NCBI GenBank assembly: GCA_001804415.1
Contig: MHGA01000006.1
Coordinates: forward strand, 14,308 to 78,307
DNA from: Candidatus Aquivivens invisus
Lineage (GTDB): Bacteria; Omnitrophota; Gorgyraeia; Aquiviventales; Aquiviventaceae
Length of the DNA: 64,000 nucleotides
Direction of reading: 5' to 3'
Positions within the stretch are counted from its first letter, which is position 1. The number at the start of each line of letters is the position of its first letter. This document shows, piece by piece, positions 1-64,000 of the stretch. A program made the position numbers and the translations under genes. The notes below the pieces were generated by a model. The model searched no databases, was not told where the DNA came from, and saw only the letters and a list, made by a program, of their open reading frames with translations.

Positions 1-1
1 C

Positions 2-604
2 TTGCGGAGGATCCGCGAGGCGCACACGCGGCGCGCGCTCTCGTGGGGGGAGCGCATCTATTTGCCGGCCATCGCCCAGGGGTTGTGGGTGACCTCCGTC
101 CACTTCTGGCGCAACCTCTTGTTGCATCTTGCGCATCGGCTGGGTCTGTTTCGCCACATTCCAGCGTCGGTGACGATTCAATATCCCGATCAGCAGCGGC
201 AGACCTCTCCAAGGCTTCGCACGCGCCACCGGCTCATGCAGCGGGAGGACGGGACCCCTCGGTGCGTGGGCTGCATGTTGTGCGAGACGGTCTGCCCGGC
301 GAAGTGCATCTACATCACGCCGGCGGAGCATCCGGATCCGAACATCGAGAAATACGCGAAGAGCTTCGATCTCGACCTGGGCAAGTGCGTCTACTGCGGC
401 TACTGCGTGGAGGTGTGTCCCGAGGATGCGATTCGGATGGACACGCAACGGCACGACATCGCGGCCTTCTCGCGCGATGGGATGTGGCTGGATATCGTCG
501 AGCTCTTACACCCTGGCTCCAAACACCCGACGGATCCCCCGAAGAAATTTGTCCAGCTTGCGCTCGAGGACTTCAGGCAACTGAAGCGCGAGCGTCCTAC
601 CTAG
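2..604 (+). CDS. nuoI: NADH-quinone oxidoreductase subunit I, C-terminal part (two 4Fe-4S ferredoxin motifs; 5' end lies outside window)
   Basis: CxxCxxCxxxCP twice (CVGCMLCETVCP, CVYCGYCVEVCP); typical NuoI length/ending. Confidence 0.85.
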   Translation: MRRIREAHTRRALSWGERIYLPAIAQGLWVTSVHFWRNLLLHLAHRLGLFRHIPASVTIQYPDQQRQTSPRLRTRHRLMQREDGTPRCVGCMLCETVCPAKCIYITPAEHPDPNIEKYAKSFDLDLGKCVYCGYCVEVCPEDAIRMDTQRHDIAAFSRDGMWLDIVELLHPGSKHPTDPPKKFVQLALEDFRQLKRERPT

Positions 605-1712
605 CGACTCCGGAGGGGGCGAGGTTGCCGGCGCCTGGTTGTTGAGGTGCGTGGGGGTTGGGCGGCCCCCCGAACAGCTCCTTCTGGGTGGCGTGCTGGA
701 GCGCCTCGTCCGTCGTGATCTTCCTTTCCTGCACGAGCGTCTGCAAGCACTGATCCATCGATTGCATCCCTTCCTTCTTCGCCGTCTGAATGATCGAGGG
801 AATCTGGAACGTCTTGCCCTCGCGGATCAGGTTGGCGATGGCCGAATTGGCGATCATGATTTCCACGGCGGCGATGCGTTCCTGGCCATTCGCTTGCCTC
901 AGCAGGTTCTGCGCCACAACCCCGACCAACACGGTCGAGAGGACCTGACGGATCTGCGGCTGCTGGGCAGCCGGAAAGACGTTGATGATCCGGTCCACCG
1001 TGTCGGAGGCGCTGTTGGTGTGCAGCGTGCCGAACACCAGGTGGCCGGTCTCCGCGGCGGTGAGTGCGAGCTCGATCGTCTCCAGGTCCCGCATCTCCCC
1101 GACCAGGATCACGTCAGGATCCTCCCGCAGAGCCGCTCGGAGCGCGCTGGCAAACGAATCCGTATGGACGCCCGCTTCGCGCTGGTTGATGAGGCAGCCT
1201 TTGTTGGGATGCACGAATTCGATCGGGTCTTCGATGGTGATGATGTGCTCTTTGCGGTTGGCGTTGATGTGGTCGATGATGGCGGCCAGCGTGGTGCTCT
1301 TGCCGCTGCCGGTGGCGCCGGTCACCAGCACCAGCCCCGCGCGGCAGGTGGCGAACCGGATGATCTGCTGCGGCAGCCCCAACTGCGCCACGCTTTTGAT
1401 CTCGAAGGGGATATGCCGGAACACCGCCCCGGGCCCTTGCCGCTGGACGAAGGCGTTGACTCGGAACCGTCCGGTGCCGGGCAGCTCGTACGCGAAGTCG
1501 ACATCGTGGTGTTCGTTCCAGCGTTGTTTCTGCTCGGGGCTCATGAGCGGCTCGATCAGCACGCGCGCCGCCTCCGCCGTCACCACCCCCACGCCGTCGC
1601 ACGGCCGCAACTCGCCGTGGATGCGAAAAAGCGGCGGCGAGCCAGTCGTCAGGTGCACGTCGCTGGCGTGATGGTCTCTTGCCGCCACGAGCAACGGGTC
1701 AATGTCCGCCAC
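597..1712 (-). CDS. pilT: Type IV pilus retraction ATPase PilT
   Basis: Walker A GATGSGKST, PilT/PilU family motifs, 371 aa; SD GCAGGAGG upstream of ATG 1712. Confidence 0.85.
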   Translation of the reverse strand: MADIDPLLVAARDHHASDVHLTTGSPPLFRIHGELRPCDGVGVVTAEAARVLIEPLMSPEQKQRWNEHHDVDFAYELPGTGRFRVNAFVQRQGPGAVFRHIPFEIKSVAQLGLPQQIIRFATCRAGLVLVTGATGSGKSTTLAAIIDHINANRKEHIITIEDPIEFVHPNKGCLINQREAGVHTDSFASALRAALREDPDVILVGEMRDLETIELALTAAETGHLVFGTLHTNSASDTVDRIINVFPAAQQPQIRQVLSTVLVGVVAQNLLRQANGQERIAAVEIMIANSAIANLIREGKTFQIPSIIQTAKKEGMQSMDQCLQTLVQERKITTDEALQHATQKELFGGPPNPHAPQQPGAGNLAPSGVAR

Positions 1713-1805
1713 GGGTCGCCTCCTGCGACTGCAACGCTCAACGGATGATAAGGACGCTTAAAATAAGTATACCTGATCGCCGCCCGCGCTGAGGGGTGGG
1801 GAGAA

Positions 1806-3233
1806 TCAAAACGCTATGGCCGAGGAGAGGAGACGGAGAAACGGCTCCTGCACGGTGCCGATGATGACGATGCCAAGGAGCAACAGGAAGAGGACGGCCC
1901 GGCTGATGCCGTCCACCGCGATCGGCTTCGAAGACGCAGGCTTCAGCAGGTACATGCGCCGCACCACACAGAGATAGTAGTACAGCGAGATCGCCACGTT
2001 GAGGCCACCGATCGCCGCCAGCCAGAGCCGATGGCTCTCGACGGCCGAGAGCAGCACGAGCAGCTTGCCGACGAATCCGGCCAGCGGCGGCACGCCGGCC
2101 AGCGACAACAGCGCCACGAACATCGCCGCCGCCAAGAAGGGCGAGCGGTGCGAGAGACCGTTGTACTCCTCCAGCGAGTCGCCGGGGACGATCATCACGA
2201 CGAAGAACGCCGCGAGGGTGCTGACCAGGTACGCCAGGAGGTAAAAGCCCACCGCCTGCGCGCCGGAGAGCAACCCGCTGCACAGCCCCATCAGCAGATA
2301 TCCTGCGTGGCCGATGGAGGAATAGCCGAGCAGCCGCTTGACGTTGGTCTGCGGGATCGCGGCGAGGTTGCCGTACAGCAGGGTCGCGGCGGAGAGCGCG
2401 GCGAGCACGGCCGTCCACACCGCCGCAACCGGCAAGGCCACCGAGTAGAGTAGGCGCAGCAGGACGATCATCCCCGCCATCTTCGAGCCGACCGACAGGA
2501 GTGCCACCACCGGGGTGGGCGCACCCTCGTAGACATCCGGCACCCAGAGATGAAACGGCACGGCCGCCACTTTGAATCCCAATCCCGCCAAGACCAGGAA
2601 CAACCCCGCGAGCACATTCGGGCCGGCCGGGCCGGAGGCCAACAGCGCGCGGAGCGCCTCGAATCCTGTGCCGCCCGCCGCGCCGTAGAGCAAGCTGATG
2701 CCGTACACCAGGAACCCCGAGGAGACAGAGCCCATGATCAGGTACTTCATACCGGCTTCGATGGAGCGGGGATCAGTCTTGACGTACGCGGCCATGACGT
2801 ACAGCGAGAACGTCAGCAGCTCCAAGGCGATGAACAGCAGCAGCAGATCGTTGATGGACGCCAGCACCAGCATCCCCAGCAGTGCGGAGAAGATCAAGAG
2901 GTAGAATTCTCCAAGGTGGGTGATGGCCAGCGGGTTCGCCTGGCGCATCATGGCGATCACGACCGCGGTGGTAATCAGGAAGAGCCACTTGAAGGTGAAG
3001 GCGAACCCATCAAAGAGAAACATGGGTCCGAAGGCCTGCCCGAGCCAACGCGATTGCCATCCCAGCACCCACGCCAGCACCCCGATCCCCAGCATCGCCA
3101 GGCTCCACAGCCGGCGCTGGCGCTTGCCGCGTTCCAGCCCCGCGAACCGGGGGGTGAGCAGCGCATCGCCCGCCAGCAGGACGGCGATCCAGCCGCAGAC
3201 GGCAAGCTCAATCGCGACAACCGGCCAATTCAT
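1806..3233 (-). CDS. nuoN: NADH-quinone oxidoreductase subunit N
   Basis: 14-TM antiporter-like subunit, NuoN-type N-terminus, follows nuoM. Confidence 0.85.
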   Translation of the reverse strand: MNWPVVAIELAVCGWIAVLLAGDALLTPRFAGLERGKRQRRLWSLAMLGIGVLAWVLGWQSRWLGQAFGPMFLFDGFAFTFKWLFLITTAVVIAMMRQANPLAITHLGEFYLLIFSALLGMLVLASINDLLLLFIALELLTFSLYVMAAYVKTDPRSIEAGMKYLIMGSVSSGFLVYGISLLYGAAGGTGFEALRALLASGPAGPNVLAGLFLVLAGLGFKVAAVPFHLWVPDVYEGAPTPVVALLSVGSKMAGMIVLLRLLYSVALPVAAVWTAVLAALSAATLLYGNLAAIPQTNVKRLLGYSSIGHAGYLLMGLCSGLLSGAQAVGFYLLAYLVSTLAAFFVVMIVPGDSLEEYNGLSHRSPFLAAAMFVALLSLAGVPPLAGFVGKLLVLLSAVESHRLWLAAIGGLNVAISLYYYLCVVRRMYLLKPASSKPIAVDGISRAVLFLLLLGIVIIGTVQEPFLRLLSSAIAF

Positions 3234-3248
3234 CTGTAGAAGATGTAA

Positions 3249-4814
3249 TCATCTAACAATCTGTGTAATCGAGGTCTGCTCTTTAGCTATATGCACTTCG
3301 AGAGGTTGCGCGGGTGCCAGGGTGCGCGCGACGAGCGGGCGCGTGGAGAGATCAATCAATCGCACCAGCGGCTTGGGCCAGCATCCCACGATCAACAGTG
3401 CTGCGATCAACACCACATACGGGAGGCGGGCAAACGGGGTGGCGGCGTCTTTCGCGTGGGCGAGGCTCTCGTTGGCGCCTCCGAAGAACACCCCGCGCAC
3501 CATCCGCAGCATGTACACCGAGGTGATCACGATCCCCAGCACCGCCAGCACCGCCTGCAGACGGTACCGATCCCACGACCCGAAGATCACCATCATCTCC
3601 GCCACGAAGTTCGCGAATCCCGGCAGGCCGCTGGACGCCATGGCGGCCATCACCCCGCAGGTGGCGATGAACGGCAGGCGCTTCGCCAGCCCTCCCAGCT
3701 CCGGCAGGGAGCGCGTGTGCGTCTCGTCGTAGATGTGGCCGACCAGCGCGAAGGCGAGCGCCGTCATCACCCCGTGCCCGAACATCAGCAACACCGCACC
3801 GTTGAGCGAGAGCGGAGTGAGCGCACAGATCCCCAGCAGGACGTAGCCCATGTGGCTGGAGGAGGAGTACCCGATGATGAACTTCAAATCTTTCTGGGCC
3901 ATGGCGACCAGCCCGCCGTAGATGATGTTCATCGTGCACAGCCCGGCGATCCACGGCAGCCACGCCTGCGCGCCGAGGGGCAGGAGGTTCAGCGGCAGGC
4001 GGATGATCGCGTAGGAACCCAGCTTCATCAGGACCGCCGCATGCAGCATGCTCACCGCCGACGGAGCCGCGGCGTGTCCGATAGGCGACCAGCTATGCAG
4101 CGGCCACAGCGGCGCGATGACCCCGAAGCCCACCGCCAGCAGGGGAAAGATCCACCACTGCAACCGGGCGTCCAGCGGATGGGCGCGCAGATGCTCCTCC
4201 AGCGCGACCACGTCAAAGGTCTGCGCCCCGCAACTGACGTACAGCCACAAGAGTCCGATCAACGCCAGCACCGCGCCGGAGGTGAGGTAAATCGTCAGCT
4301 TCATCGCGGCGTATTCTTTCGAGAACACCACCCGGCCGCCTTCCTTGGTATCGCTGCCCCAGACGCCGATGAGCGGATACATCGGGATCACCGCCATCTC
4401 GTAGAAGAAGTAGAAGAAGAACAGATCCAGCGACAGGAACACCCCGAACACGCCGGTGATGAGCAGCAGGTAGAAGAGATAGTATTCCTTCACGCGCTCC
4501 TTGATGGCGTACGAGATCAGCACGCCGGCGAAGGCGCAGATCGCATGCAGCAGCACCAGCACGGCGCTGATCCCATCCACCCCGAGGTGAAACCCGACGC
4601 CCAGCGCGGCGATCCACGGCACCTCCACGTGGAACTGATATCCACCGGAGGAGCGGTCGAAATTCGTCACCACCCACAGCGCGGTCAGCAGCGGGATGAA
4701 GGTCGCCCCCACCGCCACCCGCCGGATGAGGCGGATCTCTTGCCGGGGGAGCCACAGCAACAGCATCACGCCCATCGCCGGCGCCAGCAGGATCATCAGC
4801 AGCGGACTCATCAT
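3249..4814 (-). CDS. nuoM: NADH-quinone oxidoreductase subunit M (start ATGATGA overlapping nuoL stop)
   Basis: NuoM-type sequence; ATG at 4814 overlaps TGA of nuoL (4811-4813); the longer ORF to 4931 is rejected as extension. Confidence 0.85.
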   Translation of the reverse strand: MMSPLLMILLAPAMGVMLLLWLPRQEIRLIRRVAVGATFIPLLTALWVVTNFDRSSGGYQFHVEVPWIAALGVGFHLGVDGISAVLVLLHAICAFAGVLISYAIKERVKEYYLFYLLLITGVFGVFLSLDLFFFYFFYEMAVIPMYPLIGVWGSDTKEGGRVVFSKEYAAMKLTIYLTSGAVLALIGLLWLYVSCGAQTFDVVALEEHLRAHPLDARLQWWIFPLLAVGFGVIAPLWPLHSWSPIGHAAAPSAVSMLHAAVLMKLGSYAIIRLPLNLLPLGAQAWLPWIAGLCTMNIIYGGLVAMAQKDLKFIIGYSSSSHMGYVLLGICALTPLSLNGAVLLMFGHGVMTALAFALVGHIYDETHTRSLPELGGLAKRLPFIATCGVMAAMASSGLPGFANFVAEMMVIFGSWDRYRLQAVLAVLGIVITSVYMLRMVRGVFFGGANESLAHAKDAATPFARLPYVVLIAALLIVGCWPKPLVRLIDLSTRPLVARTLAPAQPLEVHIAKEQTSITQIVR

Positions 4815-6760
4815 GGATGGTTCGCCAGATACAGCAACGCGACGACTCCCACAAAAAACACCAACACGTACTGCTGCACCTTCCCGGTTTGGCACAAGCG
4901 CAGCAACCGGCCGGCCGTCTTGGTCGTCCACGCCGTGCCGTTGACCGCCAAGCCGATAATGACGAACCGCTCAAACAGCGCGCAGGCGGAGGCGATGAGG
5001 CGCTGCTGAATCCGATCCACATACCAGGCATACGCGTCGTCGATACGGTAGTGCCGAAGGAGCAGCCGGTAGACCGGGCCGAACGTCTGCGCAATCTTCG
5101 ACGGTGAGATTGAGCGCGTGCCGTAGATCAACCATGCCAGCCCGACGCCGATGGCCACCACCACCAGGGAGGTCCCGGCGATGCCCCAATGCAGCTCGGC
5201 CGCCTGCTCACCCAGAAACGCCGGGATGCCGAGGTAACCGCCGACGATGGACAGCGCCGCCAGCACCGCCAGCGGAACGAGCATGATCGTCGGAGACTCG
5301 TGCGGATGCAATCCGTGGGCGGGCGACCGAGCCGGCACCATCCCTGCTGGCGAGGAAGTGCCGTCAGCCGCAGGGCTGACGGCCTTGCCCACAAACGCCA
5401 CACACCACACCCGCGCCGTGTAGAACGCGGTGAAACCCGCGGTCACCGTCCCCAACCAGTAGAGCGAGGCGTTGTGCTCATGGGCGAGCGCGAGGATGGC
5501 ATCCTTGCTGAAAAAACCGCTCAAGCCCGGCGCGCCGCACAACGCCAGCGCGCCGACGAAAAACGAGAGCGACGTCCATCGCATCGACGTCCACAGTCCC
5601 CCCAGCTCCCAGATGTTCTGCCGGTGGGTGCCGTGGATGACGCTGCCGGCGCTGAGGAACAGCAGCGCCTTGAAAAACGCGTGCGTGGTGAGGTGATACA
5701 TGCCCGCGCCCGCCCCGCCCAACCCCACCGCCATCACCATGTAGCCAAGCTGGCTCAGCGTCGAGTACGCGAGGATGCGCTTCAGGTCCGATTCCACGAT
5801 GGCCAGGCACGCCGAGAGAAACGCCGTCGCGCCACCGACCCACGCGATCACGGTCAAGACGGTGCGCAACTCCTCGAACAGCCAGAAGGTCCGGCAGAGC
5901 ATGTAGACCCCGGCCGCCACCATCGTGGCCGCATGGATGAGCGCGGAGACCGACGTGGGCCCTTCCATCGCATCCGGCAGCCACACGTGCAGCGGAAACT
6001 GCGCCGACTTGCCCAGCACCCCGCAGAACAGCAACAGCCCGATCCCCGTCAGCGCCGTAGGGGACAGCCACCCCAGCTCCATCAGGTGCGGAAGCCGCTG
6101 GTACAGCGTCTGGAACTGCACGCTGCGCTCAGCGGCGATCGGGCTTGAGACGGCCCACAGCCAGACAATCCCCAGCAGGAAGCCGAAGTCCGCGACGCGG
6201 TTGACCATGAACGCTTTCTTGCCGGCCTCAGCGGCGGCGGGTTTCTCGTACCAGTGGCCGATGAGCGCGTAGGAGCAGAACCCCACTAGCTCCCAGCCGA
6301 TGAACAGCTCGATCCAGTTGGTCGCCAGGACGATCGCCAGCATGGAGAAGGCGAACAGCGACAGCAGTCCGAAGTACCGGCTGTAGCCGGCGTCATCCGC
6401 CATGTAGCCGATGGAATAGAGGAAGATGGCACTGCCCACGCCGGTGACCACCAGCGACATGAGCAGGGAGAGCCGGTCGATGAGCACCCCGAACGGAATG
6501 GAGAAGTCCGGCAGCCCGATCCATGTCACCGATAGCTCCAGCGGCAGGGTCAGGCCTCCGCTGCGCGCTTGGACGAACAGCGACAGCGCGCAGGCAAACG
6601 AGAGCAGCAGCCCCCCATTGGCGAGCAGCGCGCTCAACCGCCGTCGGGAGATCCCGAAGAGGAGAATCCCCAGCGCCGAGACGAGCGGGCTGAGCAACAG
6701 GGTCCACGCGCAGAAAACGGCTGAAGGCTGAAGGCTGAAGGCTGAAGGCTGGGCTACCAT
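4811..6760 (-). CDS. nuoL: NADH-quinone oxidoreductase subunit L; 12-aa N-terminal extension encoded by a (GGCTGAA)n heptamer tract
   Basis: 649-aa antiporter-like subunit with long C-terminal helix region; ATG 6760 overlaps nuoK stop. Confidence 0.85.
   Translation of the reverse strand: MVAQPSAFSLQPSAVFCAWTLLLSPLVSALGILLFGISRRRLSALLANGGLLLSFACALSLFVQARSGGLTLPLELSVTWIGLPDFSIPFGVLIDRLSLLMSLVVTGVGSAIFLYSIGYMADDAGYSRYFGLLSLFAFSMLAIVLATNWIELFIGWELVGFCSYALIGHWYEKPAAAEAGKKAFMVNRVADFGFLLGIVWLWAVSSPIAAERSVQFQTLYQRLPHLMELGWLSPTALTGIGLLLFCGVLGKSAQFPLHVWLPDAMEGPTSVSALIHAATMVAAGVYMLCRTFWLFEELRTVLTVIAWVGGATAFLSACLAIVESDLKRILAYSTLSQLGYMVMAVGLGGAGAGMYHLTTHAFFKALLFLSAGSVIHGTHRQNIWELGGLWTSMRWTSLSFFVGALALCGAPGLSGFFSKDAILALAHEHNASLYWLGTVTAGFTAFYTARVWCVAFVGKAVSPAADGTSSPAGMVPARSPAHGLHPHESPTIMLVPLAVLAALSIVGGYLGIPAFLGEQAAELHWGIAGTSLVVVAIGVGLAWLIYGTRSISPSKIAQTFGPVYRLLLRHYRIDDAYAWYVDRIQQRLIASACALFERFVIIGLAVNGTAWTTKTAGRLLRLCQTGKVQQYVLVFFVGVVALLYLANHP
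6718..6752. repeat. Tandem heptanucleotide repeat (GGCTGAA)x4.7 inside the first 15 codons of nuoL
   Basis: ggctgaa repeated 4 times perfectly + ggctggg; read directly. Confidence 0.95.
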
Positions 6761-7056
6761 TTGAGCTGGCGGACCTCATCGACGTTGAGCGTCTTCAATT
6801 GGCGGGACATCAGGATCGCAATCGCGAGTCCCACGGTGACCTCAGCCGCCGCAACGGTGATCACAAACAGCACGATGAGCTGCCCGTTCAGATCCCCCAG
6901 CGCCCGACCGTAGGCGACAAACGACAGGTTGGCCGCGTTGAACATCAGCTCGATGCACAGCAGGATCATCAGCACGTTGCGCCGCGTCATGATCCCGACG
7001 AGCCCGATCGCAAAGAGCACCCCGCTGAGGACGAGGTAGTGATTGAGGGTGATCAT
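6754..7056 (-). CDS. nuoK: NADH-quinone oxidoreductase subunit K
   Basis: 100 aa, 3 TM, conserved NuoK sequence. Confidence 0.9.
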   Translation of the reverse strand: MITLNHYLVLSGVLFAIGLVGIMTRRNVLMILLCIELMFNAANLSFVAYGRALGDLNGQLIVLFVITVAAAEVTVGLAIAILMSRQLKTLNVDEVRQLKW

Positions 7057-7078
7057 CGAGGGAATGAATAGGTCGGGG

Positions 7079-7582
7079 TCATTGATCGTGTCGCGTGACG
7101 CGGGCGAGGGTGATCGCGCCGATGATGGCCGCGAGGATGAGGAAGGACGTCAGTTCAAACGGCAGCAGGTACGTCGTGAAGAGCAGGCGCGCGACCTCCC
7201 GCACCGTCCACGTCGCCGCCGCCGTCGTGCCCGGGCCGGAGGCGGTGCGCACCAACATCCCCACCAGCTGCACGCAGAAGAGTGCGCCCACCAGCGTGCC
7301 GATGGCGCGCAGCGTAAAGGGGCGCATGCGCGAGAGTGCCTCCGGAGCGAGATTGAGCAGCATGATGGCGAACAGGAACAGCACCAGCACCGCCCCGGCG
7401 TACAGGAGGATTTGGATCGCGGCCACAAAAAAGGCCCCCAGCATCACGAACAGGGAGGCCAAGCAGAACATCGCCACCAGGAGGGAGAGCACGCTGTAGA
7501 TCGGCTGGGGACTGGTGACGACCAGCAGCGCGGCCGCCAGCAGGACTGCGCTGAAGAGATAAAAACAGACTGCTTCCACCAT
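7079..7582 (-). CDS. nuoJ: NADH-quinone oxidoreductase subunit J (true start ATG 7582; the longer ORF to 8281 is an antisense extension)
   Basis: 167 aa MVEAVCFYLF..., NuoJ-type TM profile. Confidence 0.8.
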   Translation of the reverse strand: MVEAVCFYLFSAVLLAAALLVVTSPQPIYSVLSLLVAMFCLASLFVMLGAFFVAAIQILLYAGAVLVLFLFAIMLLNLAPEALSRMRPFTLRAIGTLVGALFCVQLVGMLVRTASGPGTTAAATWTVREVARLLFTTYLLPFELTSFLILAAIIGAITLARVTRHDQ

Positions 7583-7654
7583 TGGGCTCTTGCGGGGGGA
7601 TTCGGAAGGCCTTATTATAGAGGCTCCTTGTTGGGGTGTCCACTGAGGCCTCCC

Positions 7655-8779
7655 ATGAATCGTGCCCAACTCATCATCGCCGATAGCGAGAAAAACGCCA
7701 ACCTCTACTACGCCACGAGATTCCTGGCGCCCGATCCGTTCATCTTGGTTCAAGCCGACGGCCGCAAGCAGCTGGTCATGAGCGACCTGGAGCTGGATCG
7801 CGCCAAGGCGCAAGCGACGGTGGATGAGGTCCTCTCGTACACCGCCCTGGCCCGACAGGCCAAGCAACGGCTCAGCGGGGAACCGACGATGCTGGATGTC
7901 GTCGATGAGCTCTTGCAGGCGTACGGGGCGAAGGCGATCGAGGTCCCGCTCGATTTCAGCGTCGGGCACGCGGATGGGCTGAGGCAGCGGGGCTATGAGA
8001 TCGTCGCCAAGCCGGAGCCGTTTTACCCGCAGCGACTGCTGAAGTCCGAGGAGGAAATCGCCTTCCTCACCCAGACGCTTCGCGCGACGGAAGACGCGCT
8101 CGAATCGGCCATCGAGCTGATCCGCAACTCCGAGATCAAGGCCGACGGGACGCTGTGGATCGGTGGCAAGCCCCTCACGGTGGAGATGATCCGGAAGGTC
8201 CTGCACATGCAGCTGCTGGAGCGCAACTGCATCGGGCAGCACACGATCATCGCCTGCGGGGCGCAGGCGGTCGATCCGCACAACGAAGGTTCAGGCCCGC
8301 TGAGGGCCAACGAGCCGATCGTGATGGACGTGTTCCCGCAGCACGCCGATACGCGCTACTTCGCCGACATCACGCGCACCATCGTCAAGGGCAAGGCGGC
8401 TCCGAAAGTCCGCAAGATGTTCGACGCGGTGCGCGAGGGGCAGGAGATCGCCTTTCGGATGATCAAAGACGGCGTGGATGGGTCGGTGGTGCATCAAGCG
8501 ATCCTGGCCTCGTTCGAGTCGCTCGGGTTCAAGACGGGGCCGCAGGACGGCCGCATGCAGGGGTTCTTCCACGGGACGGGTCACGGGGTCGGCTTGGAGA
8601 TCCACGAGCCGCCGCGCATCAGCCCCCGCAAGGACATCTTGAGAGCCGGCATGGTGGTGACGGTTGAGCCCGGACTCTACTACATGGATGCCGGCGGGAT
8701 GCGCCTCGAGGACATGGTCGTGGTGACGAGCGACGGGTGTCTGGTGCTGACCCAGGCCCCGAAAATCTTGGAAGTGTAG
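7655..8779 (+). CDS. M24 family Xaa-Pro aminopeptidase / creatinase-type peptidase
   Basis: Creatinase N-domain plus pita-bread fold motifs (HGTGHGVGLEIHEPP, VEPGLY). Confidence 0.8.
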   Translation: MNRAQLIIADSEKNANLYYATRFLAPDPFILVQADGRKQLVMSDLELDRAKAQATVDEVLSYTALARQAKQRLSGEPTMLDVVDELLQAYGAKAIEVPLDFSVGHADGLRQRGYEIVAKPEPFYPQRLLKSEEEIAFLTQTLRATEDALESAIELIRNSEIKADGTLWIGGKPLTVEMIRKVLHMQLLERNCIGQHTIIACGAQAVDPHNEGSGPLRANEPIVMDVFPQHADTRYFADITRTIVKGKAAPKVRKMFDAVREGQEIAFRMIKDGVDGSVVHQAILASFESLGFKTGPQDGRMQGFFHGTGHGVGLEIHEPPRISPRKDILRAGMVVTVEPGLYYMDAGGMRLEDMVVVTSDGCLVLTQAPKILEV

Positions 8780-8783
8780 CGCC

Positions 8784-10403
8784 ATGCCCGAGACGCTCCA
8801 CACCACCGCCTTGACCCCTGAGCCCATCGTCAGGCTCGAGAACTATTTCCGCGAGCCGTACAACCTCGCCGTCGCGGCGGCGCGCACCTGTTACTCCTCC
8901 CAGGTGATCTCGACGGACGATGTGGACCGCGATGACCAAACCCGCGCCCAGCGGGACCGCATCGCGGAGAGCATCTACAAGGCCGGCCATCACACGACGA
9001 TCCAGCACCCCACCTTCCAGTTCGTCCTTGAGCGCGTGTCACGCCACTGCATTTGGTCCTTCCTCCACGCGCATCCTTTTTATAACAGCGAGCAGGTTTC
9101 ACAACGTTTTGTCGAGGTGAAGCCGGAGCATTTTACGATCCCGCCGCTGGAAGACGCCGCCCGGTCGATCTACCTCAAGGCGGTGCGCGCGCAGATGGAC
9201 GCCTACCACCGCCTGTGCGAGCTGGTGGAGCCGACGGTCAACCTGGAGTATCGGCGGATCTTTCCCCATCGCGAGCTGTCGGACAAACGCTGGAAGGGCG
9301 CCATCAAGAAACGCTGCCAGGAGGTGGCGAGGTACGTCTTGCCGGTGGCGACCCACGCGCACCTCTACCACACGATCAGCGGGATTACCCTGCACCGCTA
9401 CTGGCGGCTATGCCGGCAGTTTGACGTCCCGCTGGAGCAGCGCTTCGTCGTGCAGCGAATGGTCGAGGAGGTGTGCCGGGTCGATCCGAAGTTCATGGCC
9501 CTGGCGGAGGATCCGATGCCGATGGAGGAGACGCTGGAGTATCGCGTGTTCCAGGCTCTCCACGCCGGATCCCCGGCCCGCCTCGATGGCCAGAGTCCGG
9601 GGCGGGCAACCAACGGGACGGGCCGAGGCTTTGTCGATGAATTCGACCGGGAGCTCGGTGCGCACACCTCCAGGCTGGTGGATTACAAGGCGCGCGCGCA
9701 AGAGACCCTGGCGCAGGCGGTGCGATCGGTGCTCGGCGTACCCAGAGGACAGCTGTCAGATCTGCAGGCGATCGATCTGGTGCTCAATCCGGCGCGCAAC
9801 CCCTACCTGTCCGACACGCTGACCCTCACGACGGTCAGCAAGCTCTCCCGCGCCCTGGTGCATCCCCACTTTACATTTAAGAAGAAACTGTCGCACACCG
9901 CTGATTCGCAGGACCAGCGCCACCGCATGGTGCCCGCCTCGCGGCCGATCCTGCTGACCCACTTCGTCGCGGATCGACCGGACTACATCACCCCCGTCCT
10001 GATTCGCGCCACCCCGGAAGCTCTCGCCTGCTACGGCGAGGTGATGACCACGGTCTGGCGCGCCATCACCCGGTTGCTCGAGCTAGGGGTGAGCCACGAA
10101 TTCGCGCTGTACCTGCTCCCCAATGCGTTTCCGATCCGGTTTGAAGAGTCGGGCGATTTGCTGCACTTCCATCACAAGTGGGTGCAGCGGCTCTGCTACA
10201 CGGCGCAGGAGGAAATCTGGAACAGCTGTCGCGAAGAGGTGTTGCAGGTGACCGAGCGTTTTCCGGAGATCGGCCGGTACCTCCAAGCGCCGTGCTGGCC
10301 GAGGTCGCAGGCAGGGATTCGTCCGTACTGTCCCGAAGGCGACCGCTTCTGCGGCGTCGCCGTGTGGAAGCTGCCGGTCGAAGAGTACCAACGGCTCATT
10401 TGA
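8784..10403 (+). CDS. Tandem-domain ThyX-like (flavin-dependent thymidylate synthase family) protein, 539 aa
   Basis: Two ThyX-like halves; the first has GHHTTIQH...SRHCIWSFLHAHPF..SQRF (RHR replaced by HAH), the second retains RHRMVPAS. Confidence 0.55.
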   Translation: MPETLHTTALTPEPIVRLENYFREPYNLAVAAARTCYSSQVISTDDVDRDDQTRAQRDRIAESIYKAGHHTTIQHPTFQFVLERVSRHCIWSFLHAHPFYNSEQVSQRFVEVKPEHFTIPPLEDAARSIYLKAVRAQMDAYHRLCELVEPTVNLEYRRIFPHRELSDKRWKGAIKKRCQEVARYVLPVATHAHLYHTISGITLHRYWRLCRQFDVPLEQRFVVQRMVEEVCRVDPKFMALAEDPMPMEETLEYRVFQALHAGSPARLDGQSPGRATNGTGRGFVDEFDRELGAHTSRLVDYKARAQETLAQAVRSVLGVPRGQLSDLQAIDLVLNPARNPYLSDTLTLTTVSKLSRALVHPHFTFKKKLSHTADSQDQRHRMVPASRPILLTHFVADRPDYITPVLIRATPEALACYGEVMTTVWRAITRLLELGVSHEFALYLLPNAFPIRFEESGDLLHFHHKWVQRLCYTAQEEIWNSCREEVLQVTERFPEIGRYLQAPCWPRSQAGIRPYCPEGDRFCGVAVWKLPVEEYQRLI

Positions 10404-10411
10404 AGCAAGCG

Positions 10412-10460
10412 ACAAGGGACAAGGGACAAGGGACAAGGGACAAGGGACAAGGGACAAGGA
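10412..10460. repeat. Tandem heptanucleotide repeat (ACAAGGG)x7 between thyX-like stop and cld-like start
   Basis: Seven consecutive 7-nt units, last one ACAAGGA. Confidence 0.95.
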
Positions 10461-10462
10461 AC

Positions 10463-11209
10463 ATGACCATGCCGATACCGGTCGAGGAAGCCAAGAGCCA
10501 CGCCCCCGCGGTTCAACGGGAGGCCGTGGCTCGGCAGATCGTGGGGTTCTCGTTCTACCGCGTGGATCCGGAGTGGAGGCGGCTGCCGGCTTCGACGAAG
10601 CGCAGGCAGGGCGGGGAGCTGGCCGGTGTCATCACGCGCTACGCCAAGCAGCTGATGGTGCTGACCTATTCGCTCGTCGGGTTGAAGCCCGACGTCGACT
10701 TCTTGATCTGGCGCGTGGGCAACCGGCTTGAGCAGCTGCAGGCGATGTCGGCGGCGGTTCGGCAGACGGCGATGGCCGGGTACCTGTCGATGCCGCACGC
10801 GTATCTGTCGATGACGAAACGGTCCACCTACGTGGATAAGCTCGATCCCGATCACGCGGATGCGCGGCGGTTCATCACGCCGTTTCACAGCAAGTACCTG
10901 TTCGTCTATCCCTTCGTGAAAACCCACGAATGGTATCAGCTCCCGTTCGAACAGCGCCAGGCGATGATGGACGAGCATATCGTCCTGGGGAACACGTACC
11001 CCTCGGTGCGGATCCACACGACCTACGGCTTCGGGCTGGATGATCACGAGTTCGTCCTCGCCTTTGAAACCGACCACCCTCAGGACTTCCTCGATCTCGT
11101 GATGGCGATGCGCGAGAGCAAGGCTCGCCCCTACACCCTGCGGGATACGCCGATCTTCACCTGTGTGGCCAAACCGTTTGATGAGATTCTCAATGAAATC
11201 GGCTGCTGA
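10463..11209 (+). CDS. Chlorite dismutase family protein (Cld-like/HemQ-like), cytoplasmic (no signal peptide)
   Basis: C-terminal half aligns with Nitrospira Cld (YxFVKTxEWYxLxxxxRxxMMxEH, GLDDxxF..FET); ATG right after the heptamer tract. Confidence 0.75.
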   Translation: MTMPIPVEEAKSHAPAVQREAVARQIVGFSFYRVDPEWRRLPASTKRRQGGELAGVITRYAKQLMVLTYSLVGLKPDVDFLIWRVGNRLEQLQAMSAAVRQTAMAGYLSMPHAYLSMTKRSTYVDKLDPDHADARRFITPFHSKYLFVYPFVKTHEWYQLPFEQRQAMMDEHIVLGNTYPSVRIHTTYGFGLDDHEFVLAFETDHPQDFLDLVMAMRESKARPYTLRDTPIFTCVAKPFDEILNEIGC

Positions 11210-11214
11210 ACGGC

Positions 11215-11913
11215 ATGCCCGAGTGTCTCACCGCTGAGGTCACGTACCCGAGCGACGGCCTCACGCTCAGGGGCTTCCTGGCGCGGCCACACGATGAGCA
11301 GCCTCGTCCCGCCGTGGTGGTGATCCACGAATGGTGGGGGCTCAACGACCACATCAAGGATGTCACCCAGCGGTTTGCGAAGGAAGGTTACGTGGCGCTG
11401 GCGCCTGACCTCTACTCCCGTGTGGGTCACAAGGTGACGAAGGACCCCGACGAGGCGGCGAAGCTGATGGAACGCCTGCAATCGCAACACGCGCTCAAAG
11501 ACCTCAACGCGGCCACGCGCTATCTCAAGACGCTATCGTGTGTCGACCCCATCAAGATCGGGGCGGTGGGGTTGGGCATGGGAGGGACGTTCGCCTTGAT
11601 GGTGGCCTCACACAACTCCGATGTCAAAGCCTCGGTGTCGTTTTACGGGCAGATCCCCCCAACCGATAGCCTCAAGTATCTCCTCGCGCCTATCCTCTAT
11701 CTCCACGGGGGGCAGGACGCGTGGATTCCGTCGCGCGAGGCGCAGCGCCTTGCTCAGGGGCTCAAACAATTCGGACGGCCGGGCGAGGTGCAGAGCTACG
11801 CGGATTGCCCGCACGCCTTTTTCAACGACACCCATCCTGAGGTGTATCGTTCGAACGAGGCCAAGGACGCCTGGCAACGGACCGCGCGTTTCCTCGCAAC
11901 CTACCTGAGGTAG
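11215..11913 (+). CDS. Dienelactone hydrolase family protein
   Basis: VVIHEWWGLNDH, alpha/beta hydrolase DLH layout, 232 aa. Confidence 0.75.
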   Translation: MPECLTAEVTYPSDGLTLRGFLARPHDEQPRPAVVVIHEWWGLNDHIKDVTQRFAKEGYVALAPDLYSRVGHKVTKDPDEAAKLMERLQSQHALKDLNAATRYLKTLSCVDPIKIGAVGLGMGGTFALMVASHNSDVKASVSFYGQIPPTDSLKYLLAPILYLHGGQDAWIPSREAQRLAQGLKQFGRPGEVQSYADCPHAFFNDTHPEVYRSNEAKDAWQRTARFLATYLR

Positions 11914-11915
11914 CC

Positions 11916-12395
11916 ATGGATGCCCAAGCGAAGAAGATCGCGTTGAGGAAAATTCCGCACGGCGTCTATATCATCGGGGTGGCGCAGGACGGCCAGCTCA
12001 ACGCCTTCACCGGCACGTGGCTGACGCAGGTGTCCTTCACGCCTCCGTTGGTCGCGCTGGGGATCAGGAAGGACAGCCACTCCTTGTCCATGATCCAGCA
12101 CGCCAAGGTGTTCTCGGTGAACATCCTGGGCAAAGAGCAGAAGCCGCTCGCCGAGCATTTCGTCAAGCCCGCCACCGTCATCGGGGAGAAACTCAAGACC
12201 GTTGCGCACCGCGCCGGCAAGACCGGGGCTCCGCTCTTGGATGACGCGATCGCCTTCGTGGAGTGCGAGGTGCGGGAAATCGCCAATGAGCTCGGCGACC
12301 ATGCGGTGGTCATCGGCGAGGTGGTGGAGGCCGGCGTGCGCAACGACGTGCCGGCCTTGACGCTGATAGACACCGGCTGGCACTACGGTGGTTAA
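11916..12395 (+). CDS. Flavin reductase-like (FMN-binding split-barrel) protein
   Basis: 159 aa, typical flavin reductase domain (YIIGVAQDGQLNAFTGTWLTQVSFTPP). Confidence 0.7.
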   Translation: MDAQAKKIALRKIPHGVYIIGVAQDGQLNAFTGTWLTQVSFTPPLVALGIRKDSHSLSMIQHAKVFSVNILGKEQKPLAEHFVKPATVIGEKLKTVAHRAGKTGAPLLDDAIAFVECEVREIANELGDHAVVIGEVVEAGVRNDVPALTLIDTGWHYGG

Positions 12396-13929
12396 GTCTC
12401 TGGTTCGCTGGGCGAGGTGGGGCTGGCTGGTTCTCCTCCTCGGCTACTGCGCGCTGTTTTTCGCCGAGCCGATCAATCTCACCACCGCCGACCTGGGCCG
12501 GCATCTCAAGAACGGCCAGCTTGTCTGGCAGCATCCGGAGCTTCTCTCCACCAACTTCTACTCCTACACCGAGCCCACCCACCCCTTCCTCAATCACCAT
12601 TGGGCGAGCGGGATGGTGTTCTTTCTCATCTGGAGGCTCGGTGGGTTCGCCGGCCTGCACCTGTTCTTCATCGCGCTGAATCTCGCGGCTCTGGCCATCG
12701 CATGGCGATGCGCCGAGGAACGGGCCGGGGTCGGCGTCGCCGCGTGGCTCTCCATCCTCCTGCTCCCGCTCCTGGCCATTCGGGCTGAGGTTCGTCCCGA
12801 AGCCTTCAGCCTGCTCTTCACGTCGGTCTTCTTTCAGCGGTTGCTTCGATTCAGAGACCAACGGGCCTCACAACGCTCGGTGTGGTGGTTGCCTCTGCTC
12901 GAAGCCGTGTGGGTGAATCTCCACAGCTATTTTTTCCTGGGCCCGGCGCTGATCGCCGCCTTCCTCGTCGACAGCTTGTGCTCGCCCGCACGGAGGGGAC
13001 AGGCGCGCGTGTTGGCCGTCGTGCTGAGCCTGGCGATGCTGGCCACGCTGCTCAATCCCTTTGGGATCACGGGAGCCCTAGTGCCGTTGACGATCTTTCA
13101 GGAGTATGGCTACCGGTTGTTTGAGAACCAGACGATCCCGTTTCTCCTCGCTCGTTTTCAGATGCCCGCCTTGTGGCTCTTTCTCGGCGTGTTTATGGCG
13201 CTGGCCCTCAGCCTGGGGGGCGCGTGGGCTCGGGTGGGGAAATCAGCGGGAGTGGCCGAGACGCTCATCGCCGTTGGCGTCAGCGCCATGGGCTGGGTGG
13301 CCTATCGGAATCTGGCGTTGTTCGGGCTATTGGCCTTGCCGCTGATCGCCTCAGCGCTTGGCGTGCTGCGAGCGGTCCGTCCGCGCAACGACCGGTTCTT
13401 CGCGCTGGCCGCGGTGCTGTCGCTTGCGCTGGTCATCGCCGTCCCGTCGACGGTGTGGTCGCTTCCTCCGGCCTCCGGACGGCGTCTGGGTCTTGAGCCA
13501 GGCGACGGCGAGGCGGCGGCGTTTATCCGGCAGCAGCATCTTGAAGGCCCCATCTTTAATAACTATGACATCGGCGGCTACCTGATCTTCCACCTGTTTC
13601 CTGAGCACCGCGTCTTTGTCGACAACCGGCCGGAGGCGTATTCCGCGGCGTTCTTCAGGGAGCTCTATATCCCGATGCAAGAGGATGACGCGGTGTGGCG
13701 CGAGGCGGAGGCGAGGTTCGGGTTGAACATGATCGTCTTCCACCGGCACGACTTGACGCCGTGGGGGCAGCGCTTCATGATCGCGCGCGTGGACGATCCC
13801 GCGTGGGCCCCGGTCTTTGCGGACCGCGACACCCTCATCCTGCTGAAGCGAAACGTGCGCAACCGATCAGCGATCGACCGCTTTGAAATTCCCCGAAGCG
13901 CGTTTCACGTGACGCGCGCAAGCCCTTGA
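12388..13929 (+). CDS. Large polytopic membrane protein, unknown function (glycosyltransferase-39/ArnT-like topology possible)
   Basis: 513 aa, about 12 hydrophobic helices plus C-terminal soluble domain; GTG start overlapping previous gene. Confidence 0.5.
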   Translation: MVKSLVRWARWGWLVLLLGYCALFFAEPINLTTADLGRHLKNGQLVWQHPELLSTNFYSYTEPTHPFLNHHWASGMVFFLIWRLGGFAGLHLFFIALNLAALAIAWRCAEERAGVGVAAWLSILLLPLLAIRAEVRPEAFSLLFTSVFFQRLLRFRDQRASQRSVWWLPLLEAVWVNLHSYFFLGPALIAAFLVDSLCSPARRGQARVLAVVLSLAMLATLLNPFGITGALVPLTIFQEYGYRLFENQTIPFLLARFQMPALWLFLGVFMALALSLGGAWARVGKSAGVAETLIAVGVSAMGWVAYRNLALFGLLALPLIASALGVLRAVRPRNDRFFALAAVLSLALVIAVPSTVWSLPPASGRRLGLEPGDGEAAAFIRQQHLEGPIFNNYDIGGYLIFHLFPEHRVFVDNRPEAYSAAFFRELYIPMQEDDAVWREAEARFGLNMIVFHRHDLTPWGQRFMIARVDDPAWAPVFADRDTLILLKRNVRNRSAIDRFEIPRSAFHVTRASP

Positions 13930-13969
13930 CCCCCACACCAATTGTCGCAGACAACAATTGGTGTGGGGG
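13930..13969. promoter_or_regulatory. Perfect 16-bp-arm palindrome (CCCCCACACCAATTGT-N7-ACAATTGGTGTGGGGG) immediately after the stop at 13929
   Basis: Read directly; no T-run on either side. Confidence 0.6.
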
Positions 13970-14015
13970 CTTGACCCTCTCGTTGCGGGGTGTCAGAATA
14001 GCCAGAGGAGGATCG

Positions 14016-14336
14016 GTGATTCGACGCTCGCGTCGTGTCGTCATCATGGGGCTCGCCGTCTGTTGGAGCCTGAGCGGTCCGGCACAACCGGTGTCGGCAG
14101 ATGCCCTTGGGGATCTTGTTGGAGGGCTTGGGCAGCTGCTCATCGGCGCGTTTGCCATTCCGGTTGAAGCCATCCAGGGGACGCTCAACGGGCCGCCGAT
14201 TCTTGGGACCATCGGCGGCATCCTCAGCGGGACGGTCCATACGGTCGGTTCAACACTGGGCGGGGTGCTGCAGATCGCCAAATCCGTCGTCCCCCTCGCC
14301 ACCTCCCTGGTGCCATTTCTTCCCTGGGTTCTCTAG
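14016..14336 (+). CDS. Small secreted Gly-rich protein, divergent member of the small secreted paralog family (see 37489, 47084, 56874)
   Basis: SD AGGAGG 4 nt before GTG; signal peptide; shares PxEAIQG...G...GG..H.V block with paralogs. Confidence 0.55.
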   Translation: MIRRSRRVVIMGLAVCWSLSGPAQPVSADALGDLVGGLGQLLIGAFAIPVEAIQGTLNGPPILGTIGGILSGTVHTVGSTLGGVLQIAKSVVPLATSLVPFLPWVL

Positions 14337-14343
14337 CCCTTCC

Positions 14344-15195
14344 GTGACCGTGCATCGCACCCGGCTGTCAACCTACGCCAACTTCATCAAACTTGAGCAC
14401 ACGATTCTTTCTCTGCCGCTCATCTATGCGGGAGCCGTCGTGGGTGCGGCAGGGTGGCCCTCGATCCGGCTGGCCGGCCTGATCCTGCTTGCGGCGATCG
14501 GAGGACGGGTGATGGCGATGGGATTGAACCGCCTCATCGACGCCGCCATCGATGCGCGCAACCCCCGCACGAAGGGCCGCGAGCTGCCAAGCGGCACGAT
14601 GCGACCGCTTGAGGCGTGGGGGATCGTCGGACTGGCCGGCCTGCTCTATGCAGGCAGTGCGGCGGCGGTTGCGCCGATCTGCCTGATCTGGTCGCCGCTG
14701 CCGGTTGCGCTGTTTGTCCTGTATCCGTATCTGAAGCGATTCACCGCGCTCTCACACGTTGGACTCGGTCTGGCTTGGTCGATGGGCCCGCTCGGTGGAT
14801 GGTTGGCGACTGCGCAGTCGTTGGCGCACCTTGATCAGATCATGTGGCTGTGGCTGTTCGCCGTCTTGTGGGTGGCGGGGTTCGACGTGATCTACGCCAC
14901 CCTGGATGAAGCGTTCGACCGGCAGGAAGGGTTGCATTCGCTGCCTGCGCGGATGGGAAAAGACCGCGCCCTGCGAGTTGCCGCGTTGTTGCACGCCGCC
15001 GCGTTCATGGCTCTGGCCATCTTACAGCGCGACGTCCTGCGCTCACCCGTTGGCTGGCCGTGGCTGCTCGCCATCGCCGCCATTCTCATTTGGGAGCACG
15101 CCATCGCTCCCCGCCGCCCAGAGTTCGCCTTCTTCTACTTAAATGCCGCTCTCGGCTTCCTTGTCTTCGGTCTGGTTGCATCCGGCTTGAGATAA
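14344..15195 (+). CDS. UbiA-family prenyltransferase, probable menaquinone (futalosine-route) prenyltransferase MqnP-like
   Basis: NRLIDAAIDARNPRTKGRELPSG UbiA motif, 8-9 TM; adjacent to UbiX/UbiD homologs. Confidence 0.75.
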   Translation: MTVHRTRLSTYANFIKLEHTILSLPLIYAGAVVGAAGWPSIRLAGLILLAAIGGRVMAMGLNRLIDAAIDARNPRTKGRELPSGTMRPLEAWGIVGLAGLLYAGSAAAVAPICLIWSPLPVALFVLYPYLKRFTALSHVGLGLAWSMGPLGGWLATAQSLAHLDQIMWLWLFAVLWVAGFDVIYATLDEAFDRQEGLHSLPARMGKDRALRVAALLHAAAFMALAILQRDVLRSPVGWPWLLAIAAILIWEHAIAPRRPEFAFFYLNAALGFLVFGLVASGLR

Positions 15196-15216
15196 CGGCG
15201 CTCCTTATCCAATCTA

Positions 15217-15245
15217 TTGATAATATACATTCTATATAGTATAAT
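15217..15245 (+). promoter_or_regulatory. Canonical sigma-70 promoter TTGATA-17nt-TATAAT upstream of phd/yefM antitoxin
   Basis: -35 TTGATA 15217-15222, 17-nt spacer, -10 TATAAT 15240-15245, SD GGGAGGGAGAGG before ATG 15285; AT-rich island. Confidence 0.7.
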
Positions 15246-15284
15246 CATATTAGTGGAATTGAGTTGGTAGCAGGGAGGGAGAGG

Positions 15285-15551
15285 ATGAAGGAGATCACAG
15301 CTCTCGAGCTTCGGAAGCGCTTTGGGGAAGTCATGGAAGATGTTCGTTATCGCAAGGAGCCGTATCTCGTAAAGCGGAACGGACGCCCCATGATCGTGCT
15401 GCTTGATATCGATGCGTATCAGGCCGATGAAAGTCGCCGAAAGGAAGACGTCTTCATTGAAGACTATACCGAGGAGCGTCTTCAGGAATTCTTAGAGGAA
15501 GACCGCCTGGATCCCGGCGTGCAGGCCCGTGTGAATCGGCGTCTGCGATAA
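15285..15551 (+). CDS. Phd/YefM-family antitoxin
   Basis: MKEITALELRKRFGEVMEDV...PYLVKRNGRPMIVLLDIDAYQ typical YefM/Phd N-domain. Confidence 0.8.
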   Translation: MKEITALELRKRFGEVMEDVRYRKEPYLVKRNGRPMIVLLDIDAYQADESRRKEDVFIEDYTEERLQEFLEEDRLDPGVQARVNRRLR

Positions 15552-15983
15552 ATGGTCCGGGTCTTCCTGGATGCGAACGTGTATTTCGCTGGTTGTTATT
15601 CTGCGAAGGGGGCCTCGGCGCTCCTGCTGAAGCTGGCGGTGCGCAAACGCCTCCAAGTGGTGGCATCTCGGCTAGTATTGCGGGAAGCCGAGCGCAACTT
15701 GCATGCGAAAGCCGATCGCAAGGCTCTGCGCGTGTTTCATCGGTTCTTAGAGACTGCCACCCCGCGCATACTTCGAACGCCATCCGCCAAAACGCTCGCT
15801 GCCTACGAGACGATTATTCATCCGAAAGACGTCCCAGTGCTGGCTGCGGCCGTTGAAGCAAAGGTTGACTATCTGGTGACGCTGGACCGCCGGCATTTCT
15901 TTGCCCCCCTCGTCGAGGCCCGAATTAAATCGCCGCGCATTCTGGCCCCCGGCGACTTCCTACAGGAATGGCTGTCGAGATGA
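15552..15983 (+). CDS. PIN-domain (VapC-like) toxin
   Basis: FLDANVY PIN signature, TAAATG junction with antitoxin. Confidence 0.75.
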   Translation: MVRVFLDANVYFAGCYSAKGASALLLKLAVRKRLQVVASRLVLREAERNLHAKADRKALRVFHRFLETATPRILRTPSAKTLAAYETIIHPKDVPVLAAAVEAKVDYLVTLDRRHFFAPLVEARIKSPRILAPGDFLQEWLSR

Positions 15984-16219
15984 AACGTACAAAACGCGAA
16001 GTGGCGGACATCATTGACTCATTTTTATCAGGCGAGGGAGAGGAGTGGGACTGGGATGATTTTACCAGCATTCCAATTCACGATCCCGAGTTAAACAGAA
16101 TTCGTCTGAGGTGCGTTCAACTCGACAAAGAATTTCCTCCAGAGAAACGTGGCGAGTATTGTAATGCTCATGGAATGGACGTGTTGCGGGATTATGTGAA
16201 GCGATTACGGACGAAATAG
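15979..16219 (+). CDS. Small acidic hypothetical protein in low-GC island (80 aa)
   Basis: ATGA overlap with vapC stop; markedly AT-rich codon usage. Confidence 0.4.
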
Positions 16220-16226
16220 AGATCTG

Positions 16227-16790
16227 ATGGAGAGAATGATGCGCATTGTAGTCGGGATGACGGGGGCGTCGGGGGCGGTCTTCGGGGTGGAGTTTCTGCG
16301 GCGATGTCAGGCGGAGAAATACCTGATTCTGACGAAGTGGGGGCGGTACGTGCTGAAAGAAGAAACCGGCCTGACCGAACACCATCTAGCCGAGCATGTC
16401 AAACGCAGCTTTTCAGACGACGATCTCTCCGCGCCGTTTTCCTCAGGGTCGACGCCGTTCGATGCGCTGGTGATCGTGCCCTGCTCCGCCTCGACGATGG
16501 CCAAGCTCGCTGTCGGGATTGCCGATACCCTGCTGACAAGGGCGGCGATGGTCGCTCTCAAAGAACGGCGAAAGCTGATCATCTGCCTTCGCGAGACGCC
16601 GTTGTCCACCATCCACTTGGAACAGGCGCACAAGCTCTCGCAGGCCGGCGCCATCGTGATGCCGATTTGCCCGCCGTTCTATCACCGCCCCCAGACGATC
16701 GACGAGATGGTGAGCCAGTTCACCGAGAAGGTCCTGAGTCTCCTCGGATTCGAAACCTCGCTTGCTTGGAAAGCCGAAGCCCTTGAGTAA
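16227..16790 (+). CDS. ubiX: Flavin prenyltransferase UbiX family (MqnL-like in futalosine route)
   Basis: Flavoprotein fold motifs GMTGASGAV, PCSASTMAKLAVGIADTLLTRAA. Confidence 0.85.
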   Translation: MERMMRIVVGMTGASGAVFGVEFLRRCQAEKYLILTKWGRYVLKEETGLTEHHLAEHVKRSFSDDDLSAPFSSGSTPFDALVIVPCSASTMAKLAVGIADTLLTRAAMVALKERRKLIICLRETPLSTIHLEQAHKLSQAGAIVMPICPPFYHRPQTIDEMVSQFTEKVLSLLGFETSLAWKAEALE

Positions 16791-18548
16791 ATGGCTGATT
16801 TGCAATCCTTCCTCTCCCTCTTAGAACGCGAGGACCAACTCGCCCGCATCCGGGTGGAGGTCGATCCGGAGCTCGAGATCACCGAGATCGCCACGCGCGT
16901 GGTCAAGGAACGGGGGCCGGCGCTGTTGTTCGAGCGGGTGAAAGGCTCGGCCATCCCTCTGGCGATTAACATCTTGGGGACTGAGCGGCGCATCGAGCTC
17001 GCGCTCGGTCGGCACCCGCAAGAGGTTGGGGCCTCGCTGAAGCGCTTGATGGAAGCCGCGATGCCGCCTCGGCCCAAGCGGTTGCTCGAGGAATGGCGCA
17101 CCGTTGGCCGGGTGCTGTCGATGCCGCCCAGGCGGGTGCGTCGCGCGGCGTGCCACGACGTGGAAGAACCGCCCGACCTGGGGAAGCTGCCCATCATGAA
17201 ATGCTGGCCGAACGACGCGGGGCGGTTCATCACCTGCGGGATGGTGCTGACGCATGATCCCAAGACGGAGGTCCGGAACCTTGGCATCTACCGGATGCAG
17301 GTGGTCGGAGGCGATCAGGTGCTCATGCACTGGCAGATCCAGAAGGGCGGAGGATTCCACTATTGGAAAGCCGAGCAGCAGGGCAAGGCGCTGGCGGTCT
17401 CGGTCATCATCGGCGCAGATCCTCTCCTTTATATCGCTTCGGTCGCTCCGCTGCCTGAAGGGATTGACGAGCTGGCGTTCGCCGGATTTCTGGGAGGCCG
17501 GCGCATCCCGCTGGTGCATGGGAAGGCCACACCGACCGTCGCTCCCGCCGAGGCGGAGATCGTGCTGGAAGGTGTGGTGCCGCCTGATGAGCGCCTGCCC
17601 GAAGGGCCGTTCGGGGACCATTTCGGCCACTACTCCCATCCCGCGCCGTTTCCCGTGATGTGGGTTCAGACCATGACGCGCCGCGCCAAGCCGATTTATC
17701 TCTCGGCGGTCGTGGGCAAACCCCCTCAAGAGGACCGGTATATCGGCGACGCGGTGCAGGAGATGCTGCTGCCGATGATCCGGTTGATCCATCCGGAGCT
17801 GAAGGACCTGTGGGCCTATTACGAGGCCGGGTTTCACAGCCTGGCGGTGGCGGCGGTTGAGGAGCGGTACGGCAAGGAAGGGATGAAGACCGCCCTGGGG
17901 CTGCTGGGAACCGGGCAGATGAGCCTCACCAAGTGCCTCATCCTGGTGGATCCGGACGTCAACGCGCGCGACGCCAACGAAGTGCTGCGCGCCGTGCGCG
18001 ATCATTTCGATCCGGCGGAGGACTTTCTCTTGCTCCCTGGTGTCCCTTTTGATACGCTAGATTTTACGAGCCTGACCCCCAATCTGGGCAGCAAGATGGT
18101 GCTCGATGCCACCCGCGACGGGAAGGCATCCCCTCCAGGGGTTCCTCCAGTTGATCTGGAGGCTGTCCGGTGTCTGCATCCACGGATCCAAGCTGCCCGC
18201 ATCATCGGGGGATGTCTGGTGGCGGTCCAGGTCGAGGGCGAAGGCCGCTCGGTGGTGGAGGCGCTCGTTCAGGCGGATGCGTTGCGCGCCGTCAAGCTGA
18301 TCGCCGCGGTCAGCGCCGACGTGGACCTGCGCGAGGGCGAAAGCCTGTTGTGGGGGATCTTCACGCGGTTTGATCCCGCCCGCGACGTCGTCTTCACCGA
18401 GGTGGAGCTCCACGGAGGCTGGCCCATCCACCGAGGCCGCCTCGGCATCGATGCCACCTTCAAGACCGGATACCCTGATCCGATCGTGATGGATCCGGCA
18501 GTCGTCACACGAGTCACCCAACGATGGCCTCACTACTTCAAGGCGTAG
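16791..18548 (+). CDS. ubiD: UbiD-family decarboxylase (MqnM-like in futalosine route)
   Basis: 585 aa, UbiD family conserved blocks; starts 1 nt after ubiX stop. Confidence 0.8.
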   Translation: MADLQSFLSLLEREDQLARIRVEVDPELEITEIATRVVKERGPALLFERVKGSAIPLAINILGTERRIELALGRHPQEVGASLKRLMEAAMPPRPKRLLEEWRTVGRVLSMPPRRVRRAACHDVEEPPDLGKLPIMKCWPNDAGRFITCGMVLTHDPKTEVRNLGIYRMQVVGGDQVLMHWQIQKGGGFHYWKAEQQGKALAVSVIIGADPLLYIASVAPLPEGIDELAFAGFLGGRRIPLVHGKATPTVAPAEAEIVLEGVVPPDERLPEGPFGDHFGHYSHPAPFPVMWVQTMTRRAKPIYLSAVVGKPPQEDRYIGDAVQEMLLPMIRLIHPELKDLWAYYEAGFHSLAVAAVEERYGKEGMKTALGLLGTGQMSLTKCLILVDPDVNARDANEVLRAVRDHFDPAEDFLLLPGVPFDTLDFTSLTPNLGSKMVLDATRDGKASPPGVPPVDLEAVRCLHPRIQAARIIGGCLVAVQVEGEGRSVVEALVQADALRAVKLIAAVSADVDLREGESLLWGIFTRFDPARDVVFTEVELHGGWPIHRGRLGIDATFKTGYPDPIVMDPAVVTRVTQRWPHYFKA

Positions 18549-18574
18549 CCGACCGCCTTCAGCGCCGCGCGCGG

Positions 18575-19702
18575 ATGTCGAGAGCAGAGGCGCTGAAGCT
18601 CTTTGAGGCACGCGATCTCATCGGCCTCGGGCAATTGGCGAACGAGGTCAAGCAAGCCACATGGGGCGATCGCGCCCACTTTGTGATCAACCGCCAGATC
18701 AACCCTACGAACGTCTGCGTCCTGTCCTGCCGGTTCTGCGACTTCGCGACCAAGCGGGGACGCCCTAACGCCTACGAGATGACGATCCAGGACGTCTTAG
18801 ATCGCCTCAGCCCGGAGCTGCGGGAAGTCCACATCGTGCAGGGGCTGCATCCGGACTGGACGTGGGATTTCTACCTGGAGATGCTCCGCGCGATCAAGAC
18901 GAGCTTCCCCCGGATGCAGATCAAAGCCTGGACGGCGGTTGAGATTGACTATTTCTCCAAGAAGTTTCGCCTCTCGGTCGAAGAGGTCCTGGTGCAGATG
19001 AAGGAGGCGGGGCTCTCCGCCTTGCCCGGCGGGGGCGCGGAGGTGTTTTCCGAACGGGTGCGCAAGGCGCTGTTTCCCTTTAAAATCGGCGCGCCGAGGT
19101 GGCTGGAGATTCACCGGATCGCGCATCAGCTGGGCATCCCGACCAACGCGACCTTGCTGTACGGCCACATCGAGACGCGCGAAGAACGCGTGGATCACCT
19201 CCTGAAGCTTCGCGAACTCCAGGATGACACCGGCGGCTTCATGAGCTTCATCCCGTTGGCGTATCAAGTCGGCAAGACGCGCGTGGTCGAGCGCCAGGCG
19301 TCGGCGATCGAGGACCTCAAGACGATGGCGATCTCCAGGCTGCTCCTGGACAACATCCCCCACATCAAAGCCTACTGGGTGACGATGGGTGAAGAGACGG
19401 CGTCGATCGCCCTGAACTTCGGGGCCGATGATCTCGACGGGACGATCGGGGAGGAGCGGATCATGCATGCCGCGGATGCCGCAAGCCCGATTCGGCAGAC
19501 CCGCGAGCGGCTGGTGGAACTCATCCGAGCCTCCGGATGCGTGCCGGTGGAACGCGATGCCCTCTATCACGAGGTCGCGGTGTGCGACCCTTCGACTCGC
19601 GCCACGGCCTCTGGCCGTGGGCTCGCTCAGGATTCCGCCCCACGGGCGCAGGAAGAGGTGCCACGGGCTCTGCCCGTGGGGCTCCACAATGGCCACCGGT
19701 AA
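18575..19702 (+). CDS. Radical SAM menaquinone biosynthesis enzyme, MqnC/MqnE family (paralog 1; alternative start 18524); about 45-aa C-terminal extension encoded by hairpin repeats
   Basis: NPTNVCVLSCRFCDFA cluster motif, CofG/CofH-like fold. Confidence 0.75.
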   Translation: MSRAEALKLFEARDLIGLGQLANEVKQATWGDRAHFVINRQINPTNVCVLSCRFCDFATKRGRPNAYEMTIQDVLDRLSPELREVHIVQGLHPDWTWDFYLEMLRAIKTSFPRMQIKAWTAVEIDYFSKKFRLSVEEVLVQMKEAGLSALPGGGAEVFSERVRKALFPFKIGAPRWLEIHRIAHQLGIPTNATLLYGHIETREERVDHLLKLRELQDDTGGFMSFIPLAYQVGKTRVVERQASAIEDLKTMAISRLLLDNIPHIKAYWVTMGEETASIALNFGADDLDGTIGEERIMHAADAASPIRQTRERLVELIRASGCVPVERDALYHEVAVCDPSTRATASGRGLAQDSAPRAQEEVPRALPVGLHNGHR

Positions 19703-19736
19703 AGTCAGAAGTCAAAAGTCAGAAGTCGGAAGTACA
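19702..19736. repeat. Tandem heptanucleotide repeat (AAGTCAG)x5 (imperfect) between mqnC/E paralog 1 and mqnA
   Basis: aagtcag aagtcaa aagtcag aagtcgg aagtaca, followed by CT-rich run. Confidence 0.9.
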
Positions 19737-19766
19737 CTTCCCTCTTCCCCCTTCGCTCTTCCCCCT

Positions 19767-20522
19767 TTGACGGTGGCCCGCATTCCGTATCTCAACTGCG
19801 CGCCGTTTTTTGCCGGCCTTCCGCTCAAGCCAGGATGGGAGGTGGTCGACGTTGCGCCCAGGCGTTTAGGCCAGATGGCTGAGGAGGGCAAGTTCTTGGC
19901 GGGCGTGATGTCGCTGGCGGATTACCTGCGGTTGCAGGATCGCTTCGAGCGGATCGGGCCGCTGGGGGTGGCGGTGCGGGGACGGGTGGGCAGCGCGCTG
20001 CTGTTTTCGCGCAAACCCCTTCGGCAGCTGGACGGCGCCTGCGTCGCGGTGACGGACGAAACGTCGACGACCGCCCTGTTGCTTCGCGTGATCCTGGAAC
20101 AGCGTTACCACCTGACGGTTCGACTCGCGCCGCACGCCCACCCGACCCAGCAGGATGCTGACGCGGTGCTGCTGATCGGCGATGAGGCCTTGCGGTTTGG
20201 CAGCGTCAACCGGCTCTATCCGTTTGAGATTGATGTCGCCTTTGAATGGTGGTTGTGGCAGCATCTGCCCTGCGTCTTCGCCGTGTGGGCGATCCGCGCG
20301 GACGCCGGCGCGAGCACCAAGCGGGAGGTGAGCGAAGCCCTCCAGCGCACCCTGGCGGTCAACCTGCGTCGCCTCGATGAGCTCGTCATCCAACCGGCTG
20401 CCTCCCTGCACGTTCCGGCCGAGGACCTCACGATGTATCTGAGCCGGTTCATCTATCGTCTCAGCGCCGAGGAGGAGCGCGCCATCCAGCGCTTCGCCCA
20501 ACTGTCCCAATCCATGGCATGA
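19767..20522 (+). CDS. mqnA: Chorismate dehydratase MqnA (start uncertain: TTG 19767/GTG 19773, or ATG 19689 if heptamer tract is translated)
   Basis: RIPYLNCAPF MqnA signature, PF02621-type fold. Confidence 0.75.
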   Translation: MTVARIPYLNCAPFFAGLPLKPGWEVVDVAPRRLGQMAEEGKFLAGVMSLADYLRLQDRFERIGPLGVAVRGRVGSALLFSRKPLRQLDGACVAVTDETSTTALLLRVILEQRYHLTVRLAPHAHPTQQDADAVLLIGDEALRFGSVNRLYPFEIDVAFEWWLWQHLPCVFAVWAIRADAGASTKREVSEALQRTLAVNLRRLDELVIQPAASLHVPAEDLTMYLSRFIYRLSAEEERAIQRFAQLSQSMA

Positions 20523-21604
20523 GCCCCGTCTGCTGCGACTCGCTCGAGGAGAAGGTGTTCGCCGGGGAGCGGCTGACGCGCGAGGAAGGCCGCTCCCTCT
20601 TGCAAGACGCCTCCCTCCTTGAGCTAGGTCAGCTCGCCAACTCCGTGCGCTCCCGCCACAATCCCGACCCCGCCGTGACGTTTGTGATCGACTCGAATCC
20701 GAACTACACGAATGTGTGCATCACCGACTGCGTCTTCTGCGCGTTCTACCGCAAGCCCGGCTCGAAGGACGGCTATGTCCTGACGGTGGACCAAGTCATG
20801 GAGAAGGTCCGTCGGGCCGTTGAGTTGGGGGCGACGACCGTCTTGCTGCAAGGAGGGCACAACCCGCAGATTCCCCTCAGCTATTACCTGGCGTTGGTCT
20901 CCGAAACCCGCCGCCGGTTTCCGCAGGTGACCCCGCATTTCTTCACCGCCTCGGAAGTGACGACGATGGCGCAGGTCTCCGGGCTGCCGATCGGCGATGT
21001 GCTCAGACAGCTCAAAGACGCGGGGCAGTCCACCTTGCCGGGCGGGGGCGCGGAGATCCTCTCCGATCGCATTCGGCGGAGGCTCAGTCCGAAGAAAGGC
21101 GGAGCCGAGGCGTGGTTATCGGTCCATCGCGAAGCGCACCGCCTCGGCTTCAAATCGACCGCGACCATGATGTTCGGTCACCTCGAGGACGACGACGATC
21201 TCCTCCAACACCTTGAGCACATCCGCGGGCTGCAAGATGAGACGAGAGGGTTCACCGCTTTTATCCCGTGGAGCTTCAAGCCCGGCAACACCCCGCTCGA
21301 GAAACCGATCCCGCATCACGCCGACCCAACCCGTTACCTTCGGATCATCGCGCTCTCGCGACTCTACCTCGACAACGTCCCGCACATCCAGGCTTCCTGG
21401 TTCTCTGAAGGCAAGAAGACCGGCCAGGTCGCTCTGCACTTCGGGGCCGACGATTTCGGAGGGACCTTGTTCGAGGAGAACGTGCACGCCGCCACCAACT
21501 TTATCAACACAACGAGCGTTGAGGACCTCGTCACCGTGATCCGTGAAGCGGGATTTCGGCCGGTTCAACGCACCACGTTGTACGAACGCATCAAGGAGTG
21601 GTAA
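20519..21604 (+). CDS. Radical SAM menaquinone biosynthesis enzyme, MqnC/MqnE family (paralog 2)
   Basis: NYTNVCITDCVFCAF motif; ATGA overlap with mqnA. Confidence 0.75.
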   Translation: MSPVCCDSLEEKVFAGERLTREEGRSLLQDASLLELGQLANSVRSRHNPDPAVTFVIDSNPNYTNVCITDCVFCAFYRKPGSKDGYVLTVDQVMEKVRRAVELGATTVLLQGGHNPQIPLSYYLALVSETRRRFPQVTPHFFTASEVTTMAQVSGLPIGDVLRQLKDAGQSTLPGGGAEILSDRIRRRLSPKKGGAEAWLSVHREAHRLGFKSTATMMFGHLEDDDDLLQHLEHIRGLQDETRGFTAFIPWSFKPGNTPLEKPIPHHADPTRYLRIIALSRLYLDNVPHIQASWFSEGKKTGQVALHFGADDFGGTLFEENVHAATNFINTTSVEDLVTVIREAGFRPVQRTTLYERIKEW

Positions 21605-21606
21605 GG

Positions 21607-22077
21607 ATGGGACAGGAGATTCCGCTTTCCAACGGTGTGGGCGAGGTCATGGCGCCGCAGACGCTCGTGACGGCCTTCGTCATCGCGCCGGACGGCAGCA
21701 TTCGGTTGGATGCCGGCGCGCTGCATGGACGCAGCCAGATCGAGGGCCAGGTGACGATGGTCTCGCGGCAGGAGCTGGCGGGTGAGTCCCAGCCGGTGCT
21801 CGTCGTGTGGGTGGCCCTGGAGCTTGACGGGGCCAATCGGCCGGTGCGGTACAAAGGCTTGTCGGTGTGCCAGATCCTCGTGAACTCGAAGCAGCAGATG
21901 GGCTACAAGAGCCTCTCCGAGCACGTCAACCGCATGGGCGAAGCGATTCGAGGAGACATCAACATTGCGCGTCTCAGCCCCGAGCAGCGGCGCGCGGTCA
22001 AGCAACAACTCGTGGCCTTGGGCGCTTCGTTCTGGGACGCGTCCGACCCGGTGCTCAAGCAGGCCCTTGAGTCGTGA
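21607..22077 (+). CDS. Hypothetical protein (156 aa), translationally coupled to downstream BioB-like gene
   Basis: SD AAGGAG upstream; ATGA overlap at 22074. Confidence 0.45.
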   Translation: MGQEIPLSNGVGEVMAPQTLVTAFVIAPDGSIRLDAGALHGRSQIEGQVTMVSRQELAGESQPVLVVWVALELDGANRPVRYKGLSVCQILVNSKQQMGYKSLSEHVNRMGEAIRGDINIARLSPEQRRAVKQQLVALGASFWDASDPVLKQALES

Positions 22078-23048
22078 TGGAGTGGTCCTCCATCATCTCG
22101 CGCTCGCTGACGGACGAGGCGATTGCCCGCGAGGAAGCCCTCGACATCCTGCGGCTGCCTGACGAGCAGATCGTGGAGGTCTTACGCGCCGCCTTCGAGG
22201 TGCGCCAAGCCACCTACGGCAAGCGGGTGAAAATCTGCCTGCTGCAAAACGCCCGCAGCGGGCTGTGCCCCGAGGATTGCCACTACTGTTCCCAGTCCGC
22301 CGTATCCACCGCGCCGATTGCGAGGTACCTGCTGCTTCCCCTTGACCAGCTGATGGAGGGGGCTCGTCGCGCGCGCGAGGCCGGGGCAAGACGCTACTGC
22401 ATGGTGACCAGCGGACGGGGCCCCAGCGAAGAAGACATCGCGCACTTCTGTGAAGCCGCCCGACTGATCAAATCCCAGTATCCCCTGGAGATCTGCGTGT
22501 CGCTGGGCATCCTGTCGGGGACGCAGGCCCACCAACTCAAAGAGGCCGGTGTGGGGTGGGTGAACCACAACCTGAACACCAGCGCTCGGCATCATCCCGC
22601 CATCTGTACGACCCACACGTATCAGGATCGCCTCCAAACCGTCCGGAATGTCCAGCAGGCCGGGCTGATGACGTGCAGCGGAGGCATCGTGGGCATGGGC
22701 GAAACGGACGAGGATCTTCTCGAACTCGCCCTGGCCCTGCGGGAGTTGCGCGTCAACTCGCTGCCGGTCAATTTCCTCAATCCGATCCCCGGCACGCCGC
22801 TGGAGGCGTGCCGCGCGCTGACCCCCATGCGGTGTCTGAAAATCCTCTGCCTGTTCCGGTTTCTGAATCCGAAAAGCGATCTGCGCGCCGCGGGAGGCCG
22901 CGAGGTCAATCTGCGCTCCCTCCAGCCGCTGGCGCTGTATCCCGCCAATTCCATCTTCGTGGACGGTTACCTGACCACGCCGGGCCAGGCCGCGCAGGCC
23001 GCCCGGCAGATGGTCAGCGACATGGGGTTTGAGCTGGAGGAGTCATGA
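22074..23048 (+). CDS. bioB: Biotin synthase-like radical SAM protein
   Basis: CPEDCHYCSQS plus BioB-type 2Fe-2S cysteines (RYCMVTSGRG, EICVSLGIL, MTCSGGIVG). Confidence 0.6.
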   Translation: MMEWSSIISRSLTDEAIAREEALDILRLPDEQIVEVLRAAFEVRQATYGKRVKICLLQNARSGLCPEDCHYCSQSAVSTAPIARYLLLPLDQLMEGARRAREAGARRYCMVTSGRGPSEEDIAHFCEAARLIKSQYPLEICVSLGILSGTQAHQLKEAGVGWVNHNLNTSARHHPAICTTHTYQDRLQTVRNVQQAGLMTCSGGIVGMGETDEDLLELALALRELRVNSLPVNFLNPIPGTPLEACRALTPMRCLKILCLFRFLNPKSDLRAAGGREVNLRSLQPLALYPANSIFVDGYLTTPGQAAQAARQMVSDMGFELEES

Positions 23049-23181
23049 TCCCCCCACCTCCTGAGGGCTGCCAATGGCAGCCCATGCAACGCGAGACAGC
23101 GCGCGAGGGGATGGCGAAATTTGCAGAGACAGAGCATGGTTGCATTGCCACGCCATTGGTGTGGCATCAGGAGGTGGGGGG

Positions 23182-23721
23182 ATGAAGCGAACCTGGATCC
23201 TGACGGCGATCGGCAGGGATCGGCCCGGCATCGTGGCGCATGTGACCAAGGTCTTGTACGCGCTCGGCGGCAATCTCGAAGACTCCGCGATGACGCGGCT
23301 GTGCGGCGAATTTGCGATCATGCTGGTCTTCTCCGCGCCGGGTCTGGTGACGGCGAAGCGGCTGGAGAGGGCCTTTCGACCGGTCGCCTCCCGACTAGGG
23401 CTGGCGACTCATCTCAAGCCGCTGGCGGCAACCGCGCAGCGTTCGACGACGCGGCCCCGCGTCTCTCTCATCTCCGTCTACGGGGCTGACCACCCGGGCA
23501 TTGTGTATCGGGTTGCCGAGTTGCTCGCCCGCTCCAAGATCAACATCACCGACCTATCGACCCATCGAACCACGGGCAACCGTCCGCTGTACCATCTCCT
23601 CCTTGAAGTCGAGCTGCCAAACCGACTCGACCCCGCACGGCTCGAACGCCGCCTGAAGACGCTGGGCAGACGACTTGGCGTCACGGTGAGCCTCCGAGCG
23701 GCTGAGACGACAGTCCTCTAG
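23182..23721 (+). CDS. Tandem ACT-domain protein (GcvR/UPF0237-like)
   Basis: Two ACT repeats (GRDRPGIVAHVT..., GADHPGIVYRVAELL...). Confidence 0.6.
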   Translation: MKRTWILTAIGRDRPGIVAHVTKVLYALGGNLEDSAMTRLCGEFAIMLVFSAPGLVTAKRLERAFRPVASRLGLATHLKPLAATAQRSTTRPRVSLISVYGADHPGIVYRVAELLARSKINITDLSTHRTTGNRPLYHLLLEVELPNRLDPARLERRLKTLGRRLGVTVSLRAAETTVL

Positions 23722-23732
23722 CTGCCGCGCGC

Positions 23733-24236
23733 ATGGCCGTGCTGCCTGTCCGACGGTTTCCCGATCCGCTCCTCAAGACCATCACTCGCCCTGTCGATCC
23801 AAACGCCCCGCCTGTCCGGCGGCTCATCGCGGATCTTATCGACACCATGCGGCATCATCCCCGTTGTGTCGGCTTGGCCGCGCCGCAGGTGGGGCAGCTG
23901 CTGCGCGTGGCGGTGGTGGATGTGACCGGCCACCCGAAAGCCGAGCAGTCGCACGGCCTGCTGGTGTTGGTGAATCCCCGCCTCACGGCCCGAGACGGTC
24001 TGCGCATGCAACGGGAGGGATGCCTGTCGGTGCCTGATCTCACCGGGAACGTCAGCCGGGCCGTCCGGGTGCACGTCGAGGCGTGGGATGGCTCAGGCGC
24101 CCGGTGGACCAGGCGGCTGGAGGGATTTGAGGCGGTGGCGGTTCAGCACGAGCTCGATCACCTGGACGGCACGCTCTTCCTGGATCGCGTGGTGAATGCG
24201 CGCACCGACGTGTTCAGGCGACAACGATACGCCTAA
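23733..24236 (+). CDS. def: Peptide deformylase
   Basis: GLAAPQVG, EGCLSVP, HELDHLDG motifs. Confidence 0.9.
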   Translation: MAVLPVRRFPDPLLKTITRPVDPNAPPVRRLIADLIDTMRHHPRCVGLAAPQVGQLLRVAVVDVTGHPKAEQSHGLLVLVNPRLTARDGLRMQREGCLSVPDLTGNVSRAVRVHVEAWDGSGARWTRRLEGFEAVAVQHELDHLDGTLFLDRVVNARTDVFRRQRYA

Positions 24237-25087
24237 CGATCCGCGGTCCGCGTCGGCGGCTGGATCAACGCGAGACGGGGCACGCGCGGGATCAGGCCGC
24301 GCGCATGCGCCTCGCGGTAGAGCAGGCGCAGGGCCTGCCGGCAGGGACGGGAAAAACTCAGGGTGTCTTCGTTCACATACATGCTGACGAACTGTCTGGC
24401 GCGCACCGGATCAATGCCTCGCCCGTAGCGAAGCGACCAGGCCATGGCTTCATCCTGATGCGTCATCGCATAGACGATGCTGTCCCGCAGCAGCTGCGCA
24501 AATTTCGAAGCGAGGGGTTTGCCCAACGAGCGTTTGATGACGTTCAACCCCAGCGGCAGCGGCAATTTTTTCTGCTGCTGCCACCACATCCCTAAATCCA
24601 GGATCGGCAGCAAGCCTTGATCGCGGTAGGTCAGTTGCCGCTCGTGGATGAGCAGCCCCGCCTCCACTTCGCCGTTGAGCACCGCGTCGGGAATCCGCTC
24701 GAAGGCCATCTCGATCGGCACAATCCCCTGGACGGCAAGCGAGAGGAGGAGGGAGGCCGTGGTGTGGAGACCGGGAACCGCCACGCGGCACTTGGCGAGG
24801 TCAGACGGCGCGTAGCCCTTCATCGCCACCACGACCGGCCCGTAGCTTCGCCCCACGCTTGACCCAACGCCCAACATCCAGTAGTCATGGGCGATCAGGG
24901 GGTAGCTCGCCGCCGAGACGGCCGTGACGTCCAGCTCGGCGTGGAGGGCTCGTCGGTTCAGGGTTTGGATGTCTTCGATTGTCTGTCGGACACGGAGTCC
25001 CTCCATCGCGACCTTTCCTTCCGCGATGGCGTAGAACATGAACGCATCGTCCATGTCCGGCGTATGCCCAACAGTGAGCGTCCTCAT
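24233..25087 (-). CDS. MqnA/MqnD-family protein, probable 1,4-dihydroxy-6-naphthoate synthase MqnD (start 25087 or 25096)
   Basis: GHTPDMDDAFMFYA aligns with MqnD GxSPCPNDTFxFYA; N-terminal 55 aa of the longer ORF rejected. Confidence 0.6.
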   Translation of the reverse strand: MRTLTVGHTPDMDDAFMFYAIAEGKVAMEGLRVRQTIEDIQTLNRRALHAELDVTAVSAASYPLIAHDYWMLGVGSSVGRSYGPVVVAMKGYAPSDLAKCRVAVPGLHTTASLLLSLAVQGIVPIEMAFERIPDAVLNGEVEAGLLIHERQLTYRDQGLLPILDLGMWWQQQKKLPLPLGLNVIKRSLGKPLASKFAQLLRDSIVYAMTHQDEAMAWSLRYGRGIDPVRARQFVSMYVNEDTLSFSRPCRQALRLLYREAHARGLIPRVPRLALIQPPTRTADR

Positions 25088-25797
25088 CAGCTCCATTCCT
25101 CGTAGTGGATCTGCCCAGGCTGCACCCCGTAGGCGCGCAGGTCGTGGGCCACCGCCTTCACCACCTCGAGCCAGCCGCAGATGTAAATTTCTTTGTTGGT
25201 GAAGTCGGTGATATACTTGCGGAACGCGTCTTGCACGTGTCCGACCTCGCCCTGCCATTCTTTCGGCCGGCTGACGATCGGAACATACTGGAAGTTATGG
25301 CGCAGGGAGGCCAGCGTGCGGAACTCAGCCTCGAACAAGGTGCCGTGCTCGTACCGGCAGCCGAAGAACAGCCGCACCGGTTGGGTCGCATGCAGGTGAA
25401 AGAGATGATGAATCATGCTCCGCAGCGGGGCGACACCGGTTCCAGTGGCCATGAAGATCGGCTCATACGTGAGGGGTTGCTTGAGGACGAAGCGCCCGTG
25501 CGGGCCGGAGAGGGTGACGGGGGAGCCGGTTTTTAATTGCCAGAAGAAGGTCGAAGCCGCCCCGCCGTCCACATGCTGGAGGCAAATCTCCACCACGCCC
25601 TCCTCATGCGGGGGCGAGGCGATGGAGTAGGCTCGCTTGACGACCGCCCCGTTCTTCGGCACATGGACAATCACGAACTGCCCGGCTTCGAAGGGCAGGT
25701 GGGTGGGTTCGGCCAGCCGAAGCCGGAAACAGCGGACGTTATACGACAAGATGTCAATCCGATCGACGACCGTGCGATACGGTTGCGCTGCCATCAT
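25087..25797 (-). CDS. Ferredoxin-NADP reductase-like FAD/NAD(P)-binding oxidoreductase, translationally coupled (TGATG) to the mqnD-like gene
   Basis: RAYSIAS FAD motif, GTGVAP NAD motif. Confidence 0.65.
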   Translation of the reverse strand: MMAAQPYRTVVDRIDILSYNVRCFRLRLAEPTHLPFEAGQFVIVHVPKNGAVVKRAYSIASPPHEEGVVEICLQHVDGGAASTFFWQLKTGSPVTLSGPHGRFVLKQPLTYEPIFMATGTGVAPLRSMIHHLFHLHATQPVRLFFGCRYEHGTLFEAEFRTLASLRHNFQYVPIVSRPKEWQGEVGHVQDAFRKYITDFTNKEIYICGWLEVVKAVAHDLRAYGVQPGQIHYEEWS

Positions 25798-25866
25798 CTG
25801 GTATTCTAACAGAGCGGCTCGCGCATTGTAAATTGACGTCGTCGGGCGGCGTGGTGAACCTCGCGC

Positions 25867-26568
25867 ATGCGCGCATTGATTCGAACGTTCCAGCGACGGG
25901 TGGTGCGGTGGTACGCGCGCCACCAGCGGAGGCTACCGTGGCGGCGGACGCATGATCCCTATAAGATTCTGGTCTCGGAGATCATGCTGCAGCAGACCCA
26001 GGTGGATCGCGTCATCCCCAAATACCGCGAATTCCTAAAGCGGTACCCCACCGTCGAAGACCTGGCGAAGGCGCGGCCAACCGAGGTTCGCAAGCTGTGG
26101 TACCCGCTGGGCTACAACATCAGGCCGCTGCGCCTGCGCAGGATCGCCAAGCAGGTTGTGGAGCAACACGGCGGCTCAATCCCTGGGTCGTATGACGGCC
26201 TGCTGGCGATGGACGGGATCGGCCGGTACACCGCAGGCGCGGTGCTGAGCTTCGCGTTCAAACAGGACGCGCCCATTCTCGATACGAATGTAGCGCGACT
26301 ACTCTCGCGCTATTTCGGCATCCGAGCGTCTCTCGCGCGCGGGAGGACGCGGCGTCGTCTCTGGGACCTGGCTGCGGCGGTGATCCCCACAGGGCATGGC
26401 TACACCATCAACCAGGCGATGATGGATTTCGGCGCCTTGGTGTGCACGGCACACAACCCTAAGTGTCCCACCTGTGTCTTGCGTCGATCGTGTCGGAGTT
26501 ATCCGTATGCGGCCGCTGCCTCACGTGCGCGTGGTACCCACCTGCAAGGTCGCCCTCGCCGTCGTTGA
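25867..26568 (+). CDS. mutY: A/G-specific adenine glycosylase MutY, catalytic HhH-GPD plus 4Fe-4S domain only (reading frame ends early)
   Basis: HhH motif, CTAHNPKCPTCVLRRSC cluster loop. Confidence 0.75.
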   Translation: MRALIRTFQRRVVRWYARHQRRLPWRRTHDPYKILVSEIMLQQTQVDRVIPKYREFLKRYPTVEDLAKARPTEVRKLWYPLGYNIRPLRLRRIAKQVVEQHGGSIPGSYDGLLAMDGIGRYTAGAVLSFAFKQDAPILDTNVARLLSRYFGIRASLARGRTRRRLWDLAAAVIPTGHGYTINQAMMDFGALVCTAHNPKCPTCVLRRSCRSYPYAAAASRARGTHLQGRPRRR

Positions 26569-26980
26569 GCGGCGCAAGCGCTACCTGATCTGCCGGCGCC
26601 GCGCCGATGCTCATTTCGGCGGCTACTGGGAGTTCCCAGGCGGGAAGAAAGAGGCACGGGAATCATGGGAGGCGTGTCTTCGTCGGGAGCTTCGAGAGGA
26701 ATTAGGCGTGTCGGTGCGGGCGTTGCGAGGGTTCGGGCGTCTGCAGCACCGATATCCTGATCGCCGGATCTCCTTTCGGATCTATCGCTGTCAGATCGCG
26801 CGTGGGCGCCCCAAGCCGTTGGGGACCGCAGACATCCGGTGGGCGACGGCCGAGGAGCTACCGCGCTACCGTTTCCCGCCCGCCGATCTGGCGTTGATTG
26901 CTCGCCTGACTGAAGCAGGGTCGTTGCCTCGTCGTCGACGGCATGCTATACTAACAAGACAGAGGAGGAATCGCTCATGA
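26507..26980 (+). CDS. NUDIX-fold domain corresponding to MutY C-terminal domain, in a different frame (frameshift or split gene)
   Basis: YWEFPGGKKE NUDIX-like block; overlaps mutY ORF by 62 nt. Confidence 0.55.
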   Translation: MRPLPHVRVVPTCKVALAVVERRKRYLICRRRADAHFGGYWEFPGGKKEARESWEACLRRELREELGVSVRALRGFGRLQHRYPDRRISFRIYRCQIARGRPKPLGTADIRWATAEELPRYRFPPADLALIARLTEAGSLPRRRRHAILTRQRRNRS

Positions 26981-27303
26981 TTGCACTGACACCAACAGCG
27001 GTTGAGGAAGTGAAACGGCTGATCGCCAAAGAACAGAAGCCGAACCTGGCTCTGCGTCTCGGGGTCAAGGGGGGCGGGTGCTCCGGCTTCAGCTACCAGA
27101 TGCTCGTGGACGAGGCGACGCCGAAGACCTACGACACCACCTTCGAGCAAGATGGCGTCAAAATCGTCGTTGATGCAAAGAGCCATCTCTACCTGGATGG
27201 CACCACCATCGACTTCAAGAGTGGTTTGGTCGGCGGTGGGTTTGAATTCAACAACCCGTTGGCCAAGAAGAGCTGCGGGTGCGGCTCATCGTTCAGCGTG
27301 TAG
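26977..27303 (+). CDS. erpA: A-type iron-sulfur carrier (ErpA/IscA/HesB family)
   Basis: C-terminal CGCGSSF, 108 aa. Confidence 0.85.
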   Translation: MIALTPTAVEEVKRLIAKEQKPNLALRLGVKGGGCSGFSYQMLVDEATPKTYDTTFEQDGVKIVVDAKSHLYLDGTTIDFKSGLVGGGFEFNNPLAKKSCGCGSSFSV

Positions 27304-27735
27304 AGTCTGAGCCTACTGCCTTCCGAACAGCCTTACAAAGTCTTCACGGTTGAAGAAGCCAACGCGCTCCTGCCTCGCGTTCGCCCGCTCGTCGAGCAGC
27401 TTCGGGCGCTGCAAGGCTCAATCGTCACGACCAACGAGCAGCTCGACGAGAAAGTGCACAAGCTCTCCGGAGGAAACGGCTATCCCTTGCAGGACCTGCG
27501 CCATCACATCGAGAAGCTGACCCGGCATCAGCTCCAACTGATCGAAGCCTTCCATTCCGCCCTCCAGCAGCTTGAGGAACTGGGGTGCGTGTTGAAAGAC
27601 CTCAGCCTCGGCCTGATCGATTTCTATACCGTGCGTGACGGCGAGCCGGCGTTCCTGTGCTGGAAGCTGGACGAAGAGACCGTACGGTTTTGGCATCCGC
27701 TCGATGCCGGCTACGCCGCCCGCCGACCCCTCTAA
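27304..27735 (+). CDS. DUF2203-like hypothetical protein with no canonical start codon; the frame opens directly after the erpA TAG in the same frame
   Basis: Conserved-looking N-terminus KVFTVEEANALLP begins 7 codons after TAG; first ATG/GTG only at 27454. Confidence 0.4.
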   Translation, partial: SLSLLPSEQPYKVFTVEEANALLPRVRPLVEQLRALQGSIVTTNEQLDEKVHKLSGGNGYPLQDLRHHIEKLTRHQLQLIEAFHSALQQLEELGCVLKDLSLGLIDFYTVRDGEPAFLCWKLDEETVRFWHPLDAGYAARRPL

Positions 27736-27737
27736 GC

Positions 27738-28088
27738 ATGGAATCCCGCCCGATCCCGTTTCACAAGATCCTCTTCGTGTGCGTCAACCGGAGGGCTGCG
27801 AACGAGATCTGCTGCGCCCATCGGGATAGCGAGACGATCGCCGCTCAGCTCAAGGAGCGCATCAAAGCCCTGGGGTTGTCTCGCGTCGTGCGGGTCAGCA
27901 AATCAGGATGCCAAGATCTCTGCGCGAAGGGGCCCAACGTGATGGTGTTTCCGGACGGTGTGTGGTATGACGGGGTGACGCCTACGGATGTGGAGCAGAT
28001 TATTCAGGACGCGATCCGTGACGTGCCAGGTGCACGAGCGCTTCCCGTACCACCAGCACCGCCAGTCCCAGCAAGACCAGGGCGATGA
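27738..28088 (+). CDS. Thioredoxin-like [2Fe-2S] ferredoxin (NuoE-like fold)
   Basis: Cys pattern FVCVNRRAANEICC...SGCQDLCAKGP; 3' end overlaps cstA on opposite strand. Confidence 0.65.
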   Translation: MESRPIPFHKILFVCVNRRAANEICCAHRDSETIAAQLKERIKALGLSRVVRVSKSGCQDLCAKGPNVMVFPDGVWYDGVTPTDVEQIIQDAIRDVPGARALPVPPAPPVPARPGR

Positions 28089-29667
28089 CGCCGATCCAAT
28101 CCCAGGCGCCTCGGCCCTGCAGCAGCGTGCTCACCCAGGGCTTGATCGTCAGCACCAGCGACCAGAGCGTCATCGTCACCATGAAGGCGGCAGGAATCCC
28201 GGTCAGCCACCAGGGACGGCGACTTCGTTTCAGCCAGACCGTGATGGTCAACAGGGTGAGCGCGGCCAGCAGTTGATTCGAGGTGCCGAAGATCGTCCAG
28301 AACACCTTCCACGCCGGCACGATCTGGCCTGAGGCGTCTCGGATGGTCAAGCTCACGCACACCGCCGGCAGGGCCAGGGTGCACAGCGTCGAGCCCACCC
28401 GTCCCCACCATCCGGTCCAGCCAGTCAGCTCCTGGAAGACATAGCGTCCTAATCGTGTCGCCACATCCAGCGTGTCGTAGATGAACGTGGCAAACGCCAG
28501 GAGCGCAAACGACCGGGCGAAATCCCGGTTGACCCCGAAGCGCGCCACGAATTGGCTCAGGCCATTGGCGTAAATCCGGTCGGGGGATTGGGCGGTCGTC
28601 GGATCCCCCGGAGCCAGCAGCATCAGCGTGGCCAGCGCGATCACGGCAACCAACCCTTCCAGCAGCATCCCACCATAGCCCACCAACCGGCAGTCTGATT
28701 CCCGGCTGATCTGCTTGGACGTCGTGCCTGAGCTCACGATGCCGTGGAAACCGGAGCACGCCCCGCAGGCGATCGTGACGAACAACATGGGGAACAATGG
28801 GAGCCCCCGTTGGCTCGTCCATCCGAGGAACGCCGGATACTGAATGCGCTCGCCCCCGAGGAAGAGGCCCACCACACCTGCGGCCAGCACGACGTACAAG
28901 AAGAACCCCCCGAGATACCCGCGCGGTTGCAGGAGTAGCCACATCGGCGCGATCGAGGCGAGCAGGCAGTAGGTGAGGATGATTCCGTTCCAGAGCACCT
29001 GCGGGCGCACCCCACCGAGCGCTGGCAAGGTCAGCGGGATGGATTGGCCGAGCCAGATGATCGCTCCCACCAGCGGCAGGAACACGCACGTCGCCAGCCA
29101 CAGCGGCAGGCGCAGCTTATAGAGGGAGAATCCCATCGCCATCGCGGCAGCGAGATACATCGCCGAGGAGGCGGCGACCCCTCCGCCGTAGGTCGCTTCC
29201 ACGAACGAGCCACTCGTCAAATCCGTAAACGCGATGATCACGTAGAGCAGGGACAGCCACACGAAGCCCATGAACAACCCGTGGGCTTTCGGGCCCAGCT
29301 GGTCGCGGACGATTTCCACAATCGAACGCGCGCGATGACGCACCGAGCCGACGAGGCTGGAGAAGTCGTGCACCGCGCCGAAGAAAATCGCCCCGAAGAC
29401 GATCCACAGCAGGGCCGGCAGCCATCCGAACCACAGCCCGGCGAGGATCGGGCCGACGATCGGACCGGCCGCGGCGATCGCCGAGAAATGTTGACCGAGC
29501 AGGAACGGGGCTTTGGCGGGCACGTAGTCCACGCCGTCGTTGAGCTCGCAGGCCGGCGTGGGTCGGCTGGGGGAGAGCTCAAAGCGTCTGGCCAGCCACC
29601 GTCCATAGAGGAGATAGCCGGCCAGAAACAATCCGCACGACGCAAGCGCGATGACGAACAGCGGCAT
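28000..29667 (-). CDS. cstA: Carbon starvation protein A (peptide/pyruvate transporter CstA family)
   Basis: 555 aa, CstA-family conserved blocks. Confidence 0.85.
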   Translation of the reverse strand: MPLFVIALASCGLFLAGYLLYGRWLARRFELSPSRPTPACELNDGVDYVPAKAPFLLGQHFSAIAAAGPIVGPILAGLWFGWLPALLWIVFGAIFFGAVHDFSSLVGSVRHRARSIVEIVRDQLGPKAHGLFMGFVWLSLLYVIIAFTDLTSGSFVEATYGGGVAASSAMYLAAAMAMGFSLYKLRLPLWLATCVFLPLVGAIIWLGQSIPLTLPALGGVRPQVLWNGIILTYCLLASIAPMWLLLQPRGYLGGFFLYVVLAAGVVGLFLGGERIQYPAFLGWTSQRGLPLFPMLFVTIACGACSGFHGIVSSGTTSKQISRESDCRLVGYGGMLLEGLVAVIALATLMLLAPGDPTTAQSPDRIYANGLSQFVARFGVNRDFARSFALLAFATFIYDTLDVATRLGRYVFQELTGWTGWWGRVGSTLCTLALPAVCVSLTIRDASGQIVPAWKVFWTIFGTSNQLLAALTLLTITVWLKRSRRPWWLTGIPAAFMVTMTLWSLVLTIKPWVSTLLQGRGAWDWIGVIALVLLGLAVLVVREALVHLARHGSRPE

Positions 29668-30008
29668 GCCAGAAGTCTACCAAAGGCATCGATGTCAGAG
29701 CAAGTCGTTAGGAGAGTGGATGGTGAACTAAATGCGCCCAAGAATGCACGTTAACATGATGGGGCGCATTTAAATGGAACCCCCCTGAATGTTAAGATGC
29801 ATTGGTGGTTCCATTTAGGACGGGGTGAGGGAGCGCAGCAATTCGCAGAGGATCTGGTTCGTTCGCTTGGCGCGCGCCTGCAGGAGCGGCACCTTCTGCT
29901 CGAGATGCTTGCGCACCTCCTTGCGCAAATCCCATGTCCGATCCAACACCGCGCACAGCTTGCCGATGTTGAGCTCCGCGATGGAGGCAAGCCTCTCTGC
30001 TCAAGAGT

Positions 30009-30746
30009 CTACCTGCGGCTGCGCAGCTTCGCCAAGAGCCTGATGATCTCGAGGTACAGCCACACCAAGGTCACCGTCAGGCCGAAGGCGGCGTACCACT
30101 CCATATACTTCGGGAGATTGTTCCGGGCGCCCTGCTCGATGAAGTCGAAATCCAGCACCAGGTTGAGCGCGGCCACCACCACGATGAACAGACTGATCCC
30201 GATGCCGATGGGGCCGCTGTCATGAAGAAATGGGATGGAGATGCCGAAGAAGGCCAGGACAAAGCTCGCGAGATAGACGAGCATGATCCCGCCGGTGGCC
30301 GCGGCGACCCCGAGGCGGAAGTTGGCCGTCACCGGAATCAGGCGGGAGGTGTAAGCGATCAACAGCGCCGCCAGCACGCCGAAGGTCAACGTCACCGCCT
30401 GCATCGCGATGCCGGGGTAGCTGACCTCGAACATCGCCGAGATGCCACCCAGCGCGAGCCCTTCCAGCGCGGCATAGAGCGGGGCTGTGAGCGGCGCCCA
30501 CGTTTTCTTGAGGATCGTCACGAACGCCACGACCAGCCCGCCTAACGCCCCCAGGGCGATGAAGCCCTGCACGGGAACGCCCATGAAGGCTTTGCCCCAC
30601 ACCCACGCGCTGGTCACCAGCAGCAGGCCCAGGAGCACCGCGGTTTTGTTGACGGTGCCCTGGATGCTCATGGCCGCGCCCGAGACCATGCCGCGCGCGC
30701 CGATAAACGTCCCAGCCCCTAACGCCGGATTGGCGGTTCGCATCAT
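30009..30746 (-). CDS. Bax inhibitor-1/YccA family membrane protein
   Basis: 7-TM, BI-1 family conserved regions. Confidence 0.8.
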   Translation of the reverse strand: MMRTANPALGAGTFIGARGMVSGAAMSIQGTVNKTAVLLGLLLVTSAWVWGKAFMGVPVQGFIALGALGGLVVAFVTILKKTWAPLTAPLYAALEGLALGGISAMFEVSYPGIAMQAVTLTFGVLAALLIAYTSRLIPVTANFRLGVAAATGGIMLVYLASFVLAFFGISIPFLHDSGPIGIGISLFIVVVAALNLVLDFDFIEQGARNNLPKYMEWYAAFGLTVTLVWLYLEIIRLLAKLRSRR

Positions 30747-30788
30747 CTGCGTGCTCCTGGTTGTTCGTGGTACCCACCCGTAGGGCGG

Positions 30789-30954
30789 TTACTCGTCCAC
30801 CTCAAACTGCGCCTCGCACACCCCGCACTCGTAGACCAAGACTTCGTAGCGCATCCCCACGAACCGCGTCTGCGTCAGGCCACAGTTCGGACAGGCGACC
30901 GGCGGCCGCCACGACTCCGGCTCTTCCTCGCCGATGTCCCCGCTCGCTGCCATG
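30789..30954 (-). CDS. Unlisted 55-aa zinc-ribbon protein (CPNCG...CGVC) downstream of hflC
   Basis: Own translation: MAASGDIGEEEPESWRPPVACPNCGLTQTRFVGMRYEVLVYECGVCEAQFEVDE; no clear SD. Confidence 0.4.
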
Positions 30955-30976
30955 GCGGCGTTTCGGCGTGCGCCGT

Positions 30977-31939
30977 TTACTTCGAAGCGGCGCCTGAGAG
31001 CCGTTTGAGGTAGCGGAAGTAATCGCTGTCGGTCGTGAGGATCAGCGTGCTGTGCTCGTCCACGGTGGCGCGGTAGGTCTCCAGCGTCTTCAAAAACGTG
31101 TAGAACTCGGGATCCTTGTTGAACGCCTCGGCATAGACCGCGGTTGACTCGGCATCGGCCTGGCCCTTCACCTCCTGCGCCGTGCGATATGCCTCGGAAG
31201 TGATCCGCTTCAACTCCTTCTCCATCTGGCCCTCGATCTCGGCCCGCTTGCCCTGGCCTTCCGAGCGGGACTTCTCGGCGGCTTGCTTGCGCTCGGCGAT
31301 CATCCGGTCGTAGATCTTCTGGCGGACCTCCTCGATGTAGTTGATCCGCTTGACCCGCATGTCCACCAGCTCGATCCCGTAGCTGGGGACCAGTTCAGAC
31401 GCCCGCGCCAGGATCAGACGGGTCAGCTCATCGCGGCCTTTCTCGATCCGCTCGCCGACTTCAGCCGGCAGGATGATGTCTTCTCCCGTCTCGATGGGTT
31501 CATCCAGCAGCCGGTTGGAGGACCGCACTACCTCCTGGAGGATGTGGCCGGTGACCACGTCCCGGGTGGCGGAGCCGATGATGTCGTTCAAGCGGGCCAT
31601 GGCGCCAAGCTCGCTGCCGACCGTCTGCATGAAGAGCAGCGGATCGGTGATGCGCCAGCGGGCCACCTCATCGATCAAGATGAACTTCTTGTCCTTGGTC
31701 GGAATCTGCGTCGGCAGCCCGTCCCATTCGATGAGCCGTTTGTCAAAGTAGTTCGCCTGTTGGATAAACGGGCGCTTGAGGTGCAAGCCGGCCGCGGTGA
31801 TCGGCGCTCCGATCGGCTCCCCGAATTGGGTAATGACTACCTGATGAGCCTCGGTGACCACGTAGAACACCCCGCCGGCCAGCACCAGGGCCACGAGGAT
31901 GACGAGCACGAGCAGCCCAGAGATGAATCGCGCCATCAC
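30977..31939 (-). CDS. hflC: Protease modulator HflC
   Basis: SPFH/band-7 domain, N-terminal TM, follows hflK with 4-nt overlap. Confidence 0.85.
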   Translation of the reverse strand: MMARFISGLLVLVILVALVLAGGVFYVVTEAHQVVITQFGEPIGAPITAAGLHLKRPFIQQANYFDKRLIEWDGLPTQIPTKDKKFILIDEVARWRITDPLLFMQTVGSELGAMARLNDIIGSATRDVVTGHILQEVVRSSNRLLDEPIETGEDIILPAEVGERIEKGRDELTRLILARASELVPSYGIELVDMRVKRINYIEEVRQKIYDRMIAERKQAAEKSRSEGQGKRAEIEGQMEKELKRITSEAYRTAQEVKGQADAESTAVYAEAFNKDPEFYTFLKTLETYRATVDEHSTLILTTDSDYFRYLKRLSGAASK

Positions 31940-32916
31940 TCCGCTCCTCCCTTCTGCAGCTGCAGGAACGGCAGGAGCGCCTGCTGGCTGGGATCGATGA
32001 TGTACTTCTGCTTCGAGGTCGCCAGCACCTGCGCCATGGCATCGAGATAGAGGCGCTTGCGGGTCACCTCCGGGGCCTGGCGGTACGCCTCCCAGGTGGC
32101 CAGGAAGCGCTGCGCCTCCCCCTTGGCGCGATTGACCACGTCCACGGCATAGCCCTCCGCCTCGCGGATCGTCTTCTCAGCCTCGCCTTTGGCCCTTGGG
32201 ATGACCTTGTTGTAGGCCTCCCACGCCTGGTTGATCGTTCGTTCTTTTTCCTGCTTAGCCTCGTTGACCTCGTTGAAGGCTGGCTGCACGCGCTCGGGCG
32301 GAGTGACATCCTGCAACTTCACGGTGACGATCTGCACGCCTGCCCCATAGCTATCGAGGATCCGCTGGAGCTCCTCCTGCGCCTGCACGTCGATCTCGGC
32401 CCGCTTGATCGTGAGGACCTCATCCACCGAGTAGTCGCCGGTGACCCGCCGCATGACCGCCTCGGAGATGTCACGGAGGGTTTCGCGCTGATCCCGGACC
32501 CGGAACAAAAACTGCACCGGATCCTTGATCTGGAATTGGACGATCCAGCGGATCTCCAGGACATTTAAGTCCCCGGTGAGCATCAGGGATTCGTCCCGGT
32601 AGAAGTCGGAACGGGTCTGGCGCGCCCCTTGAGCCTCCGCGCGAAACCCGAATTCCTCCTTGAAGATGCGCTTGACCTTGATGGGGATGGCCCGCTCCAC
32701 CAACAACGGGATCTTCATGTGCAGGCCCGGCGTCGTCGTCCGCACGTACTTGCCAAATCGCAAGATCACCCCCGCTTCATCCGGACCGATCGAGTAAAAC
32801 GACGTCAGGGCCGCCGCAAGCAGCAGGACCAACACGATGATCGCCGGCAGCCCTTTCAGCCAGCGTTGGACTTGAACGCTCTTCAAAATGTCCTCAGGAG
32901 ACTCGAAGTCAGCCAT
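31936..32916 (-). CDS. hflK: Protease modulator HflK
   Basis: SPFH domain, HflK-type. Confidence 0.85.
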   Translation of the reverse strand: MADFESPEDILKSVQVQRWLKGLPAIIVLVLLLAAALTSFYSIGPDEAGVILRFGKYVRTTTPGLHMKIPLLVERAIPIKVKRIFKEEFGFRAEAQGARQTRSDFYRDESLMLTGDLNVLEIRWIVQFQIKDPVQFLFRVRDQRETLRDISEAVMRRVTGDYSVDEVLTIKRAEIDVQAQEELQRILDSYGAGVQIVTVKLQDVTPPERVQPAFNEVNEAKQEKERTINQAWEAYNKVIPRAKGEAEKTIREAEGYAVDVVNRAKGEAQRFLATWEAYRQAPEVTRKRLYLDAMAQVLATSKQKYIIDPSQQALLPFLQLQKGGAE

Positions 32917-33154
32917 GCGTCACCTCCGTCCGTTGGCCTGAGCGCGAATCAGCGGCAGGTGGCGCCTGAGACCGCTCGGCGTGCTGCATGTGGATCGTGC
33001 GGATGGGAAACGGAATCGTAATGTTTTCTTGGTCATACCGTTTGTGGAGCCGCTTCACGAACTCATGCTTGAGGAGGTACTGATCCACGTACTCTTTGGC
33101 TCCGAGCCGATTTCCTCTCAGCTTCACTGCCACAGAAAAACGAGAAACCGCCAT
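32909..33154 (-). pseudogene. Remnant of an MscS-family channel (C-terminal about 55 aa only)
   Basis: FVKRLHKRYDQENITIPFPIRTIHMQ matches MscS C-terminus (cf. VKNRFDELGIEIPFPHRTLYW of 35020 gene). Confidence 0.55.
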
Positions 33155-33232
33155 CCGTTGTTTCCTCGGATGGCGGCCCGACCACCGACAACTCCTCTAA
33201 GAAGGAGCATGCGCTGCCTTCTTAGACCCTTC
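33134..33232 (-). terminator. Copy 1 of a repeated two-hairpin module ending (minus orientation) in GC hairpin plus U-run; downstream of ArsB/NhaD-family gene
   Basis: Hairpins ctctaagaagg/ccttcttagag and ccgccatccg/cggatggcgg, conserved linker GGTGGTCGGGCC. Confidence 0.6.
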
Positions 33233-33288
33233 GCAGTGCTTTCAGTGTACGTGCGCGAATGGAAAAAGCAAGAAATTTCCGGCCAACC

Positions 33289-34704
33289 TCAGTGCGGCAT
33301 GAGCGACAGTTGTGCCACGAGCAGCAGGTTCGCAACCAGCAGCGTCGGAACCGCAACCAGTAGACCCGCCCTAGCCCACTGAGCAAATGTGATGGTTCCG
33401 AGCTGGCGCCGCTCTAGCATCCCAGCGGCGACGATATTCGCGGTCGAACCGATCAGCGTTGCGTTCCCCATGAGTGTCCCGCCCATCAGCATGGCCCACC
33501 ATAGCGGAAAGGGATTGAGCCCCACGCGGGCCACATCCGAGACAATCGGCACAAATGTTGCCACGGCCAGCACATTGTCCATCACCGCCGTCAGGACGCC
33601 CGAGCTCCAGGCAAACAGCGTCGTGAGCACACCGAGATGTCCGCCGGAGAGTACCACAATCCGTTGCGCCAGCACATCGGTCACCCCAGTTTGCTTCAGC
33701 GTCCCGACCGAGGCGAACAAGAACAGGAAGAATGTCAGCGTCCACCAGTCCACACGCTTCTCCACCAGTTGACGCGCCTGATCGCCGCTCATCATCAGCG
33801 CCGCCCCGGCGCCCAGAAGCGCCACACCCAAGAGCATCGTATTTGGCGGCAGATGCAGCCAATGTTCGATGGGATGGTGGAGCACAAGTCCCACCACCAC
33901 ACTGCCGAAGAGCCAGCCGCTTTGCCGCACACCTGTCTTAGCGAGCCGGGCATCCGCCACGACGTGTTCGATGTGCTCCTCGCCGCGCTTGCCCGTCAAC
34001 ACGCCCTTCAGGCCAGCAATGTCCTTGGCGAAGAGCTTGAAGCAGATGGGAATCGTGATGGCCAGGCACACGGCCGAGATTGGTGTGGCCCAGCGCAGGA
34101 AATCGAGGAATGTGAGCCCGCTGCGCAACGCAATGATGACCCCGACCGGATTGCCCACCACCGTGGCGCTGGAGCCGATATTGGTCGTGAAGACCAGCAT
34201 CAGGATGAAAGGGATCGGGTTGAGTTTTGAGCCTTTGAGCAGGTTGAGCATTGCGGCGACCATGAACAGGATGGATGTCACCTCGTCCACCAGCGCCGCG
34301 GACACCGCAGCCATCATCATCATGGCCAGCATGATCCGCCTGGGGTGCGGGCCAACGAGTTTGAGTAGGCGCTCGATGAGATGCTCGAAGAATAGCTGCT
34401 CCTCCATGAAGCCGATCACCATCATCATGGCCAGGAGGAACGCGATGATGTCCAATCCGGCGAACTCGACGAAGTGTGGGACGTCGAGGAGTCCAGCCGC
34501 CAGCAGACCAGCGATGCCAAAGCAGGCGAAGGCCAGCCGCTGGCGCCAGAACAAGATGGCGCCGTACAAGACCACGCAGAAGCCGCCGACCGCGAGAGTT
34601 TGGGAAGCGGTGAGACCCAGTCGGGCGAGGAGCAAGGGCGTCAGGACAACACCGGCGAGATACCACAGCCAGTCTCGCTTCGCTGAGACGAGGTCACCGA
34701 TCAT
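33289..34704 (-). CDS. ArsB/NhaD-superfamily (CitMHS-type) ion transporter
   Basis: 12-TM, duplicated halves typical of the ArsB/NhaD permease superfamily. Confidence 0.7.
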   Translation of the reverse strand: MIGDLVSAKRDWLWYLAGVVLTPLLLARLGLTASQTLAVGGFCVVLYGAILFWRQRLAFACFGIAGLLAAGLLDVPHFVEFAGLDIIAFLLAMMMVIGFMEEQLFFEHLIERLLKLVGPHPRRIMLAMMMMAAVSAALVDEVTSILFMVAAMLNLLKGSKLNPIPFILMLVFTTNIGSSATVVGNPVGVIIALRSGLTFLDFLRWATPISAVCLAITIPICFKLFAKDIAGLKGVLTGKRGEEHIEHVVADARLAKTGVRQSGWLFGSVVVGLVLHHPIEHWLHLPPNTMLLGVALLGAGAALMMSGDQARQLVEKRVDWWTLTFFLFLFASVGTLKQTGVTDVLAQRIVVLSGGHLGVLTTLFAWSSGVLTAVMDNVLAVATFVPIVSDVARVGLNPFPLWWAMLMGGTLMGNATLIGSTANIVAAGMLERRQLGTITFAQWARAGLLVAVPTLLVANLLLVAQLSLMPH

Positions 34705-34819
34705 GATCGTCTTTCTTGCCCTTCTTCTCTTCCTGGCGGCTCTTGATGACCACGTACGCAAAGAAATACAGGACGCCGCCGACGAGAATGAGCACTACCC
34801 AATTTGCCGGGTCATGCAT
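34694..34819 (-). CDS. Unlisted 41-aa single-TM protein with Lys-rich C-tail, overlapping start of transporter
   Basis: SD GGAGGG 6 nt upstream of ATG 34819; MHDPANWVVLILVGGVLYFFAYVVIKSRQEEKKGKKDDHDR. Confidence 0.45.
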   Translation of the reverse strand: MHDPANWVVLILVGGVLYFFAYVVIKSRQEEKKGKKDDHDR

Positions 34820-34842
34820 CGTGATCCCTCCGTAACGGGAAG

Positions 34843-34925
34843 CGCAAAATAAAAACCGCCATCTAGCAAACGCTAGGTGGCGGCCCGACCACTAGAAACT
34901 CCTCCGGGCGATATACCCGGACCCT
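34843..34925 (-). terminator. Copy 2 of the repeated two-hairpin/terminator module (downstream of mscS)
   Basis: GGAAGCGCAAAATAAAAACCGCCATC identical to copy 3; first hairpin replaced by ccggg/cccgg stem. Confidence 0.6.
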
Positions 34926-35019
34926 TATTGGTACACTCGATTATGTTTGCAATTCTATCGCAAGCGATCTACGCGATCAAGCAGAACAACGGACCCACTC
35001 GTCATGCTGCACGTGATTA

Positions 35020-36174
35020 TCACGTTTGCTGAAGACCTCTCTGTGCGGCAGCAGCGCTCTCCTTCTGCACGCCCCAATAGAGCGTCCGGTGAGGAAACGG
35101 GATCTCGATGCCCAACTCATCGAACCGATTCTTTACGCGGCGCCGGAATTCCCGGGCCACGTCCCACTGTTTGATCGGCACCGTTTTAAAGAAACACTTG
35201 AGCGTCACTTGCGACTCCCCAAATTCCTCAACGCCAAGCATCTGGAGATCCTCCAGGATGAGCTTGCCGAAAACCGGATCCTGCCGCAGCTGCCGGCCCA
35301 GTTCTTTGAGGACGTCCATGACGTGATCCACATTCTCCTTGTAGGCGACGCCGATGTTGAACACCGCTCGGGACCATTCCTTCGTCATGTTGATGACGGC
35401 TTTGATCTCGCCGTTGGGGATGTAAATGACCCTGCCTTCAAGGTCTCTGAGGACCGTCACCCGCAGATTGACGTTCTCGACCATGCCCGCCAAGTCCCCG
35501 ATTTTGATCACGTCGTTGATCCGGTACTGCCCCTCGAATAAAATGAAGATGCCGTTGATAAGATCGCGGATCAGATACTGGCCGCCGAACCCGAAGGCCA
35601 ACCCGGCAATCCCGACGCCCGCCAGGAGTGGGGCCACATTGATCCCGATGGTTTCGAGGATGACATACAGCAGACACCCAACCAGGGTGACGGTTCCCAG
35701 CCAATAGGCCAGCCGGGAGAGCGTCTTAGCCCGCAGCCGTGCCTCGCTCTCGCGGATGGCGTCTTTCTGCGACATGAGCGTTTCGATCCGGCTGATGCCT
35801 CTCTTCAACAGGAGAAACAGCACCCCGCCGAAGAACAGGATCACCATGATCTTGATGGCCTTCTCGATCCAGAGCCAGACGGCCGAGCGTTCATGCGTGA
35901 CCGCGGCTTGTAATTTGGCCTCGGCCACCACCGCCTGCTGGGCCAACTGTTCGGCTTGCGCGCCAGAGACCTGCACTTGCTCCTGGAGCGCGGCTGACTC
36001 TTTGGCCAGCGCTTCAATGCGCTGTTCGAGGACTGCGGTCTCCGGGGTTCGCTCTGTCGCTGCAGTCCCAGTAGACTGCCATGCCAGTACACAGTAGATA
36101 GCTGCAATCCCGAGCAGCCACGGCGCGCCTGTGCGCCCGGTTCCCATTCGATGTCTCATGGCGGTAGCCTCCAC
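35020..36174 (-). CDS. Mechanosensitive ion channel, MscS family, with N-terminal periplasmic coiled-coil
   Basis: MscS TM3/beta domain, C-terminus IEIPFPHRTLY. Confidence 0.8.
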   Translation of the reverse strand: MEATAMRHRMGTGRTGAPWLLGIAAIYCVLAWQSTGTAATERTPETAVLEQRIEALAKESAALQEQVQVSGAQAEQLAQQAVVAEAKLQAAVTHERSAVWLWIEKAIKIMVILFFGGVLFLLLKRGISRIETLMSQKDAIRESEARLRAKTLSRLAYWLGTVTLVGCLLYVILETIGINVAPLLAGVGIAGLAFGFGGQYLIRDLINGIFILFEGQYRINDVIKIGDLAGMVENVNLRVTVLRDLEGRVIYIPNGEIKAVINMTKEWSRAVFNIGVAYKENVDHVMDVLKELGRQLRQDPVFGKLILEDLQMLGVEEFGESQVTLKCFFKTVPIKQWDVAREFRRRVKNRFDELGIEIPFPHRTLYWGVQKESAAAAQRGLQQT

Positions 36175-36203
36175 ACGTTGTTCACCTCTTCATGGCTCTT
36201 TCC

Positions 36204-36911
36204 TCAACAACGACTCAGTGGTAGTTTTTCTGCAAGGAGCACAAGACTTGGAAGATGTGGACGCGCTCTGAGCCGCTCATATTCTATCTCACGCAAGCCG
36301 TGACGTCGGATCAGAGTGCGCAGCGATGTGATGGTGAAATAGCGAAAGTACCGTGGCCCCAATCCCGATTCGTTGACGAATCCTTCTTGCGTGCCATATC
36401 GGACAAAGAGGTAGAGTAACCCGCCAGGCTTCAGGACGCGGACGAGCTCACCCAGAGCCGCATCGGCCGCCCGCCGGGTCAGGTGGTGGAACAGCGCCTG
36501 GGCCCGCACCGCGTCAATGCTCGCCTCCCGGAGACCCAGCCGCCGGATGTCCATTTGAACCAGCGCGCCCGAATCCAGCCCGAGTGCCCGTCTTCCCGCC
36601 TGGAGCATCGCCAAGGAAGAGTCGACACCGAACGCACGAACACCTGGTTGGGCCTTCAACCAGGCCAGGTCGCGTCCGTATCCGGTGCCGGCGTCAAGGA
36701 TGAGCGGAGGCTGGGTTTCGCGCAAGCCGAGCATCTGGCGCCGTGAACGAGCGACGGCCAGCAACCGGCGCAGCCATCGCGCCTCATGGGGCCTGGGACG
36801 ATCGCCCCGGAGCCGCCGAAACGCCTCGACAAATTCCGGGTTCGCATATTGCAAGCGTGTCACCTCTTCAAAGGTGAATTCAGCGGAACGAGAGGCCCGT
36901 TTCATCCCCAT
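36204..36911 (-). CDS. Class I SAM-dependent methyltransferase
   Basis: LDAGTGYG motif I, VLKPGGLL post-I. Confidence 0.7.
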   Translation of the reverse strand: MGMKRASRSAEFTFEEVTRLQYANPEFVEAFRRLRGDRPRPHEARWLRRLLAVARSRRQMLGLRETQPPLILDAGTGYGRDLAWLKAQPGVRAFGVDSSLAMLQAGRRALGLDSGALVQMDIRRLGLREASIDAVRAQALFHHLTRRAADAALGELVRVLKPGGLLYLFVRYGTQEGFVNESGLGPRYFRYFTITSLRTLIRRHGLREIEYERLRARPHLPSLVLLAEKLPLSRC

Positions 36912-37098
36912 CAGAGCTTCCAAGAAGATAAAAGGAGCTGGGCCCCATTCTGCTTCCGCCACCACACCAACCACGCTGAGGCGGAACCACGCGAAGGAGG
37001 TGAGTCCTCGTCAGGCCCAGCTCTCATCACCAGTTAGCCGGTCTCGTCGTTCAAAGCGGGTCCATTACCACCCCTGTCTGTGGCCGATCAAGATTCCC

Positions 37099-37476
37099 TC
37101 ACTGCCCCTTGTAACGCAATTCCACCCCGTGGTTCGGGCAGAATTTGATCCCTTCGGTATAAATCTCGCCACCGACCGGGCAGATTTTGGTCTGGCCGGA
37201 TGTCAGTGGATACTGCTGTCGTTGGAGCTTCTTGTCTTGTGCCTCCAGCGCTGAGCCGATCAATCCCCCACTCAGCGCTCCTAATCCGGCGCCGATCGCC
37301 GTCCCAGCTCCGGCTTTCCCTTTTTGCTCGCCGATGATCGCGCCGGTGCCTGCCCCGAGCAATCCGCCCAGCGCTGCGCCCTGCACGGCTTTGGACTGCG
37401 CGGCGGTCTGTGCGCCTTCACATCCGACCACACCCACGAGGCTCAAGCACAACACGGACCGAGCCATCCACGCCAT
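37099..37476 (-). CDS. Glycine-zipper lipoprotein with C-terminal zinc ribbon
   Basis: Lipobox LVGVVGC, GxxxG zipper run, CPVGG...CPNHG. Confidence 0.55.
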   Translation of the reverse strand: MAWMARSVLCLSLVGVVGCEGAQTAAQSKAVQGAALGGLLGAGTGAIIGEQKGKAGAGTAIGAGLGALSGGLIGSALEAQDKKLQRQQYPLTSGQTKICPVGGEIYTEGIKFCPNHGVELRYKGQ

Positions 37477-37488
37477 CGTTGTTCCTCC

Positions 37489-37929
37489 TTAACGCCGCTG
37501 CGGCCTGGGGCGCGTGATCTCCACGGGAATCCCGCCTTCCGGCAACGGCACATCAATGCGTGTGACGGGAAAGGTGACGAGGTGCACGGCACCTCCCACC
37601 GTATCGCCGATTGCGTTCCACACCCCCTCGGCAACTCCGCGACCGATGGACTGCTTTCGCCTGAAGGCTTCCCAGGGCTCAGTCACCAGTTTGGTCCATC
37701 CAAAGACAACGTTCGTGAGTCCGAAGGCGAATTTCGCCTTGACCCGAGTACCCTGCCCGACTTCACGCGTCCAATAACTGCCCTTCCAGGGAGTGGTTGT
37801 CTTCGCCTGGGTCGGCTTCGACGATAAAGGAGAGCGACCGGTCCGCGGCCCCTCGTCTTTCGCCAACGCCAATGTGGGCGCGATGCCAAGAAGGACGATG
37901 AGCGCCCACCCATTCCATCTTGTCAACAT
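37489..37929 (-). CDS. Small secreted protein, paralog family member (KFxxGLxNxxxGWxEI...VGGAxHxxTFP)
   Basis: Signal peptide plus conserved block shared with 47084 and 56874. Confidence 0.6.
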   Translation of the reverse strand: MLTRWNGWALIVLLGIAPTLALAKDEGPRTGRSPLSSKPTQAKTTTPWKGSYWTREVGQGTRVKAKFAFGLTNVVFGWTKLVTEPWEAFRRKQSIGRGVAEGVWNAIGDTVGGAVHLVTFPVTRIDVPLPEGGIPVEITRPRPQRR

Positions 37930-37964
37930 GCCTGCCTCCTTTGTGTGAGTCATCAGACGCTCCG

Positions 37965-38411
37965 TTACTCCTCAGGAAGATAGCTCGCGAGCCTCGCCCA
38001 GGTTTTCGGCCCGACTTTGCCATCGGCTGAGAGTCCGTTGGTCCGCTGGAACTCCTTGATGGCCTGTTTGGTCTGTGGACCGATCTTGCCGTCGACGCTC
38101 CCCGTGTAGTGCCCGGCGTTCTTCAGTGCCGTCTGGATCCGCCTCGGGGTGGATTTAACGGCAGCGGCTCGTCCCGACTGGCCGAACCCTGCTTGCATTC
38201 CCTCGACACGACCTCGAAGGTAGGAGACATCCTCCCGCTGGTTCCAGGCCTTGCCTTCGATGAGTCCCAAGTGGTTCTCCAGCATGCTGACCCGGCCATC
38301 AAGCTGGGCCACCTGCATATTCAGATTCTGCGTCTGCGCTGCCCGATGGCCGGCGCATCCCGTCAGGGTGACCACCATCAGACCCAGCAAACCCATGTAC
38401 CGTCCTTTCAT
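37965..38411 (-). CDS. Lipoprotein with C-terminal peptidoglycan-binding (PG_binding_1) domain
   Basis: Lipobox LTGC; LKNAGHYTGSVDGKIGPQTKQAIKEFQRTNGLSADGKVGPKTW. Confidence 0.7.
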   Translation of the reverse strand: MKGRYMGLLGLMVVTLTGCAGHRAAQTQNLNMQVAQLDGRVSMLENHLGLIEGKAWNQREDVSYLRGRVEGMQAGFGQSGRAAAVKSTPRRIQTALKNAGHYTGSVDGKIGPQTKQAIKEFQRTNGLSADGKVGPKTWARLASYLPEE

Positions 38412-38433
38412 GTCCTCTTACCTCCTTTGCGGC

Positions 38434-39066
38434 TTACTTCATCCATCCGTCGTCGTCTGCGCGACTGACATTCTTTTCTGGCAGCGACACCATCACTGAC
38501 ACCGGCTCCGTTCTCGTGGCCATGCGGGGACGATCCAGGAAGAGCCGCACGCTGTAGGCCATGCCATCCCAGACCGGCAGCACGCATTCCCGCAACAGCT
38601 CGGATTCGTGCCTCGGTGGCAACTTCGTCATCGTGTTGAGCAGGGTGGTCACGTCGTAGTGCCGCTCCACGTCGCGTTGCCAGCGCACGGACTGCCCAGG
38701 CGACTCGGTGATTGAGCAGCTCAGCATGGCCTCATGTCTGACGTGTGTAGGATAACGCCGGCGGATGGTGTAGCCCAAGCGGGGGACGGTACACGTCAGG
38801 ATATAATCAGCTGTGCCTGTCTCCGCCGTGACAGCACGAACGCCTTTTGACCGGAGCTGATGGAGTAGAAGCTGGGTGAACTCTTCGGGGCTCAGGTGGC
38901 TTGTTTGCCGCGCCGCGGCATCAGAGACCACAGGGTTTACCAAGAGCGTCTGTGCGGCTTCGCCAGAGAACAGCGGAGGGCCTGATCGCTTCAGACCTGC
39001 GCCGGTGCCGCACCCTGTGATCCCAACAACGCACGCTACCAGGAACCACCACCACCACTGGTTCAT
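38434..39066 (-). CDS. Hypothetical lipoprotein
   Basis: MNQWWWWFLVACVVGITGC lipobox; N-terminal extension of the longer ORF rejected. Confidence 0.45.
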   Translation of the reverse strand: MNQWWWWFLVACVVGITGCGTGAGLKRSGPPLFSGEAAQTLLVNPVVSDAAARQTSHLSPEEFTQLLLHQLRSKGVRAVTAETGTADYILTCTVPRLGYTIRRRYPTHVRHEAMLSCSITESPGQSVRWQRDVERHYDVTTLLNTMTKLPPRHESELLRECVLPVWDGMAYSVRLFLDRPRMATRTEPVSVMVSLPEKNVSRADDDGWMK

Positions 39067-39079
39067 GACGTTCGACGTG

Positions 39080-39481
39080 TTACCACCTTGCTTTCTTCTT
39101 GGTCTGGGTTGCCGACGGCTTTGCTGCGGGCTGCACAGCCTTGGGCGTCTCAACGAAAATGCGCTTCGCAATGTTGTTGCCCCGCCTGACTTCGTAGTCG
39201 GCTCGGAGGAGATCGCCCATGCGGATGTTTGACGCGGGGATCACCTTGTCGTTCTTCATGATCAGGGTTTTCTTGGGGTCAATCTGGAGCGTGACCGCCT
39301 GACCCTGTGTGGGCTTCACCGTGACCATTGGGCGTTTGCTGTCCTTGACGTTCACGACGGTCACTTTGCCACTGGCAAATGATGCCGTAGACGCCTTCTT
39401 CCCCATCACCGAAGCCAGCGAACCGATCACGAACAGGCTGGCAACAGCCAGCCCGATGGCAACAATCCAACGTCTACGCAT
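39080..39481 (-). CDS. Secreted hypothetical protein
   Basis: Signal peptide, 133 aa. Confidence 0.45.
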   Translation of the reverse strand: MRRRWIVAIGLAVASLFVIGSLASVMGKKASTASFASGKVTVVNVKDSKRPMVTVKPTQGQAVTLQIDPKKTLIMKNDKVIPASNIRMGDLLRADYEVRRGNNIAKRIFVETPKAVQPAAKPSATQTKKKARW

Positions 39482-39502
39482 GGACTCCCCCTCCTTCCGT
39501 GG

Positions 39503-40243
39503 CTAATCTTCAAGCGCTGCGCGCTCCTGGGCGCGCAGGCTTCCCGGCTCCAGATACTCGCTCAACGCCGTCCACGTCTTCACCCCCACGACTCCATCCG
39601 GCTCCAGGCCGTTGGCTCGCTGAAACGACCGCAGCGCCTGGTCAGTCCGGGGGCCGAGCTCGCCATCAATCGGTCCCAGATCGAAGCCGGCCTGCGTGAG
39701 GGCGAGCTGGACTTTCTTGATTCGCTCCGGGGAGCGCAGGCGAGATTCGAGGATCGCGGAGCGGACCTCATCCCTCTTGCTCGCTGAAGCAGGAGCCTTC
39801 TCTACCTCGGTCGTTGCACTGACCTCAGGGGCATCAGACACCTGTTCCGGCGAGGGATCGAACATGGATGTGGCGGCAGCAGCGAGACGCTGAGGCGCCG
39901 GATCTTCCAGCGCTGAGCGGTCGCGGCTGCGGGCTTGTAAGGCGTTCCACGTTTCGGTGTTCACCTCGCCTGTCGGCTTCAGGTCGTTGGCGGACTGAAA
40001 CGCTTTGAGCGCACGTCGCGTCCGGTGGCCCATCTGACCATCGATCGGCCCTGGATCAAATCCTGCCTGTTGTAAGGCACGCTGGACATCGGCCAGTGGT
40101 GGAGGGAAGGCGGCCTTCGAGGACTGTCGTTCTGGTGAAGCATTAATGGTCTGCTGAAAGAACTGCCCGATGCCTTCGCGCAGCGGCCCCGCAAGCCACA
40201 GCACGATGGCGCCGATTCCGAGAATGACCAGCAGCCGTTTCAT
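39503..40243 (-). CDS. Secreted protein with two peptidoglycan-binding (PG_binding_1) domains
   Basis: Two copies of LxxAGFDxGPIDGxxGxRTxxALxxFQxANxLxxxG. Confidence 0.7.
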   Translation of the reverse strand: MKRLLVILGIGAIVLWLAGPLREGIGQFFQQTINASPERQSSKAAFPPPLADVQRALQQAGFDPGPIDGQMGHRTRRALKAFQSANDLKPTGEVNTETWNALQARSRDRSALEDPAPQRLAAAATSMFDPSPEQVSDAPEVSATTEVEKAPASASKRDEVRSAILESRLRSPERIKKVQLALTQAGFDLGPIDGELGPRTDQALRSFQRANGLEPDGVVGVKTWTALSEYLEPGSLRAQERAALED

Positions 40244-40252
40244 CGTGGACGA

Positions 40253-40960
40253 TCAGCCTCCCTGCCGCCGGAAGGCGAGCAAGGCGTTGGCAAGACGCCG
40301 GGCGATCTCTTCACGCACAGCAGGATCATTGAGCAGTGCTTCATCCTTCGAGTTGGTGAGAAAGCCGGTCTCCACCAGGACCGCTGGAATGGGCGTATGT
40401 TTCAGCACATGAAACCTGGCCTGCTTGATGCCGCGATCCTTGAGCGGCCAGTCGCGCCGAAACTCGCGCTGAATGAGCTGGGCGAGCCGATAGCTGGCAT
40501 CGGGTGAGCGAGCGCTGGCGTACGCAATACCGCGGCCGTACCGCGCGGCATCAGGCAGGTAGTACACCTCAAAGCCCGAGGCGGAGGTATTTTTGGCGGC
40601 ATTGGCGTGGATGCTCAGGAACGCCCAGGCGCCTGAGCGTTTCCCGAGATCACTACGCTGGGCCAGCGTGACCGTCTGATCTCCGGCTCGTGTCAGCATC
40701 ACGCGCAAGCCCGCTTGCTCCAACTGGCGCTTGAGGCGCCGGGTGATATCCAGCGTGACCACTTTCTCCGCGGTACCGCGTCGGCCCCGCGCGCCGACTT
40801 GCTGCCCGCCGTGCCCTGGGTCAAGAACGACATCCCAACCTGCGGGCTTGGCCGGCAGACGCGCAGGCGGCACGCGGGACGGGGCATAGACCCCTGGCGT
40901 AGCGCAGCCGGCAACGACCAATATGAGGGCCAGAGCGCCCCATCGCATGCTCCTCATCAC
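40253..40960 (-). CDS. N-acetylmuramoyl-L-alanine amidase (Amidase_3/AmiC family) lipoprotein
   Basis: LDPGHGG, FLSIHANA, VLVETGFLTN motifs. Confidence 0.8.
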   Translation of the reverse strand: MMRSMRWGALALILVVAGCATPGVYAPSRVPPARLPAKPAGWDVVLDPGHGGQQVGARGRRGTAEKVVTLDITRRLKRQLEQAGLRVMLTRAGDQTVTLAQRSDLGKRSGAWAFLSIHANAAKNTSASGFEVYYLPDAARYGRGIAYASARSPDASYRLAQLIQREFRRDWPLKDRGIKQARFHVLKHTPIPAVLVETGFLTNSKDEALLNDPAVREEIARRLANALLAFRRQGG

Positions 40961-41023
40961 ACCACTGGTTTGGATACCATGTCCCTACTTGATAGAAGCG
41001 CAGAAATCGTGCCAACGTCCTGT

Positions 41024-41058
41024 CAAAAACAAAAACCTCGTAACTGTCGTTACGAGGC
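41024..41058 (-). terminator. Intrinsic terminator after the sigma-54 two-component operon (minus strand: CCUCGUAAC-GACA-GUUACGAGG plus UUUUUGUUUUU)
   Basis: Perfect 9-bp stem and U-run read on minus strand. Confidence 0.7.
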
Positions 41059-41148
41059 TATGTTACAAGCAGCGCGTCGAGTGAAATGTTTAGGTCATAA
41101 CCGATCCTGGCTGGTTAACGGCTTGCCAGTAAGGAAAGCGTGTTGCCT

Positions 41149-42576
41149 CTAGCCCTCCCGTTGGTTGAGGTGCACCCTACGCTGGATACGGTACTTGGAG
41201 ATTTTTTCCCGAAGCGTCGGCCGGGTGATGCCCAGCAACTTCGCGGCTTGAGCCAGATTCCCCTGGGTCTGCATGAGCGCCTCCAGGATGAGCTGCGCCT
41301 CGACCTGCTCGATCAGGTGTTGGTGGGCACTGCCAGGCGCCTGCTCCAGATGCTGCCGCGCCAACTCGCGCACGGCGTTCAAGCTCTCCGGAGCCGACCG
41401 GAGCTGAACGGCCGAGCTCTGCCCGAGGCGTAGATGTTCCGGCATCAGCACATCGCCCTGGCCCAGTACCATCGCCTGCTTGATGCAGTTCTCCAGCTCG
41501 CGGACATTGCCCGGCCACTCGTAGGCGCTTAACCGCTCCAACGCCTCCGGGGATAACCGCATGCCGCTTTTCTGGAGCTCCCGGCTGTACCGCTTCAGGA
41601 AGTATTCCGCCAGCAGCGGGATGTCCTCTTTACGCTCCCGGAGTGACGGCACGGTAATCGTCACGACATGGAGCCGGTAGTAAAGATCCTCCCGAAACCG
41701 CCGGTCGCGGATCAACGCTTCGAGGTCCTGATTGGTCGCCGCCAGCAGCCGCACATCCACGCGGATCGTCTCGTGGCCTCCGAGACGTTCACACGTGCCC
41801 TCTTGGAGCACCCGTAACACCTTCGCTTGGGTGGAAGGGCTCATGTCTCCCACTTCATCTAGGAGTATGGTCCCACCGCTGGCCTGCTCAAACTTGCCCG
41901 GCTTGCGAGCCACCGCCCCCGTAAAGGCCCCCTTTTCATAGCCGAACAGTTCGCTCTCCAGGAGTGTTTCAGGAATCGCCGCGCAGTTGACCGCGATGAA
42001 CGGCCGTTCCGCCCGCTGGCTATGATGGTAGATGGCCCGGGCCACCAGCTCCTTACCGGTGCCGCTCTCCCCCCGGATCAGCACGGTCACATTGGAGGGC
42101 GCGACTTGCCCGATAAGTTTATACACCTCAATCATCTTGGAGGACTTTCCAATGATCCGCTGCGCGCGCGCATCAGCATCAGCGGCGCCGTAGGTCACAG
42201 GGGTGCGCATGAGCTGCCCCATGGCCAAGGCCCGCTCGATCAGCGCGGTCAGCTTCGGGATATCGAAGGGCTTCAGGGTGTACTCGAACGCCCCGAGCTT
42301 CATCGCCTCAATGGCGGTATCGGTCGTGCCATACGCGGTCATCATGATCACGGGCACCTTCGGGACGATGGCCTTCGCCTGCCGGAAGGTCTCCAGGCCG
42401 GAGAGCCCGGCCATGCGGATATCCATGAGAATAAGATCGGGCGAATTCGATCCGAGCAGCGAGAGCGCCTGCTCGCCGCTTTTGGCCGTGAGGACCTCAT
42501 GTCCCTTCTTACCGAGCAGGTGCTGGAATGACGTCAAGACGTTGCGCTCGTCATCTACGACGAGGATGCGGCTCAT
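41149..42576 (-). CDS. Sigma-54-dependent response regulator (NtrC family)
   Basis: REC domain MSRILVVDDE, AAA+ sigma-54 activator GESGTGKE/GAFTGA, C-terminal HTH; start at 42576 (4-nt overlap with kinase). Confidence 0.85.
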   Translation of the reverse strand: MSRILVVDDERNVLTSFQHLLGKKGHEVLTAKSGEQALSLLGSNSPDLILMDIRMAGLSGLETFRQAKAIVPKVPVIMMTAYGTTDTAIEAMKLGAFEYTLKPFDIPKLTALIERALAMGQLMRTPVTYGAADADARAQRIIGKSSKMIEVYKLIGQVAPSNVTVLIRGESGTGKELVARAIYHHSQRAERPFIAVNCAAIPETLLESELFGYEKGAFTGAVARKPGKFEQASGGTILLDEVGDMSPSTQAKVLRVLQEGTCERLGGHETIRVDVRLLAATNQDLEALIRDRRFREDLYYRLHVVTITVPSLRERKEDIPLLAEYFLKRYSRELQKSGMRLSPEALERLSAYEWPGNVRELENCIKQAMVLGQGDVLMPEHLRLGQSSAVQLRSAPESLNAVRELARQHLEQAPGSAHQHLIEQVEAQLILEALMQTQGNLAQAAKLLGITRPTLREKISKYRIQRRVHLNQREG

Positions 42577-43901
42577 GCGACCGCTCCGACAGGTTGGAGC
42601 AGCGGGAGCCGGATCGCCACCGTCGTGCCCGCCCCATGGCGATCCTTCAGTGCAATGCTGCCTCGATGCTGCTCCACCACCTTCTTGGCCAGTGACAGTC
42701 CAAGCCCGATCCCATTGGCCTTCGTCGTGAAGAAGGGCTCGAAGAGATTGGCCCGCGACTCCTTGGGGATGCCGGGGCCGGTGTCGCTCACGGAGACTTC
42801 GAGCGATCCATCCGCCCAAGAAGCCCCGATATCGACCACCCCACCTTCCGGCATGGCCTGGACGGCATTGAGGAGCAGATTCAATAGCACCTGTTCCAGC
42901 TGCTCCGCATCGCCGTGCACCAAGGGCAGGCCGTCGGACAGGCTGGTGCGGACTTGTATCGCTTGTTCCTCAAGAGTTGGCTTCATGACCTCAAGCGCCC
43001 GCGTGATGACGTCGCTGACCGCAAGCAACCGGAGGCAGGGCTCCGGCAGCCGCGCGAGGTCCAGAAAGTTCTGGACCATTCGCTCCAGCCGCTCGATCTC
43101 CTGCCGGATGACGGTCACGTGATCCTGGCTGGCGTGTGACGCCTCGAGTTCGTCCTGCAACGCGTGGATGCGCATTTTGATCGCGGTCAGGGGATTGCGC
43201 ACCTCGTGGGCGACGAGGCCTGCCATGTGCCCCAGGGAGGCGAGCTTCTCCGACTGCACCAGCCGTCGCGTCATGCTCCGCGCGATCAGCCAGCCACCGA
43301 GCACCCCCAACAGGATGGCGGTGGCCACGCTGCCCCAGAGCATCGTCTGAAACCAAATGAGCCGGTGACCGCTGGCTTGCTGCGACTCCGCGATCAGCTG
43401 CTCATTGAAGAAGAGCAGTTCCTCGCAGGAATCATAAAGCCGATCCGCCAGCTCGCGGCCATGCTGGAACAACAGCTGCTCGGCCGCGCGCGTCTCGCCA
43501 TCCTGAGCAAGCTGGATGACGTGATACCGCAGACGGTCGTACTCTTGATAGAGCAAACGAATCCGATCCAAGATTCGCTGCTCATGTGTTGTCAAGGCGA
43601 CCTGTTTAGCTTTGTTAAACCACTCCTCGAATTTGGCACGCTTCTCTTCCAGGAGCTTCAGCCATTGCGGATCGCCGTTCACCAGGTAGCTGCTGACCAG
43701 GCCTTTTTGGTCCAACAGCGTGATCTCAAGCTCTTCTGCAGCCTTGAGACTAGAGACGTTCTCGGTGAGAATGGCTTGCGAAGATCGAGCCACCGTATGG
43801 CTCATCTGCCCGGCAAGCAGACCAATCGCCACGACGAGCAGCCCGAGCAACACGGACCAGGCGAGTACTCTTGTCTTAAAGGACCACATGAGAGATTTCA
43901 C
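42573..43901 (-). CDS. Sensor histidine kinase (HisKA/HATPase, NtrB/AtoS-like)
   Basis: H-box HEVRNPLTAIK, N/G boxes, 2 TM. Confidence 0.8.
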   Translation of the reverse strand: MKSLMWSFKTRVLAWSVLLGLLVVAIGLLAGQMSHTVARSSQAILTENVSSLKAAEELEITLLDQKGLVSSYLVNGDPQWLKLLEEKRAKFEEWFNKAKQVALTTHEQRILDRIRLLYQEYDRLRYHVIQLAQDGETRAAEQLLFQHGRELADRLYDSCEELLFFNEQLIAESQQASGHRLIWFQTMLWGSVATAILLGVLGGWLIARSMTRRLVQSEKLASLGHMAGLVAHEVRNPLTAIKMRIHALQDELEASHASQDHVTVIRQEIERLERMVQNFLDLARLPEPCLRLLAVSDVITRALEVMKPTLEEQAIQVRTSLSDGLPLVHGDAEQLEQVLLNLLLNAVQAMPEGGVVDIGASWADGSLEVSVSDTGPGIPKESRANLFEPFFTTKANGIGLGLSLAKKVVEQHRGSIALKDRHGAGTTVAIRLPLLQPVGAVA

Positions 43902-44023
43902 GACGCTATTATAGCCTCATCGGCCTGGTTTCTTGTATTGCGTCCCAAATTGCTCCGTAATTGCCCGAAGATCTTGGATTGCTCGTTCGATGGTTCGCTG
44001 GCTGGCTCGTTTTCCGTCGCGGA

Positions 44024-44120
44024 AGCGCAAAATAAAAACCGCCATCCAGCAATGCTAGATGGCGGCCCGACCACCGAACCTCCTCTAAGAAGGGGCACAA
44101 GACATCCTTCTTAGACCCTT
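44024..44120 (-). terminator. Copy 3 of the repeated two-hairpin/terminator module (downstream of APC permease)
   Basis: Minus orientation: GGGUCUAAGAAGG..CCUUCUUAGAGG-AGGUUCGGUGGUCGGGCC-GCCAUCUAGCAUUGCUGGAUGGCGG-UUUUUAUUUU. Confidence 0.65.
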
Positions 44121-44167
44121 TGTGTTGTTTAGTCTACCGACATGCATAAAGCAGTCAAGAGGTATTT

Positions 44168-45487
44168 TCACCCCACTCGCCGGCGGGAGAGCGCGTAAAA
44201 GGGTAGCGCTAGGACGAGGAGGCCGAAGCCGAAGAGCGCCTCACGCGGCTGCTTCACGCAGACGTCGAGGATGAAGCCGCACATCACCAAGGAGAACAGC
44301 AGCGGGGTCAGCGGATACCCCCAGGCGCGGTAGGGCCTTGGGCGCGTGGGATGCGCGCGCCGCAGGACGATCACCCCCAGCACCGCCATCACGAAGAACA
44401 CGGAGATGACGACCGTGGAGTAGGTCATGATCTGGTCAAACGTCTTGGTGAACACTAGCACCACGGCGATCGCCGCGTTGGTCCACAAGGCCAGGGCCGG
44501 CGTGTGATACGTCGGGTGCACGGCGCTCAACCATTCGAAGAGGGGATGATCCTTGCCCATCGCATACAGGATGCGCGCGCCGGTGAGGATGTAGCCGTTG
44601 AGCGCGCCGAACGCCGAGCAGGCTACCATGACGGCGATGAACGTCGCCCCCGGATTTCCCCACAGGCGTTCCAGCACATGCGAGGCGACCAGCGTGGTGG
44701 TCGGCAAGTCGGTCATGTCCACGCAGACCAAGTAGCTGATGTTCACCAGCAGATACAAGACAGTCACCAGCGCCAGGCCTCCGAGAATCGAACGCGGCAG
44801 CGTGCGGGACGGATCGCGGATTTCTTCGGCGACGTAGGCGGCCTCCGTCCATCCGCCGAAGGTCCACAGCACAAACACAAACGCCACGCCGGACGACTGG
44901 ATGACGGGCAGGGTCAGGGCGGGGAGGCGCCAGTCAACGGCCACGCCGCGCCCGCCGGCCAACGCAATCACGCCGGTTGCGATCACGCTGACCAACGCCC
45001 CGATCTTCAGCACGGTAAAAATGTTTTGGACCGCTGTGCCCCGCCGCACCCCCAAGACGTTGATGGCGGTCAGCAGCACAATCGAGCCGGCGGCGAGGCC
45101 TCGCAGCGCAACCGGCGACATCGGGAACAACCGCCCGAGGTACTCCGCGAACACAAAACCCAGGATGGCGATGGTGCCGGTTCGCTCGATGAACAGTTTC
45201 GTCCAGCCGAAGAGAAAGCCCCAGAACCGGCCGTAGCCTTGCGTGATGTAGACGTAGTCGCCCCCGCTCTGTGGAAACAGCGTGGACAATTCGGCGTAGC
45301 ACAACGCACCGCACAATGACACGAGTCCCCCGACGACCCAGAGCGCGAGGATCAGCGAGGGACTTGGGAGGTGCGTGGCGATTGAGCTGGCCGTGCGGAA
45401 GATCCCGACGCCGACGATGCAGCCCACCACCAGCATCGTCGCATCGAAGAGCCCCAGCGCCCTAATGAGGGAAGACGGCTTGCTCAT
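44168..45487 (-). CDS. APC-family amino acid permease (start ATG 45487; the GTG 45505 alternative lies inside the repeat)
   Basis: 12-TM APC family profile. Confidence 0.75.
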   Translation of the reverse strand: MSKPSSLIRALGLFDATMLVVGCIVGVGIFRTASSIATHLPSPSLILALWVVGGLVSLCGALCYAELSTLFPQSGGDYVYITQGYGRFWGFLFGWTKLFIERTGTIAILGFVFAEYLGRLFPMSPVALRGLAAGSIVLLTAINVLGVRRGTAVQNIFTVLKIGALVSVIATGVIALAGGRGVAVDWRLPALTLPVIQSSGVAFVFVLWTFGGWTEAAYVAEEIRDPSRTLPRSILGGLALVTVLYLLVNISYLVCVDMTDLPTTTLVASHVLERLWGNPGATFIAVMVACSAFGALNGYILTGARILYAMGKDHPLFEWLSAVHPTYHTPALALWTNAAIAVVLVFTKTFDQIMTYSTVVISVFFVMAVLGVIVLRRAHPTRPRPYRAWGYPLTPLLFSLVMCGFILDVCVKQPREALFGFGLLVLALPFYALSRRRVG

Positions 45488-45492
45488 AGCGG

Positions 45493-45559
45493 CGACAAGC
45501 GACACGCGACAAGCGACAAGAAGAGAATCATGTCACTTGTCCCTTGTCACTTGTCACTC
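45493..45559. repeat. Inverted arrays of heptamers: (CGACAAG)x4, 10-nt spacer, (CTTGTCA/TGTCACT)x4; long hairpin between M15 peptidase stop and permease start
   Basis: Read directly; right arm supplies the last codons and stop of the peptidase. Confidence 0.9.
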
Positions 45560-46419
45560 TGTTCAAAGTGCCAATGCCACGGCTCGAACGCCGTGTTGTG
45601 CGGATTATCGCGGGGGTACGACAGCACGAATCCAAACTCGTGCGCATGGTGCGCAAGCCACTGGTATTCCGGGAGGGCTTCGAACGCCTCAGGGTTGTCC
45701 TCGCCATTGATGCCCTCCTCGTTGATGAAATCGACGGCTTGGCGGGGAGGGTAGCCGTGCTCGCTGTGTCCCGGCAAGGCGACGAAACGGTTGGTCTCGC
45801 GGATGGAATGGTCGTGCTTCGGCAGATAGAAGAGGAACAAATACAGCTGATAAGCCGGCGAGCGATAGCCGGACTCAACCAGGAGGCGCTTGCCGAGGTC
45901 GTGCGCCATGGCCTCCATCATGGCCTCGTAGGCCAGCATGGCTTCCCGAGGCAGAACCTGGGCGTCCAGCAAGATCGGTTGGCCTTCCTTGAGGTATTCC
46001 TGGGGACCCACCGGCACCACGTCGGGCGGTTCGCTCAACTCCCCGAAATAGTGGGAGGTTGCGCCGAGATCGGTTCCGCGCAAGGCGCGGACGGCATCGA
46101 GGAACGCGCGCTGCTCCTCGGTGAGGGGTTGGTACAGCTCCTCCCAGGTGAGCAGGTTGGCCGTGCCGGATTGCTTGTGGGAACTGATGAGCGGATCGAG
46201 GCGTTCAAGGACCGCCTGGAGCTGCGCGGTCTCTTCAGGATCCAGACGATCGACGTGGAGGGCGAGAGCCGACGCGGCAACACACAGCAGCCCGACCGTT
46301 GCCAGAACGCCGGCGAGGAACGGTCGGGCTGCGCGCGCGTGCACGGCGAGAATTACCGTCTCTTCGATGACAATTCGTCGACCACGCCGTTGAACCAGCG
46401 CCCCGCCTGATCCTTGCAT
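45547..46419 (-). CDS. D-alanyl-D-alanine carboxypeptidase, VanY/peptidase M15B family
   Basis: ESGYRSP and LPGHSEHGYPPRQAVD motifs; signal peptide. Confidence 0.75.
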   Translation of the reverse strand: MQGSGGALVQRRGRRIVIEETVILAVHARAARPFLAGVLATVGLLCVAASALALHVDRLDPEETAQLQAVLERLDPLISSHKQSGTANLLTWEELYQPLTEEQRAFLDAVRALRGTDLGATSHYFGELSEPPDVVPVGPQEYLKEGQPILLDAQVLPREAMLAYEAMMEAMAHDLGKRLLVESGYRSPAYQLYLFLFYLPKHDHSIRETNRFVALPGHSEHGYPPRQAVDFINEEGINGEDNPEAFEALPEYQWLAHHAHEFGFVLSYPRDNPHNTAFEPWHWHFEQSDK

Positions 46420-47027
46420 CCCAGGCCGAAGGCCAGCGCCAACCCAAAGCTGACGGCGGCGAGGACGATGAGGAACGCTTCCCCCACCAACTGGATTTGC
46501 AGTTGTCGCAGGGCGGCGGAGATGGCGAAGATCACCACGATGGCTTGGACCGCCTGGCCCAGCAGCCTGGAGGCATCCACCCCCGCATTGCTCGCCGCGG
46601 TACGCACGGTGCTGGCGAGAAACGCTCCCGTGACAATGCCAGCCACGAGGATGAAGATGGCCGCCACCACGTTCGGGAGGAAGGCGACGATGTGCTCAAG
46701 CAGTTGGGCTGCGACGGTGAGCTGCAGGGCGTTGAGGGTGGCAATGAGGACGACCAGCGTCACAAGCCAGTAGATGATCACCCCGATGACTTCCGAGAGC
46801 TTGCGTTTGATACCACCTTTGCTTAACACCTCGGTCAATTGCACCTTATCCGCGAGCTTGTCCAGCTTCGCCGTCTTGAGCAACTTGACGATCACGCCTT
46901 CCACCCCCTTGGCGACCGCCCATCCGACCAGCAGGATGAACAGGGCCCCCAGCACGTTGGGGAGAAACCCCATGAGCTGGCTGAAAAAGACTTGGACCGG
47001 CTGAATGAGCACCAACTGCCAATCCAT
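46353..47027 (-). CDS. Membrane protein with conserved TM-helix repeats (MscS-associated TM_helix type)
   Basis: Three similar TM repeats (FLPNVxxAxFILxxG). Confidence 0.55.
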   Translation of the reverse strand: MDWQLVLIQPVQVFFSQLMGFLPNVLGALFILLVGWAVAKGVEGVIVKLLKTAKLDKLADKVQLTEVLSKGGIKRKLSEVIGVIIYWLVTLVVLIATLNALQLTVAAQLLEHIVAFLPNVVAAIFILVAGIVTGAFLASTVRTAASNAGVDASRLLGQAVQAIVVIFAISAALRQLQIQLVGEAFLIVLAAVSFGLALAFGLGCKDQAGRWFNGVVDELSSKRR

Positions 47028-47083
47028 CCCTCACCTCCCGTGTTCAGGTACGGTGACACGACAACCCGAACCCACTTCAGGAT

Positions 47084-47431
47084 TTATGGGACAGCGCTGG
47101 ATTCTTCCCAGAAGACGAACTCGGGCTGGATGACCGGCTCGTAGTCAGGCGGGGCCGGAAAGGGGAACGTGAAGAACTCGTAGAACCCTGCGGCGGTCCG
47201 GACGAATCCGTGGCCCATCCCGCGCAGCAGCCCCCACGTGAGCCCGGCCGCCATCCCTTCGGTGTTGGAGGTCTCGGCGATGCGTTTGGGGATTTCGACC
47301 CACCCCGTGATGATGTTCGCGAGGCCTCGACCCAACTTGGTCGTCGGGCTGGCAGCGTGACTGAGGGAGGGAACGCTCAGGAAGGCAATCGTCAGGAAGG
47401 TCAGGGTCCGTGCAGCTTGCGACCGTGACAT
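47084..47431 (-). CDS. Small secreted protein, paralog family member
   Basis: Signal peptide; [18 protein letters not shown]...TFPFP. Confidence 0.6.
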
Positions 47432-47487
47432 GCGCGTACTGTAGCATGAGCAGCCTCCGAACGCAAGCGCTTGTTATAATAGGGAGG

Positions 47488-49635
47488 ATGCGAAGGAAAG
47501 AGTGGCTCTTGGTGATCATGGTCGGGGGGATCGCCGGTGCCATCTGGTTGGCCGGCACACGTCCCTGGCCGCACACGGAGTCAGTCCCTATGGTGCAGGA
47601 ACATCCGGGTCGTCAGCCGAACCGTCTCATTAAGGAAAAGAGTCCCTACCTCTTACAACACGCCTACAACCCGGTGGCCTGGTATCCGTGGGGCGACGAG
47701 GCGCTCGCCACAGCTGCGCGTGAGGACAAACCCATTCTCCTGTCGATCGGCTACTCCACCTGCTACTGGTGCCATGTGATGGAGCAGGAGTCGTTCGAAG
47801 ATCCGGAAATCGCCCGGCTCATGAACGAGTGGTTTGTATCCATCAAGGTGGATCGGGAGGAGCGGCCTGATCTTGACGCCCTGTACATGACGGCAGTGCA
47901 GGCGATGTCGGGGCAGGGCGGATGGCCCATGACCGTCTTTCTGACTCCCGAGGGCAGGCCGTTCTGGGGCGGGACGTATTTCCCCCCCGAGGACGCGTAC
48001 GGTCGTCCGGGATTCAGGACGGTCCTGCGCTCGATCCACGAGGCCTGGCAAGCCAAACGCGCCGATCTCCTGGCCACCAGCCAATCAATCACCCAAGCGC
48101 TCCAAGCCGAGACCCAGCGCCTGACGACGGTGCCGTTAACGCGCGAGACCCTCCAGGAGGCGGTTGCGCAGTTGAGCGCCCAATACGATCCCGACCACGG
48201 CGGATTTGGACCGGCCCCGAAGTTCCCCCGACCGCACGCGCTCTCCTTCCTCTTGCGCGTGTGGTATCGGGATCGTGACCCCAAGCCCTTGGAGATGGTC
48301 GAGACGACGCTTCAGGCGATGGCTCGCGGCGGCATCCACGATCATCTCGGCGGCGGGTTCCATCGGTATTCCACCGACGAGCGGTGGCTCGTCCCCCATT
48401 TCGAGAAGATGCTCTACGACCAAGCCTTGTTGGCCCTGGCGTATCTTGAGGCGTTTCAGATTACCGGCAAGGCCGACTACGCGCAGGTCGCCCGAGGCAT
48501 CTTCACCTATGTGCTGCGCGATCTGCGCGATCCGCAGGGGGCCTTCTTGTCCGCAGAGGACGCCGGCGAGGTCGGCAAGGAAGGGGAGTTTTACGTGTGG
48601 AGTCCATCACAGGTTGAGGCCGTCTTGGGAGTGGAGGGCGCGGCGCCGTTCAACCAGGCGTATGACGTGACTGACCAGGGAAATTTTGAGGGGCATAGCC
48701 TCCTTCACCTGAACCAACAGTTATCAGCCGTTGAGCACCTTGCCTTGGCACGCGCCAAGCTGCTGCAAGAGCGCAACCGGCGCCCGAGGCCGCACCGTGA
48801 CGACAAGATCCTCACCGACTGGAACGGCTTGATGATCGGCGCGCTGGCCTATGGCGCGAAGGCACTTGGGGAACCGGCTTACGGCGAGGCGGGCGCAGGC
48901 GCCGCGACGTTTCTTCTCGATCGACTGCAGCGTTCGGGGCAACTGCTCCACCGCTATCGGGACGGCCAGGCCGAGATCCACGCGTTTCTTGATGACTACG
49001 CGTTCCTCAGTTGGGGGTTGCTTGCGTTGTATGAGGCCACGGGTGAGGCGCGCTGGCTGTCGGAGGCCAAACGACTGATGACGCAAGCGCTGCCACTCTT
49101 CTGGGACGATGCCGCAGGCGGGTTGTTCCTGAGTGGTGCTAAGAATGAAACCCTGATCGCCCGCACCAAGGAGCTGTACGACGGCGCGATTCCGTCAGGC
49201 AACTCAGTGGCCGCCCTGGTGTTGGTGCGCTTGAGTCAACTGACCATGGACGAAGCGATGCAGGACAAGGCGAAGCGGCTCATTGAAGCCTTTTCGGGAG
49301 AGGTCGCCCGCGCTCCGCACGCGTTTCCCCAATTTCTGATCGCGGTGGACGGATGGCTGGGTCCCTCGCAGGAGATCGTCATTGCGGGTGATCCCGATGC
49401 CCCGGCGACCCGCCGGATGCTGGAGCACGTCCACCGCCGGTTCCTGCCTCGGGCCTCGGTCGTCTTGCATCCACCAGGGGAAGCGGGCCGGACGATTGAA
49501 TCGCTCATCCCCTTTGTGGCCAATCAGGTCCAGCTCAACGGCCAGCCCACGGCCTATGTGTGTGAGAACTACCTCTGCAAGCTGCCGACGACGGATGTGG
49601 CAAAGCTGGTGGAACTGCTTGATGCGATCCGGTGA
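47488..49635 (+). CDS. Thioredoxin-domain protein YyaL/DUF255 with six-hairpin glycosidase-like domain
   Basis: [12 protein letters not shown] thioredoxin-like motif, about 715 aa. Confidence 0.8.
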
Positions 49636-49672
49636 GGGTGTATAATAACGCCACACAGGAGGGCGAGTCATC

Positions 49673-50293
49673 ATGCCGGATCTGTACAGCAATCTCCACC
49701 TGATCATCCGATGGCTGCATGTGATCGCGGGCATTACGTGGATCGGGCATCTCTATTTCTTCAATTTCGTGAATGTCCCCCTCCAAGGCTCGCTCGATGA
49801 CGCGGCGAAAAAGGCCGTCAACCCGCAGCTGATGCCCCGCGCCCTGTGGTGGTTCCGGTGGGGTGCGATGGTCACGTTCCTCGCGGGACTTTCGCTGTTC
49901 GTCCTGACCTACTTCTACACCCCAGGCGTCGGCTTCGGTGCGACCAGTCTCTTGATCGACACGATGGGCCTGACCCACCGGGCTATGTGGATTCTCTTCG
50001 GGATGCTCCTGGGAACCATCATGTGGTTCAACGTGTGGTTCATCATTTGGCCCACCCAGAAACGTCTCCTCACCGGCAAGGTCCCGGCTGACCAGATTCC
50101 CGCCGCGAGGAAGAAAGCCCTGCTGACCTCGCGGATCAATACGTATCTCTCCGGCCCTATGCTCTTCGGCATGCTCGCCCCGGCGCACTACGGCGCGATG
50201 AGCACGCCGGCACTCCTCATCGCCCTCGGCCTGGGGCTCCTGGCGATCTGGGCGAGCATTCGCTCCTCCTCGAACGTTGGCAAGCTCGCGTAA
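49673..50293 (+). CDS. Membrane protein of the HemJ / urate-hydroxylase-N-domain (DUF989)-like type
   Basis: LHVIAGITWIGHLYFFNFVNVP resembles HemJ/PuuD-N signature; 4-5 TM. Confidence 0.45.
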   Translation: MPDLYSNLHLIIRWLHVIAGITWIGHLYFFNFVNVPLQGSLDDAAKKAVNPQLMPRALWWFRWGAMVTFLAGLSLFVLTYFYTPGVGFGATSLLIDTMGLTHRAMWILFGMLLGTIMWFNVWFIIWPTQKRLLTGKVPADQIPAARKKALLTSRINTYLSGPMLFGMLAPAHYGAMSTPALLIALGLGLLAIWASIRSSSNVGKLA

Positions 50294-51923
50294 TCAGGCC
50301 ACAGTTCTCGCACGGCACGAGGCCCGCCTCGTGTCGTTTCTGTCGAATCCCGCTAGCTACACTCCTCCGGTCGATTGCGTCGAGCGACGGGAAACGCACG
50401 TCTCCCACGTGTTCCTCGCCGGGGCCTTCGCCTACAAGTTGAAGAAGCCGGTCACCTTTCCATTTCTCGACGCCTCCACCCTGGCGCTGCGACGGCGGTG
50501 GTGCGGTTTGGAGCTGACGCTCAACCGGCGGCTCGCTCCCCGCATCTATCTGGGCCTTGCGCCGGTGGTGGAGGGCACCGAGGGCCTGTGTCTCGGAGGG
50601 AAGGGTCGAGTGGTGGAGTGGCTGGTTGCGATGCGCCGACTGCCTGAGGCGCGGATGCTCGATCAGCTCGTGGCGAAAGACCGGGTCAGCCGGCGCGATA
50701 TGTTCCGGATCGCAGACATCCTGGCGCGGTTCTTCAGGACGTGTGCGCGCAGCGCACGCATCAACCGGTTTGGCGCTTCCCGGCTCGTTGCGGAGCTTGT
50801 GCTTGGCAACCTCCGGGAGTGCGCCCCATTTGTGGGGCGGCTGCTGTCGGAGAAGGACCTCCGGTTGCTGGAATCGGCGTATCGGCAGTTCCTCTCGCTC
50901 CATGAACCTCTGCTGCAACGGCGGGTGCGCGAGGGACGCATCATCGACGGCCACGGGGATCTGCGCTGCGAGAACATTTGCATGACTGAGCCGGTGACGA
51001 TCTTTGATTGCGTGGAGTTCCAGCCGGCGTTTCGCTGCGGCGACGCCATCAACGACCTGAGTTTCCTGGCGATGGATCTCGAGTTTCGCGGCAAGCCCAG
51101 ACTGGCCGAGGCGCTGGTGGCGCGCTATCGTCGGAACAGCCGCGATGTCACGTGCGAGCCGCTCCTGCCGTTCTACAAATGCCACCGCAGCCTGGTGCGG
51201 GGCAAGGTCAGGGGGCTTTCGTGGCTGCAGCATCCGCGCGCCGCGGAAGGTCGACGGGTACGGAAGCTTTCCCGACGGCACTTTGCGCTGGCCGTGCGGT
51301 ACGCCAGGCAATTTGCCCCCCCGCGGCTCATCGCAGTCGGCGGCCTGATCGGCACAGGGAAGAGCACCCTGGCCCGCGGGCTGGCCGAGCGGTTGGGGGC
51401 GGTGTGGCTGCGGACCGATGAGATCCGGCTGAAAGAATTTGCGAGATTTCGGCGGCTCGCCTCTGCGAAGCCAGGTGGCGAAGCAGGGGAGGATGCAAGG
51501 GGTTTCTCGGACGGGCTCTACGCCCCGCGCGTCTCAGCCCTGGTGTACGAACGGTTGATCGAGCGAGCCGAAGCCGTCATCCGCCAGGGCCGGTCGGTGG
51601 TCTGCGACGGGACGTTCTCAAGGGCCGAAGGGCGCCGGGCGCTGAGACGCATCGCGAAACGCGCCGGTGGTTCGTTCTATTTCTTTGAGTGCACAGCACC
51701 TCGGCAGGTGGCGAGGCAACGGGTGGGGAGGCGCCTGGCCAGGCAGAGCGACCTGTCAGAAGCCAGACCGGAGCACTACGACCGCCTGAAACACGGGTTT
51801 GAGCCGGTCCGAAGACCTGAGGCTGCTTGCTGGAGGCGGCTGCCCACCACGAGCTCACCGGAGCGCGTGGTGCAGGAGGCGCTGGAGACCCTGCGCCGCG
51901 CCTGGCGTATCGGGGCCTATTGA
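50277..51923 (+). CDS. Bifunctional aminoglycoside-phosphotransferase-like kinase / P-loop ATP-binding protein (start uncertain, TTG)
   Basis: APH catalytic loop HGDLRCENI plus DxxE; C-terminal Walker A GLIGTGKST. Confidence 0.65.
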   Translation: MASSRNQATVLARHEARLVSFLSNPASYTPPVDCVERRETHVSHVFLAGAFAYKLKKPVTFPFLDASTLALRRRWCGLELTLNRRLAPRIYLGLAPVVEGTEGLCLGGKGRVVEWLVAMRRLPEARMLDQLVAKDRVSRRDMFRIADILARFFRTCARSARINRFGASRLVAELVLGNLRECAPFVGRLLSEKDLRLLESAYRQFLSLHEPLLQRRVREGRIIDGHGDLRCENICMTEPVTIFDCVEFQPAFRCGDAINDLSFLAMDLEFRGKPRLAEALVARYRRNSRDVTCEPLLPFYKCHRSLVRGKVRGLSWLQHPRAAEGRRVRKLSRRHFALAVRYARQFAPPRLIAVGGLIGTGKSTLARGLAERLGAVWLRTDEIRLKEFARFRRLASAKPGGEAGEDARGFSDGLYAPRVSALVYERLIERAEAVIRQGRSVVCDGTFSRAEGRRALRRIAKRAGGSFYFFECTAPRQVARQRVGRRLARQSDLSEARPEHYDRLKHGFEPVRRPEAACWRRLPTTSSPERVVQEALETLRRAWRIGAY

Positions 51924-51968
51924 CAAATTATTTTTTATCAGCTAATATTTAGCATAAGCGAATTAAAC

Positions 51969-52403
51969 ATGACGATCAGCCGATCCCACGTCAGCGAAGC
52001 GGTGGCCCAGCTCATGCCCAACATCATCCGGGGCGTGCAGCTGGACTTTTTTGTCAAGCGCCGGGTCACCCAGACCCAGTTGCTCATGCTGCTGGCGATC
52101 CGAGGATACGGACATCCCTCAATGGGTCGTCTGGCCGATGGCCTCCACGTGAAGATGCCCACCGCCACCGGCATCGCGAGCCGCTTGGCCCGTGCGGGGT
52201 ACGTCCGGCGCGCCCCAGGAGAAACCGATCGCCGGCAAGTCCTGGTGCAGCTCACGCCGAGGGGCGAGCAGTTTATCCGCGATTTTCAATCCGTCATCCG
52301 CCGGCGCTGGGAGGACGTGCTGGGTTCGCTCAACGCCGGGGAGCTGGCGGCGTTCCACCGGGTGGTTACCAAACTCTCCGCATCGCTGCAAGGAACCCTC
52401 TAA
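51969..52403 (+). CDS. MarR-family transcriptional regulator
   Basis: wHTH MarR core, 144 aa. Confidence 0.8.
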   Translation: MTISRSHVSEAVAQLMPNIIRGVQLDFFVKRRVTQTQLLMLLAIRGYGHPSMGRLADGLHVKMPTATGIASRLARAGYVRRAPGETDRRQVLVQLTPRGEQFIRDFQSVIRRRWEDVLGSLNAGELAAFHRVVTKLSASLQGTL

Positions 52404-52407
52404 CCTC

Positions 52408-53658
52408 ATGCGCATCCTGTGTGGGATCGTCCTTCTGCTGTTCATGCCCTCGGGGATTTCCTCCGCCTCTGACGTCTTGACGCTCGAAGAGTGTTATGAG
52501 CTCGCGCTGGCGCGCAGCGAGGAGCTCCTGATCCACCAGGAGAAGATCCGGGAAGCCGAAGGGCGGTTCCTCGAGGCGCTCGGCACCGTGATGCCCACCG
52601 CGACGTTCGAATGGTCTCGCAAGCGGCAGGACGGCAACAACGCCTCGGCGTTCAGCCTCCAGGATATCCCAGAGCGAAAATTTGTCTTCACGCAGCCGAT
52701 CTTCTCCGGCTTCAAGGAGTTTGCGGCGTTGGCCGCCTCGCGCGCCCAGCGCCGCGAGCGCGCGTTCGAGCGCCGGCGGGCGGAGCACCTGTTGTTCCTC
52801 GACGTCGTGGACGCGTTCTCCCTGTTGAGGCAGCAGCGGGAAGATTTGGCGACGCTGGAGGCGATCCGCCTGGCGCTGGTGGAGCGACTCGATGAGCTGG
52901 CTGCGCGGCAGCGGCTGGGCCGCTCAAGGCCGAGCGATCGGGTCAGCGCCGAGGCGCGGCTTCGGCGCGACGAAGCTGAGATCGAACGCGTCCGGCGGCA
53001 GGAGGCGACGGCGCGTCACCTGCTTGAGTTCCTCACCGGTCTGCCGCAGATCAGCGGACTCGCGGACGATGCGGCGGGCGCGCCGATGCTCGACGACGAG
53101 GAGACGTGCGTCCAGCGCGCACACCTGCGTCCGGATGTGCAAGCGGAGGAGGAGGCCTGGCGGATCGTCAAGCACGAGGTGGTGGTGGCCCAATCCGGGC
53201 TGTGGCCCGACGTCGATGTGGAGGGCAACTACTACACCCGTCGGGTCGGGAACGCCTCGGGGGTTGATTGGGACGTCCTCTTGAAGGTGGAGGTGCCGAT
53301 CTTCAAGGGCAGCGAGGTGCTCGGGGATATCCAGACGGCCTCGGCGAAAGCCCGTCAGGCAAAATGGCGTTTCGAGCAGGTTCACCGGGAGGCGCAACGC
53401 GAGATTCGGGACGCCTACTCGGACGTGCAGTTGGCGATCGCCCGGCAACAGGCCTTGGATCGCGCGTGGAAAGCCGCCGAGGACAACTACCGGCTCCAAC
53501 TGGACGACTACCGTCTCAACATCGTCAATAACCTCGACGTCCTCCAGACGCTTCAGGAGCTTCAAGATGTGCGCCGCGACCTCATCGCGGCGACGTACGA
53601 CGTGCAACGGCTCTACCAACGCTTGCAAATCGCCACCGCTCATGATCCCACCACCTGA
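52408..53658 (+). CDS. Outer-membrane efflux protein (TolC-like OMF)
   Basis: Signal peptide plus two OEP repeats; 416 aa. Confidence 0.75.
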   Translation: MRILCGIVLLLFMPSGISSASDVLTLEECYELALARSEELLIHQEKIREAEGRFLEALGTVMPTATFEWSRKRQDGNNASAFSLQDIPERKFVFTQPIFSGFKEFAALAASRAQRRERAFERRRAEHLLFLDVVDAFSLLRQQREDLATLEAIRLALVERLDELAARQRLGRSRPSDRVSAEARLRRDEAEIERVRRQEATARHLLEFLTGLPQISGLADDAAGAPMLDDEETCVQRAHLRPDVQAEEEAWRIVKHEVVVAQSGLWPDVDVEGNYYTRRVGNASGVDWDVLLKVEVPIFKGSEVLGDIQTASAKARQAKWRFEQVHREAQREIRDAYSDVQLAIARQQALDRAWKAAEDNYRLQLDDYRLNIVNNLDVLQTLQELQDVRRDLIAATYDVQRLYQRLQIATAHDPTT

Positions 53659-53757
53659 GCATCAAGGCAGCTCCGGTGCGGCGATCCCGGGCTGCCTTGA
53701 TACGCGTGGGGGGCTTAACCGTTGGCCCCGCCTTCGGCGGGGCGCACAGGTGGGGGG

Positions 53758-56700
53758 ATGACCCTCTCTGATCTGTCGATCAAGAAACCGGTGTTCGCCT
53801 GGATGCTCATGGCCGGGCTGATCGTCTTCGGCACGATCAGTTTTAAGCGACTGGGCGTGAGCCAGATGCCGGATGTCGAGTTTCCGGTCGTGTCCGTCGA
53901 TCTGCGATGGGAGGGTGCCGCCCCGGAGGTGATGGAGACCGACGTCGTGGATGTCACGGAAGACGTCATCACGAGCATCCAAGGCATCCGGGATATCTCT
54001 TCCTCGATCCGCCAGGGACAAGCGACGATCACCATTGAATTCGATCTGGAGCGCGACATCGACGTCGCCGTGCAGGAGGTGCAGACCAAGCTCGCCCAGG
54101 CGCAGCTGCGCCTGCCACGCGAGCTGGATCCGCCGATCGTGACCAAGGTCAATCCGCAGGATCAACCCATCATGTGGCTGGGCGTTTCAGGCGACGTGCC
54201 GAAGCGCGAGCTGATGGAGTACGTGCAGGACCACCTGAAGGATCAGTTTCAGACGATCAGCGGCGTGGGTGAAATCTTCCTGGGCGGATTTCTCGAGCGC
54301 AACCTGCGCGTCTGGATCGATGCGGACAAGCTGGAGGTCGCTCAGTTGACCATCGAGGATGTCATCACGGCGATCCAACGGGAGCACGCGGAGCTGCCGG
54401 CCGGCCGCCTGGAGACCGGCGCGAAAGAGTTCAACGTGCGCGCCATGGGCGAGGCGAGCAGCGTGGAGGAGTTCGGCAGGATCCTCATCCCGAGCCGCGG
54501 GGGCCAGCCGATCTACACCCCGATTGCCTTGAAGGATGTGGCGGTCATCGAGGACGGGCTGGCGGACCAACGGCGCATCTCCCGCATCATGGGCGAGACG
54601 GCGGTGGGCTTAGGGATCCGCAAGCAGCGCGGGGCGAACGACGTGGAGGTCGCCCGGCGGGTGCGCCGGAAAATGGCGGAGGTGGCGCAACGACTGCCTC
54701 AGGGGATCCAGCTCGGCGTCAACTTTGACCGGACGCGCTTCATCGAGGACTCGATCAACGAGCTCACCTTCACGCTGATCCTCTCGGCCATCCTGACGTC
54801 CCTGGTCTGCTGGGCGTTCCTCGGGTCGTGGAGTGCGACGCTCAACATCCTCATGGCGATCCCGACCTCGATCGTCGGATCGTTCATCTGTTTGTATTTC
54901 CTCGGCTTCACCCTCAACACCTTCACGCTGCTCGCACTCTCCCTGGCGATCGGCGTGGTGGTGGATGACGCCATCATGGTACTGGAAAACATCGTGCGCC
55001 ACCGCGAGCAGGGCCTCGCGCGGATCGAGGCGGCCAGGCTGGGCGCCCGGCAGATCACCTCGGCGGCGCTGGCGGCCACGCTGTCGATCATCGCGATCTT
55101 CCTGCCGGTGGCGTTCATGGCCGGCCTCATCGGGAAATTTTTCTTCGAATTCGGCATGACCATCTCCATCGCGGTCGCACTCTCCCTCCTGGAAGCCTTG
55201 ACGCTGGCCCCGATGCGCTGCGCCCAGTTCCTTCGGATCGGCGAGCGGCGCACGCAATTCGGCAAAGCGGTGGAATCGGCGTTTCGGATCCTGGCGGTTC
55301 GCTATCACGCGGCGCTGATCTGGTCCCTGCGGAATCGGCGAATGGTGCTCCTGGCCTCCGCGGCGATCTTCGTCGTGTCGTTGGGGGTGCTGCCGTGGCT
55401 GCGGAAGGAGTTCGTGCCGCCGCAGGATCAAAGCATGTTTTTGGTCCGGCTGCAGACGCCGGTCGGCTCGTCGATCGAGTTCACGGATGAGCAATTCAAG
55501 CTGGCGGAGCAGTTCGCGATGAGCCGCCCGGAGATCAAGCGCTATTTCGGAGCCATCGGCGGCTTCGGCGGCGGGGAGGTGAACGCGGGCATCTTGTTCA
55601 TCACCCTCCATCCGCCGCGCCAGCGCCGGATCGTGCCGCCGGACAGACATCCCCTGTCGCAACGCGAGTTGATGGCGCTCTTCCGGAAGGAGCTCAACGC
55701 CATTCCCGATGTGAAGGCCTCGATTCAAGACCTGAGCCTCAGCGGGTTCTCCGCCCAGCGGGGATTTCCCATTGAGTTCAGCATCCGCGGACCGGACTGG
55801 GAGCAGCTCGGCGTCATCGCGCAGGAGATGGAACGGCGGATGAGCCGAAACCCCCTCATGGTGGACGTCGACAGCGACTACTTGACCGGCGTGCCGGAGG
55901 TGCGCGTGCGGCCCGACCGCCGGCAGGCGGCGGCGCGCGGTGTCAGCATGGCGACGATCGCGCGGACCATCAACGCGCTCATCGGGGGGGAGCGGGTGGC
56001 CAAGTACACCCGCGGAGGCCGGCGCTACGACGTGCGGGTGCGGTTGATGCCGACCCAGCGTCTGCAGGCCGATGACATCGAGCGGTTATGGGTCTGGAAC
56101 CGCCACGGCGAGCTGGTCCAACTGAAGGACATCGTGACGATCACCGAAAATCCGTCGCTGTTGACCATCACGCGCAAGAACCGCGAGCGGGCCATCAGCG
56201 TTTTCTCGAACATCGCCCCGGGCCGGTCGCAGGCGGAGGCATTGCGGGAGGTGCAGCGGATCGCCAAGGACGTCCTGCCGCAGGGCTATCACGCGGTCTT
56301 CGGCGGCAGCGCGCAGACGTTCCGCGAGTCGTTTCAAAGCCTCCTGTTTGTCCTGTGGCTCGGCGTCCTCGTGGCGTACATGGTGCTGGCGTCGCAGTAC
56401 AACAGCTACCTCCATCCCGTCCTGGTGCTCTTAGCACTTCCGTTCAGCGTCTCCGGCGCCCTGATGGCGCTCTGGGTGGGAGGGCAGTCGCTGAACATTT
56501 ACAGTTTCATCGGACTGATCTTGCTGATGGGGATCGTCAAGAAAAACTCCATCCTGTTGGTGGACTTCACCAACCAGCTTCGGGAACAAGGGCAGGGCGT
56601 CCATGAGGCGCTCCTGAACGCGTGCCCCATGCGGCTGCGTCCGATCCTCATGACGTCCATCTCGACGGTGGCGGCCGCTGTCCCTCCGGCCCTGGCCGTG

Positions 56701-56880
56701 GGGCCTGGGGCGGAGACGCGCATCCCGATGGCGGTCGCGGTCATCGGCGGGGTGCTGCTCTCAACCCTCCTGACCTTGTTTGTGGTGCCGTGCGCGTATA
56801 GCCTCATCCCTGAGAAAAACAAAGGCCCTTGGGGATTCCCAAGGGCCTTGTCGATTGCGCAGGAAGCAAAAGGCTATTGA
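53758..56880 (+). CDS. RND efflux transporter (AcrB/CzcA superfamily)
   Basis: 1040 aa, 12-TM RND topology with two large periplasmic loops. Confidence 0.85.
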   Translation: MTLSDLSIKKPVFAWMLMAGLIVFGTISFKRLGVSQMPDVEFPVVSVDLRWEGAAPEVMETDVVDVTEDVITSIQGIRDISSSIRQGQATITIEFDLERDIDVAVQEVQTKLAQAQLRLPRELDPPIVTKVNPQDQPIMWLGVSGDVPKRELMEYVQDHLKDQFQTISGVGEIFLGGFLERNLRVWIDADKLEVAQLTIEDVITAIQREHAELPAGRLETGAKEFNVRAMGEASSVEEFGRILIPSRGGQPIYTPIALKDVAVIEDGLADQRRISRIMGETAVGLGIRKQRGANDVEVARRVRRKMAEVAQRLPQGIQLGVNFDRTRFIEDSINELTFTLILSAILTSLVCWAFLGSWSATLNILMAIPTSIVGSFICLYFLGFTLNTFTLLALSLAIGVVVDDAIMVLENIVRHREQGLARIEAARLGARQITSAALAATLSIIAIFLPVAFMAGLIGKFFFEFGMTISIAVALSLLEALTLAPMRCAQFLRIGERRTQFGKAVESAFRILAVRYHAALIWSLRNRRMVLLASAAIFVVSLGVLPWLRKEFVPPQDQSMFLVRLQTPVGSSIEFTDEQFKLAEQFAMSRPEIKRYFGAIGGFGGGEVNAGILFITLHPPRQRRIVPPDRHPLSQRELMALFRKELNAIPDVKASIQDLSLSGFSAQRGFPIEFSIRGPDWEQLGVIAQEMERRMSRNPLMVDVDSDYLTGVPEVRVRPDRRQAAARGVSMATIARTINALIGGERVAKYTRGGRRYDVRVRLMPTQRLQADDIERLWVWNRHGELVQLKDIVTITENPSLLTITRKNRERAISVFSNIAPGRSQAEALREVQRIAKDVLPQGYHAVFGGSAQTFRESFQSLLFVLWLGVLVAYMVLASQYNSYLHPVLVLLALPFSVSGALMALWVGGQSLNIYSFIGLILLMGIVKKNSILLVDFTNQLREQGQGVHEALLNACPMRLRPILMTSISTVAAAVPPALAVGPGAETRIPMAVAVIGGVLLSTLLTLFVVPCAYSLIPEKNKGPWGFPRALSIAQEAKGY

Positions 56881-57212
56881 AGGAGCTGCGTCCCGCCTTC
56901 CGGAAGGGGGACGTCGATCTGCGGGATGGGGAAGGTTGCCACGTGCAACGCCCCGCCGACGGTCTGCCCGATGCCGTTGAAGAGCCCTTCGCCGATGCCG
57001 AGGAAGAAGTTCCCTCCACCCTGGATGGCTTCCGCCGGTTCGCTGAAGATCTCCGTCCAGCCCAGCAGCCCGTTCTTGAGGCCGTAGACGAACTTGCCCT
57101 TTACCTTGCCAAGATAGTCCACCTCTTGCGTCCACGGGCTTGCCGCAAACGCCGCAATGGGCGCTGCCACCAACGCGAGGACCACTGCGATTGCCCCTAA
57201 CCGTCTGGTCAT
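56874..57212 (-). CDS. Small secreted protein, paralog family member
   Basis: Signal peptide; GKFVYGLKNGLLGWTEIFSEPAEAIQG...VGGALHVATFPIP. Confidence 0.6.
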   Translation of the reverse strand: MTRRLGAIAVVLALVAAPIAAFAASPWTQEVDYLGKVKGKFVYGLKNGLLGWTEIFSEPAEAIQGGGNFFLGIGEGLFNGIGQTVGGALHVATFPIPQIDVPLPEGGTQLLQ

Positions 57213-57348
57213 GGGTACCCTCCTCTGTTAACACAACACTCTAGCAGGGTTCTATAAAAATGCAACAAAAATTATCAAAAACCATCAAACGTTAAATCTG
57301 AATTTTCGTTTTCCTTGAGCCCATTAATCAGTACACTATTCTCGGCCC

Positions 57349-58221
57349 ATGAAACGGGTGTTGGTCGTCTACAAGAAAAGCGCCTATCAGCTCCACGTGG
57401 TGGAGCGGAAGGATCCGTGGCTGAGGCGGCTGCTGCGAGCGAGTCACCCCGATGCCCTCGACTGGCTCGCGGCCCACCGCGTGCAACAACGCACCCTCGA
57501 TGCCGTGGTGCGCAGCCTGCGCAGCCTCGGCGTGCGGGAGACCCTGGTCTATCGCGAGCGCCTTCGGCCCGCCACCGGCTACGATCTGGTGCTGAGTGTG
57601 GGAGGCGACGGGACGGTGCTGCAGGCCTCCCACTTCATGAAGGACACGCCGCTCCTGGGCGTGAACTCAGATCCGACGCGCAGTGAGGCCGTGTTCTGCG
57701 CGGCCACCGCCTCGGACGTCCATCGAGTCGTGCGGGACGCGTTGGAGGGCCGGCTGCCCGCGCTCTTGCTCTACCGCTTGGCCGTTGCGCTCAACGGCCG
57801 GCGGCTGGGTCCGTTAGCGCTCAATGACGTGCTGATCGCCCATGAGGATCCCGCCACGATGAGCCGCTATCGCCTGCGGCTCGGCGCCCGGTGTGAAGAT
57901 CACAAGAGTTCAGGATTGTGGGTGGCCACCGCCGCGGGCTCCAGCAGCGCGATGGCCGCGGCGGGAGGAAGGCGCCTGCCCTGGGGGGCCAAGCGGTTTC
58001 AGTACCGGCCTCGCGAGCTGTACCAGGGGCGCTTGACCCGTTGTCGCCTGACAGGCGGGCAGCTTTCGCCCCCACGGTGTCTTGAGTTGGTCTGGTTGAT
58101 GCGGGAGGGTGCGGTCTTTCTCGACGGGCCGCATCTCAAACACCGACTGCGATTCGGGGATCGGGTGACGGTGTCGCTCTCGCCGCAACATCCATTCCGC
58201 GTGCTGGGCTTACGCCGATGA
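57349..58221 (+). CDS. nadK: NAD kinase
   Basis: GGDGT motif, NAD kinase fold. Confidence 0.8.
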   Translation: MKRVLVVYKKSAYQLHVVERKDPWLRRLLRASHPDALDWLAAHRVQQRTLDAVVRSLRSLGVRETLVYRERLRPATGYDLVLSVGGDGTVLQASHFMKDTPLLGVNSDPTRSEAVFCAATASDVHRVVRDALEGRLPALLLYRLAVALNGRRLGPLALNDVLIAHEDPATMSRYRLRLGARCEDHKSSGLWVATAAGSSSAMAAAGGRRLPWGAKRFQYRPRELYQGRLTRCRLTGGQLSPPRCLELVWLMREGAVFLDGPHLKHRLRFGDRVTVSLSPQHPFRVLGLRR

Positions 58222-58228
58222 GACAGAG

Positions 58229-58336
58229 CGACAAGCGACAAGCGACAGGTAACAAGTCGAACAGGCCTACTCGAGGGCAGCTTCCTCTGTTGTGGTGTTG
58301 CCTTGTCGCTTGTACCTTGTCGCTTGTCCCTGTCCT
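58229..58336. repeat. Inverted arrays of heptamers (CGACAAG)x3-5 ... 37-nt spacer ... (CTTGTCG/CTTGTMC)x5 between nadK and memo-ammecr1
   Basis: Read directly; ATG 58218 (overlapping nadK TGA) is in frame through the array with the downstream gene. Confidence 0.9.
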
Positions 58337-58367
58337 TGAGGTCACGGCGGAGCCGCGAAGCGCCCGC

Positions 58368-59735
58368 GTGGCCGGGGCGTTCTATCCCGATGACCCTGCC
58401 GTCTTGCGCGCGACGATTGAGCAGCTCCTCGCGGGCCACGACGGCGCACCGGCATCGCCCGACAAGCCCCGCATACTCATCAGCCCCCACGCCGGCTACC
58501 CCTATGCGGGGTCAGTGGCCTCCCGCGCCTTCCACGAGGTCCAGGGGCGTGCCTATGATGGAGTCGTCGTCGTGGGCTTCACACACCGCTTGAACTTCGA
58601 GGGTACCTCCGTCGAGACCCGCGACGCCTACCACACGCCGCTGGGTCCCATCCCCGTCGACACGGAGGCCGTGGAGTTCCTGCAGGCGCAACCCGGCATC
58701 ACGCACGTCGAGGAGGCGCATGAGGCCGACGAGCACTCGATGGAGGTGATGCTGCCGTTCTTGCAGGTTGCCTTAGGCGAGTTCCGGGTGGTCCCGATGC
58801 TGATGGGCCGCCATGATTTCTCAGACGCCCAGGAACTGGCCGCGGCCCTGGCGCAGTTGGCGCAGCACGGCGAGTATCTGTTCGTGTTCAGCACCGACCT
58901 CTCCCACTACCATCCGTACGACGAGGCGAAACGGCTCGATGACCAGACCGTCAACCTCATCCTGCGCGAAACCGCGGGGGCGGTTGATCGGCTCTTCTCC
59001 CAGGGCCACCTGGAGGCGTGCGGTCGGGGGCCGGTGGTCGCCGGGTTGCTGCTCGCCCAACGGTTCGGCTATCTGGAGCGTCGGTTGCTCCTCTACGCGA
59101 ATTCGGGCGATACGACGGGTGAGGCGAGTCGCGGGGTCGTGGGGTATGCCGCCATCGGGATGTATCCGCCGAAGACGTCCGCGTCGGTGGAGACGGTGTC
59201 CCGCGACGCGGGGATGGCGCTGGTGCGCGCGGCCCGGCAGGTCATCACCGCGAAACTTCAACCCACCCCCTCGACCGAGGCCGTTGCGCTGGACGTGTTT
59301 CCTGAGCTGCAGCAAGCGCGCGGCATGTTCGTGACGCTGCGCAAGCACGGGGAGTTGCGCGGCTGCATCGGCCGCATCGAGACAGACGAGCCGATGGCCT
59401 CGCTGCTGCCGACCGTCTCGGTCGAAGCGGCGCTGGCGGATACGCGCTTCCTGCCTGTGACTGCGGAGGAGCTGGACGACATCACCGTCGAAGTCTCCGT
59501 CCTGAGCCCGCCGGCACCGGTCAGCTTCCAAGACATCGTCGCCGGGCGTGACGGGGTGGTGCTGCGGAAGGACGGCCGCAGCGGGGTGTTCCTGCCGCAG
59601 GTCTGGACAGAGAGCGGCTGGACGAGGCTGGAATTCTTACGCGAGCTGGCCCACCAGAAGGCCGGGCTCCAGCCGGATGCCTGGCAATCCGCGCAGCTGT
59701 TCACCTTCCAGGATCAGGTGTTTGAAGAACACTGA
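58368..59735 (+). CDS. Fused MEMO1-like (AmmeMemoRadiSam protein B-type) and AMMECR1 (protein A-type) protein; GTG start 58368, alternative ATG 58218
   Basis: N-terminal VAGAFYP...ISPHAGYPYAGSVASRAF (MEMO), C-terminal FVTLRKHGELRGCIGRIE (AMMECR1). Confidence 0.7.
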   Translation: MAGAFYPDDPAVLRATIEQLLAGHDGAPASPDKPRILISPHAGYPYAGSVASRAFHEVQGRAYDGVVVVGFTHRLNFEGTSVETRDAYHTPLGPIPVDTEAVEFLQAQPGITHVEEAHEADEHSMEVMLPFLQVALGEFRVVPMLMGRHDFSDAQELAAALAQLAQHGEYLFVFSTDLSHYHPYDEAKRLDDQTVNLILRETAGAVDRLFSQGHLEACGRGPVVAGLLLAQRFGYLERRLLLYANSGDTTGEASRGVVGYAAIGMYPPKTSASVETVSRDAGMALVRAARQVITAKLQPTPSTEAVALDVFPELQQARGMFVTLRKHGELRGCIGRIETDEPMASLLPTVSVEAALADTRFLPVTAEELDDITVEVSVLSPPAPVSFQDIVAGRDGVVLRKDGRSGVFLPQVWTESGWTRLEFLRELAHQKAGLQPDAWQSAQLFTFQDQVFEEH

Positions 59736-61015
59736 TTCGTCTGGCAGGCGGTGTTGCGGTGGAAGAGGAAGCGGCGCGCCGCCACCCAATCGTAGGCTCG
59801 TACGCCGACCCAGCGTGCGCCGGGGAGGTACAGCAGCGGCACAAGCCACCACAGCAGCACGAGCCGGACGCTGATCCGGCGAAACGCGTCAAACCCCTCC
59901 GCGATCCTCCCGTACGGCTCCACCAGTTGCATGCGACTCTGGCAGCCCTCCCGAGTCAGCGACGGGTGGATGGCGCGTAGATCCGCGACCCCGTGAAAGT
60001 CAATCGGCTCCAGCCGACCGAACAGGTCAAGCGCGAACAGCCGCGCAACACTCGCCAGGCAAAATCCGCATCGTCCGTCGTAGAGCAGGCGGATCCGCCC
60101 GCGCTGCGCATGACGGGTTCTCCGCCGTTCAATCCACCGCACGAGGGTTTCCGGCTCGACGAACAGCAGCAGCTGCGGGGGAAAGAGGAAGAAGAAGATC
60201 GTCGGCACATGGAGGGTCACCAGCAGCAGCACGTGAAAGCTGACACCCCACAGCAGCGCGAAGGGGCGCGTGCGCCGGATGAAGAGCAGGAACGGCAGGG
60301 CGAATTCCCCCGTGATGACCACCAGCTCAATCCACTGGCACACCTCAGGCTGCCCCGCCAGCCATGCGCGGAAGGGGAACTGTCGCACCACACCCTGCGG
60401 CGGGTAGCGCAGAAGATAGTAGTATGGGTTGTCGGTGAGCCAGTTGCCTCCGGCGGTGATCTTGCTCAAGCCGGTGTAGAGAAAGGTCCAGGCGATCTGC
60501 AATTGCAACAGCCGCTGCACGAAAAACGGCCGGAGGCGTTTGTACGCATGGGCGCCGGCTCGGTCGCCGCGCAGGAAGCTGTCGACCGAGAGGAAGTCGC
60601 CGGGGTAGCTCGTGACGTACATCAGCGAGAGTGTGACCAGCAAAATGTCAAATGACAGCGTGCCGATGTGGAGGGAATTGAGCGCGTAAAAGTAGTAACA
60701 GGACACTCCCATGAGGAGGCAGCTTGCCTGGGTATTGAGGCCGATCAGCACGCAGGCCCAGGAGCCGCCGAAGAGCCCGACGAACGTCCACACCAGCCAG
60801 TCGGGACTTTGCTCGATGAGCTGCAGGGCCCAGAGCGGGAAGAACGAGCCGTTCTTCTCCTTGAAGGCGGTGGCGAGGTAATTGTCCTCCATCTGAAAGA
60901 ACCCGGGGAACAGATGAGCCCCGACCGTGATCGCCACCGCGATCCGGAACAACCCCAGGCTGAGCGACGGTCTCTCGACCAAGAACGCCTTGTGCCACCA
61001 CGCTCTCACGGACAT
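59714..61015 (-). CDS. HTTM-domain (vitamin-K-dependent gamma-carboxylase-like TM domain) protein fused to a DCC-family thiol-disulfide oxidoreductase (DUF393) domain
   Basis: N-terminal LGLFRIAVAITVGAH HTTM; C-terminal LLYDGRCGFC DCC motif. Confidence 0.65.
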   Translation of the reverse strand: MSVRAWWHKAFLVERPSLSLGLFRIAVAITVGAHLFPGFFQMEDNYLATAFKEKNGSFFPLWALQLIEQSPDWLVWTFVGLFGGSWACVLIGLNTQASCLLMGVSCYYFYALNSLHIGTLSFDILLVTLSLMYVTSYPGDFLSVDSFLRGDRAGAHAYKRLRPFFVQRLLQLQIAWTFLYTGLSKITAGGNWLTDNPYYYLLRYPPQGVVRQFPFRAWLAGQPEVCQWIELVVITGEFALPFLLFIRRTRPFALLWGVSFHVLLLVTLHVPTIFFFLFPPQLLLFVEPETLVRWIERRRTRHAQRGRIRLLYDGRCGFCLASVARLFALDLFGRLEPIDFHGVADLRAIHPSLTREGCQSRMQLVEPYGRIAEGFDAFRRISVRLVLLWWLVPLLYLPGARWVGVRAYDWVAARRFLFHRNTACQTNQCSSNT

Positions 61016-61449
61016 CGGTACATGACCTGCCGTTGAATCTCGTCCGGACGATTCGCAAGGTCCGGATGCGCCGCGTAGACCACCGTGAAACCGTCATACT
61101 GAGGAAACTTTCGCCGCAGGTATCGGCAGAATCGCGGCGCGTCGTGCAAAGAGAGCACGCTGATGAGGACGTTACGGTGAATGTTGTCGTACCAGACAAA
61201 GCGGGTTTCAAAAATCTCGTGGGGATCGATCAGAGACGGCTGGCCGTGCTTGAGGCCGTAGACCTCCGTGAACCCGTAGGAGCGGTCCACGTTGAAGAAC
61301 ATGATCCAGCCAGCCGGCGGGTACAGAAATTTCAGCTTCGGCAGCTCCCGCCCGATGAGGGGGCTGAGGTAGTTCAGGCGGAGGGTCTCGTAATGGAAGA
61401 CGGCGATCCAGAGGATCACGAATCCACTGATCCAGACATGGCGTCGCAT
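61006..61449 (-). CDS. Hypothetical membrane-anchored protein co-transcribed with HTTM-DCC gene
   Basis: ATG 61449; N-terminal TM; 10-nt overlap with downstream gene. Confidence 0.4.
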   Translation of the reverse strand: MRRHVWISGFVILWIAVFHYETLRLNYLSPLIGRELPKLKFLYPPAGWIMFFNVDRSYGFTEVYGLKHGQPSLIDPHEIFETRFVWYDNIHRNVLISVLSLHDAPRFCRYLRRKFPQYDGFTVVYAAHPDLANRPDEIQRQVMYRCP

Positions 61450-61471
61450 GCCACTACTATATCGCATCGCC

Positions 61472-61512
61472 GGAAAAAGAAAACGGCCCCGCGCTCGCAA
61501 GAGCGCAGGGCC
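61472..61512 (-). terminator. Intrinsic terminator of cspA (GGCCCUGCGCUC-UUGC-GAGCGCGGGGCC plus UUUUCUUUUUCC)
   Basis: Read on minus strand directly after cspA stop. Confidence 0.7.
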
Positions 61513-61531
61513 GCTTCCGGCGAGCCCAACG

Positions 61532-61735
61532 CTAGGCGGCCTTCGTCACGTTGGCAGCCTGAGGACCTTTCGGTCCTTGGGTGACCTCGAACTCCACCTG
61601 TTGGCCTTCCTGAAGGCTGCGAAAGCCGTCAGCTTTGATGGCGCTGTGATGGACGAACACGTCCTTCGACCCGTCCTCCGGGGTGATGAACCCATACCCC
61701 TTCTGGTCGCTGAACCACTTCACGGTACCCTTCGC
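61532..61735 (-). CDS. cspA: Cold-shock protein CspA family
   Basis: [18 protein letters not shown]..., RNP motifs; long 5' leader. Confidence 0.9.
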
Positions 61736-62032
61736 CATGCTCCGTACACCCCCCTTCATTTTCGGTCACACAACTTACGTTTCCGCCAAACCACTCGGCG
61801 GATCCGCCAAGTCTTGTGGCGGACGCTGTCGCTCCGTAAGTGACGGCCTCAAATGAAAAAACCGCTGGACGACCGAACAGATCGCCCTGCGGTTTCCCCA
61901 ACCAACTACTTCTGGATCAACGCCTTCCCGACGTTCAGAAGGGCGCATAGACACTGTAACTATATCAGGACGGTGAGGTGGTTGTCAAGGACATGTTTGT
62001 CGGCGGAGAGGCATAGTATATAATGAACGGTC

Positions 62033-64000
62033 ATGTCGAACGGCGAACACGAGCCTCTGAAGGCGTTGTACGCCGGCCTGGCCCAGCGGCACGCGGCGCT
62101 GCGCAAGCGGTTGGGCCGCCCGCTGACGCTGGCCGAGAAGATTCTCGGCGCGCACGCGGCGGATGCCGAGACACAGGCCTTCGCCCGCGGCACCAGCTAC
62201 CTGACGCTGAAGCCCGATCGGGTGATCATGCAGGATGCCACCGCCCAGATGGCGATCCTCCAGTTCATGCTCGCCGGCCGAGACGCCGTGGCGGTGCCGA
62301 CGACGGTCCACTGCGATCACCTCATCCAGGCGCGCGTCGGAGCCTCCGGCGACATGCAGGCGGCGCTGGACGCCAACCGCGAGGTGTATGACTTCCTCCG
62401 CTCCGCGTCCCAGCGCTACGGGATGGGCTTCTGGCAGCCGGGGGCGGGCATCATTCATCAAGTGTTCCTGGAACAGTACGCGTTTCCCGGCGGGCTGATC
62501 ATCGGGACGGACTCGCACACCCCCAATGCCGGCGGCCTGGGGATGCTGGCGATTGGCGTGGGGGGATCGGAAGCGGCCGACGTGATGGCCGGGCTGCCAT
62601 GGGAAGTCAAATGCCCGAAGCTCATCGGCGTGCGGCTGACCGGACGCTTAAGCGGCTGGACCTCGCCGAAAGACGTCATCCTGAAGGTCTGCGGCCTCCT
62701 GACGACGAAAGGCGGTACGAACAAGATCCTCGAGTATTTCGGGGCCGGCACGCGCTCCATCAGTTGCACGGGCAAGGCGACGATCACGAACATGGGCGCG
62801 GAGCTGGGTGCGACCACCTCGGTGTTTCCGTTCGATGAGCGGATGAGCACGTATCTGCGCGCCACCGGCCGCGCCGGCGTGGCGGATCTGGCGCAGCGAC
62901 ACGCCGAGGACCTGGGAGCGGATCCGCAGGTCCAGGAGGACCCCCGGCGGTTCTACGACGAGGTCATTGAGATCGACCTTTCTTGGCTTGAGCCGCACAT
63001 CGTCGGGCCTCGTTCGCCCGACGTCGCGAGGCCGATTTCGCAATTGGCGAAGGACGTGGAGCGCGGCGGCTGGCCGCCCCAGATCAACGTTGCGCTGATC
63101 GGCAGTTGCACCAACTCCTCCTACGAAGATATCGGCCGCGCCGCCTCGGTGGCCCGGCAGGCCCGGCAGGCCGGCCTCAAGGCGAAATGCTACTTCCTGA
63201 TCACGCCGGGGTCGGATCAGATCTACGAGACGATCCGGCGCGACGGGCAGCTCGAAGCGCTGGAGGCGATCGGCGGCACGGTATTAGCGAATGCCTGCGG
63301 GCCGTGCATCGGCCAGTGGAGGCGCGATGACATCGCGCCCGGCGAAGTGAACTCGATCCTCACGTCGTTCAACCGCAACTTCCCGCGCCGCAACGACGGC
63401 ACCGCCGAGACGCTGGCGTTCATGGGCAGCCCAGAACTTGTGACCGCGATGGCGCTGGCGGCGGACCTGCGGTTCAATCCACTGACCGACTCGGTGGACA
63501 CGCCCGATGGACGCCGCGTGAAGCTGAGCCCTCCGGAGGCGCCGGAGCTGCCGTCCAACGGCTTTGCGCGCGGCATGGCGGGCTGCTTGCCGCCCCTGCC
63601 GCAGGCGGAGCGCCGGACGATCAGCGTGCTGGTGCCGCCGGGTAGCGAGCGGCTGCACGTATTGGAGCCGTTTCGGCCATGGAACGGGCGTGACTTCGAG
63701 CGCCTGCCGGTGTTGATCAAAGTCCGGGGGCAGTGCACCACCGACCACATCTCCCCGGCGGGGAAGTGGCTGCGGTTCCGCGGTCATCTGGATCGGATCA
63801 GCGACAACATGTTCACCGCCGCGGAAAACGTCTTCACGAAACACACCGGCATGGCGATCGATCAGCTCGATGGAAACGAGAAGCCGATCCCAGAGGCGGC
63901 GCGCCACTACAAGGCGGAGGGCTTGGGGTGGGTTGCCGTCGGCGATGAGAACTACGGGGAGGGCTCCAGCCGCGAGCACGCGGCCATGTCACCCCGGCAT
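62033..64000 (+). CDS. acnA: Aconitate hydratase (mitochondrial-type/AcnA-like), N-terminal 656 codons; continues beyond window
   Basis: Own translation: RVIMQDATAQMA, GSCTNSSYED, ANACGPCIGQW cluster-ligand motifs; not in ORF track because no stop within window. Confidence 0.85.
   Translation, partial: MSNGEHEPLKALYAGLAQRHAALRKRLGRPLTLAEKILGAHAADAETQAFARGTSYLTLKPDRVIMQDATAQMAILQFMLAGRDAVAVPTTVHCDHLIQARVGASGDMQAALDANREVYDFLRSASQRYGMGFWQPGAGIIHQVFLEQYAFPGGLIIGTDSHTPNAGGLGMLAIGVGGSEAADVMAGLPWEVKCPKLIGVRLTGRLSGWTSPKDVILKVCGLLTTKGGTNKILEYFGAGTRSISCTGKATITNMGAELGATTSVFPFDERMSTYLRATGRAGVADLAQRHAEDLGADPQVQEDPRRFYDEVIEIDLSWLEPHIVGPRSPDVARPISQLAKDVERGGWPPQINVALIGSCTNSSYEDIGRAASVARQARQAGLKAKCYFLITPGSDQIYETIRRDGQLEALEAIGGTVLANACGPCIGQWRRDDIAPGEVNSILTSFNRNFPRRNDGTAETLAFMGSPELVTAMALAADLRFNPLTDSVDTPDGRRVKLSPPEAPELPSNGFARGMAGCLPPLPQAERRTISVLVPPGSERLHVLEPFRPWNGRDFERLPVLIKVRGQCTTDHISPAGKWLRFRGHLDRISDNMFTAAENVFTKHTGMAIDQLDGNEKPIPEAARHYKAEGLGWVAVGDENYGEGSSREHAAMSPRH

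Follow-up and report, generated by a model that had tools for sequence, protein, structure and literature searches.

The window, the whole stretch of 64,000 nucleotides analysed here, carries a tandem repeat with a 7-nt unit just inside the start of nuoL. This raises the question of whether the repeat works as a contingency locus that turns a Complex I subunit on and off, or whether it is a fixed part of the coding sequence. The gene concerned occupies 4811..6760 on the minus strand (649 aa from its ATG). Judged by its Pfam domains (Proton_antipo_N/M), by its matches to solved NuoL/Nqo12/ND5 chains (PDB 6hum_F, 8e9g_L, 4he8_L and 3rko_L; E-values from 2e-37 to 4e-27) and by the gene order nuoJ-K-L-M-N around the tract, it is a NuoL/ND5 antiporter-like subunit of Complex I. 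On the same strand it is preceded by nuoK (6754..7056; an ORF of 100 aa with Pfam Oxidored_q2, named NuoK in the source) and followed by nuoM (3249..4814; an ORF, with the gene calls of sibling contig L045 mapped back to the window) and nuoN (1806..3233; an ORF with Proton_antipo_M). The nuoL ATG (6758..6760) lies within the final codons of nuoK, which read CAG CTC AAA TGG TAG on the sense strand, and starts one base before the TGG. The two genes overlap by 7 nt, AAATGGTAG, and the nuoK TAG stop (6754..6756) lies 2 nt before the first base of the tract on the sense strand. The sequence-only reading was thus right that the ATG overlaps the nuoK stop. Its proposal that nuoM is coupled to nuoL is likewise borne out by an ATGA overlap of the nuoL stop and the nuoM start (4811-4814), from which translational coupling of nuoM to nuoL is plausible.

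TRF resolved the tract as one array at 6719..6751, in line with what had been read by eye inside the nuoL start: period 7, 4.7 copies and 100% matches. The unit is GGCTGAA on the plus strand and TTCAGCC on the sense strand, where the whole tract consists of CAGCC followed by 4 x TTCAGCC. It begins 6 nt past the ATG, in the context A-ATG-GTA-GCC-CAG-CCT-TCA-GCC-TTC-AGC-CTT-CAG-CCT-TCA-GCC-GTT-TTC-TGC-GCG-TGG, and spans codons 4-14 of nuoL, QPSAFSLQPSA. Hence, it encodes 11 residues and not the 12 previously counted, with a net gain of 7 over the closest repeat-free relatives. When translated from the ATG frame, three units make one 7-aa peptide repeat, (QPSAFSL)n. The repeat contains stop codons in no sense frame, and the residues it encodes are all uncharged. 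A search with a two-unit pattern (14 nt, at most 2 mismatches) returned 4 matches, every one of them within the tract, a number reached in 0 of 100 dinucleotide-preserving shuffles; the repeat is therefore far above chance. Two other roles were considered and rejected. Folding of the RNA around the tract gave no signal (MFE of -36.6 vs -40.9 kcal/mol in shuffles, z = +1.1) and a nearby inverted partner array is absent, which leaves no role for RNA structure. A lipoprotein signal in the leader was also discarded, given that neither AVFC nor its counterpart PALC matches a lipobox when read by eye.

The tract is not the only repeat of this kind in its surroundings. At a TRF score of at least 40 the window contains 8 period-7 arrays, while 100 Markov-1 simulations averaged 0.03 and never gave more than 1. 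Five of the eight share the core GACAAGN, and four of the arrays form two inverted pairs, 45492/45531 and 58222/58301, the hairpins of which find no parallel in the nuoL tract, whose own RNA lacks a structure signal. A VanY-like protein adjoins the arrays 45492/45531; an exact look-up of this protein returned no match with which length change there might have been followed. All seven other arrays are located in short intergenic spacers or at their edges, and they typically start right at a stop codon. Those with 4-5 copies show 75-90% matches among the period-7 rows vs 100% for the nuoL tract, a difference that suggests recent or ongoing slippage at nuoL. Direct evidence of length change comes from array 10406 (10406-10463), a near-perfect, intergenic array of 8 copies, for which sibling contigs carry 6.3, 7.3 and 8.3 copies; these three alleles show that heptamer slippage is active in the population. 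The imperfect arrays of 4-5 copies, 19702/19737 (19702-19767) and 58222/58301 (58222-58335), were invariant in 9 and 10 contigs, respectively. Arrays of this sort also turn up at nuo junctions elsewhere. A non-coding one occupies the nuoJ-K spacer of the Omnitrophota relative L003, Nitrospira has non-coding arrays in the nuoJ-K, nuoK-L and nuoL-M spacers, and Verrucomicrobiota has one in the nuoK-L spacer, again non-coding. Going by the eight arrays of the window, slippage-prone heptamers are a habit of the genome and no peculiarity of nuoL.

Whether copy number matters for NuoL depends on where translation starts. The sequence-only reading had stated that no other in-frame ATG or GTG exists downstream until well within the first TM helix; this leaves aside an in-frame TTG at codon 22 (6697-6695 on the minus strand), which gene callers picked on 5 sibling contigs, giving a NuoL of 628 aa. 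If NuoL initiated at this TTG, the tract would be an untranslated array in an intercistronic spacer and its copy number would be neutral for the frame. Such a start would fit the non-coding arrays found at the nuoK-nuoL junction of Nitrospira and Verrucomicrobiota, as well as the position of the other window arrays, which likewise begin at or just past stop codons. The comparison with solved structures is compatible with either start. NuoL residue 18 aligns with residue 8 of M. smegmatis NuoL, residue 21 with residue 7 of T. thermophilus Nqo12 and residue 23 with residue 6 of E. coli NuoL, so that, relative to the solved chains, the leader counted from the ATG would extend the N-terminus by a tail of about 10-17 residues. 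Since a start at TTG-22 would trim only about 4-7 residues off the canonical N-terminus, structure alone does not dismiss it. The tail would presumably be on the periplasmic side, given the RRR directly after TM1, the positive-inside rule and the established topology of NuoL.

The related loci argue for the ATG. It is in frame with an open NuoL reading frame in 9/9 relatives (L001-L005 and L055-L058), despite leaders of unequal length. In the five Omnitrophota relatives L001-L005, where nuoK ends in ...KW* and the ATG lies inside AAATGGTAR, the leaders preceding the conserved Trp that opens TM1 count 6, 9, 9, 12 and 26 aa. In L055-L058 they count 11 aa and follow the pattern MVT(S/P)(S/P)FP(A/V)(L/V)CAW. 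At the position of the TTG all nine have a non-start codon, CTG or another, and in none of them is a further start plausible in the stretch from the ATG to TM1. The TTG is thus confined to the lineage that bears the tract, which may also be counted in favour of its use. TTG makes up 12.9% of the Leu codons across nuoK-N. Furthermore, a motif [FLVS]-C-A-W is conserved where TM1 begins, on the stretch that separates the tract from the TTG: it appears as FCAW in the window (codons 16-19, 6704..6715, minus strand) and as LCAW, VCAW or SCAW in L055-L058 and L003, and this conservation puts the start of translation upstream of the TTG. The sole SNP within the tract among the sibling contigs, TCA>TCC in L044, is synonymous in the ATG frame. 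Shine-Dalgarno sequences were uninformative for the nuoL start. Conserved Asp-Glu codons of NuoK account for the GAGG found 13 nt before the nuoL ATG, and the nuoK start has no obvious Shine-Dalgarno sequence. Nothing like a Shine-Dalgarno sequence precedes the TTG, which counts against a start there. From the frame kept in all nine relatives, the CAW motif upstream of the TTG, the absence of the TTG in the relatives and the synonymous SNP, we infer that the ATG is the best-supported start of NuoL. The products to be expected if the tract is translated are NuoL peptides of the type VAQPSAFSLQPSAVF.

The same relatives point to the origin of the tract. Within the genome collection, the nearest species-level relatives are Candidatus Omnitrophota MAGs, whose NuoL is 63-73% identical. 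Much closer are the four relatives L055-L058 (L055-L057 being a lineage from Hainich), the NuoK of which falls in the same 90% cluster. These carry the repeat-free MVTSSFPALCAW, where the window has MVAQPSA[FSLQPSA]VFCAW. The Trp is preceded by 18 residues in the window vs 11 in the closest relatives; the difference of 7 aa corresponds to 21 nt, or 3 units. Indeed, a simulated allele of 1.7 copies (CAGCC-TT-CAGCC) gives MVAQPSAVFCAW, with a leader as long as the 11 aa of those relatives. Since the closest relatives lack the repeat and their leader is exactly 7 aa shorter, the tract is, on this comparison, a lineage-specific and frame-preserving expansion. A gain of exactly three units also counts against a start at the TTG, and with it the untranslated tract appears an unlikely account, if one with definite points in its favour.

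Two considerations weigh against a fixed, in-frame expansion. Even a non-coding array would be in frame by luck in one case out of three, and growth from 1.7 to 4.7 copies by slippage of single units needs at least one out-of-frame intermediate. OFF or rescued states must therefore have been viable at least transiently, as a switch would require, and this is the strongest argument for some toggling, whether past or present.

The arithmetic of a switch had been stated correctly in the sequence-only reading: a gain or loss of one unit breaks the nuoL frame, as does a change of two. Among simulated alleles, only 1.7, 4.7 and 7.7 copies were in frame. Removal of one unit reduced the product to 39 aa and addition of one to 124 aa, and the out-of-frame alleles ended after 32-131 aa overall. 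Slipped-strand mispairing could therefore, in principle, reversibly toggle NuoL, and NuoM and NuoN with it through coupling, and much of the anatomy suits such a contingency locus: a perfect repeat, with a unit length that is not a multiple of 3, in the 5' coding region 6 nt past the start codon, truncation of the product to 39-124 aa by a change of one or two units, a nuoL stop overlapped by nuoM, heptamer slippage at array 10406 in the same population, and an expansion of three units whose origin implies an out-of-frame passage. The trait that would be expected next is a difference in copy number among strains, including out-of-frame alleles.

This trait is absent from the 15 contigs available, which are consensus sequences from a low-diversity population. 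NuoL and NuoK with exactly these sequences are recorded for Omnitrophica WOR_2 bacterium GWA2_63_20 and for sibling MAGs, including UBA-type TPA assemblies, and sibling contigs were drawn from groundwater metagenomes (e.g., the ANAN16 samples, PRJNA292723 and PRJNA268031). The tract has 4.7 copies in 15/15 distinct contigs of siblings, which stem from 10 or more assemblies or samples in ENA, JGI and NCBI. Most of these contigs represent a single aquifer population of low diversity, some were assembled anew from shared data, and a consensus hides minority alleles. The 90% protein cluster contains NuoLs of 649 aa and 628 aa along with fragments, and none of 642 or 656 aa. Similarly, a collection of about 15 billion proteins has no entry identical to what alleles of 1.7, 2.7, 3.7, 5.7, 6.7 or 7.7 copies would encode. 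Two scans of a metagenome DNA collection, one with a variable gap allowing for 1.7-9.7 copies and one with the left flank held fixed, gave no match; the organism is evidently missing from that collection, and the outcome has no bearing on variation. Two apparent variants were set aside. The NuoLs of 628 aa are not frameshift alleles, as the 4 contigs inspected (of 5) carry the standard tract of 4.7 copies, and the late nuoL call in L040/L054 is due to a run of Ns, a scaffold gap, that follows the tract downstream. An invariant copy number in related genomes had been named beforehand as the outcome that would speak against a switch, and this is what was seen, as far as public assemblies allow.

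The tract could itself be an artefact of assembly or sequencing, for tandem repeats can be mis-assembled and L046 holds NN inside the longer array 10406. With 33 nt, the tract is shorter than one read, and its length is equal in IDBA-type scaffolds, MEGAHIT k127/k141 contigs, JGI assemblies and NCBI MAGs, which makes this explanation practically negligible. Neither can the invariance be taken as proof of purifying selection, an interpretation weakened by the other 4-5-copy arrays, which are invariant too. Because these arrays are as constant as the tract, constancy at 4.7 copies has limited power, and in a low-diversity population it is expected with or without selection.

The closest mechanistic analogue of the proposed switch is the heptanucleotide phase variation of neuO, the gene for the O-acetyltransferase of the CUS-3 prophage in E. 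coli K1. There, a 5' coding repeat of AAGACTC leaves the gene ON only if the unit count is divisible by 3 (PMC13001214). Both genes would give a full-length protein only at frame-keeping counts (divisible by 3 in neuO, 1.7 + 3n in nuoL) and both would add one 7-aa peptide repeat per three units (PMC13001214), although for nuoL the translation is deduced from the ATG frame being kept in the nine relatives. In 64 genomes, neuO had 3-53 repeats and was out of frame in 65.6%; within a culture, about 7% of alleles were one unit longer or shorter, and the repeat number also modulates the activity of NeuO (PMC13001214). By contrast, no assembly shows a variant of the nuoL tract with its 4.7 units, so that the tract fails the defining feature of neuO, variability in copy number. 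The number of units may be relevant here: within the window the 8-copy array varies and the 4-5-copy arrays are constant, and the range of neuO extends from 3 to 53 repeats. The targets differ as well, since neuO modifies the surface capsule and nuoL encodes a core respiratory subunit, rather than a surface, restriction-modification or phage-interaction gene.

The on/off locus proposed at first thus finds no support in these comparisons: copy number is fixed in 15/15 contigs, variant products are missing from the 90% cluster and from the six predicted-product look-ups, the tract has just 4.7 copies and the other arrays of 4-5 copies are stable too, and the genome-wide habit of forming heptamers offers a neutral origin. 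A contingency locus in the usual sense would be rather improbable.

Apart from neuO, the tract has relatives among known repeats. Genome-wide arrays of heptameric SSRs have been described as tandem heptanucleotides in cyanobacteria, as GGGAATC in Xanthomonas and as TAACTGA in Beggiatoaceae (PMC4692102, PMC4679880). As in those genomes, period-7 arrays are strongly over-represented here and their units differ by locus; they lie mostly in spacers beside start or stop codons, sometimes in inverted pairs, and length varies between close strains, here at array 10406 (PMC4692102, PMC4679880). Unlike those arrays, which are described as overwhelmingly intergenic, the nuoL tract is inside an essential-looking ORF and would be read in frame, and its host belongs to an uncultivated Omnitrophota lineage, unlike the known hosts. 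General searches on heptanucleotide repeats yielded no prior report of such arrays in Omnitrophota. The tandem repeats of Borgs (PMC9879509) resemble the tract in being perfect, recent repeats within ORFs that keep the frame and add a low-complexity peptide; set beside them, the 7-nt unit of nuoL keeps the frame only at every third copy number. The tract therefore belongs to known kinds, namely the coding SSR and the genome rich in heptameric SSRs.

Considering this evidence as a whole, we favour, with a probability of about 0.68, a fixed in-frame expansion by three units of a heptamer array typical of the genome, within a length-tolerant and probably periplasm-facing N-terminal tail of NuoL. 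The genome would be unusually prone to make and grow 7-nt tandem arrays, normally in intergenic spacers. At the nuoK-nuoL junction, the overlap of the two genes leaves no spacer, and because of this overlap an array seeded there is necessarily inside nuoL; it may have grown from a seed of 1.7 copies within the first nuoL codons. Translation, to judge by the relatives, would begin at the ATG overlapping nuoK and run through the tract, and the three extra units (21 nt) would add the uncharged heptad FSLQPSA to the short N-terminal tail, which appears to tolerate changes in length. This microsatellite expansion is probably recent. NuoL synthesis would be compatible only with 1.7 + 3n copies, with 4.7 the allele of all public assemblies sampled. 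In its present state the tract is a coding repeat that keeps the frame, and it carries a latent risk of frameshift.

A weaker form of switching deserves mention beside this fixed expansion. Since growth of the tract needs a viable out-of-frame intermediate and the TTG (6695..6697) occurs only in the lineage with the tract, this codon could be a rescue start. In such a low-frequency switch, a slip of one unit would take the ATG-initiated NuoL out of frame, with the lineage-specific TTG-22 as the start that rescues it; we consider this a long shot. Equally speculative is its corollary, that cells would alternate between a NuoL with the long leader, a low level of short, TTG-initiated NuoL and no NuoL, NuoM or NuoN.

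For annotation, the locus carries a warning, as gene callers split identical DNA between a NuoL of 649 aa and one of 628 aa. If the low-frequency switch with rescue at the TTG were true, the proton-pumping module of Complex I would be phase-variable. We agree with the sequence-only reading that a contingency tract in a Complex I antiporter subunit would be unusual; a true switch would carry such loci beyond the genes with which pathogens shape their surface and defence and into core bioenergetics, and this in a phylum that is environmental and possibly host-dependent. If instead the fixed three-unit expansion is the correct reading, nuoL would be a clean natural case in which the genome-wide slippage of heptamers has reached a gene that looks essential; there, only one copy number in three would get past selection, and a new N-terminal segment of 7 residues would be the outcome. 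This would furthermore provide a specific population-genetic prediction, testable on the existing Rifle read sets.

The same nuoL DNA (window 4811-6760, minus strand, compared with the sibling contigs L041-L044 and L059) is called across public assemblies either as a 649-aa protein starting at ATG or as a 628-aa protein starting at TTG, codon 22, and this inconsistency arises because the leader carries the heptamer repeat. The sole SNP seen inside the tract (window 6719-6751, 4.7 GGCTGAA copies) is TTCAGCC>TTCCGCC in the last unit, at about position 465 of L044 (window 6724). The change is synonymous, keeping Ser in the ATG frame, and it breaks the perfection of the repeat in this strain. The nuo genes themselves are split in the sibling contig L045 (15345-19779, reaching past window position 1), where a T2SSE-family ATPase gene comes after nuoJKLMN, and nuoI-, nuoH- and nuoG-like genes lie beyond it on the opposite strand.

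A similar start architecture, in which an ATG overlaps the stop of the preceding gene and is followed by open-frame 7-mer arrays and then a conserved N-terminus, is observed in two further cases in the window. The putative array-bearing leaders lie at 58218-58340 and 19689-19775 and belong, respectively, to a Memo/AMMECR1-like ORF, called as 505 or 472 aa, and to an MqnA-like ORF, called as 277, 226 or 348 aa; start choice is inconsistent between gene callers for both, and for the latter the GTG giving MARIPYLN is probably the canonical start. Neither array region varies across 9-10 sibling contigs. Elsewhere, a PIN_3/PhdYeFM toxin-antitoxin pair (L045 1081-1779, about window 15278-15976) is flanked by UbiA and flavoprotein/UbiD genes, a neighbourhood of menaquinone/ubiquinone-type biosynthesis.

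Copy number does differ among sibling contigs at a near-perfect (GACAAGG)n array (10406-10463), located in the spacer that separates thyX (Thy1), which has its stop at 10403, from a Chlor_dismutase-like gene: the window carries 8.3 copies, most contigs 7.3 and L048 6.3, with NN present in L046 at this array. The GACAAGN core is common to five of the eight period-7 arrays in the window. Two inverted pairs with the core GACAAGN/NCTTGTC, 45492-45520 with 45531-45558 and 58222-58256 with 58301-58335, lie in short spacers between genes on the same strand, where they could fold into long, imperfect hairpins. In the former pair, the stop codon of a VanY-like gene (45547) falls inside one array, and the ATG of a permease gene (45487) is 4 nt from the other.

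Period-7 arrays also occupy nuo intercistronic spacers in other genomes, namely nuoJ-K, nuoK-L and nuoL-M in Nitrospira (loci L010, L015 and L031, about 5480-5560, 5885-5973 and 7884-7957), nuoK-L in Verrucomicrobiota (L007 5816-5978; L008 4912-5068) and nuoJ-K in an Omnitrophota relative (L003 5664-5696). Inverted pairs are frequent among the arrays of these three lineages. Heptamer arrays are associated recurrently and across phyla with junctions of the nuo operon, where they may act in the processing or stability of mRNA or in decoupling translation.

Follow-up and report, generated by a model that had tools for sequence, protein, structure and literature searches.

Heptanucleotide repeat arrays at operon junctions of an Omnitrophota genome, three of them apparently translated in frame

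The window analysed here, a 64-kb stretch of DNA from an Omnitrophota genome, contains exactly five heptamer-repeat loci (T1-T5). They lie between nuoK and nuoL (T1), between thyX and a chlorite-dismutase-like (HemQ-type) gene, cld (T2), between an mqnC-like radical-SAM gene and mqnA (T3), between a VanY-family gene and an amino-acid permease gene (T4), and between the genes for NAD kinase (NADK) and a Memo-AMMECR1 protein (T5). The host is a groundwater bacterium from Rifle, Omnitrophica WOR_2 bacterium RIFCSPLOWO2_02_FULL_63_16; protein P0121 of this organism is 100% identical over its length to the Memo-AMMECR1 product of the window, and the nearest relatives of the window NuoL are found in Omnitrophica MAGs. 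The features are as follows.

6719..6751, minus strand: T1, (CCTTCAG)x4.7 in gene sense, 33 nt (TRF: GGCTGAA x4.7, 100% matches)
6754..6760, minus strand: nuoK stop/nuoL start overlap AAATGGTAG, NuoK K-W-stop with the nuoL ATG inside
10406..10463, plus strand: T2, (GACAAGG)x8, untranslated spacer (TRF: CAAGGGA x8.3)
19689..19691, plus strand: probable MqnA start ATG ('MAT...'), overlapping the 3' end of the mqnC-like gene
19702..19733, plus strand: T3a, (AAGTCAG)x4.6 (TRF), its first base being the last of the mqnC-like stop TAA (19700-19702)
19737..19767, plus strand: T3b, (CTTCCCC)x4.4 (TRF), partner of T3a
45492..45520, minus strand: T4 3' arm in gene sense, (CTTGTCG)x4 (TRF: GCGACAA x4.1)
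45531..45558, minus strand: T4 5' arm in gene sense, (GACAAGK)x4 (TRF: TGTCACT x4.0)
58218..58220, plus strand: ATG of the Memo-AMMECR1 ORF, overlapping the NAD-kinase stop (ATGA)
58222..58256, plus strand: T5 5' arm, (GACAAGC)x about 4 (TRF); 6 K/R in residues 1-21
58301..58335, plus strand: T5 3' arm, (CCTTGTC/GCTTGTC)x5 (TRF), inverted partner of the 5' arm

Period-7 arrays and their placement

TRF detected period-7 arrays at all five loci and, together with the period scans, bore out the count of five tracts of 7-nt units in the initial annotation. The exact-run scan of the window found three arrays of period 7, against about zero expected from 30 dinucleotide-preserving shuffles, and zero arrays at the remaining periods between 4 and 15. 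Lenient scans gave six period-7 arrays in the five loci and no match at periods 4 to 13 (except 7) and 15, the period-14 matches being the same arrays as those of period 7; the window scan found no further degenerate heptamer tracts beyond the five loci. Period 7 is the sole tandem period above chance in the window. The density of heptamer arrays is 94/Mb in the window, 75/Mb in the relatives' loci L004-L006, L024 and L156, and 22.6/Mb in unrelated controls. The DNA covered amounts to 64 kb from this genome and about 170 kb from relatives, mostly around nuo and mqn. At least seven different units occur among the arrays, in both orientations and with inverted pairs. The GACAAG core, which had been described as shared by the family, is confined to T2, T4 and T5, where all 17 matches to GACAAGNGACAAG found in the window (at most one mismatch; 0.23 expected) are located. 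Neutral slippage alone does not account for its return at three of the five loci, where GACAAG is invariably the 5' arm in gene sense.

Every array occupies a tight gene-to-gene junction within an operon; the placement at gene boundaries noted earlier holds for 5/5 loci when boundaries are taken from Pfam-identified genes. With the array subtracted, each junction measures about 10 nt or less, or the genes overlap, and the corresponding junctions of relatives are likewise overlaps or 1-3 nt. No arrays were found in the long intergenic regions, which make up most of the approximately 5.2 kb of intergenic DNA in the window.

T2 lies between the thyX stop (10401-10403) and the start of the cld gene (ATG 10463 or 10469). 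It is purine-rich and unstructured (RNA fold z=0.07) and presents the Shine-Dalgarno-like motif AAGG once per unit, giving eight motifs. Among 11 sequences from one population, T2 is present in 6, 7 or 8 exact units, and this unit-step variation indicates slippage. The thyX-cld spacing is 1-3 nt in L005, L006 and L236, and other units are found at this junction in L005 (GTGTGCT x4) and L239 (AGCTTGT x13). At T4, the stop codon of the VanY-family gene (45547-45549) lies inside the 5' arm, and the 3' arm stops 4 nt short of the permease ATG (45485-45487). The arms form a true inverted pair with a predicted hairpin of -45 kcal/mol (z=-7.2); no U-tract follows the hairpin, and a terminator and promoter search of T4 gave no match. 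T4 is constant in length in 10 assemblies, with one SNP in the loop.

Three tracts in frame behind start codons

The spans of T1 (33 nt), T3 (66 nt) and T5 (114 nt) are multiples of three, in contrast to those of T2 (58 nt) and T4 (67 nt), and each of the three is located in frame just past an ATG that overlaps the end of the upstream gene. The frame of this ATG is open in all three cases, and of the two remaining frames at least one is closed in each. The recurrent placement after in-frame ATGs proposed in the initial annotation holds for T1, T3 and T5, where it is also meaningful.

T1 is an in-frame insertion right behind the nuoL ATG and is predicted to encode the peptide QPSAFSLQPSA in the N-terminal linker of NuoL. 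Between T1 and the conserved CAW-TLL of NuoL there is no alternative start codon. The same 7-nt nuoK/nuoL overlap exists without the array in L004 and L005; since the ATG within AAATGGTAG is dictated by the C-terminal K-W of NuoK, its conservation is not independent evidence. Rotated or variant units occupy the site in relatives, in frame in every case, and in the array of L237 the third copy reads TCA at the exact position where TGA would fall in frame. In the linkers of NuoL homologues, identity at an offset of seven residues stands out (z=5.1) and is unique among offsets, and 25 long in-frame linkers contrast with at most nine downstream-start calls (binomial P=1.9e-6), these in-frame statistics resting on related, non-independent sequences and on three DNA examples picked for periodic-looking proteins.

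In the MqnA frame, T3a reads KVRSQKSEVGS and T3b reads LPSSPFALPP, together 22 codons. MqnA homologues begin with 'MA(T)' 8-17 residues ahead of ARIPYLN; the extension is retained in frame in P0243 (73% identity) and lacking in P0242 (85% identity), and gene callers have annotated the MqnA start at four different positions. The inverted partners reported earlier are true pairs at 45.5 kb (T4) and 58.2 kb (T5), whereas CTTCCCC is only partly complementary to AAGTCAG, with GAAG/CUUC matching each 7 nt (fold z=-2.5).

T5 spans 58222-58335, or 38 codons. Its 5' arm is predicted to encode the basic n-region of a signal peptide (SDKRQATGNKS...) and, judging by hydropathy, its 3' arm the hydrophobic core LVACTLSLVPV, followed by EVTA|EPR. 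An n-region, an h-region and A|EPR precede VAGxFYP in Memo homologues (n=119), and in the window only the ATG at 58218 can supply these elements. Across the Memo family, N-terminal identity is not specifically raised at the 7-residue offset. The T5 arms can form a hairpin of -56.8 kcal/mol (z=-4.7). The NADK-Memo junction of L240 carries an inverted pair of the same architecture with an unrelated unit (hairpin z=-7.7, AUG in the loop), and judged by sequence its 3' array is certainly translated as the putative h-region LWTIVYGLLVYGLWTMVYGL; a hairpin with z=-12 is found in L206.

Gene callers disagree on the starts of all three genes, and P0001 and P0121 are annotated from downstream TTG codons. 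The reading frames and homologue N-termini make it most likely that NuoL and MqnA are extended at the N-terminus by T1 and T3, respectively, and that T5 supplies the signal peptide of the Memo-AMMECR1 protein.

Origin and maintenance of the arrays

Arrays are also present in relatives, at nuoJ-K, nuoK-L and nuoG-H in L006 and at nuoK/L in L236, L237, L239 and L156. On these sequences they are lineage-wide, with a unit that varies between relatives, in agreement with the earlier view of a non-random family at gene starts. The repeat-generating process also suggested there is borne out by T2, whose length changes in exact 7-nt steps from one assembly to another within a single population. We therefore interpret the arrays, with a probability of roughly 60%, as long simple sequence repeats (LSSRs) of heptanucleotides that arise by slippage, are confined to junctions and are translated at T1, T3 and T5, and that do not act as phase switches. 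Arrays would arise and change in length by slipped-strand mispairing, as is evident for T2 and presumed for the others, and over longer times the unit might drift and re-homogenise, leaving rotated, mutated or unrelated units at orthologous junctions. Selection would let them persist only at tight stop/start junctions within operons, either as untranslated inter-cistronic spacers consisting nearly entirely of repeat (T2, T4) or as in-frame insertions translated into loosely constrained N-terminal segments, namely the linker before NuoL TM1, the MqnA extension and the n- and h-regions of the Memo-AMMECR1 signal peptide. As a heptamer array is read in all three frames, the product would be a peptide with a period of seven residues. 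Inverted partners, whose complementarity probably arose and was preserved through template switching from arm to arm, are predicted to fold into strong mRNA hairpins. At T4, where the upstream stop codon lies in the 5' arm and the repeat ends 4 nt before the ATG, translation of the permease is therefore probably upstream-dependent, and the hairpin might couple it to ribosomes finishing the upstream gene.

Alternatively, the arrays might be selected cis-regulatory RNA whose hairpins or unstructured leaders govern how translation is coupled or how mRNA is stabilised or processed, or are bound by a heptamer-reading protein; candidates would be those put forward for TAACTGA repeats, namely S1, cold-shock protein or CsrA, and the L240 locus is flanked by two cold-shock-domain genes. 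All arrays are located at start codons within operons, as in Beggiatoaceae (PMC4679880), the hairpins of T4, T5, L240 and L206 are very stable, T2 offers its SD-like motifs in unstructured RNA, and GACAAG is reused as 5' arm. In addition, the inverted pairs at the NADK-Memo junctions of the window and of L240 are built of unrelated units, so the two arms changed in concert, which hints that structure there may be selected beyond mere tolerance. However, units differ among loci and at orthologous junctions and lie in either orientation with respect to the gene, so a single sequence-specific binder is unlikely, and many relatives are devoid of any array at the corresponding junctions, so the arrays are dispensable. 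Furthermore, T1 and T2 are unstructured, template switching can maintain arm complementarity without selection, and three of five tracts are constrained as coding sequence. We regard this explanation as unlikely.

The initial annotation had also offered contingency loci, at which gain or loss of one unit behind the ATG shifts the frame and toggles nuoL, mqnA or Memo, as CTCTT does in Neisseria opa. The unit length is not a multiple of three, the arrays are positioned right behind in-frame ATGs, T1 is a perfect array, T5 resides, as in opa (PMC3745409), inside signal-peptide coding sequence, and T2 demonstrates that slippage happens in the host. However, the length polymorphism looked for across assemblies appeared at the non-coding T2 and not at T1, T3, T4 or T5, and the coding tracts are identical in 11 (T1), 7 (T3) and 11 (T5) sequences from different samples and assemblers. 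Two of the three, T3 and T5, are imperfect (75-94% matches), and slippage should therefore be suppressed. The genes concerned (nuoL, mqnA, Memo-AMMECR1, the cld-like gene and the permease gene) are housekeeping genes, in single copy and with functions such as respiration and menaquinone synthesis, and are not related to the surface or to host interaction; moreover, the in-frame state is conserved across species. Switching of this kind is thus quite improbable.

We consider it still harder to accept that the inverted pairs of T4 and T5 represent MITE- or REP-like miniature mobile elements inserted at gene junctions. Both are imperfect palindromes with similar GACAAG-core arms, and REP, BIME and MITE elements are likewise found between co-directional genes. 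However, the loop of T5 has no second copy in the window and is unrelated to that of T4, no target-site duplication is visible, no transposase association was seen, the arms consist of internal tandem heptamers and not of a fixed terminal inverted repeat, L240 has a different unit at the orthologous junction, and T5 is in frame inside an ORF. Assembly or sequencing artefacts can practically be dismissed: arrays do disturb assembly (L127 has an NN scaffold gap inside T2, and contig L239 terminates within its 13-copy array), but more than 10 independent assemblies, which differ in sample, assembler and repository, contain the same arrays, and diverged forms are found in other species.

Relation to known heptamer repeats

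Heptamer arrays had been taken as a hallmark of filamentous cyanobacteria, a view that does not hold: PMC4679880 and PMC4692102 name heptanucleotides as the most abundant class of long SSRs in most bacterial genomes, in 930 kb of DNA from unrelated bacteria period 7 again ranks first, and the GACAAGN array pattern matched more than 119 contigs across many phyla. Heptamer arrays are known in Xanthomonas, Burkholderia, Beggiatoaceae and Bacteroidetes (PMC4679880, PMC4692102). As summarised in the same two papers, prokaryotic LSSRs have units of 5-11 nt, predominantly heptanucleotides (Mrazek, Guo & Shah 2007), a slippage origin has been hypothesized for the heptamers (both citing Mrazek et al. 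2007), and repeats whose unit length is not divisible by three are reported to be avoided in coding DNA. Our arrays resemble LSSRs in their tandem 7-nt units far beyond chance length, with period 7 alone enriched, in the several unit families per genome, in the mostly intergenic position and in the unit-step copy changes (T2), and differ in that three of five tracts lie in frame within 5' coding sequence. Also different are the new host lineage, Omnitrophota, the strict preference for tight operon junctions and the recurring inverted partners.

The STRRs of Calothrix, Nostoc and Anabaena (Nostoc heptamer GGGGA(C/T)T; PMC4692102) are similarly dispersed tandem heptamers of several unit families per genome, intergenic and also inside operons, for example between pecE and pecF. 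Units and phylum differ, the arrays described here are shorter and some appear to be translated, and they are not G-rich and so have no G-quadruplex potential, in contrast to STRRs. The Xanthomonas GGGAATC family, intergenic, G-rich and quadruplex-forming (PMC4692102), is alike in residing mostly between co-directional genes, in some paired repeats that form inverted repeats, and in a position conserved between species with variable length and sequence; however, it is a single family nearer the end of the upstream gene, and the units found here are not G-tracts. TAACTGA direct repeats, which are intergenic in marine Beggiatoaceae, some Cyanobacteria and Bacteroidetes (PMC4679880), likewise form heptamer arrays directly upstream of start codons, often inside essential-gene operons, where they stand in place of an identifiable Shine-Dalgarno sequence; the spacers of relatives are shorter and free of repeats, and 7-nt indels distinguish strains. 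One dominant unit in one orientation suggests a specific binding factor there, in contrast to the variety of units, orientations and inverted pairs and the unit change at orthologous sites seen here.

The CTCTT repeats of Neisseria opa are perfect pentamers in the leader peptide of surface adhesins and switch at about 1e-3 per generation (PMC3745409). T5 is also a repeat of non-multiple-of-3 units within signal-peptide coding sequence, but it is imperfect, invariant in the population and part of a conserved housekeeping-type gene. Simple repeats of this kind are thus already known, and it is the apparent in-frame translation into N-termini, including a signal peptide, that appears to set three of the tracts apart.

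Heptamer arrays at tight gene junctions

Five heptamer loci, T1 to T5, were resolved in the window, three of which (T3, T4 and T5) consist of two arrays each. Tandem Repeats Finder as well as exact and lenient scans bear out the five tracts reported in the initial annotation, and also their placement at gene boundaries, as all five lie between Pfam-identified gene pairs.

Heptamer arrays of the window (Tandem Repeats Finder, period 7, and direct reading) and adjacent genes (Pfam)
6719-6751: T1, GGCTGAA x4.7, perfect; nuoK upstream, nuoL downstream
10406-10463: T2, x8.3; thyX upstream, chlorite-dismutase-like (HemQ-type) gene (cld) downstream
19702-19733 and 19737-19767: T3, two arrays; MqnC-like radical SAM gene upstream, MqnA gene downstream
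45492-45520 and 45531-45558: T4, two arrays; VanY peptidase gene upstream, amino-acid permease gene downstream
58222-58256 and 58301-58335: T5, two arrays; NAD kinase gene upstream, Memo-AMMECR1 fusion downstream

The exact-run scan of the window yielded three arrays of period 7 and none at all remaining periods from 4 to 15, with about zero arrays expected from 30 dinucleotide-preserving shuffles. Lenient scans recovered six period-7 arrays at the five loci and no match at other periods from 4 to 13 or at 15, the period-14 matches being the same arrays, and a still looser scan revealed no further degenerate heptamer tracts in the window. The repeat units are CCTTCAG, GACAAGG, AAGTCAG, CTTCCCC and GACAAGC/GCTTGTC. 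A GACAAG core had been proposed to be common to several tracts, and it is indeed shared by T2, T4 and T5, which hold every one of its 17 matches in the window (0.23 expected). All arrays are built head to tail from a unit within the range of 5-11 nt and are longer than chance predicts for the genome composition, as is characteristic of long simple sequence repeats (LSSRs).

The gene pairs around T1-T5 are all co-directional and of housekeeping type; since 49 of the 61 junctions in the window join co-directional genes in any case, this bias is not significant here. The informative contrast sets tight junctions against long intergenic regions. When the array is subtracted, each of the five junctions measures about 10 nt or less, or is an overlap, and no array resides in the intergenic gaps of 130-490 nt which make up most of the approximately 5.2 kb of intergenic DNA in the corrected gene map of the window. 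This placement is confirmed by the short or overlapping junctions of relatives, in which nuoK and nuoL share an array-free 7-nt overlap (L004, L005) and thyX and cld are spaced by 1-3 nt (L005, L006, L236). Regarding the neighboring genes, ThyX (8784-10403 (+), 539 aa) has two Thy1 domain stretches, a form kept in relatives (527-547 aa), and is apparently a flavin-dependent thymidylate synthase duplicated in tandem and fused. A PhdYeFM antitoxin/PIN toxin pair (15264-15983 (+)) resides within the UbiA-UbiX-UbiD-Mqn menaquinone cluster.

Unit turnover and slippage in the lineage

The window sequence stems from Rifle aquifer groundwater metagenomes, and its closest NuoL relatives are GC-rich Omnitrophica MAGs. 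One protein (P0121), assigned by NCBI to 'Omnitrophica WOR_2 bacterium RIFCSPLOWO2_02_FULL_63_16', is 100% identical to the Memo-AMMECR1 fusion of the window over its length. Heptamer arrays are lineage-wide, and their units change between relatives; one of these, L006, has a NuoL 74% identical to that of the window.

Heptamer units at corresponding junctions of relatives
L006, nuoG-nuoH: CCTTCAC x4.5
L006, nuoJ-nuoK: TTTTGGA x4 and CTTCCGA x4.5
L006, nuoK-nuoL: GTTCAGA x5 and CCAAAAT x4
thyX-cld: GACAAGG x8 (window), GTGTGCT x4 (L005), AGCTTGT x13 running off the contig end (L239)

Further units at the nuoK/nuoL junction are rotations or near-variants of a single one, namely CCTTCAG (window), CTTCAGC (L239), GCCTTGA/GCCTTCA (L237/L238), GCCTCCA (L156) and CCACCCT (L236). 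Arrays occur at 94/Mb in the window and at 75/Mb in the loci of five relatives (L004-L006, L024, L156), and neither set contains any array of another period between 4 and 12. In L239, a spacer of about 110 nt (4690-4802) separates the nuoK stop from the nuoL ATG, the heptamer array still being located 3' of the ATG; the spacer has direct repeats of its own (GATTCCGCAGAT twice, ATGGT three times). The nuoL junction of L241, picked for a possible out-of-frame array 5' of a NuoL annotated with a downstream start, turned out to be a scaffold gap. Literature searches returned no report tying Omnitrophota to heptamer repeats.

Slippage was observed at T2 when the window was compared with ten more assemblies of the same population: the array has seven copies in eight assemblies, six in one and eight in the window, while one assembly (L127, around 11650) carries an NN scaffold gap within it. 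These steps of whole units, as expected of slipped-strand mispairing in LSSRs, bear out for T2 alone the length polymorphism anticipated earlier, since T1 (11 sequences) and T3 (7 sequences) are identical and T4 and T5 do not vary in length (11 sequences each), a single SNP affecting the T4 loop. A coding role of T2 is ruled out by alleles differing by 7 nt, as its TTG frame fits the 8-copy allele alone and is broken in the 6- and 7-copy alleles. Both the gap in L127 and contig L239, which ends within (AGCTTGT)x13 (1-93), illustrate a practical concern, namely that the arrays break or gap short-read assemblies. With the same operon junctions array-free or differently filled among relatives, and one array slipping in a wild population, this Omnitrophota lineage provides a clean natural experiment.

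Reading frames and inverted arrays

T2 (58 nt) and T4 (67 nt), neither of which is a multiple of three, lie between a stop and a start codon. The spans of T1, T3 and T5 (33, 66 and 114 nt) are each located 3' of an ATG that overlaps the end of the upstream gene (AAATGGTAG, ATGGCCACCGGTAA and ATGA, respectively). This ATG frame is open throughout in all three, with stops in at least one of the other two frames; the earlier suggestion that arrays follow in-frame ATGs thus holds for T1, T3 and T5. Gene callers differ on the start at all three sites, and we infer from sequence that the three arrays are translated.

In nuoL, no canonical start codon occurs from the T1 array to the conserved C-A-W-T-L-L opening TM1, and the predicted array-encoded peptide is QPSAFSLQPSA. 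Among 117 homologues, the linker from 'MV' to the conserved W varies from 2 to 27 residues, and linkers show identity at an offset of 7 residues (z=5.1), every other offset remaining at z=2.0 or below. Long in-frame linkers number 25, compared to at most nine proteins whose annotated start coincides with the W or lies beyond it, where an unconstrained ratio would be 1:2 (binomial P=1.9e-6, the sequences being non-independent). The unit GCCTTGA would place an in-frame TGA in the third copy of L237, and TCA stands at exactly this position. MqnA homologues start with 'MA(T)…' 8-17 residues ahead of ARIPYLN, as in P0242 (85% identical; MATREMLARIPYLN). The predicted T3-spanning peptide is KVRSQKSEVGSTLPSSPF, and P0243 (73% identical) retains an in-frame extension (MATGEVRSQKSEVGSKLPPSPF… vs. 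MATGKVRSQKSEVGSTLPSSPF… in the window); MqnA N-termini were negative for 7-residue periodicity.

All Memo-AMMECR1 fusions of the clade (58218-59735 (+) in the window and 119 homologues, P0122-P0240) appear to carry Sec-type signal peptides whose A|EPR site is conserved: VAGxFYP is preceded by a basic n-region, a hydrophobic h-region and A|EPR in 119 of the 119 homologues with this motif. In the window this architecture is obtainable only from the ATG at 58218, the predicted product running from MRQSDKRQATGNKSNRPTRGQ (six K/R) through LPLLWCCLVACTLSLVPVL (hydropathy up to +2.4) to EVTA|EPR, so that the n-region would derive from the GACAAGC array of T5 and the h-region from its inverted partner. 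At the same junction of L240, a TATGGAC/TATGGTC array 3' of the ATG encodes LWTIVYGLLVYGLWTMVYGL, and h-regions with 7-residue periodicity occur in several homologues (P0134, P0135, P0138, P0142). Across Memo N-termini the periodicity test was non-specific, every offset being raised because of the compositional split between n- and h-region. The AmmeMemoRadiSam radical-SAM partner should be cytoplasmic, and a signal peptide on Memo-AMMECR1 is thus unexpected. If the three in-frame arrays are translated, repeats with a unit length not divisible by three can undergo domestication as N-termini in essential housekeeping genes, including a signal peptide, which would be relevant to the origin of new N-terminal and targeting sequences and, with callers differing at each site, to gene-start annotation in metagenome-assembled genomes.

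Predicted RNA folds of the arrays
T1 and T2: about -6 kcal/mol each, z 1.21 and 0.07, unstructured
T3: -23.6 kcal/mol, z -2.5, periodic partial pairing
T4: -45 kcal/mol, z -7.2
T5: -56.8 kcal/mol, z -4.7
L240 pair, same NADK-Memo junction as T5: -61.9 kcal/mol, z -7.7, AUG in loop, unit unrelated to those of the window
L206 pair: -71.4 kcal/mol, z -12
L006 nuoJ-K arrays: -20.6 kcal/mol, z -3.5, periodic partial pairing

At T4, the VanY stop codon lies within the 5' arm and the permease AUG 4 nt past the end of the 3' arm; since there is no U-tract, and a promoter and terminator scan around T4 gave no match, T4 is not an intrinsic terminator. Inverted arrays probably originate, and stay complementary, through template switching from one arm to the other, and with hairpins of the T4 type initiation at the downstream gene probably relies on ribosomes that finish translation within the 5' arm. 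The T4 loop and 3' arm (45485-45532 (-)) contain a 15-codon ORF, MILFLSLVACRLSPL, which ends in a TGA sharing bases with the permease ATG (ATGA) and may either have arisen by chance or encode a leader peptide for coupling. No tract matched Rfam 15 at the gathering threshold. The only matches in the window lie elsewhere and are three nhaA-I motifs (RF03057, proposed Na+ riboswitch; 34875-34924 (-), 33168-33229 (-) and 44057-44118 (-)), with 42.5-42.9 bits against a gathering score of 37 and, at three within 11 kb, unusually dense. A cold-shock-domain gene lies on each side of the L240 NADK-Memo pair with the hairpin (8739-8942 (-) and 11576-11797 (-)); this may be coincidence, and cold-shock proteins have been proposed as binders of heptamer repeats (PMC4679880).

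Tolerance alone explains neither the reuse of GACAAG nor the hairpin occurring in two lineages at one junction, yet we regard a selected role as structural RNA as unlikely. Quite improbable, in our estimation, is that the paired arrays constitute a distinct, selected 'repeat-built hairpin' at operon junctions, with co-evolving arms, gating translation of the downstream cistron and readable as a signal peptide. Co-evolution of the arms is suggested by the NADK-Memo junction (GACAAGC/GCTTGTC in the window, GTCCATA/TATGGAC in L240). As a hydrophilic codon series becomes hydrophobic when reverse-complemented, such a hairpin could be read as a ready-made signal peptide, one arm giving the basic n-region and the other the hydrophobic core. 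If true, simple repeats would in this way give rise to regulatory structures in RNA as well as to protein-targeting sequences.

The diversity of units, and their occurrence in either orientation, make it unlikely that one sequence-specific regulator acts on the arrays as has been proposed for TAACTGA. The contingency loci of the initial annotation would be phase-variable genes, and T1, T3 and T5 do place a frame-shifting repeat in a 5' coding region after an in-frame ATG, the nearest analogue being the CTCTT repeat in the leader-peptide coding sequence of opa (PMC3745409). However, phase variation fails on several counts: no length variants occur at T1 (11 sequences), T3 (7) or T5 (11) among the consensus assemblies compared, the T3 and T5 repeats are impure, the frame is conserved across species, and NuoL, MqnA and Memo-AMMECR1 are not surface, host-interaction or restriction-modification proteins. 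REP, BIME or MITE elements were dismissed on unrelated, unique loops (T5 included), arms of tandem heptamers, no visible target-site duplications and no GACAAG seeds beyond T2, T4 and T5, and an assembly or sequencing artefact on the recurrence of arrays across assemblies.

Comparison with known heptamer systems

Long simple repeats of bacteria are most often heptamers. According to two studies (PMC4679880, PMC4692102), heptanucleotides are the commonest long-repeat class in most bacterial genomes, with replication slippage as proposed cause; individual families have been described from Xanthomonas, Nostoc, Beggiatoaceae and Bacteroidetes. The pattern GACAAGNGACAAGNGACAAGNGAC occurred in at least 119 stretches in a scan of one genome per species, and among the matches listed are Pyrinomonadaceae, Bacteroidales, CPR groups, Planctomycetota, Chloroflexi, Actinomycetota, one Oscillatoriaceae cyanobacterium and one Omnitrophota MAG. 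As background we used 930 kb of unrelated bacterial DNA, metagenome contigs around distant nuoL genes (mostly 36-49% NuoL identity) that had been retrieved with over-general NuoL peptide patterns and were taken as control, not as relatives. Here, too, period 7 leads (22.6/Mb vs. at most 9.7/Mb for any other period), its arrays being confined mainly to 12 of 79 loci, among them the inverted pair of L206. The arrays of the window lineage are thus about 3-4 times as dense as in this background, which is no difference in kind, and heptamer arrays, previously taken for a cyanobacterial hallmark, belong to many phyla. A GTCATTC/TCATTCG family is common to unrelated soil-metagenome contigs near distant nuoL genes (L158 3429-3456; L163 3752-3787 and 7352-7385; L165 231-265), and other lineages thus also own a recurrent unit beside nuo operons.

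Like the cyanobacterial heptamer repeats (STRRs), the arrays of the window are tandem heptanucleotides dispersed over many loci, whereas the host is Omnitrophica WOR_2 RIFCSPLOWO2_02_FULL_63_16 and not a (filamentous) cyanobacterium. The Calothrix STRR1-3 units are CCCCAGT, TTGGTCA and CAACAGT. The arrays of the window are not built from STRR consensus units, such as GGGGA(C/T)T of Nostoc/Anabaena (PMC4692102). TAACTGA-type repeats are similarly start-codon-proximal but employ one dominant forward unit, in contrast to the many units in both orientations of the window and its relatives. The tendency of LSSRs, not a strict criterion, to keep units that are not multiples of three outside coding regions is followed by T2 and T4 and not by T1, T3 and T5. 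Thus, the arrays are bacterial heptanucleotide LSSRs of the STRR/TAACTGA/GGGAATC type, a known kind of element. What sets the window lineage apart is their strict placement at tight operon junctions, the apparent domestication as in-frame N-terminal peptides, including a putative signal peptide, and recurring inverted pairs in which both arms appear to change together.

Follow-up and report, generated by a model that had tools for sequence, protein, structure and literature searches.

Known flavin-dependent thymidylate synthases

Flavin-dependent thymidylate synthase (ThyX, or FDTS) forms dTMP from dUMP, CH2H4folate and NAD(P)H via an enzyme-bound FAD. The enzyme is of interest as a target for antibiotics and as the textbook example of a three-subunit active site, its canonical form being a homotetramer with four sites, each built from three subunits. 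Another arrangement of an oligomeric enzyme of nucleotide metabolism is known from the monomeric herpesvirus dUTPase, in which the subunit was duplicated and fused and the motifs were partitioned, leaving one site per chain. The dUMP-binding residues of M. tuberculosis ThyX come from two subunits, R95 and R199 lying on subunit A and R87, S105, R107 and Y108 on subunit C, and the RHR motif of subunit A holds FAD (PMC6514825). The same split is found in PBCV-1 ThyX, where Gln75 and Arg182 come from one monomer and Ser88/Gln89 from the other (PMC3498832), and canonical sites need three subunits (PMC6514825; PMC3498832). Among the relatives of ThyX, PolB (PDB 4p5a) is a ThyX-like UMP/dUMP C5-methylase of polyoxin biosynthesis. 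Among known systems, the canonical enzymes T. maritima TM0449 (1o26), M. tuberculosis Rv2754c (2af6/3gwc) and PBCV-1 A674R (2cfa/4fzb) stand nearest to the protein described here.

A tandem ThyX protein of two complete domains

Within the window, i.e., the whole 64-kb stretch of DNA analysed, one gene encodes a ThyX-like protein of twice the canonical architecture (Table 1). Read jointly, the evidence makes it likely that this gene is the organism's thyX and belongs to a tandem subfamily, with complementary halves, a pseudo-tetrameric assembly and a metal held by cysteines. The protein was read identically on 24 contigs from NCBI, JGI and ENA assemblies and is therefore no assembly artefact. 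With the whole protein as query, the Pfam model Thy1 (PF02511) gave two matched stretches (E=3.5e-49). Scanned alone, the N-terminal half matched positions 2-190 of the 191-position profile (108 bits, E=5.8e-31) and the C-terminal half positions 1-191 (67 bits, E=2.2e-18), so that with a gathering score of 24.8 both halves stand above threshold separately, far past chance. The double-length protein with two ThyX-like halves that the first-pass annotation had described is thus borne out, each half matching the full-length profile and the count being two Thy1 domains, not one next to an unrelated domain. Two fused domains (~220 and ~200 residues) stand where canonical homotetrameric ThyX has one. 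The score of 80.1 bits against TIGR02170, the curated thyX equivalog, lies below the cut-off of 87.9 of this model, which was built for single-domain ThyX.

Structure prediction for the whole chain agrees with this picture. The AlphaFold2 monomer model (pLDDT 94.5, pTM 0.93) presents a confident and fixed inter-domain arrangement and has the ThyX fold; its structure matches are ThyX structures only, each spanning about half of the query. The PDB holds no structure of a tandem ThyX. The mean pLDDT falls to 57-60 in the two 10-residue blocks of the linker (261-280), whose length differs among homologues.

Table 1. Tandem thyX and surrounding features, in coordinates of the window
Feature	Position	Strand	Basis
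M24 metallopeptidase (Xaa-Pro aminopeptidase-like)	7655..8779	+	Pfam Peptidase_M24 E=2.1e-45, Creatinase_N
Tandem two-domain flavin-dependent thymidylate synthase (ThyX/FDTS), 539 aa	8784..10403	+	ATG start
N-terminal ThyX domain (residues 18-235)	8835..9488	+	Pfam on half alone, PDB profile alignment, residue counts
Degenerate ThyX motif L94-H95-A96-H97-P98 in the place of RHR	9063..9077	+	Translation, alignments to M. tuberculosis and T. maritima ThyX
Substrate (dUMP) loop of N-terminal half, F99-YNSEQVSQR-F109	9078..9110	+	Aligns with M. tuberculosis S105-Q106-R107-Y108
Inter-domain linker, variable, low-confidence (residues 262-280)	9567..9623	+	pLDDT and homologue lengths
C-terminal ThyX domain (residues 297-495)	9672..10268	+	Pfam on half alone, alignment to 3ge9/3gwc/6j61, residue counts
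Intact ThyX motif R379-H380-R381	9918..9926	+	Translation; aligns to RHR of C. glutamicum and M. tuberculosis ThyX
R469-L470-C471, uracil-binding Arg and first invariant Cys	10188..10196	+	Alignments; R469 and C471 invariant, 146/146
C-terminal tail (residues 496-539) with C504, C516, C523 (APC...CPEGxRxCG)	10269..10400	+	Translation, conservation
Heptanucleotide tandem repeat (CAAGGGA) x8.3	10406..10463	+	TRF score 102, 96% matches
Chlorite-dismutase-family protein, cytoplasmic	10466..11209	+	Pfam PF06778 E=1.4e-54, no signal-like N-terminus
Dienelactone hydrolase family alpha/beta hydrolase	11215..11913	+	Pfam DLH PF01738 E=8.1e-56
Small flavin reductase (HpaC/RutF-like domain)	11916..12395	+	Pfam Flavin_Reduct PF01613 E=2.4e-36

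Complementary degeneration of the two halves

Residue conservation was counted over 146 homologues with 31-83% identity to the tandem ThyX query. The N-terminal half, which aligns to 3gwc/2af6 with E=9e-19, reads LHAHPFYNSEQVSQRF at 9063-9110. In profile alignments with M. tuberculosis and T. maritima ThyX, either LHA or AHP stands opposite RHR, depending on the position of a one-residue gap. Both arginines are absent, as the first-pass annotation had claimed in reading HAH for RHR here, but its HAH register is off by about one residue. H95 is kept in 142 homologues, with L/F and S/A at the flanking positions, and an arginine occurs at only one of the RHR arginine positions, in a single homologue. 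The same half retains H69, T71, R87, S106, Q107, R108 and R183 in all 146 homologues, i.e., the equivalents of M. tuberculosis H69, R87, S105-Q106-R107 and R172 (R183 here), together with T71 as the equivalent of the third-subunit ligand S71. Position 109 of the substrate loop is Tyr in 126 sequences and Phe in 20, the Tyr "lid" being replaced by Phe (F109) in the protein of the window and its closest relatives. The 101-110 block is, besides the N-terminus and the linker, the sole region with a pLDDT below 90, dipping to 83. At the position of the uracil-binding R199, the N-terminal half carries S or C.

The C-terminal half reads ...SQDQRHRMVPASRP at 9888-9947, and in the alignments its R379-H380-R381 stands opposite the RHR of ThyX proteins with solved structures, which confirms that the second half keeps this motif. 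R379 and R381 are invariant, as are Q376 and R469 (146/146 each), and position 380 is His in 125 homologues and Gln in 21; R469 aligns with M. tuberculosis R199 and T. maritima R174. In this half, L replaces H69, S replaces R87 and L replaces R172, and the substrate loop is shortened and variable.

The degeneration is therefore complementary and not one-sided, each half lacking what the other keeps. This is illustrated by the ThyX motif RHRxxS...SxR(Y), of which RHR is found in the C-terminal half only and the intact S-x-R-(Y/F) in the N-terminal half only (S106-Q107-R108-F109), no single domain having the whole motif. Taking both halves together, the complete dUMP-contacting set (M. tuberculosis R87, R95, S105, R107, Y108 and R199) is present and invariant over the 146 homologues, with Phe for Tyr here. 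Neither half has an arginine counterpart of the FAD-phosphate ligand R190 of M. tuberculosis (T. maritima R165), in which the protein differs from canonical ThyX. Since a different portion of the active site is missing from each half, there is at most one complete site per chain. The proposal of a pseudo-dimer in one chain with a single complete site fits this pattern, whereas the view of the first half as simply a degenerate copy fails, since S106-Q107-R108-(Y/F)109, R87, R183 and H69 are kept by the N-terminal half alone.

Proposed active site and assembly

Judged from the alignments, the split between subunits A and C of M. tuberculosis ThyX is exactly that between the C-terminal and N-terminal halves of the tandem protein. 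The C-terminal domain would take the role of subunit A, with R379/H380/R381 holding the FAD phosphates and contacting dUMP, R469 binding uracil, and Q376 contributing. The N-terminal domain would act as subunit C, providing R87 and the mobile loop S106-Q107-R108-(Y/F)109, which may close over the dUMP phosphate and flavin N5, and would also supply R183, H69 and T71. Two chains would then pair into a homodimer equivalent to a pseudo-tetramer, in which each chain would have one competent FAD/dUMP site, the remaining two sites being vestigial. We infer the enzymatic activity, the dimeric pseudo-tetramer and the number of sites, as well as the metal discussed below.

The site could also be formed within a monomer, by the intramolecular interface between the N- and C-terminal domains alone and with no pseudo-tetramer. 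The confident and fixed inter-domain arrangement of the AlphaFold2 monomer (pTM 0.93) and the loss in both halves of the third-subunit FAD ligand (M. tuberculosis R190) are in line with such an organisation. Nevertheless, it is improbable, because canonical sites need three subunits (PMC6514825; PMC3498832), T71 of the N-terminal half, which corresponds to the third-subunit ligand S71, is invariant, and all solved ThyX proteins are tetramers.

In the favoured dimeric pseudo-tetramer, each half carries only some of the catalytic residues and, in contrast to canonical ThyX, no more than half of the geometric sites can therefore be complete. The tandem protein is thus expected to show half-of-sites behaviour, with one FAD per chain. 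Besides, a natural fusion that sorts the catalytic residues into two half-proteins would show which residues belong on which subunit, and it would offer a scaffold in which "subunit A" and "subunit C" can be mutated independently, whereas homotetramers need mixed-tetramer experiments. The likeness to the herpesvirus dUTPase is one of analogy only, fold and chemistry being unrelated.

A conserved tail and four invariant cysteines

Unlike canonical ThyX, the tandem protein has an additional C-terminal tail and four invariant cysteines. C504, C516 and C523 of the tail are kept in 146/146 homologues, as is C471 next to the uracil-binding arginine. The tail (residues 496-539) gives no Pfam match, and although regular secondary structure is sparse, its pLDDT is at least 95. 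Alignments to solved ThyX proteins of the PDB stop before it, and these proteins are without the four-Cys feature. This conservation suggests that C471, C504, C516 and C523 are a candidate four-Cys metal site, previously undescribed, which would most likely bind a structural metal and fasten the tail beside the active site. It is rather doubtful that the four cysteines hold a redox-active iron-sulfur cluster instead of structural zinc, and we know of no iron-sulfur cofactor described for ThyX. Such a cluster would either let electrons from ferredoxin or flavodoxin reach FAD without NAD(P)H or serve as a switch that senses redox state or oxygen.

A widespread family of housekeeping enzymes

Far from being peculiar to this genome, the tandem architecture defines a large family, whose members already carry the ThyX annotation. 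Proteins of ~520-570 aa are found in at least 580 species genomes and form 323 clusters at 50% identity (E<=1e-30); the source databases label them FAD-dependent thymidylate synthase. They range over Omnitrophota, Elusimicrobiota, small-genome Patescibacteria, DPANN archaea and one Chlamydiae MAG, and both ThyX halves were present in all 89 loci examined. In eight homologues, a 313-aa intein lies in the substrate loop of the N-terminal half, between the equivalents of N101 and S102 (..HPFYN|C...HN|SEQVSQR). Inteins typically occupy conserved functional sites of important proteins. The wide spread, the small-genome members, the absence of conserved neighbours (see below) and the intein in this loop all indicate a housekeeping character.

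The protein of the Chlamydiae MAG (P0428, 531 aa) has 60% identity to the tandem ThyX of the window. Chlamydia trachomatis ThyX (characterised by Griffin et al., J Biol Chem 2005), which we take to be of ~529 aa and of tandem type, probably belongs to the same subfamily, and this enzyme is reportedly a thymidylate synthase dependent on FAD, NADPH and CH2H4folate. Chlamydial sequences have been too divergent for inclusion in ThyX phylogenies (PMC6171736). From its sequences, the family appears to be the source of thymidylate synthase in many uncultured lineages (Omnitrophota, Elusimicrobiota, Patescibacteria, DPANN), probably also in Chlamydiae. Given this apparent role in so many lineages, the invariant four-Cys site and the missing structure are worth settling.

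Alternatively, the gene could encode a neofunctionalised, PolB-like paralogue acting on another pyrimidine nucleotide or on a nucleic acid, with dTMP coming from a thyA or a canonical thyX elsewhere. This is unlikely, since every residue contacting dUMP in M. tuberculosis ThyX is invariant in one half or the other, and since the family is very widespread, reaching minimal-genome Patescibacteria and DPANN archaea outside biosynthetic clusters. PolB is a single-domain protein encoded in an antibiotic gene cluster and confined to Streptomyces, whereas the tandem family has two domains, is widespread and has no biosynthetic clustering. Furthermore, the 64-kb window contains neither thyA nor a second thyX, neither gene was found within 6 kb at the 89 loci (~13 kb each), and Chlamydiaceae reportedly possess thyX and no thyA (PMC3932018).

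Gene neighbourhood

The first-pass annotation had placed the gene in a cluster with a signal-less, possibly HemQ-like Cld-family protein, a dienelactone hydrolase (DLH) and a flavin reductase that could supply reduced flavin. The identities of these neighbours hold. The Cld-family protein matches PF06778, and its top PDB matches, 9mhq and 6xub, are both coproheme decarboxylases (E=2e-25 to 3e-21), the VYPF and (D/E)H segments being aligned. Its score with NCBIfam HemQ_actino (131 bits) is below the cut-off of 235; as judged from sequence, the protein would be closest to an actinobacterial-type coproheme decarboxylase (ChdC/HemQ). Pfam likewise bears out the downstream DLH (PF01738) and the flavin reductase (PF01613), the latter scoring far below the cut-offs of all NCBIfam equivalog models, with no monooxygenase partner in the neighbourhood.

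The functional link is not supported. If ThyX, the Cld-like haem protein, DLH and the flavin reductase formed one unit, the reductase would feed a ThyX whose own reductive half-reaction is partly lost. From the M24 peptidase, which ends 4 nt before the thyX start, to a 513-aa membrane protein (12388..13929), the genes are indeed co-directional and lie 2-62 nt apart or overlap by 8 nt, there is no terminator-like site between thyX and the flavin reductase, and close relatives preserve the gene order. However, the Cld, DLH and flavin reductase genes adjoin tandem thyX in only 12 of 80 species loci, all with at least 67% identity, and are absent within 6 kb of it in the other 68. The set varies even among close relatives, L018 having no Cld and L021 Cld only within the short stretch covered, and more distant Omnitrophota carry pyruvate:ferredoxin oxidoreductase genes downstream instead. 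Besides, in canonical ThyX the enzyme itself reduces the FAD with NAD(P)H, no partner being required (PMC3498832). Further downstream lie menaquinone biosynthesis genes (UbiA, UbiX/UbiD, CofH-like, VitK2_biosynth), which indicates a mixed housekeeping operon. A common unit is hence very improbable: the link of the Cld, DLH and flavin reductase genes to tandem thyX is lineage-specific, with no sign of joint function found. The tandem thyX of the window is an ordinary housekeeping gene, and there is no ground for taking the Cld-like, DLH and flavin reductase genes beside it as a ThyX-linked pathway.

No neighbour of tandem thyX is universal among the 80 species loci. The most widely shared is the M24 peptidase, which lies upstream in 14 of them, also in L001-L009, and which, unlike the three genes directly downstream of thyX, also occurs at a few of the more distant loci. 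The spacer between thyX and the Cld gene is filled by the CAAGGGA repeat, with eight units in the window compared with seven in L005 and L007.

Two ThyX Domains Within a Single Chain

The tandem ThyX of the window is matched by the Pfam family PF02511 (Thy1) in two stretches (E = 3.5e-49). Searched alone, the N-half (residues 18-235; 108 bits, E = 5.8e-31) and the C-half (residues 297-495; 67 bits, E = 2.2e-18) each cover the whole 191-position Thy1 profile, which bears out the double-length, two-half ThyX proposed in the first-pass annotation. No Pfam family was matched by the final ~45 residues. The identical 539-aa protein is encoded by 24 contigs of Candidatus Omnitrophica, drawn from assemblies of NCBI, JGI and ENA; hence, the gene is real and not an assembly artefact. 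The coordinates of this gene and of the other features discussed are collected in the table.

The kinship of either half to ThyX is visible solely at the level of fold and family profile. No similarity between the N-half and the C-half was detected by BLASTP or by profile-profile comparison with hhalign (146 sequences), and the duplication, if any, is therefore old. The AlphaFold2 model obtained from the 146-sequence alignment, including a distant Patescibacteria clade, reached a pLDDT of 94.5 and a pTM of 0.93; a shallow alignment of 20 sequences had given a useless model (pLDDT 59.8). Poor definition was restricted to the linker (residues 262-280), with a slight dip of confidence in the substrate loop of the N-half. 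By its predicted function and fold, the protein belongs in the ThyX/FDTS family. Its score against TIGR02170, an equivalog model built for single-domain enzymes, was 80.1 and missed the cut-off of 87.9.

Features of the window
Feature	Position	Strand	Remark
M24 peptidase	7655..8779	+
Tandem ThyX ORF	8784..10403	+	ATG start, 539 aa
Intein site of homologues	9086/9087	+	between N101 and S102
F109	9108-9110	+	lid position, Mtb Y108
C471	10194-10196	+	invariant (146/146), not in solved ThyX
C504	10293-10295	+	as C471
C516	10329-10331	+	as C471
C523	10350-10352	+	as C471
CAAGGGA tandem repeat, x8.3	10406-10463		occupies the entire spacer between thyX stop and Cld-like start
Cld-family protein	10466..11209	+
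DLH	11215..11913	+
Flavin reductase	11916..12395	+
513-aa hydrophobic, probably membrane protein	12388-13929	+	8-nt overlap with flavin reductase stop
Menaquinone biosynthesis genes	14101-21604	+	Pfam UbiA, Flavoprotein, UbiD, CofH-like radical SAM, VitK2_biosynth
PhdYeFM antitoxin/PIN toxin pair	15264-15983
nhaA-I RNA (RF03057)	33168-33229	-	Rfam; the three matches score 42.5-42.9 bits, above gathering threshold
nhaA-I RNA (RF03057)	34875-34924	-	as above
nhaA-I RNA (RF03057)	44057-44118	-	as above

Active-Site Residues Are Divided Between the Two Halves

The motif region of the N-half translates as L94-H95-A96-H97-P98-FYNSEQVSQRF, and profile alignments set either LHA (T. maritima register) or AHP (M. 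tuberculosis register) opposite RHR. In either register, the two RHR arginines are absent and one histidine (H95) remains. The earlier reading of HAH in place of RHR was thus right about the loss of both arginines but off by one residue in its register. In the C-half (SHTADSQDQ-R379-H380-R381-MVPASRP), the RHR aligns with that of solved ThyX proteins, confirming that the second half retains the motif.

The fate of the other site residues was followed by a census of 146 homologues with 31-83% identity to the query. In the N-half, H69 and T71 (M. tuberculosis, Mtb, H69 and S71), R87 (Mtb R87), S106-Q107-R108 (Mtb S105-Q106-R107) and R183 (Mtb R172) are kept in 146/146 sequences, the SQR triplet being followed by Y/F at position 109 (Mtb Y108). 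In this same half, the RHR arginine positions hold L/F and S/A, and the position of the uracil-binding arginine (Mtb R199, T. maritima R174) holds S/C. Conversely, Q376, R379, R381 and R469 (Mtb R199) are kept in all 146 C-halves, where residue 380 is His in 125 sequences and Gln in the other 21. In this half, Leu occupies the positions of both H69 and R172, Ser occupies that of R87, and the substrate loop is variable as well as shortened. Neither half offers an Arg counterpart for one canonical ligand of FAD (Mtb R190, T. maritima R165). The canonical ThyX tyrosine (Mtb Y108) forms a lid over flavin N5 and dUMP C5; it is replaced by Phe (F109) in the query and its nearest relatives, with Tyr found in 126 of the 146 family members.

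In Mtb ThyX, the site is built by three subunits: A, whose RHR holds FAD and whose R95 and R199 reach dUMP; C, contributing R87, S105, R107 and the Y108 lid; and B, whose S71 and R190 contact the FAD phosphates (PMC6514825). The inhibitor structure of PBCV-1 ThyX displays the same split, with Gln75 and Arg182 from one monomer and Ser88/Gln89 from the other (PMC3498832). Set against this arrangement, the degeneration of the two halves is complementary, which is the central finding: the C-half has retained precisely the residues of subunit A, the N-half precisely those of subunit C. Because the residue sets match A and C, a complete site could be formed only by the C-half acting as A and the N-half acting as C, and the classical ThyX motif is likewise found only when both halves are taken together. 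Judged from sequence, the reciprocal combination (N-half as A, C-half as C) would be devoid of nearly all site residues. Three subunits contribute to each site, and the ligand supplied by subunit B, T71, is conserved in every N-half; two chains would therefore be expected to pair into a pseudo-tetramer holding two FAD molecules at two live sites. The pseudo-dimer in one chain suggested earlier is thereby both supported and sharpened by the residue census.

In eight of the 120 closest homologues (P0040, P0055, P0067, P0077, P0083, P0084, P0086 and P0094), a 313-aa intein (PF14890) lies in the substrate loop of the N-half; the thyX gene of the window is free of it. The precise insertion of the intein at this place points to the loop as a conserved functional site.

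An Invariant Four-Cysteine Set and a C-Terminal Tail

Four cysteines are invariant in the tandem family, whereas they are missing from solved ThyX proteins. C471 lies two residues past R469, the predicted uracil-binding arginine, and C504, C516 and C523 sit in a tail of the form APC-x11-CPEGxRxCG. The tail combines a pLDDT of at least 95 in the AlphaFold2 model with scant regular secondary structure, which is typical of a metal-knuckle. The four cysteines are a candidate metal site, probably for structural zinc; a redox-active Fe-S cluster is a less likely alternative. A mean-field DCA (390 sequences) of a possible contact between the tail and C471 and of the interface between the halves was discarded, as gap and alignment-block artefacts were dominant. 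C36 is also near-invariant and is common to actinobacterial single-domain ThyX (RACY).

Distribution of the Tandem Family

Tandem architecture characterises the family as a whole; both ThyX halves are present in 89/89 loci examined. Nearly all of the best 120 matches are 520-540 aa long, save those with the intein, which measure ~840 aa. When representatives at 50% identity were searched exhaustively, 323 clusters were obtained at E<=1e-30, with full-length members of ~500-570 aa and identities down to 34%. With one genome scanned for each species, relatives occurred in at least 580 species, the best 80 of which belong to Omnitrophota, Elusimicrobiota, Planctomycetota, Myxococcota, Acidobacteriota and Kryptoniota. 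The more distant bacterial members belong to Patescibacteria (Woesebacteria, Microgenomates, Blackburnbacteria), one Chlamydiae MAG and Leptospirales, and archaeal members from Woesearchaeota, Nanoarchaeota, Aenigmarchaeota and one Thaumarchaeota MAG. Viral contigs yielded no relative. A local search, confined to the 64-kb window and the 89 loci, found neither thyA nor a second thyX.

In source databases, these proteins are annotated as FAD-dependent thymidylate synthase. Our search of the open-access literature found no description of a double-length or tandem ThyX or of complementary motifs. The C. trachomatis ThyX characterised by Griffin et al. in 2005 is reportedly ~529 aa long; if so, it would fall in the same subfamily and would establish activity. 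The tandem family has probably been assayed already in Chlamydia. Chlamydiaceae lack thyA and depend on thyX (PMC3932018), and the chlamydial ThyX was too divergent and was excluded from the original phylogeny (PMC6171736). Both the complementarity of the half-sites and the four-Cys tail seem under-described. The case is structurally instructive, yet the family is common and already annotated.

Gene Neighbourhood

From the M24 peptidase to the 513-aa membrane protein, the genes all point the same way and are separated by 2-62 nt or joined by the 8-nt overlap, and no terminator-like site was found between thyX and the flavin reductase of the window, so that co-transcription is plausible. Each CAAGGGA unit of the spacer repeat holds a Shine-Dalgarno-like AAGGGA, and assemblies from a single population differ in copy number (8 units in the window, 7 in loci L005 and L007).

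The first-pass annotation had regarded thyX, Cld-like, DLH and flavin reductase as a possible functional cluster, which is not borne out across genomes. The trio follows the tandem thyX in only 12/80 species loci, the closest ones (at least 67% identity); in the remaining 68, none of the three genes was found within 6 kb. Instead, Omnitrophota loci at ~61-64% identity (L003, L004, L008) carry pyruvate:ferredoxin oxidoreductase genes directly after thyX, and a class II ribonucleotide reductase (TSCPD domain) in opposite orientation 3-5 kb upstream. Clustering of the neighbours in the 80 loci gave no recurrent functional partner, with 12 loci as the maximum for any of them; those that do recur are restricted to particular lineages and, by sequence reading, are a QueG-like protein, PurA and a sulfite-reductase-like protein. 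As the cross-genome comparison opposes a functional module, the four genes are best seen as a housekeeping gene whose neighbours are syntenic in one lineage only. The closest similarity of the Cld-family protein is to actinobacterial-type coproheme decarboxylases (E = 2e-25), in line with the possible HemQ-like identity suggested for it, though it scores under the curated NCBIfam cut-offs.

No family of Pfam or NCBIfam matches the 513-aa protein; by tblastn, the closest relative (L010) is the only one of the 80 species loci to carry it. The menaquinone genes downstream of thyX probably encode the futalosine route; they are split by the PhdYeFM/PIN pair, which is missing in a relative (L001). 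The nhaA-I RNA matches lie upstream of a CitMHS/ArsB-type transporter, an SPFH/Band_7 gene pair, and a histidine kinase with a sigma-54 response regulator.
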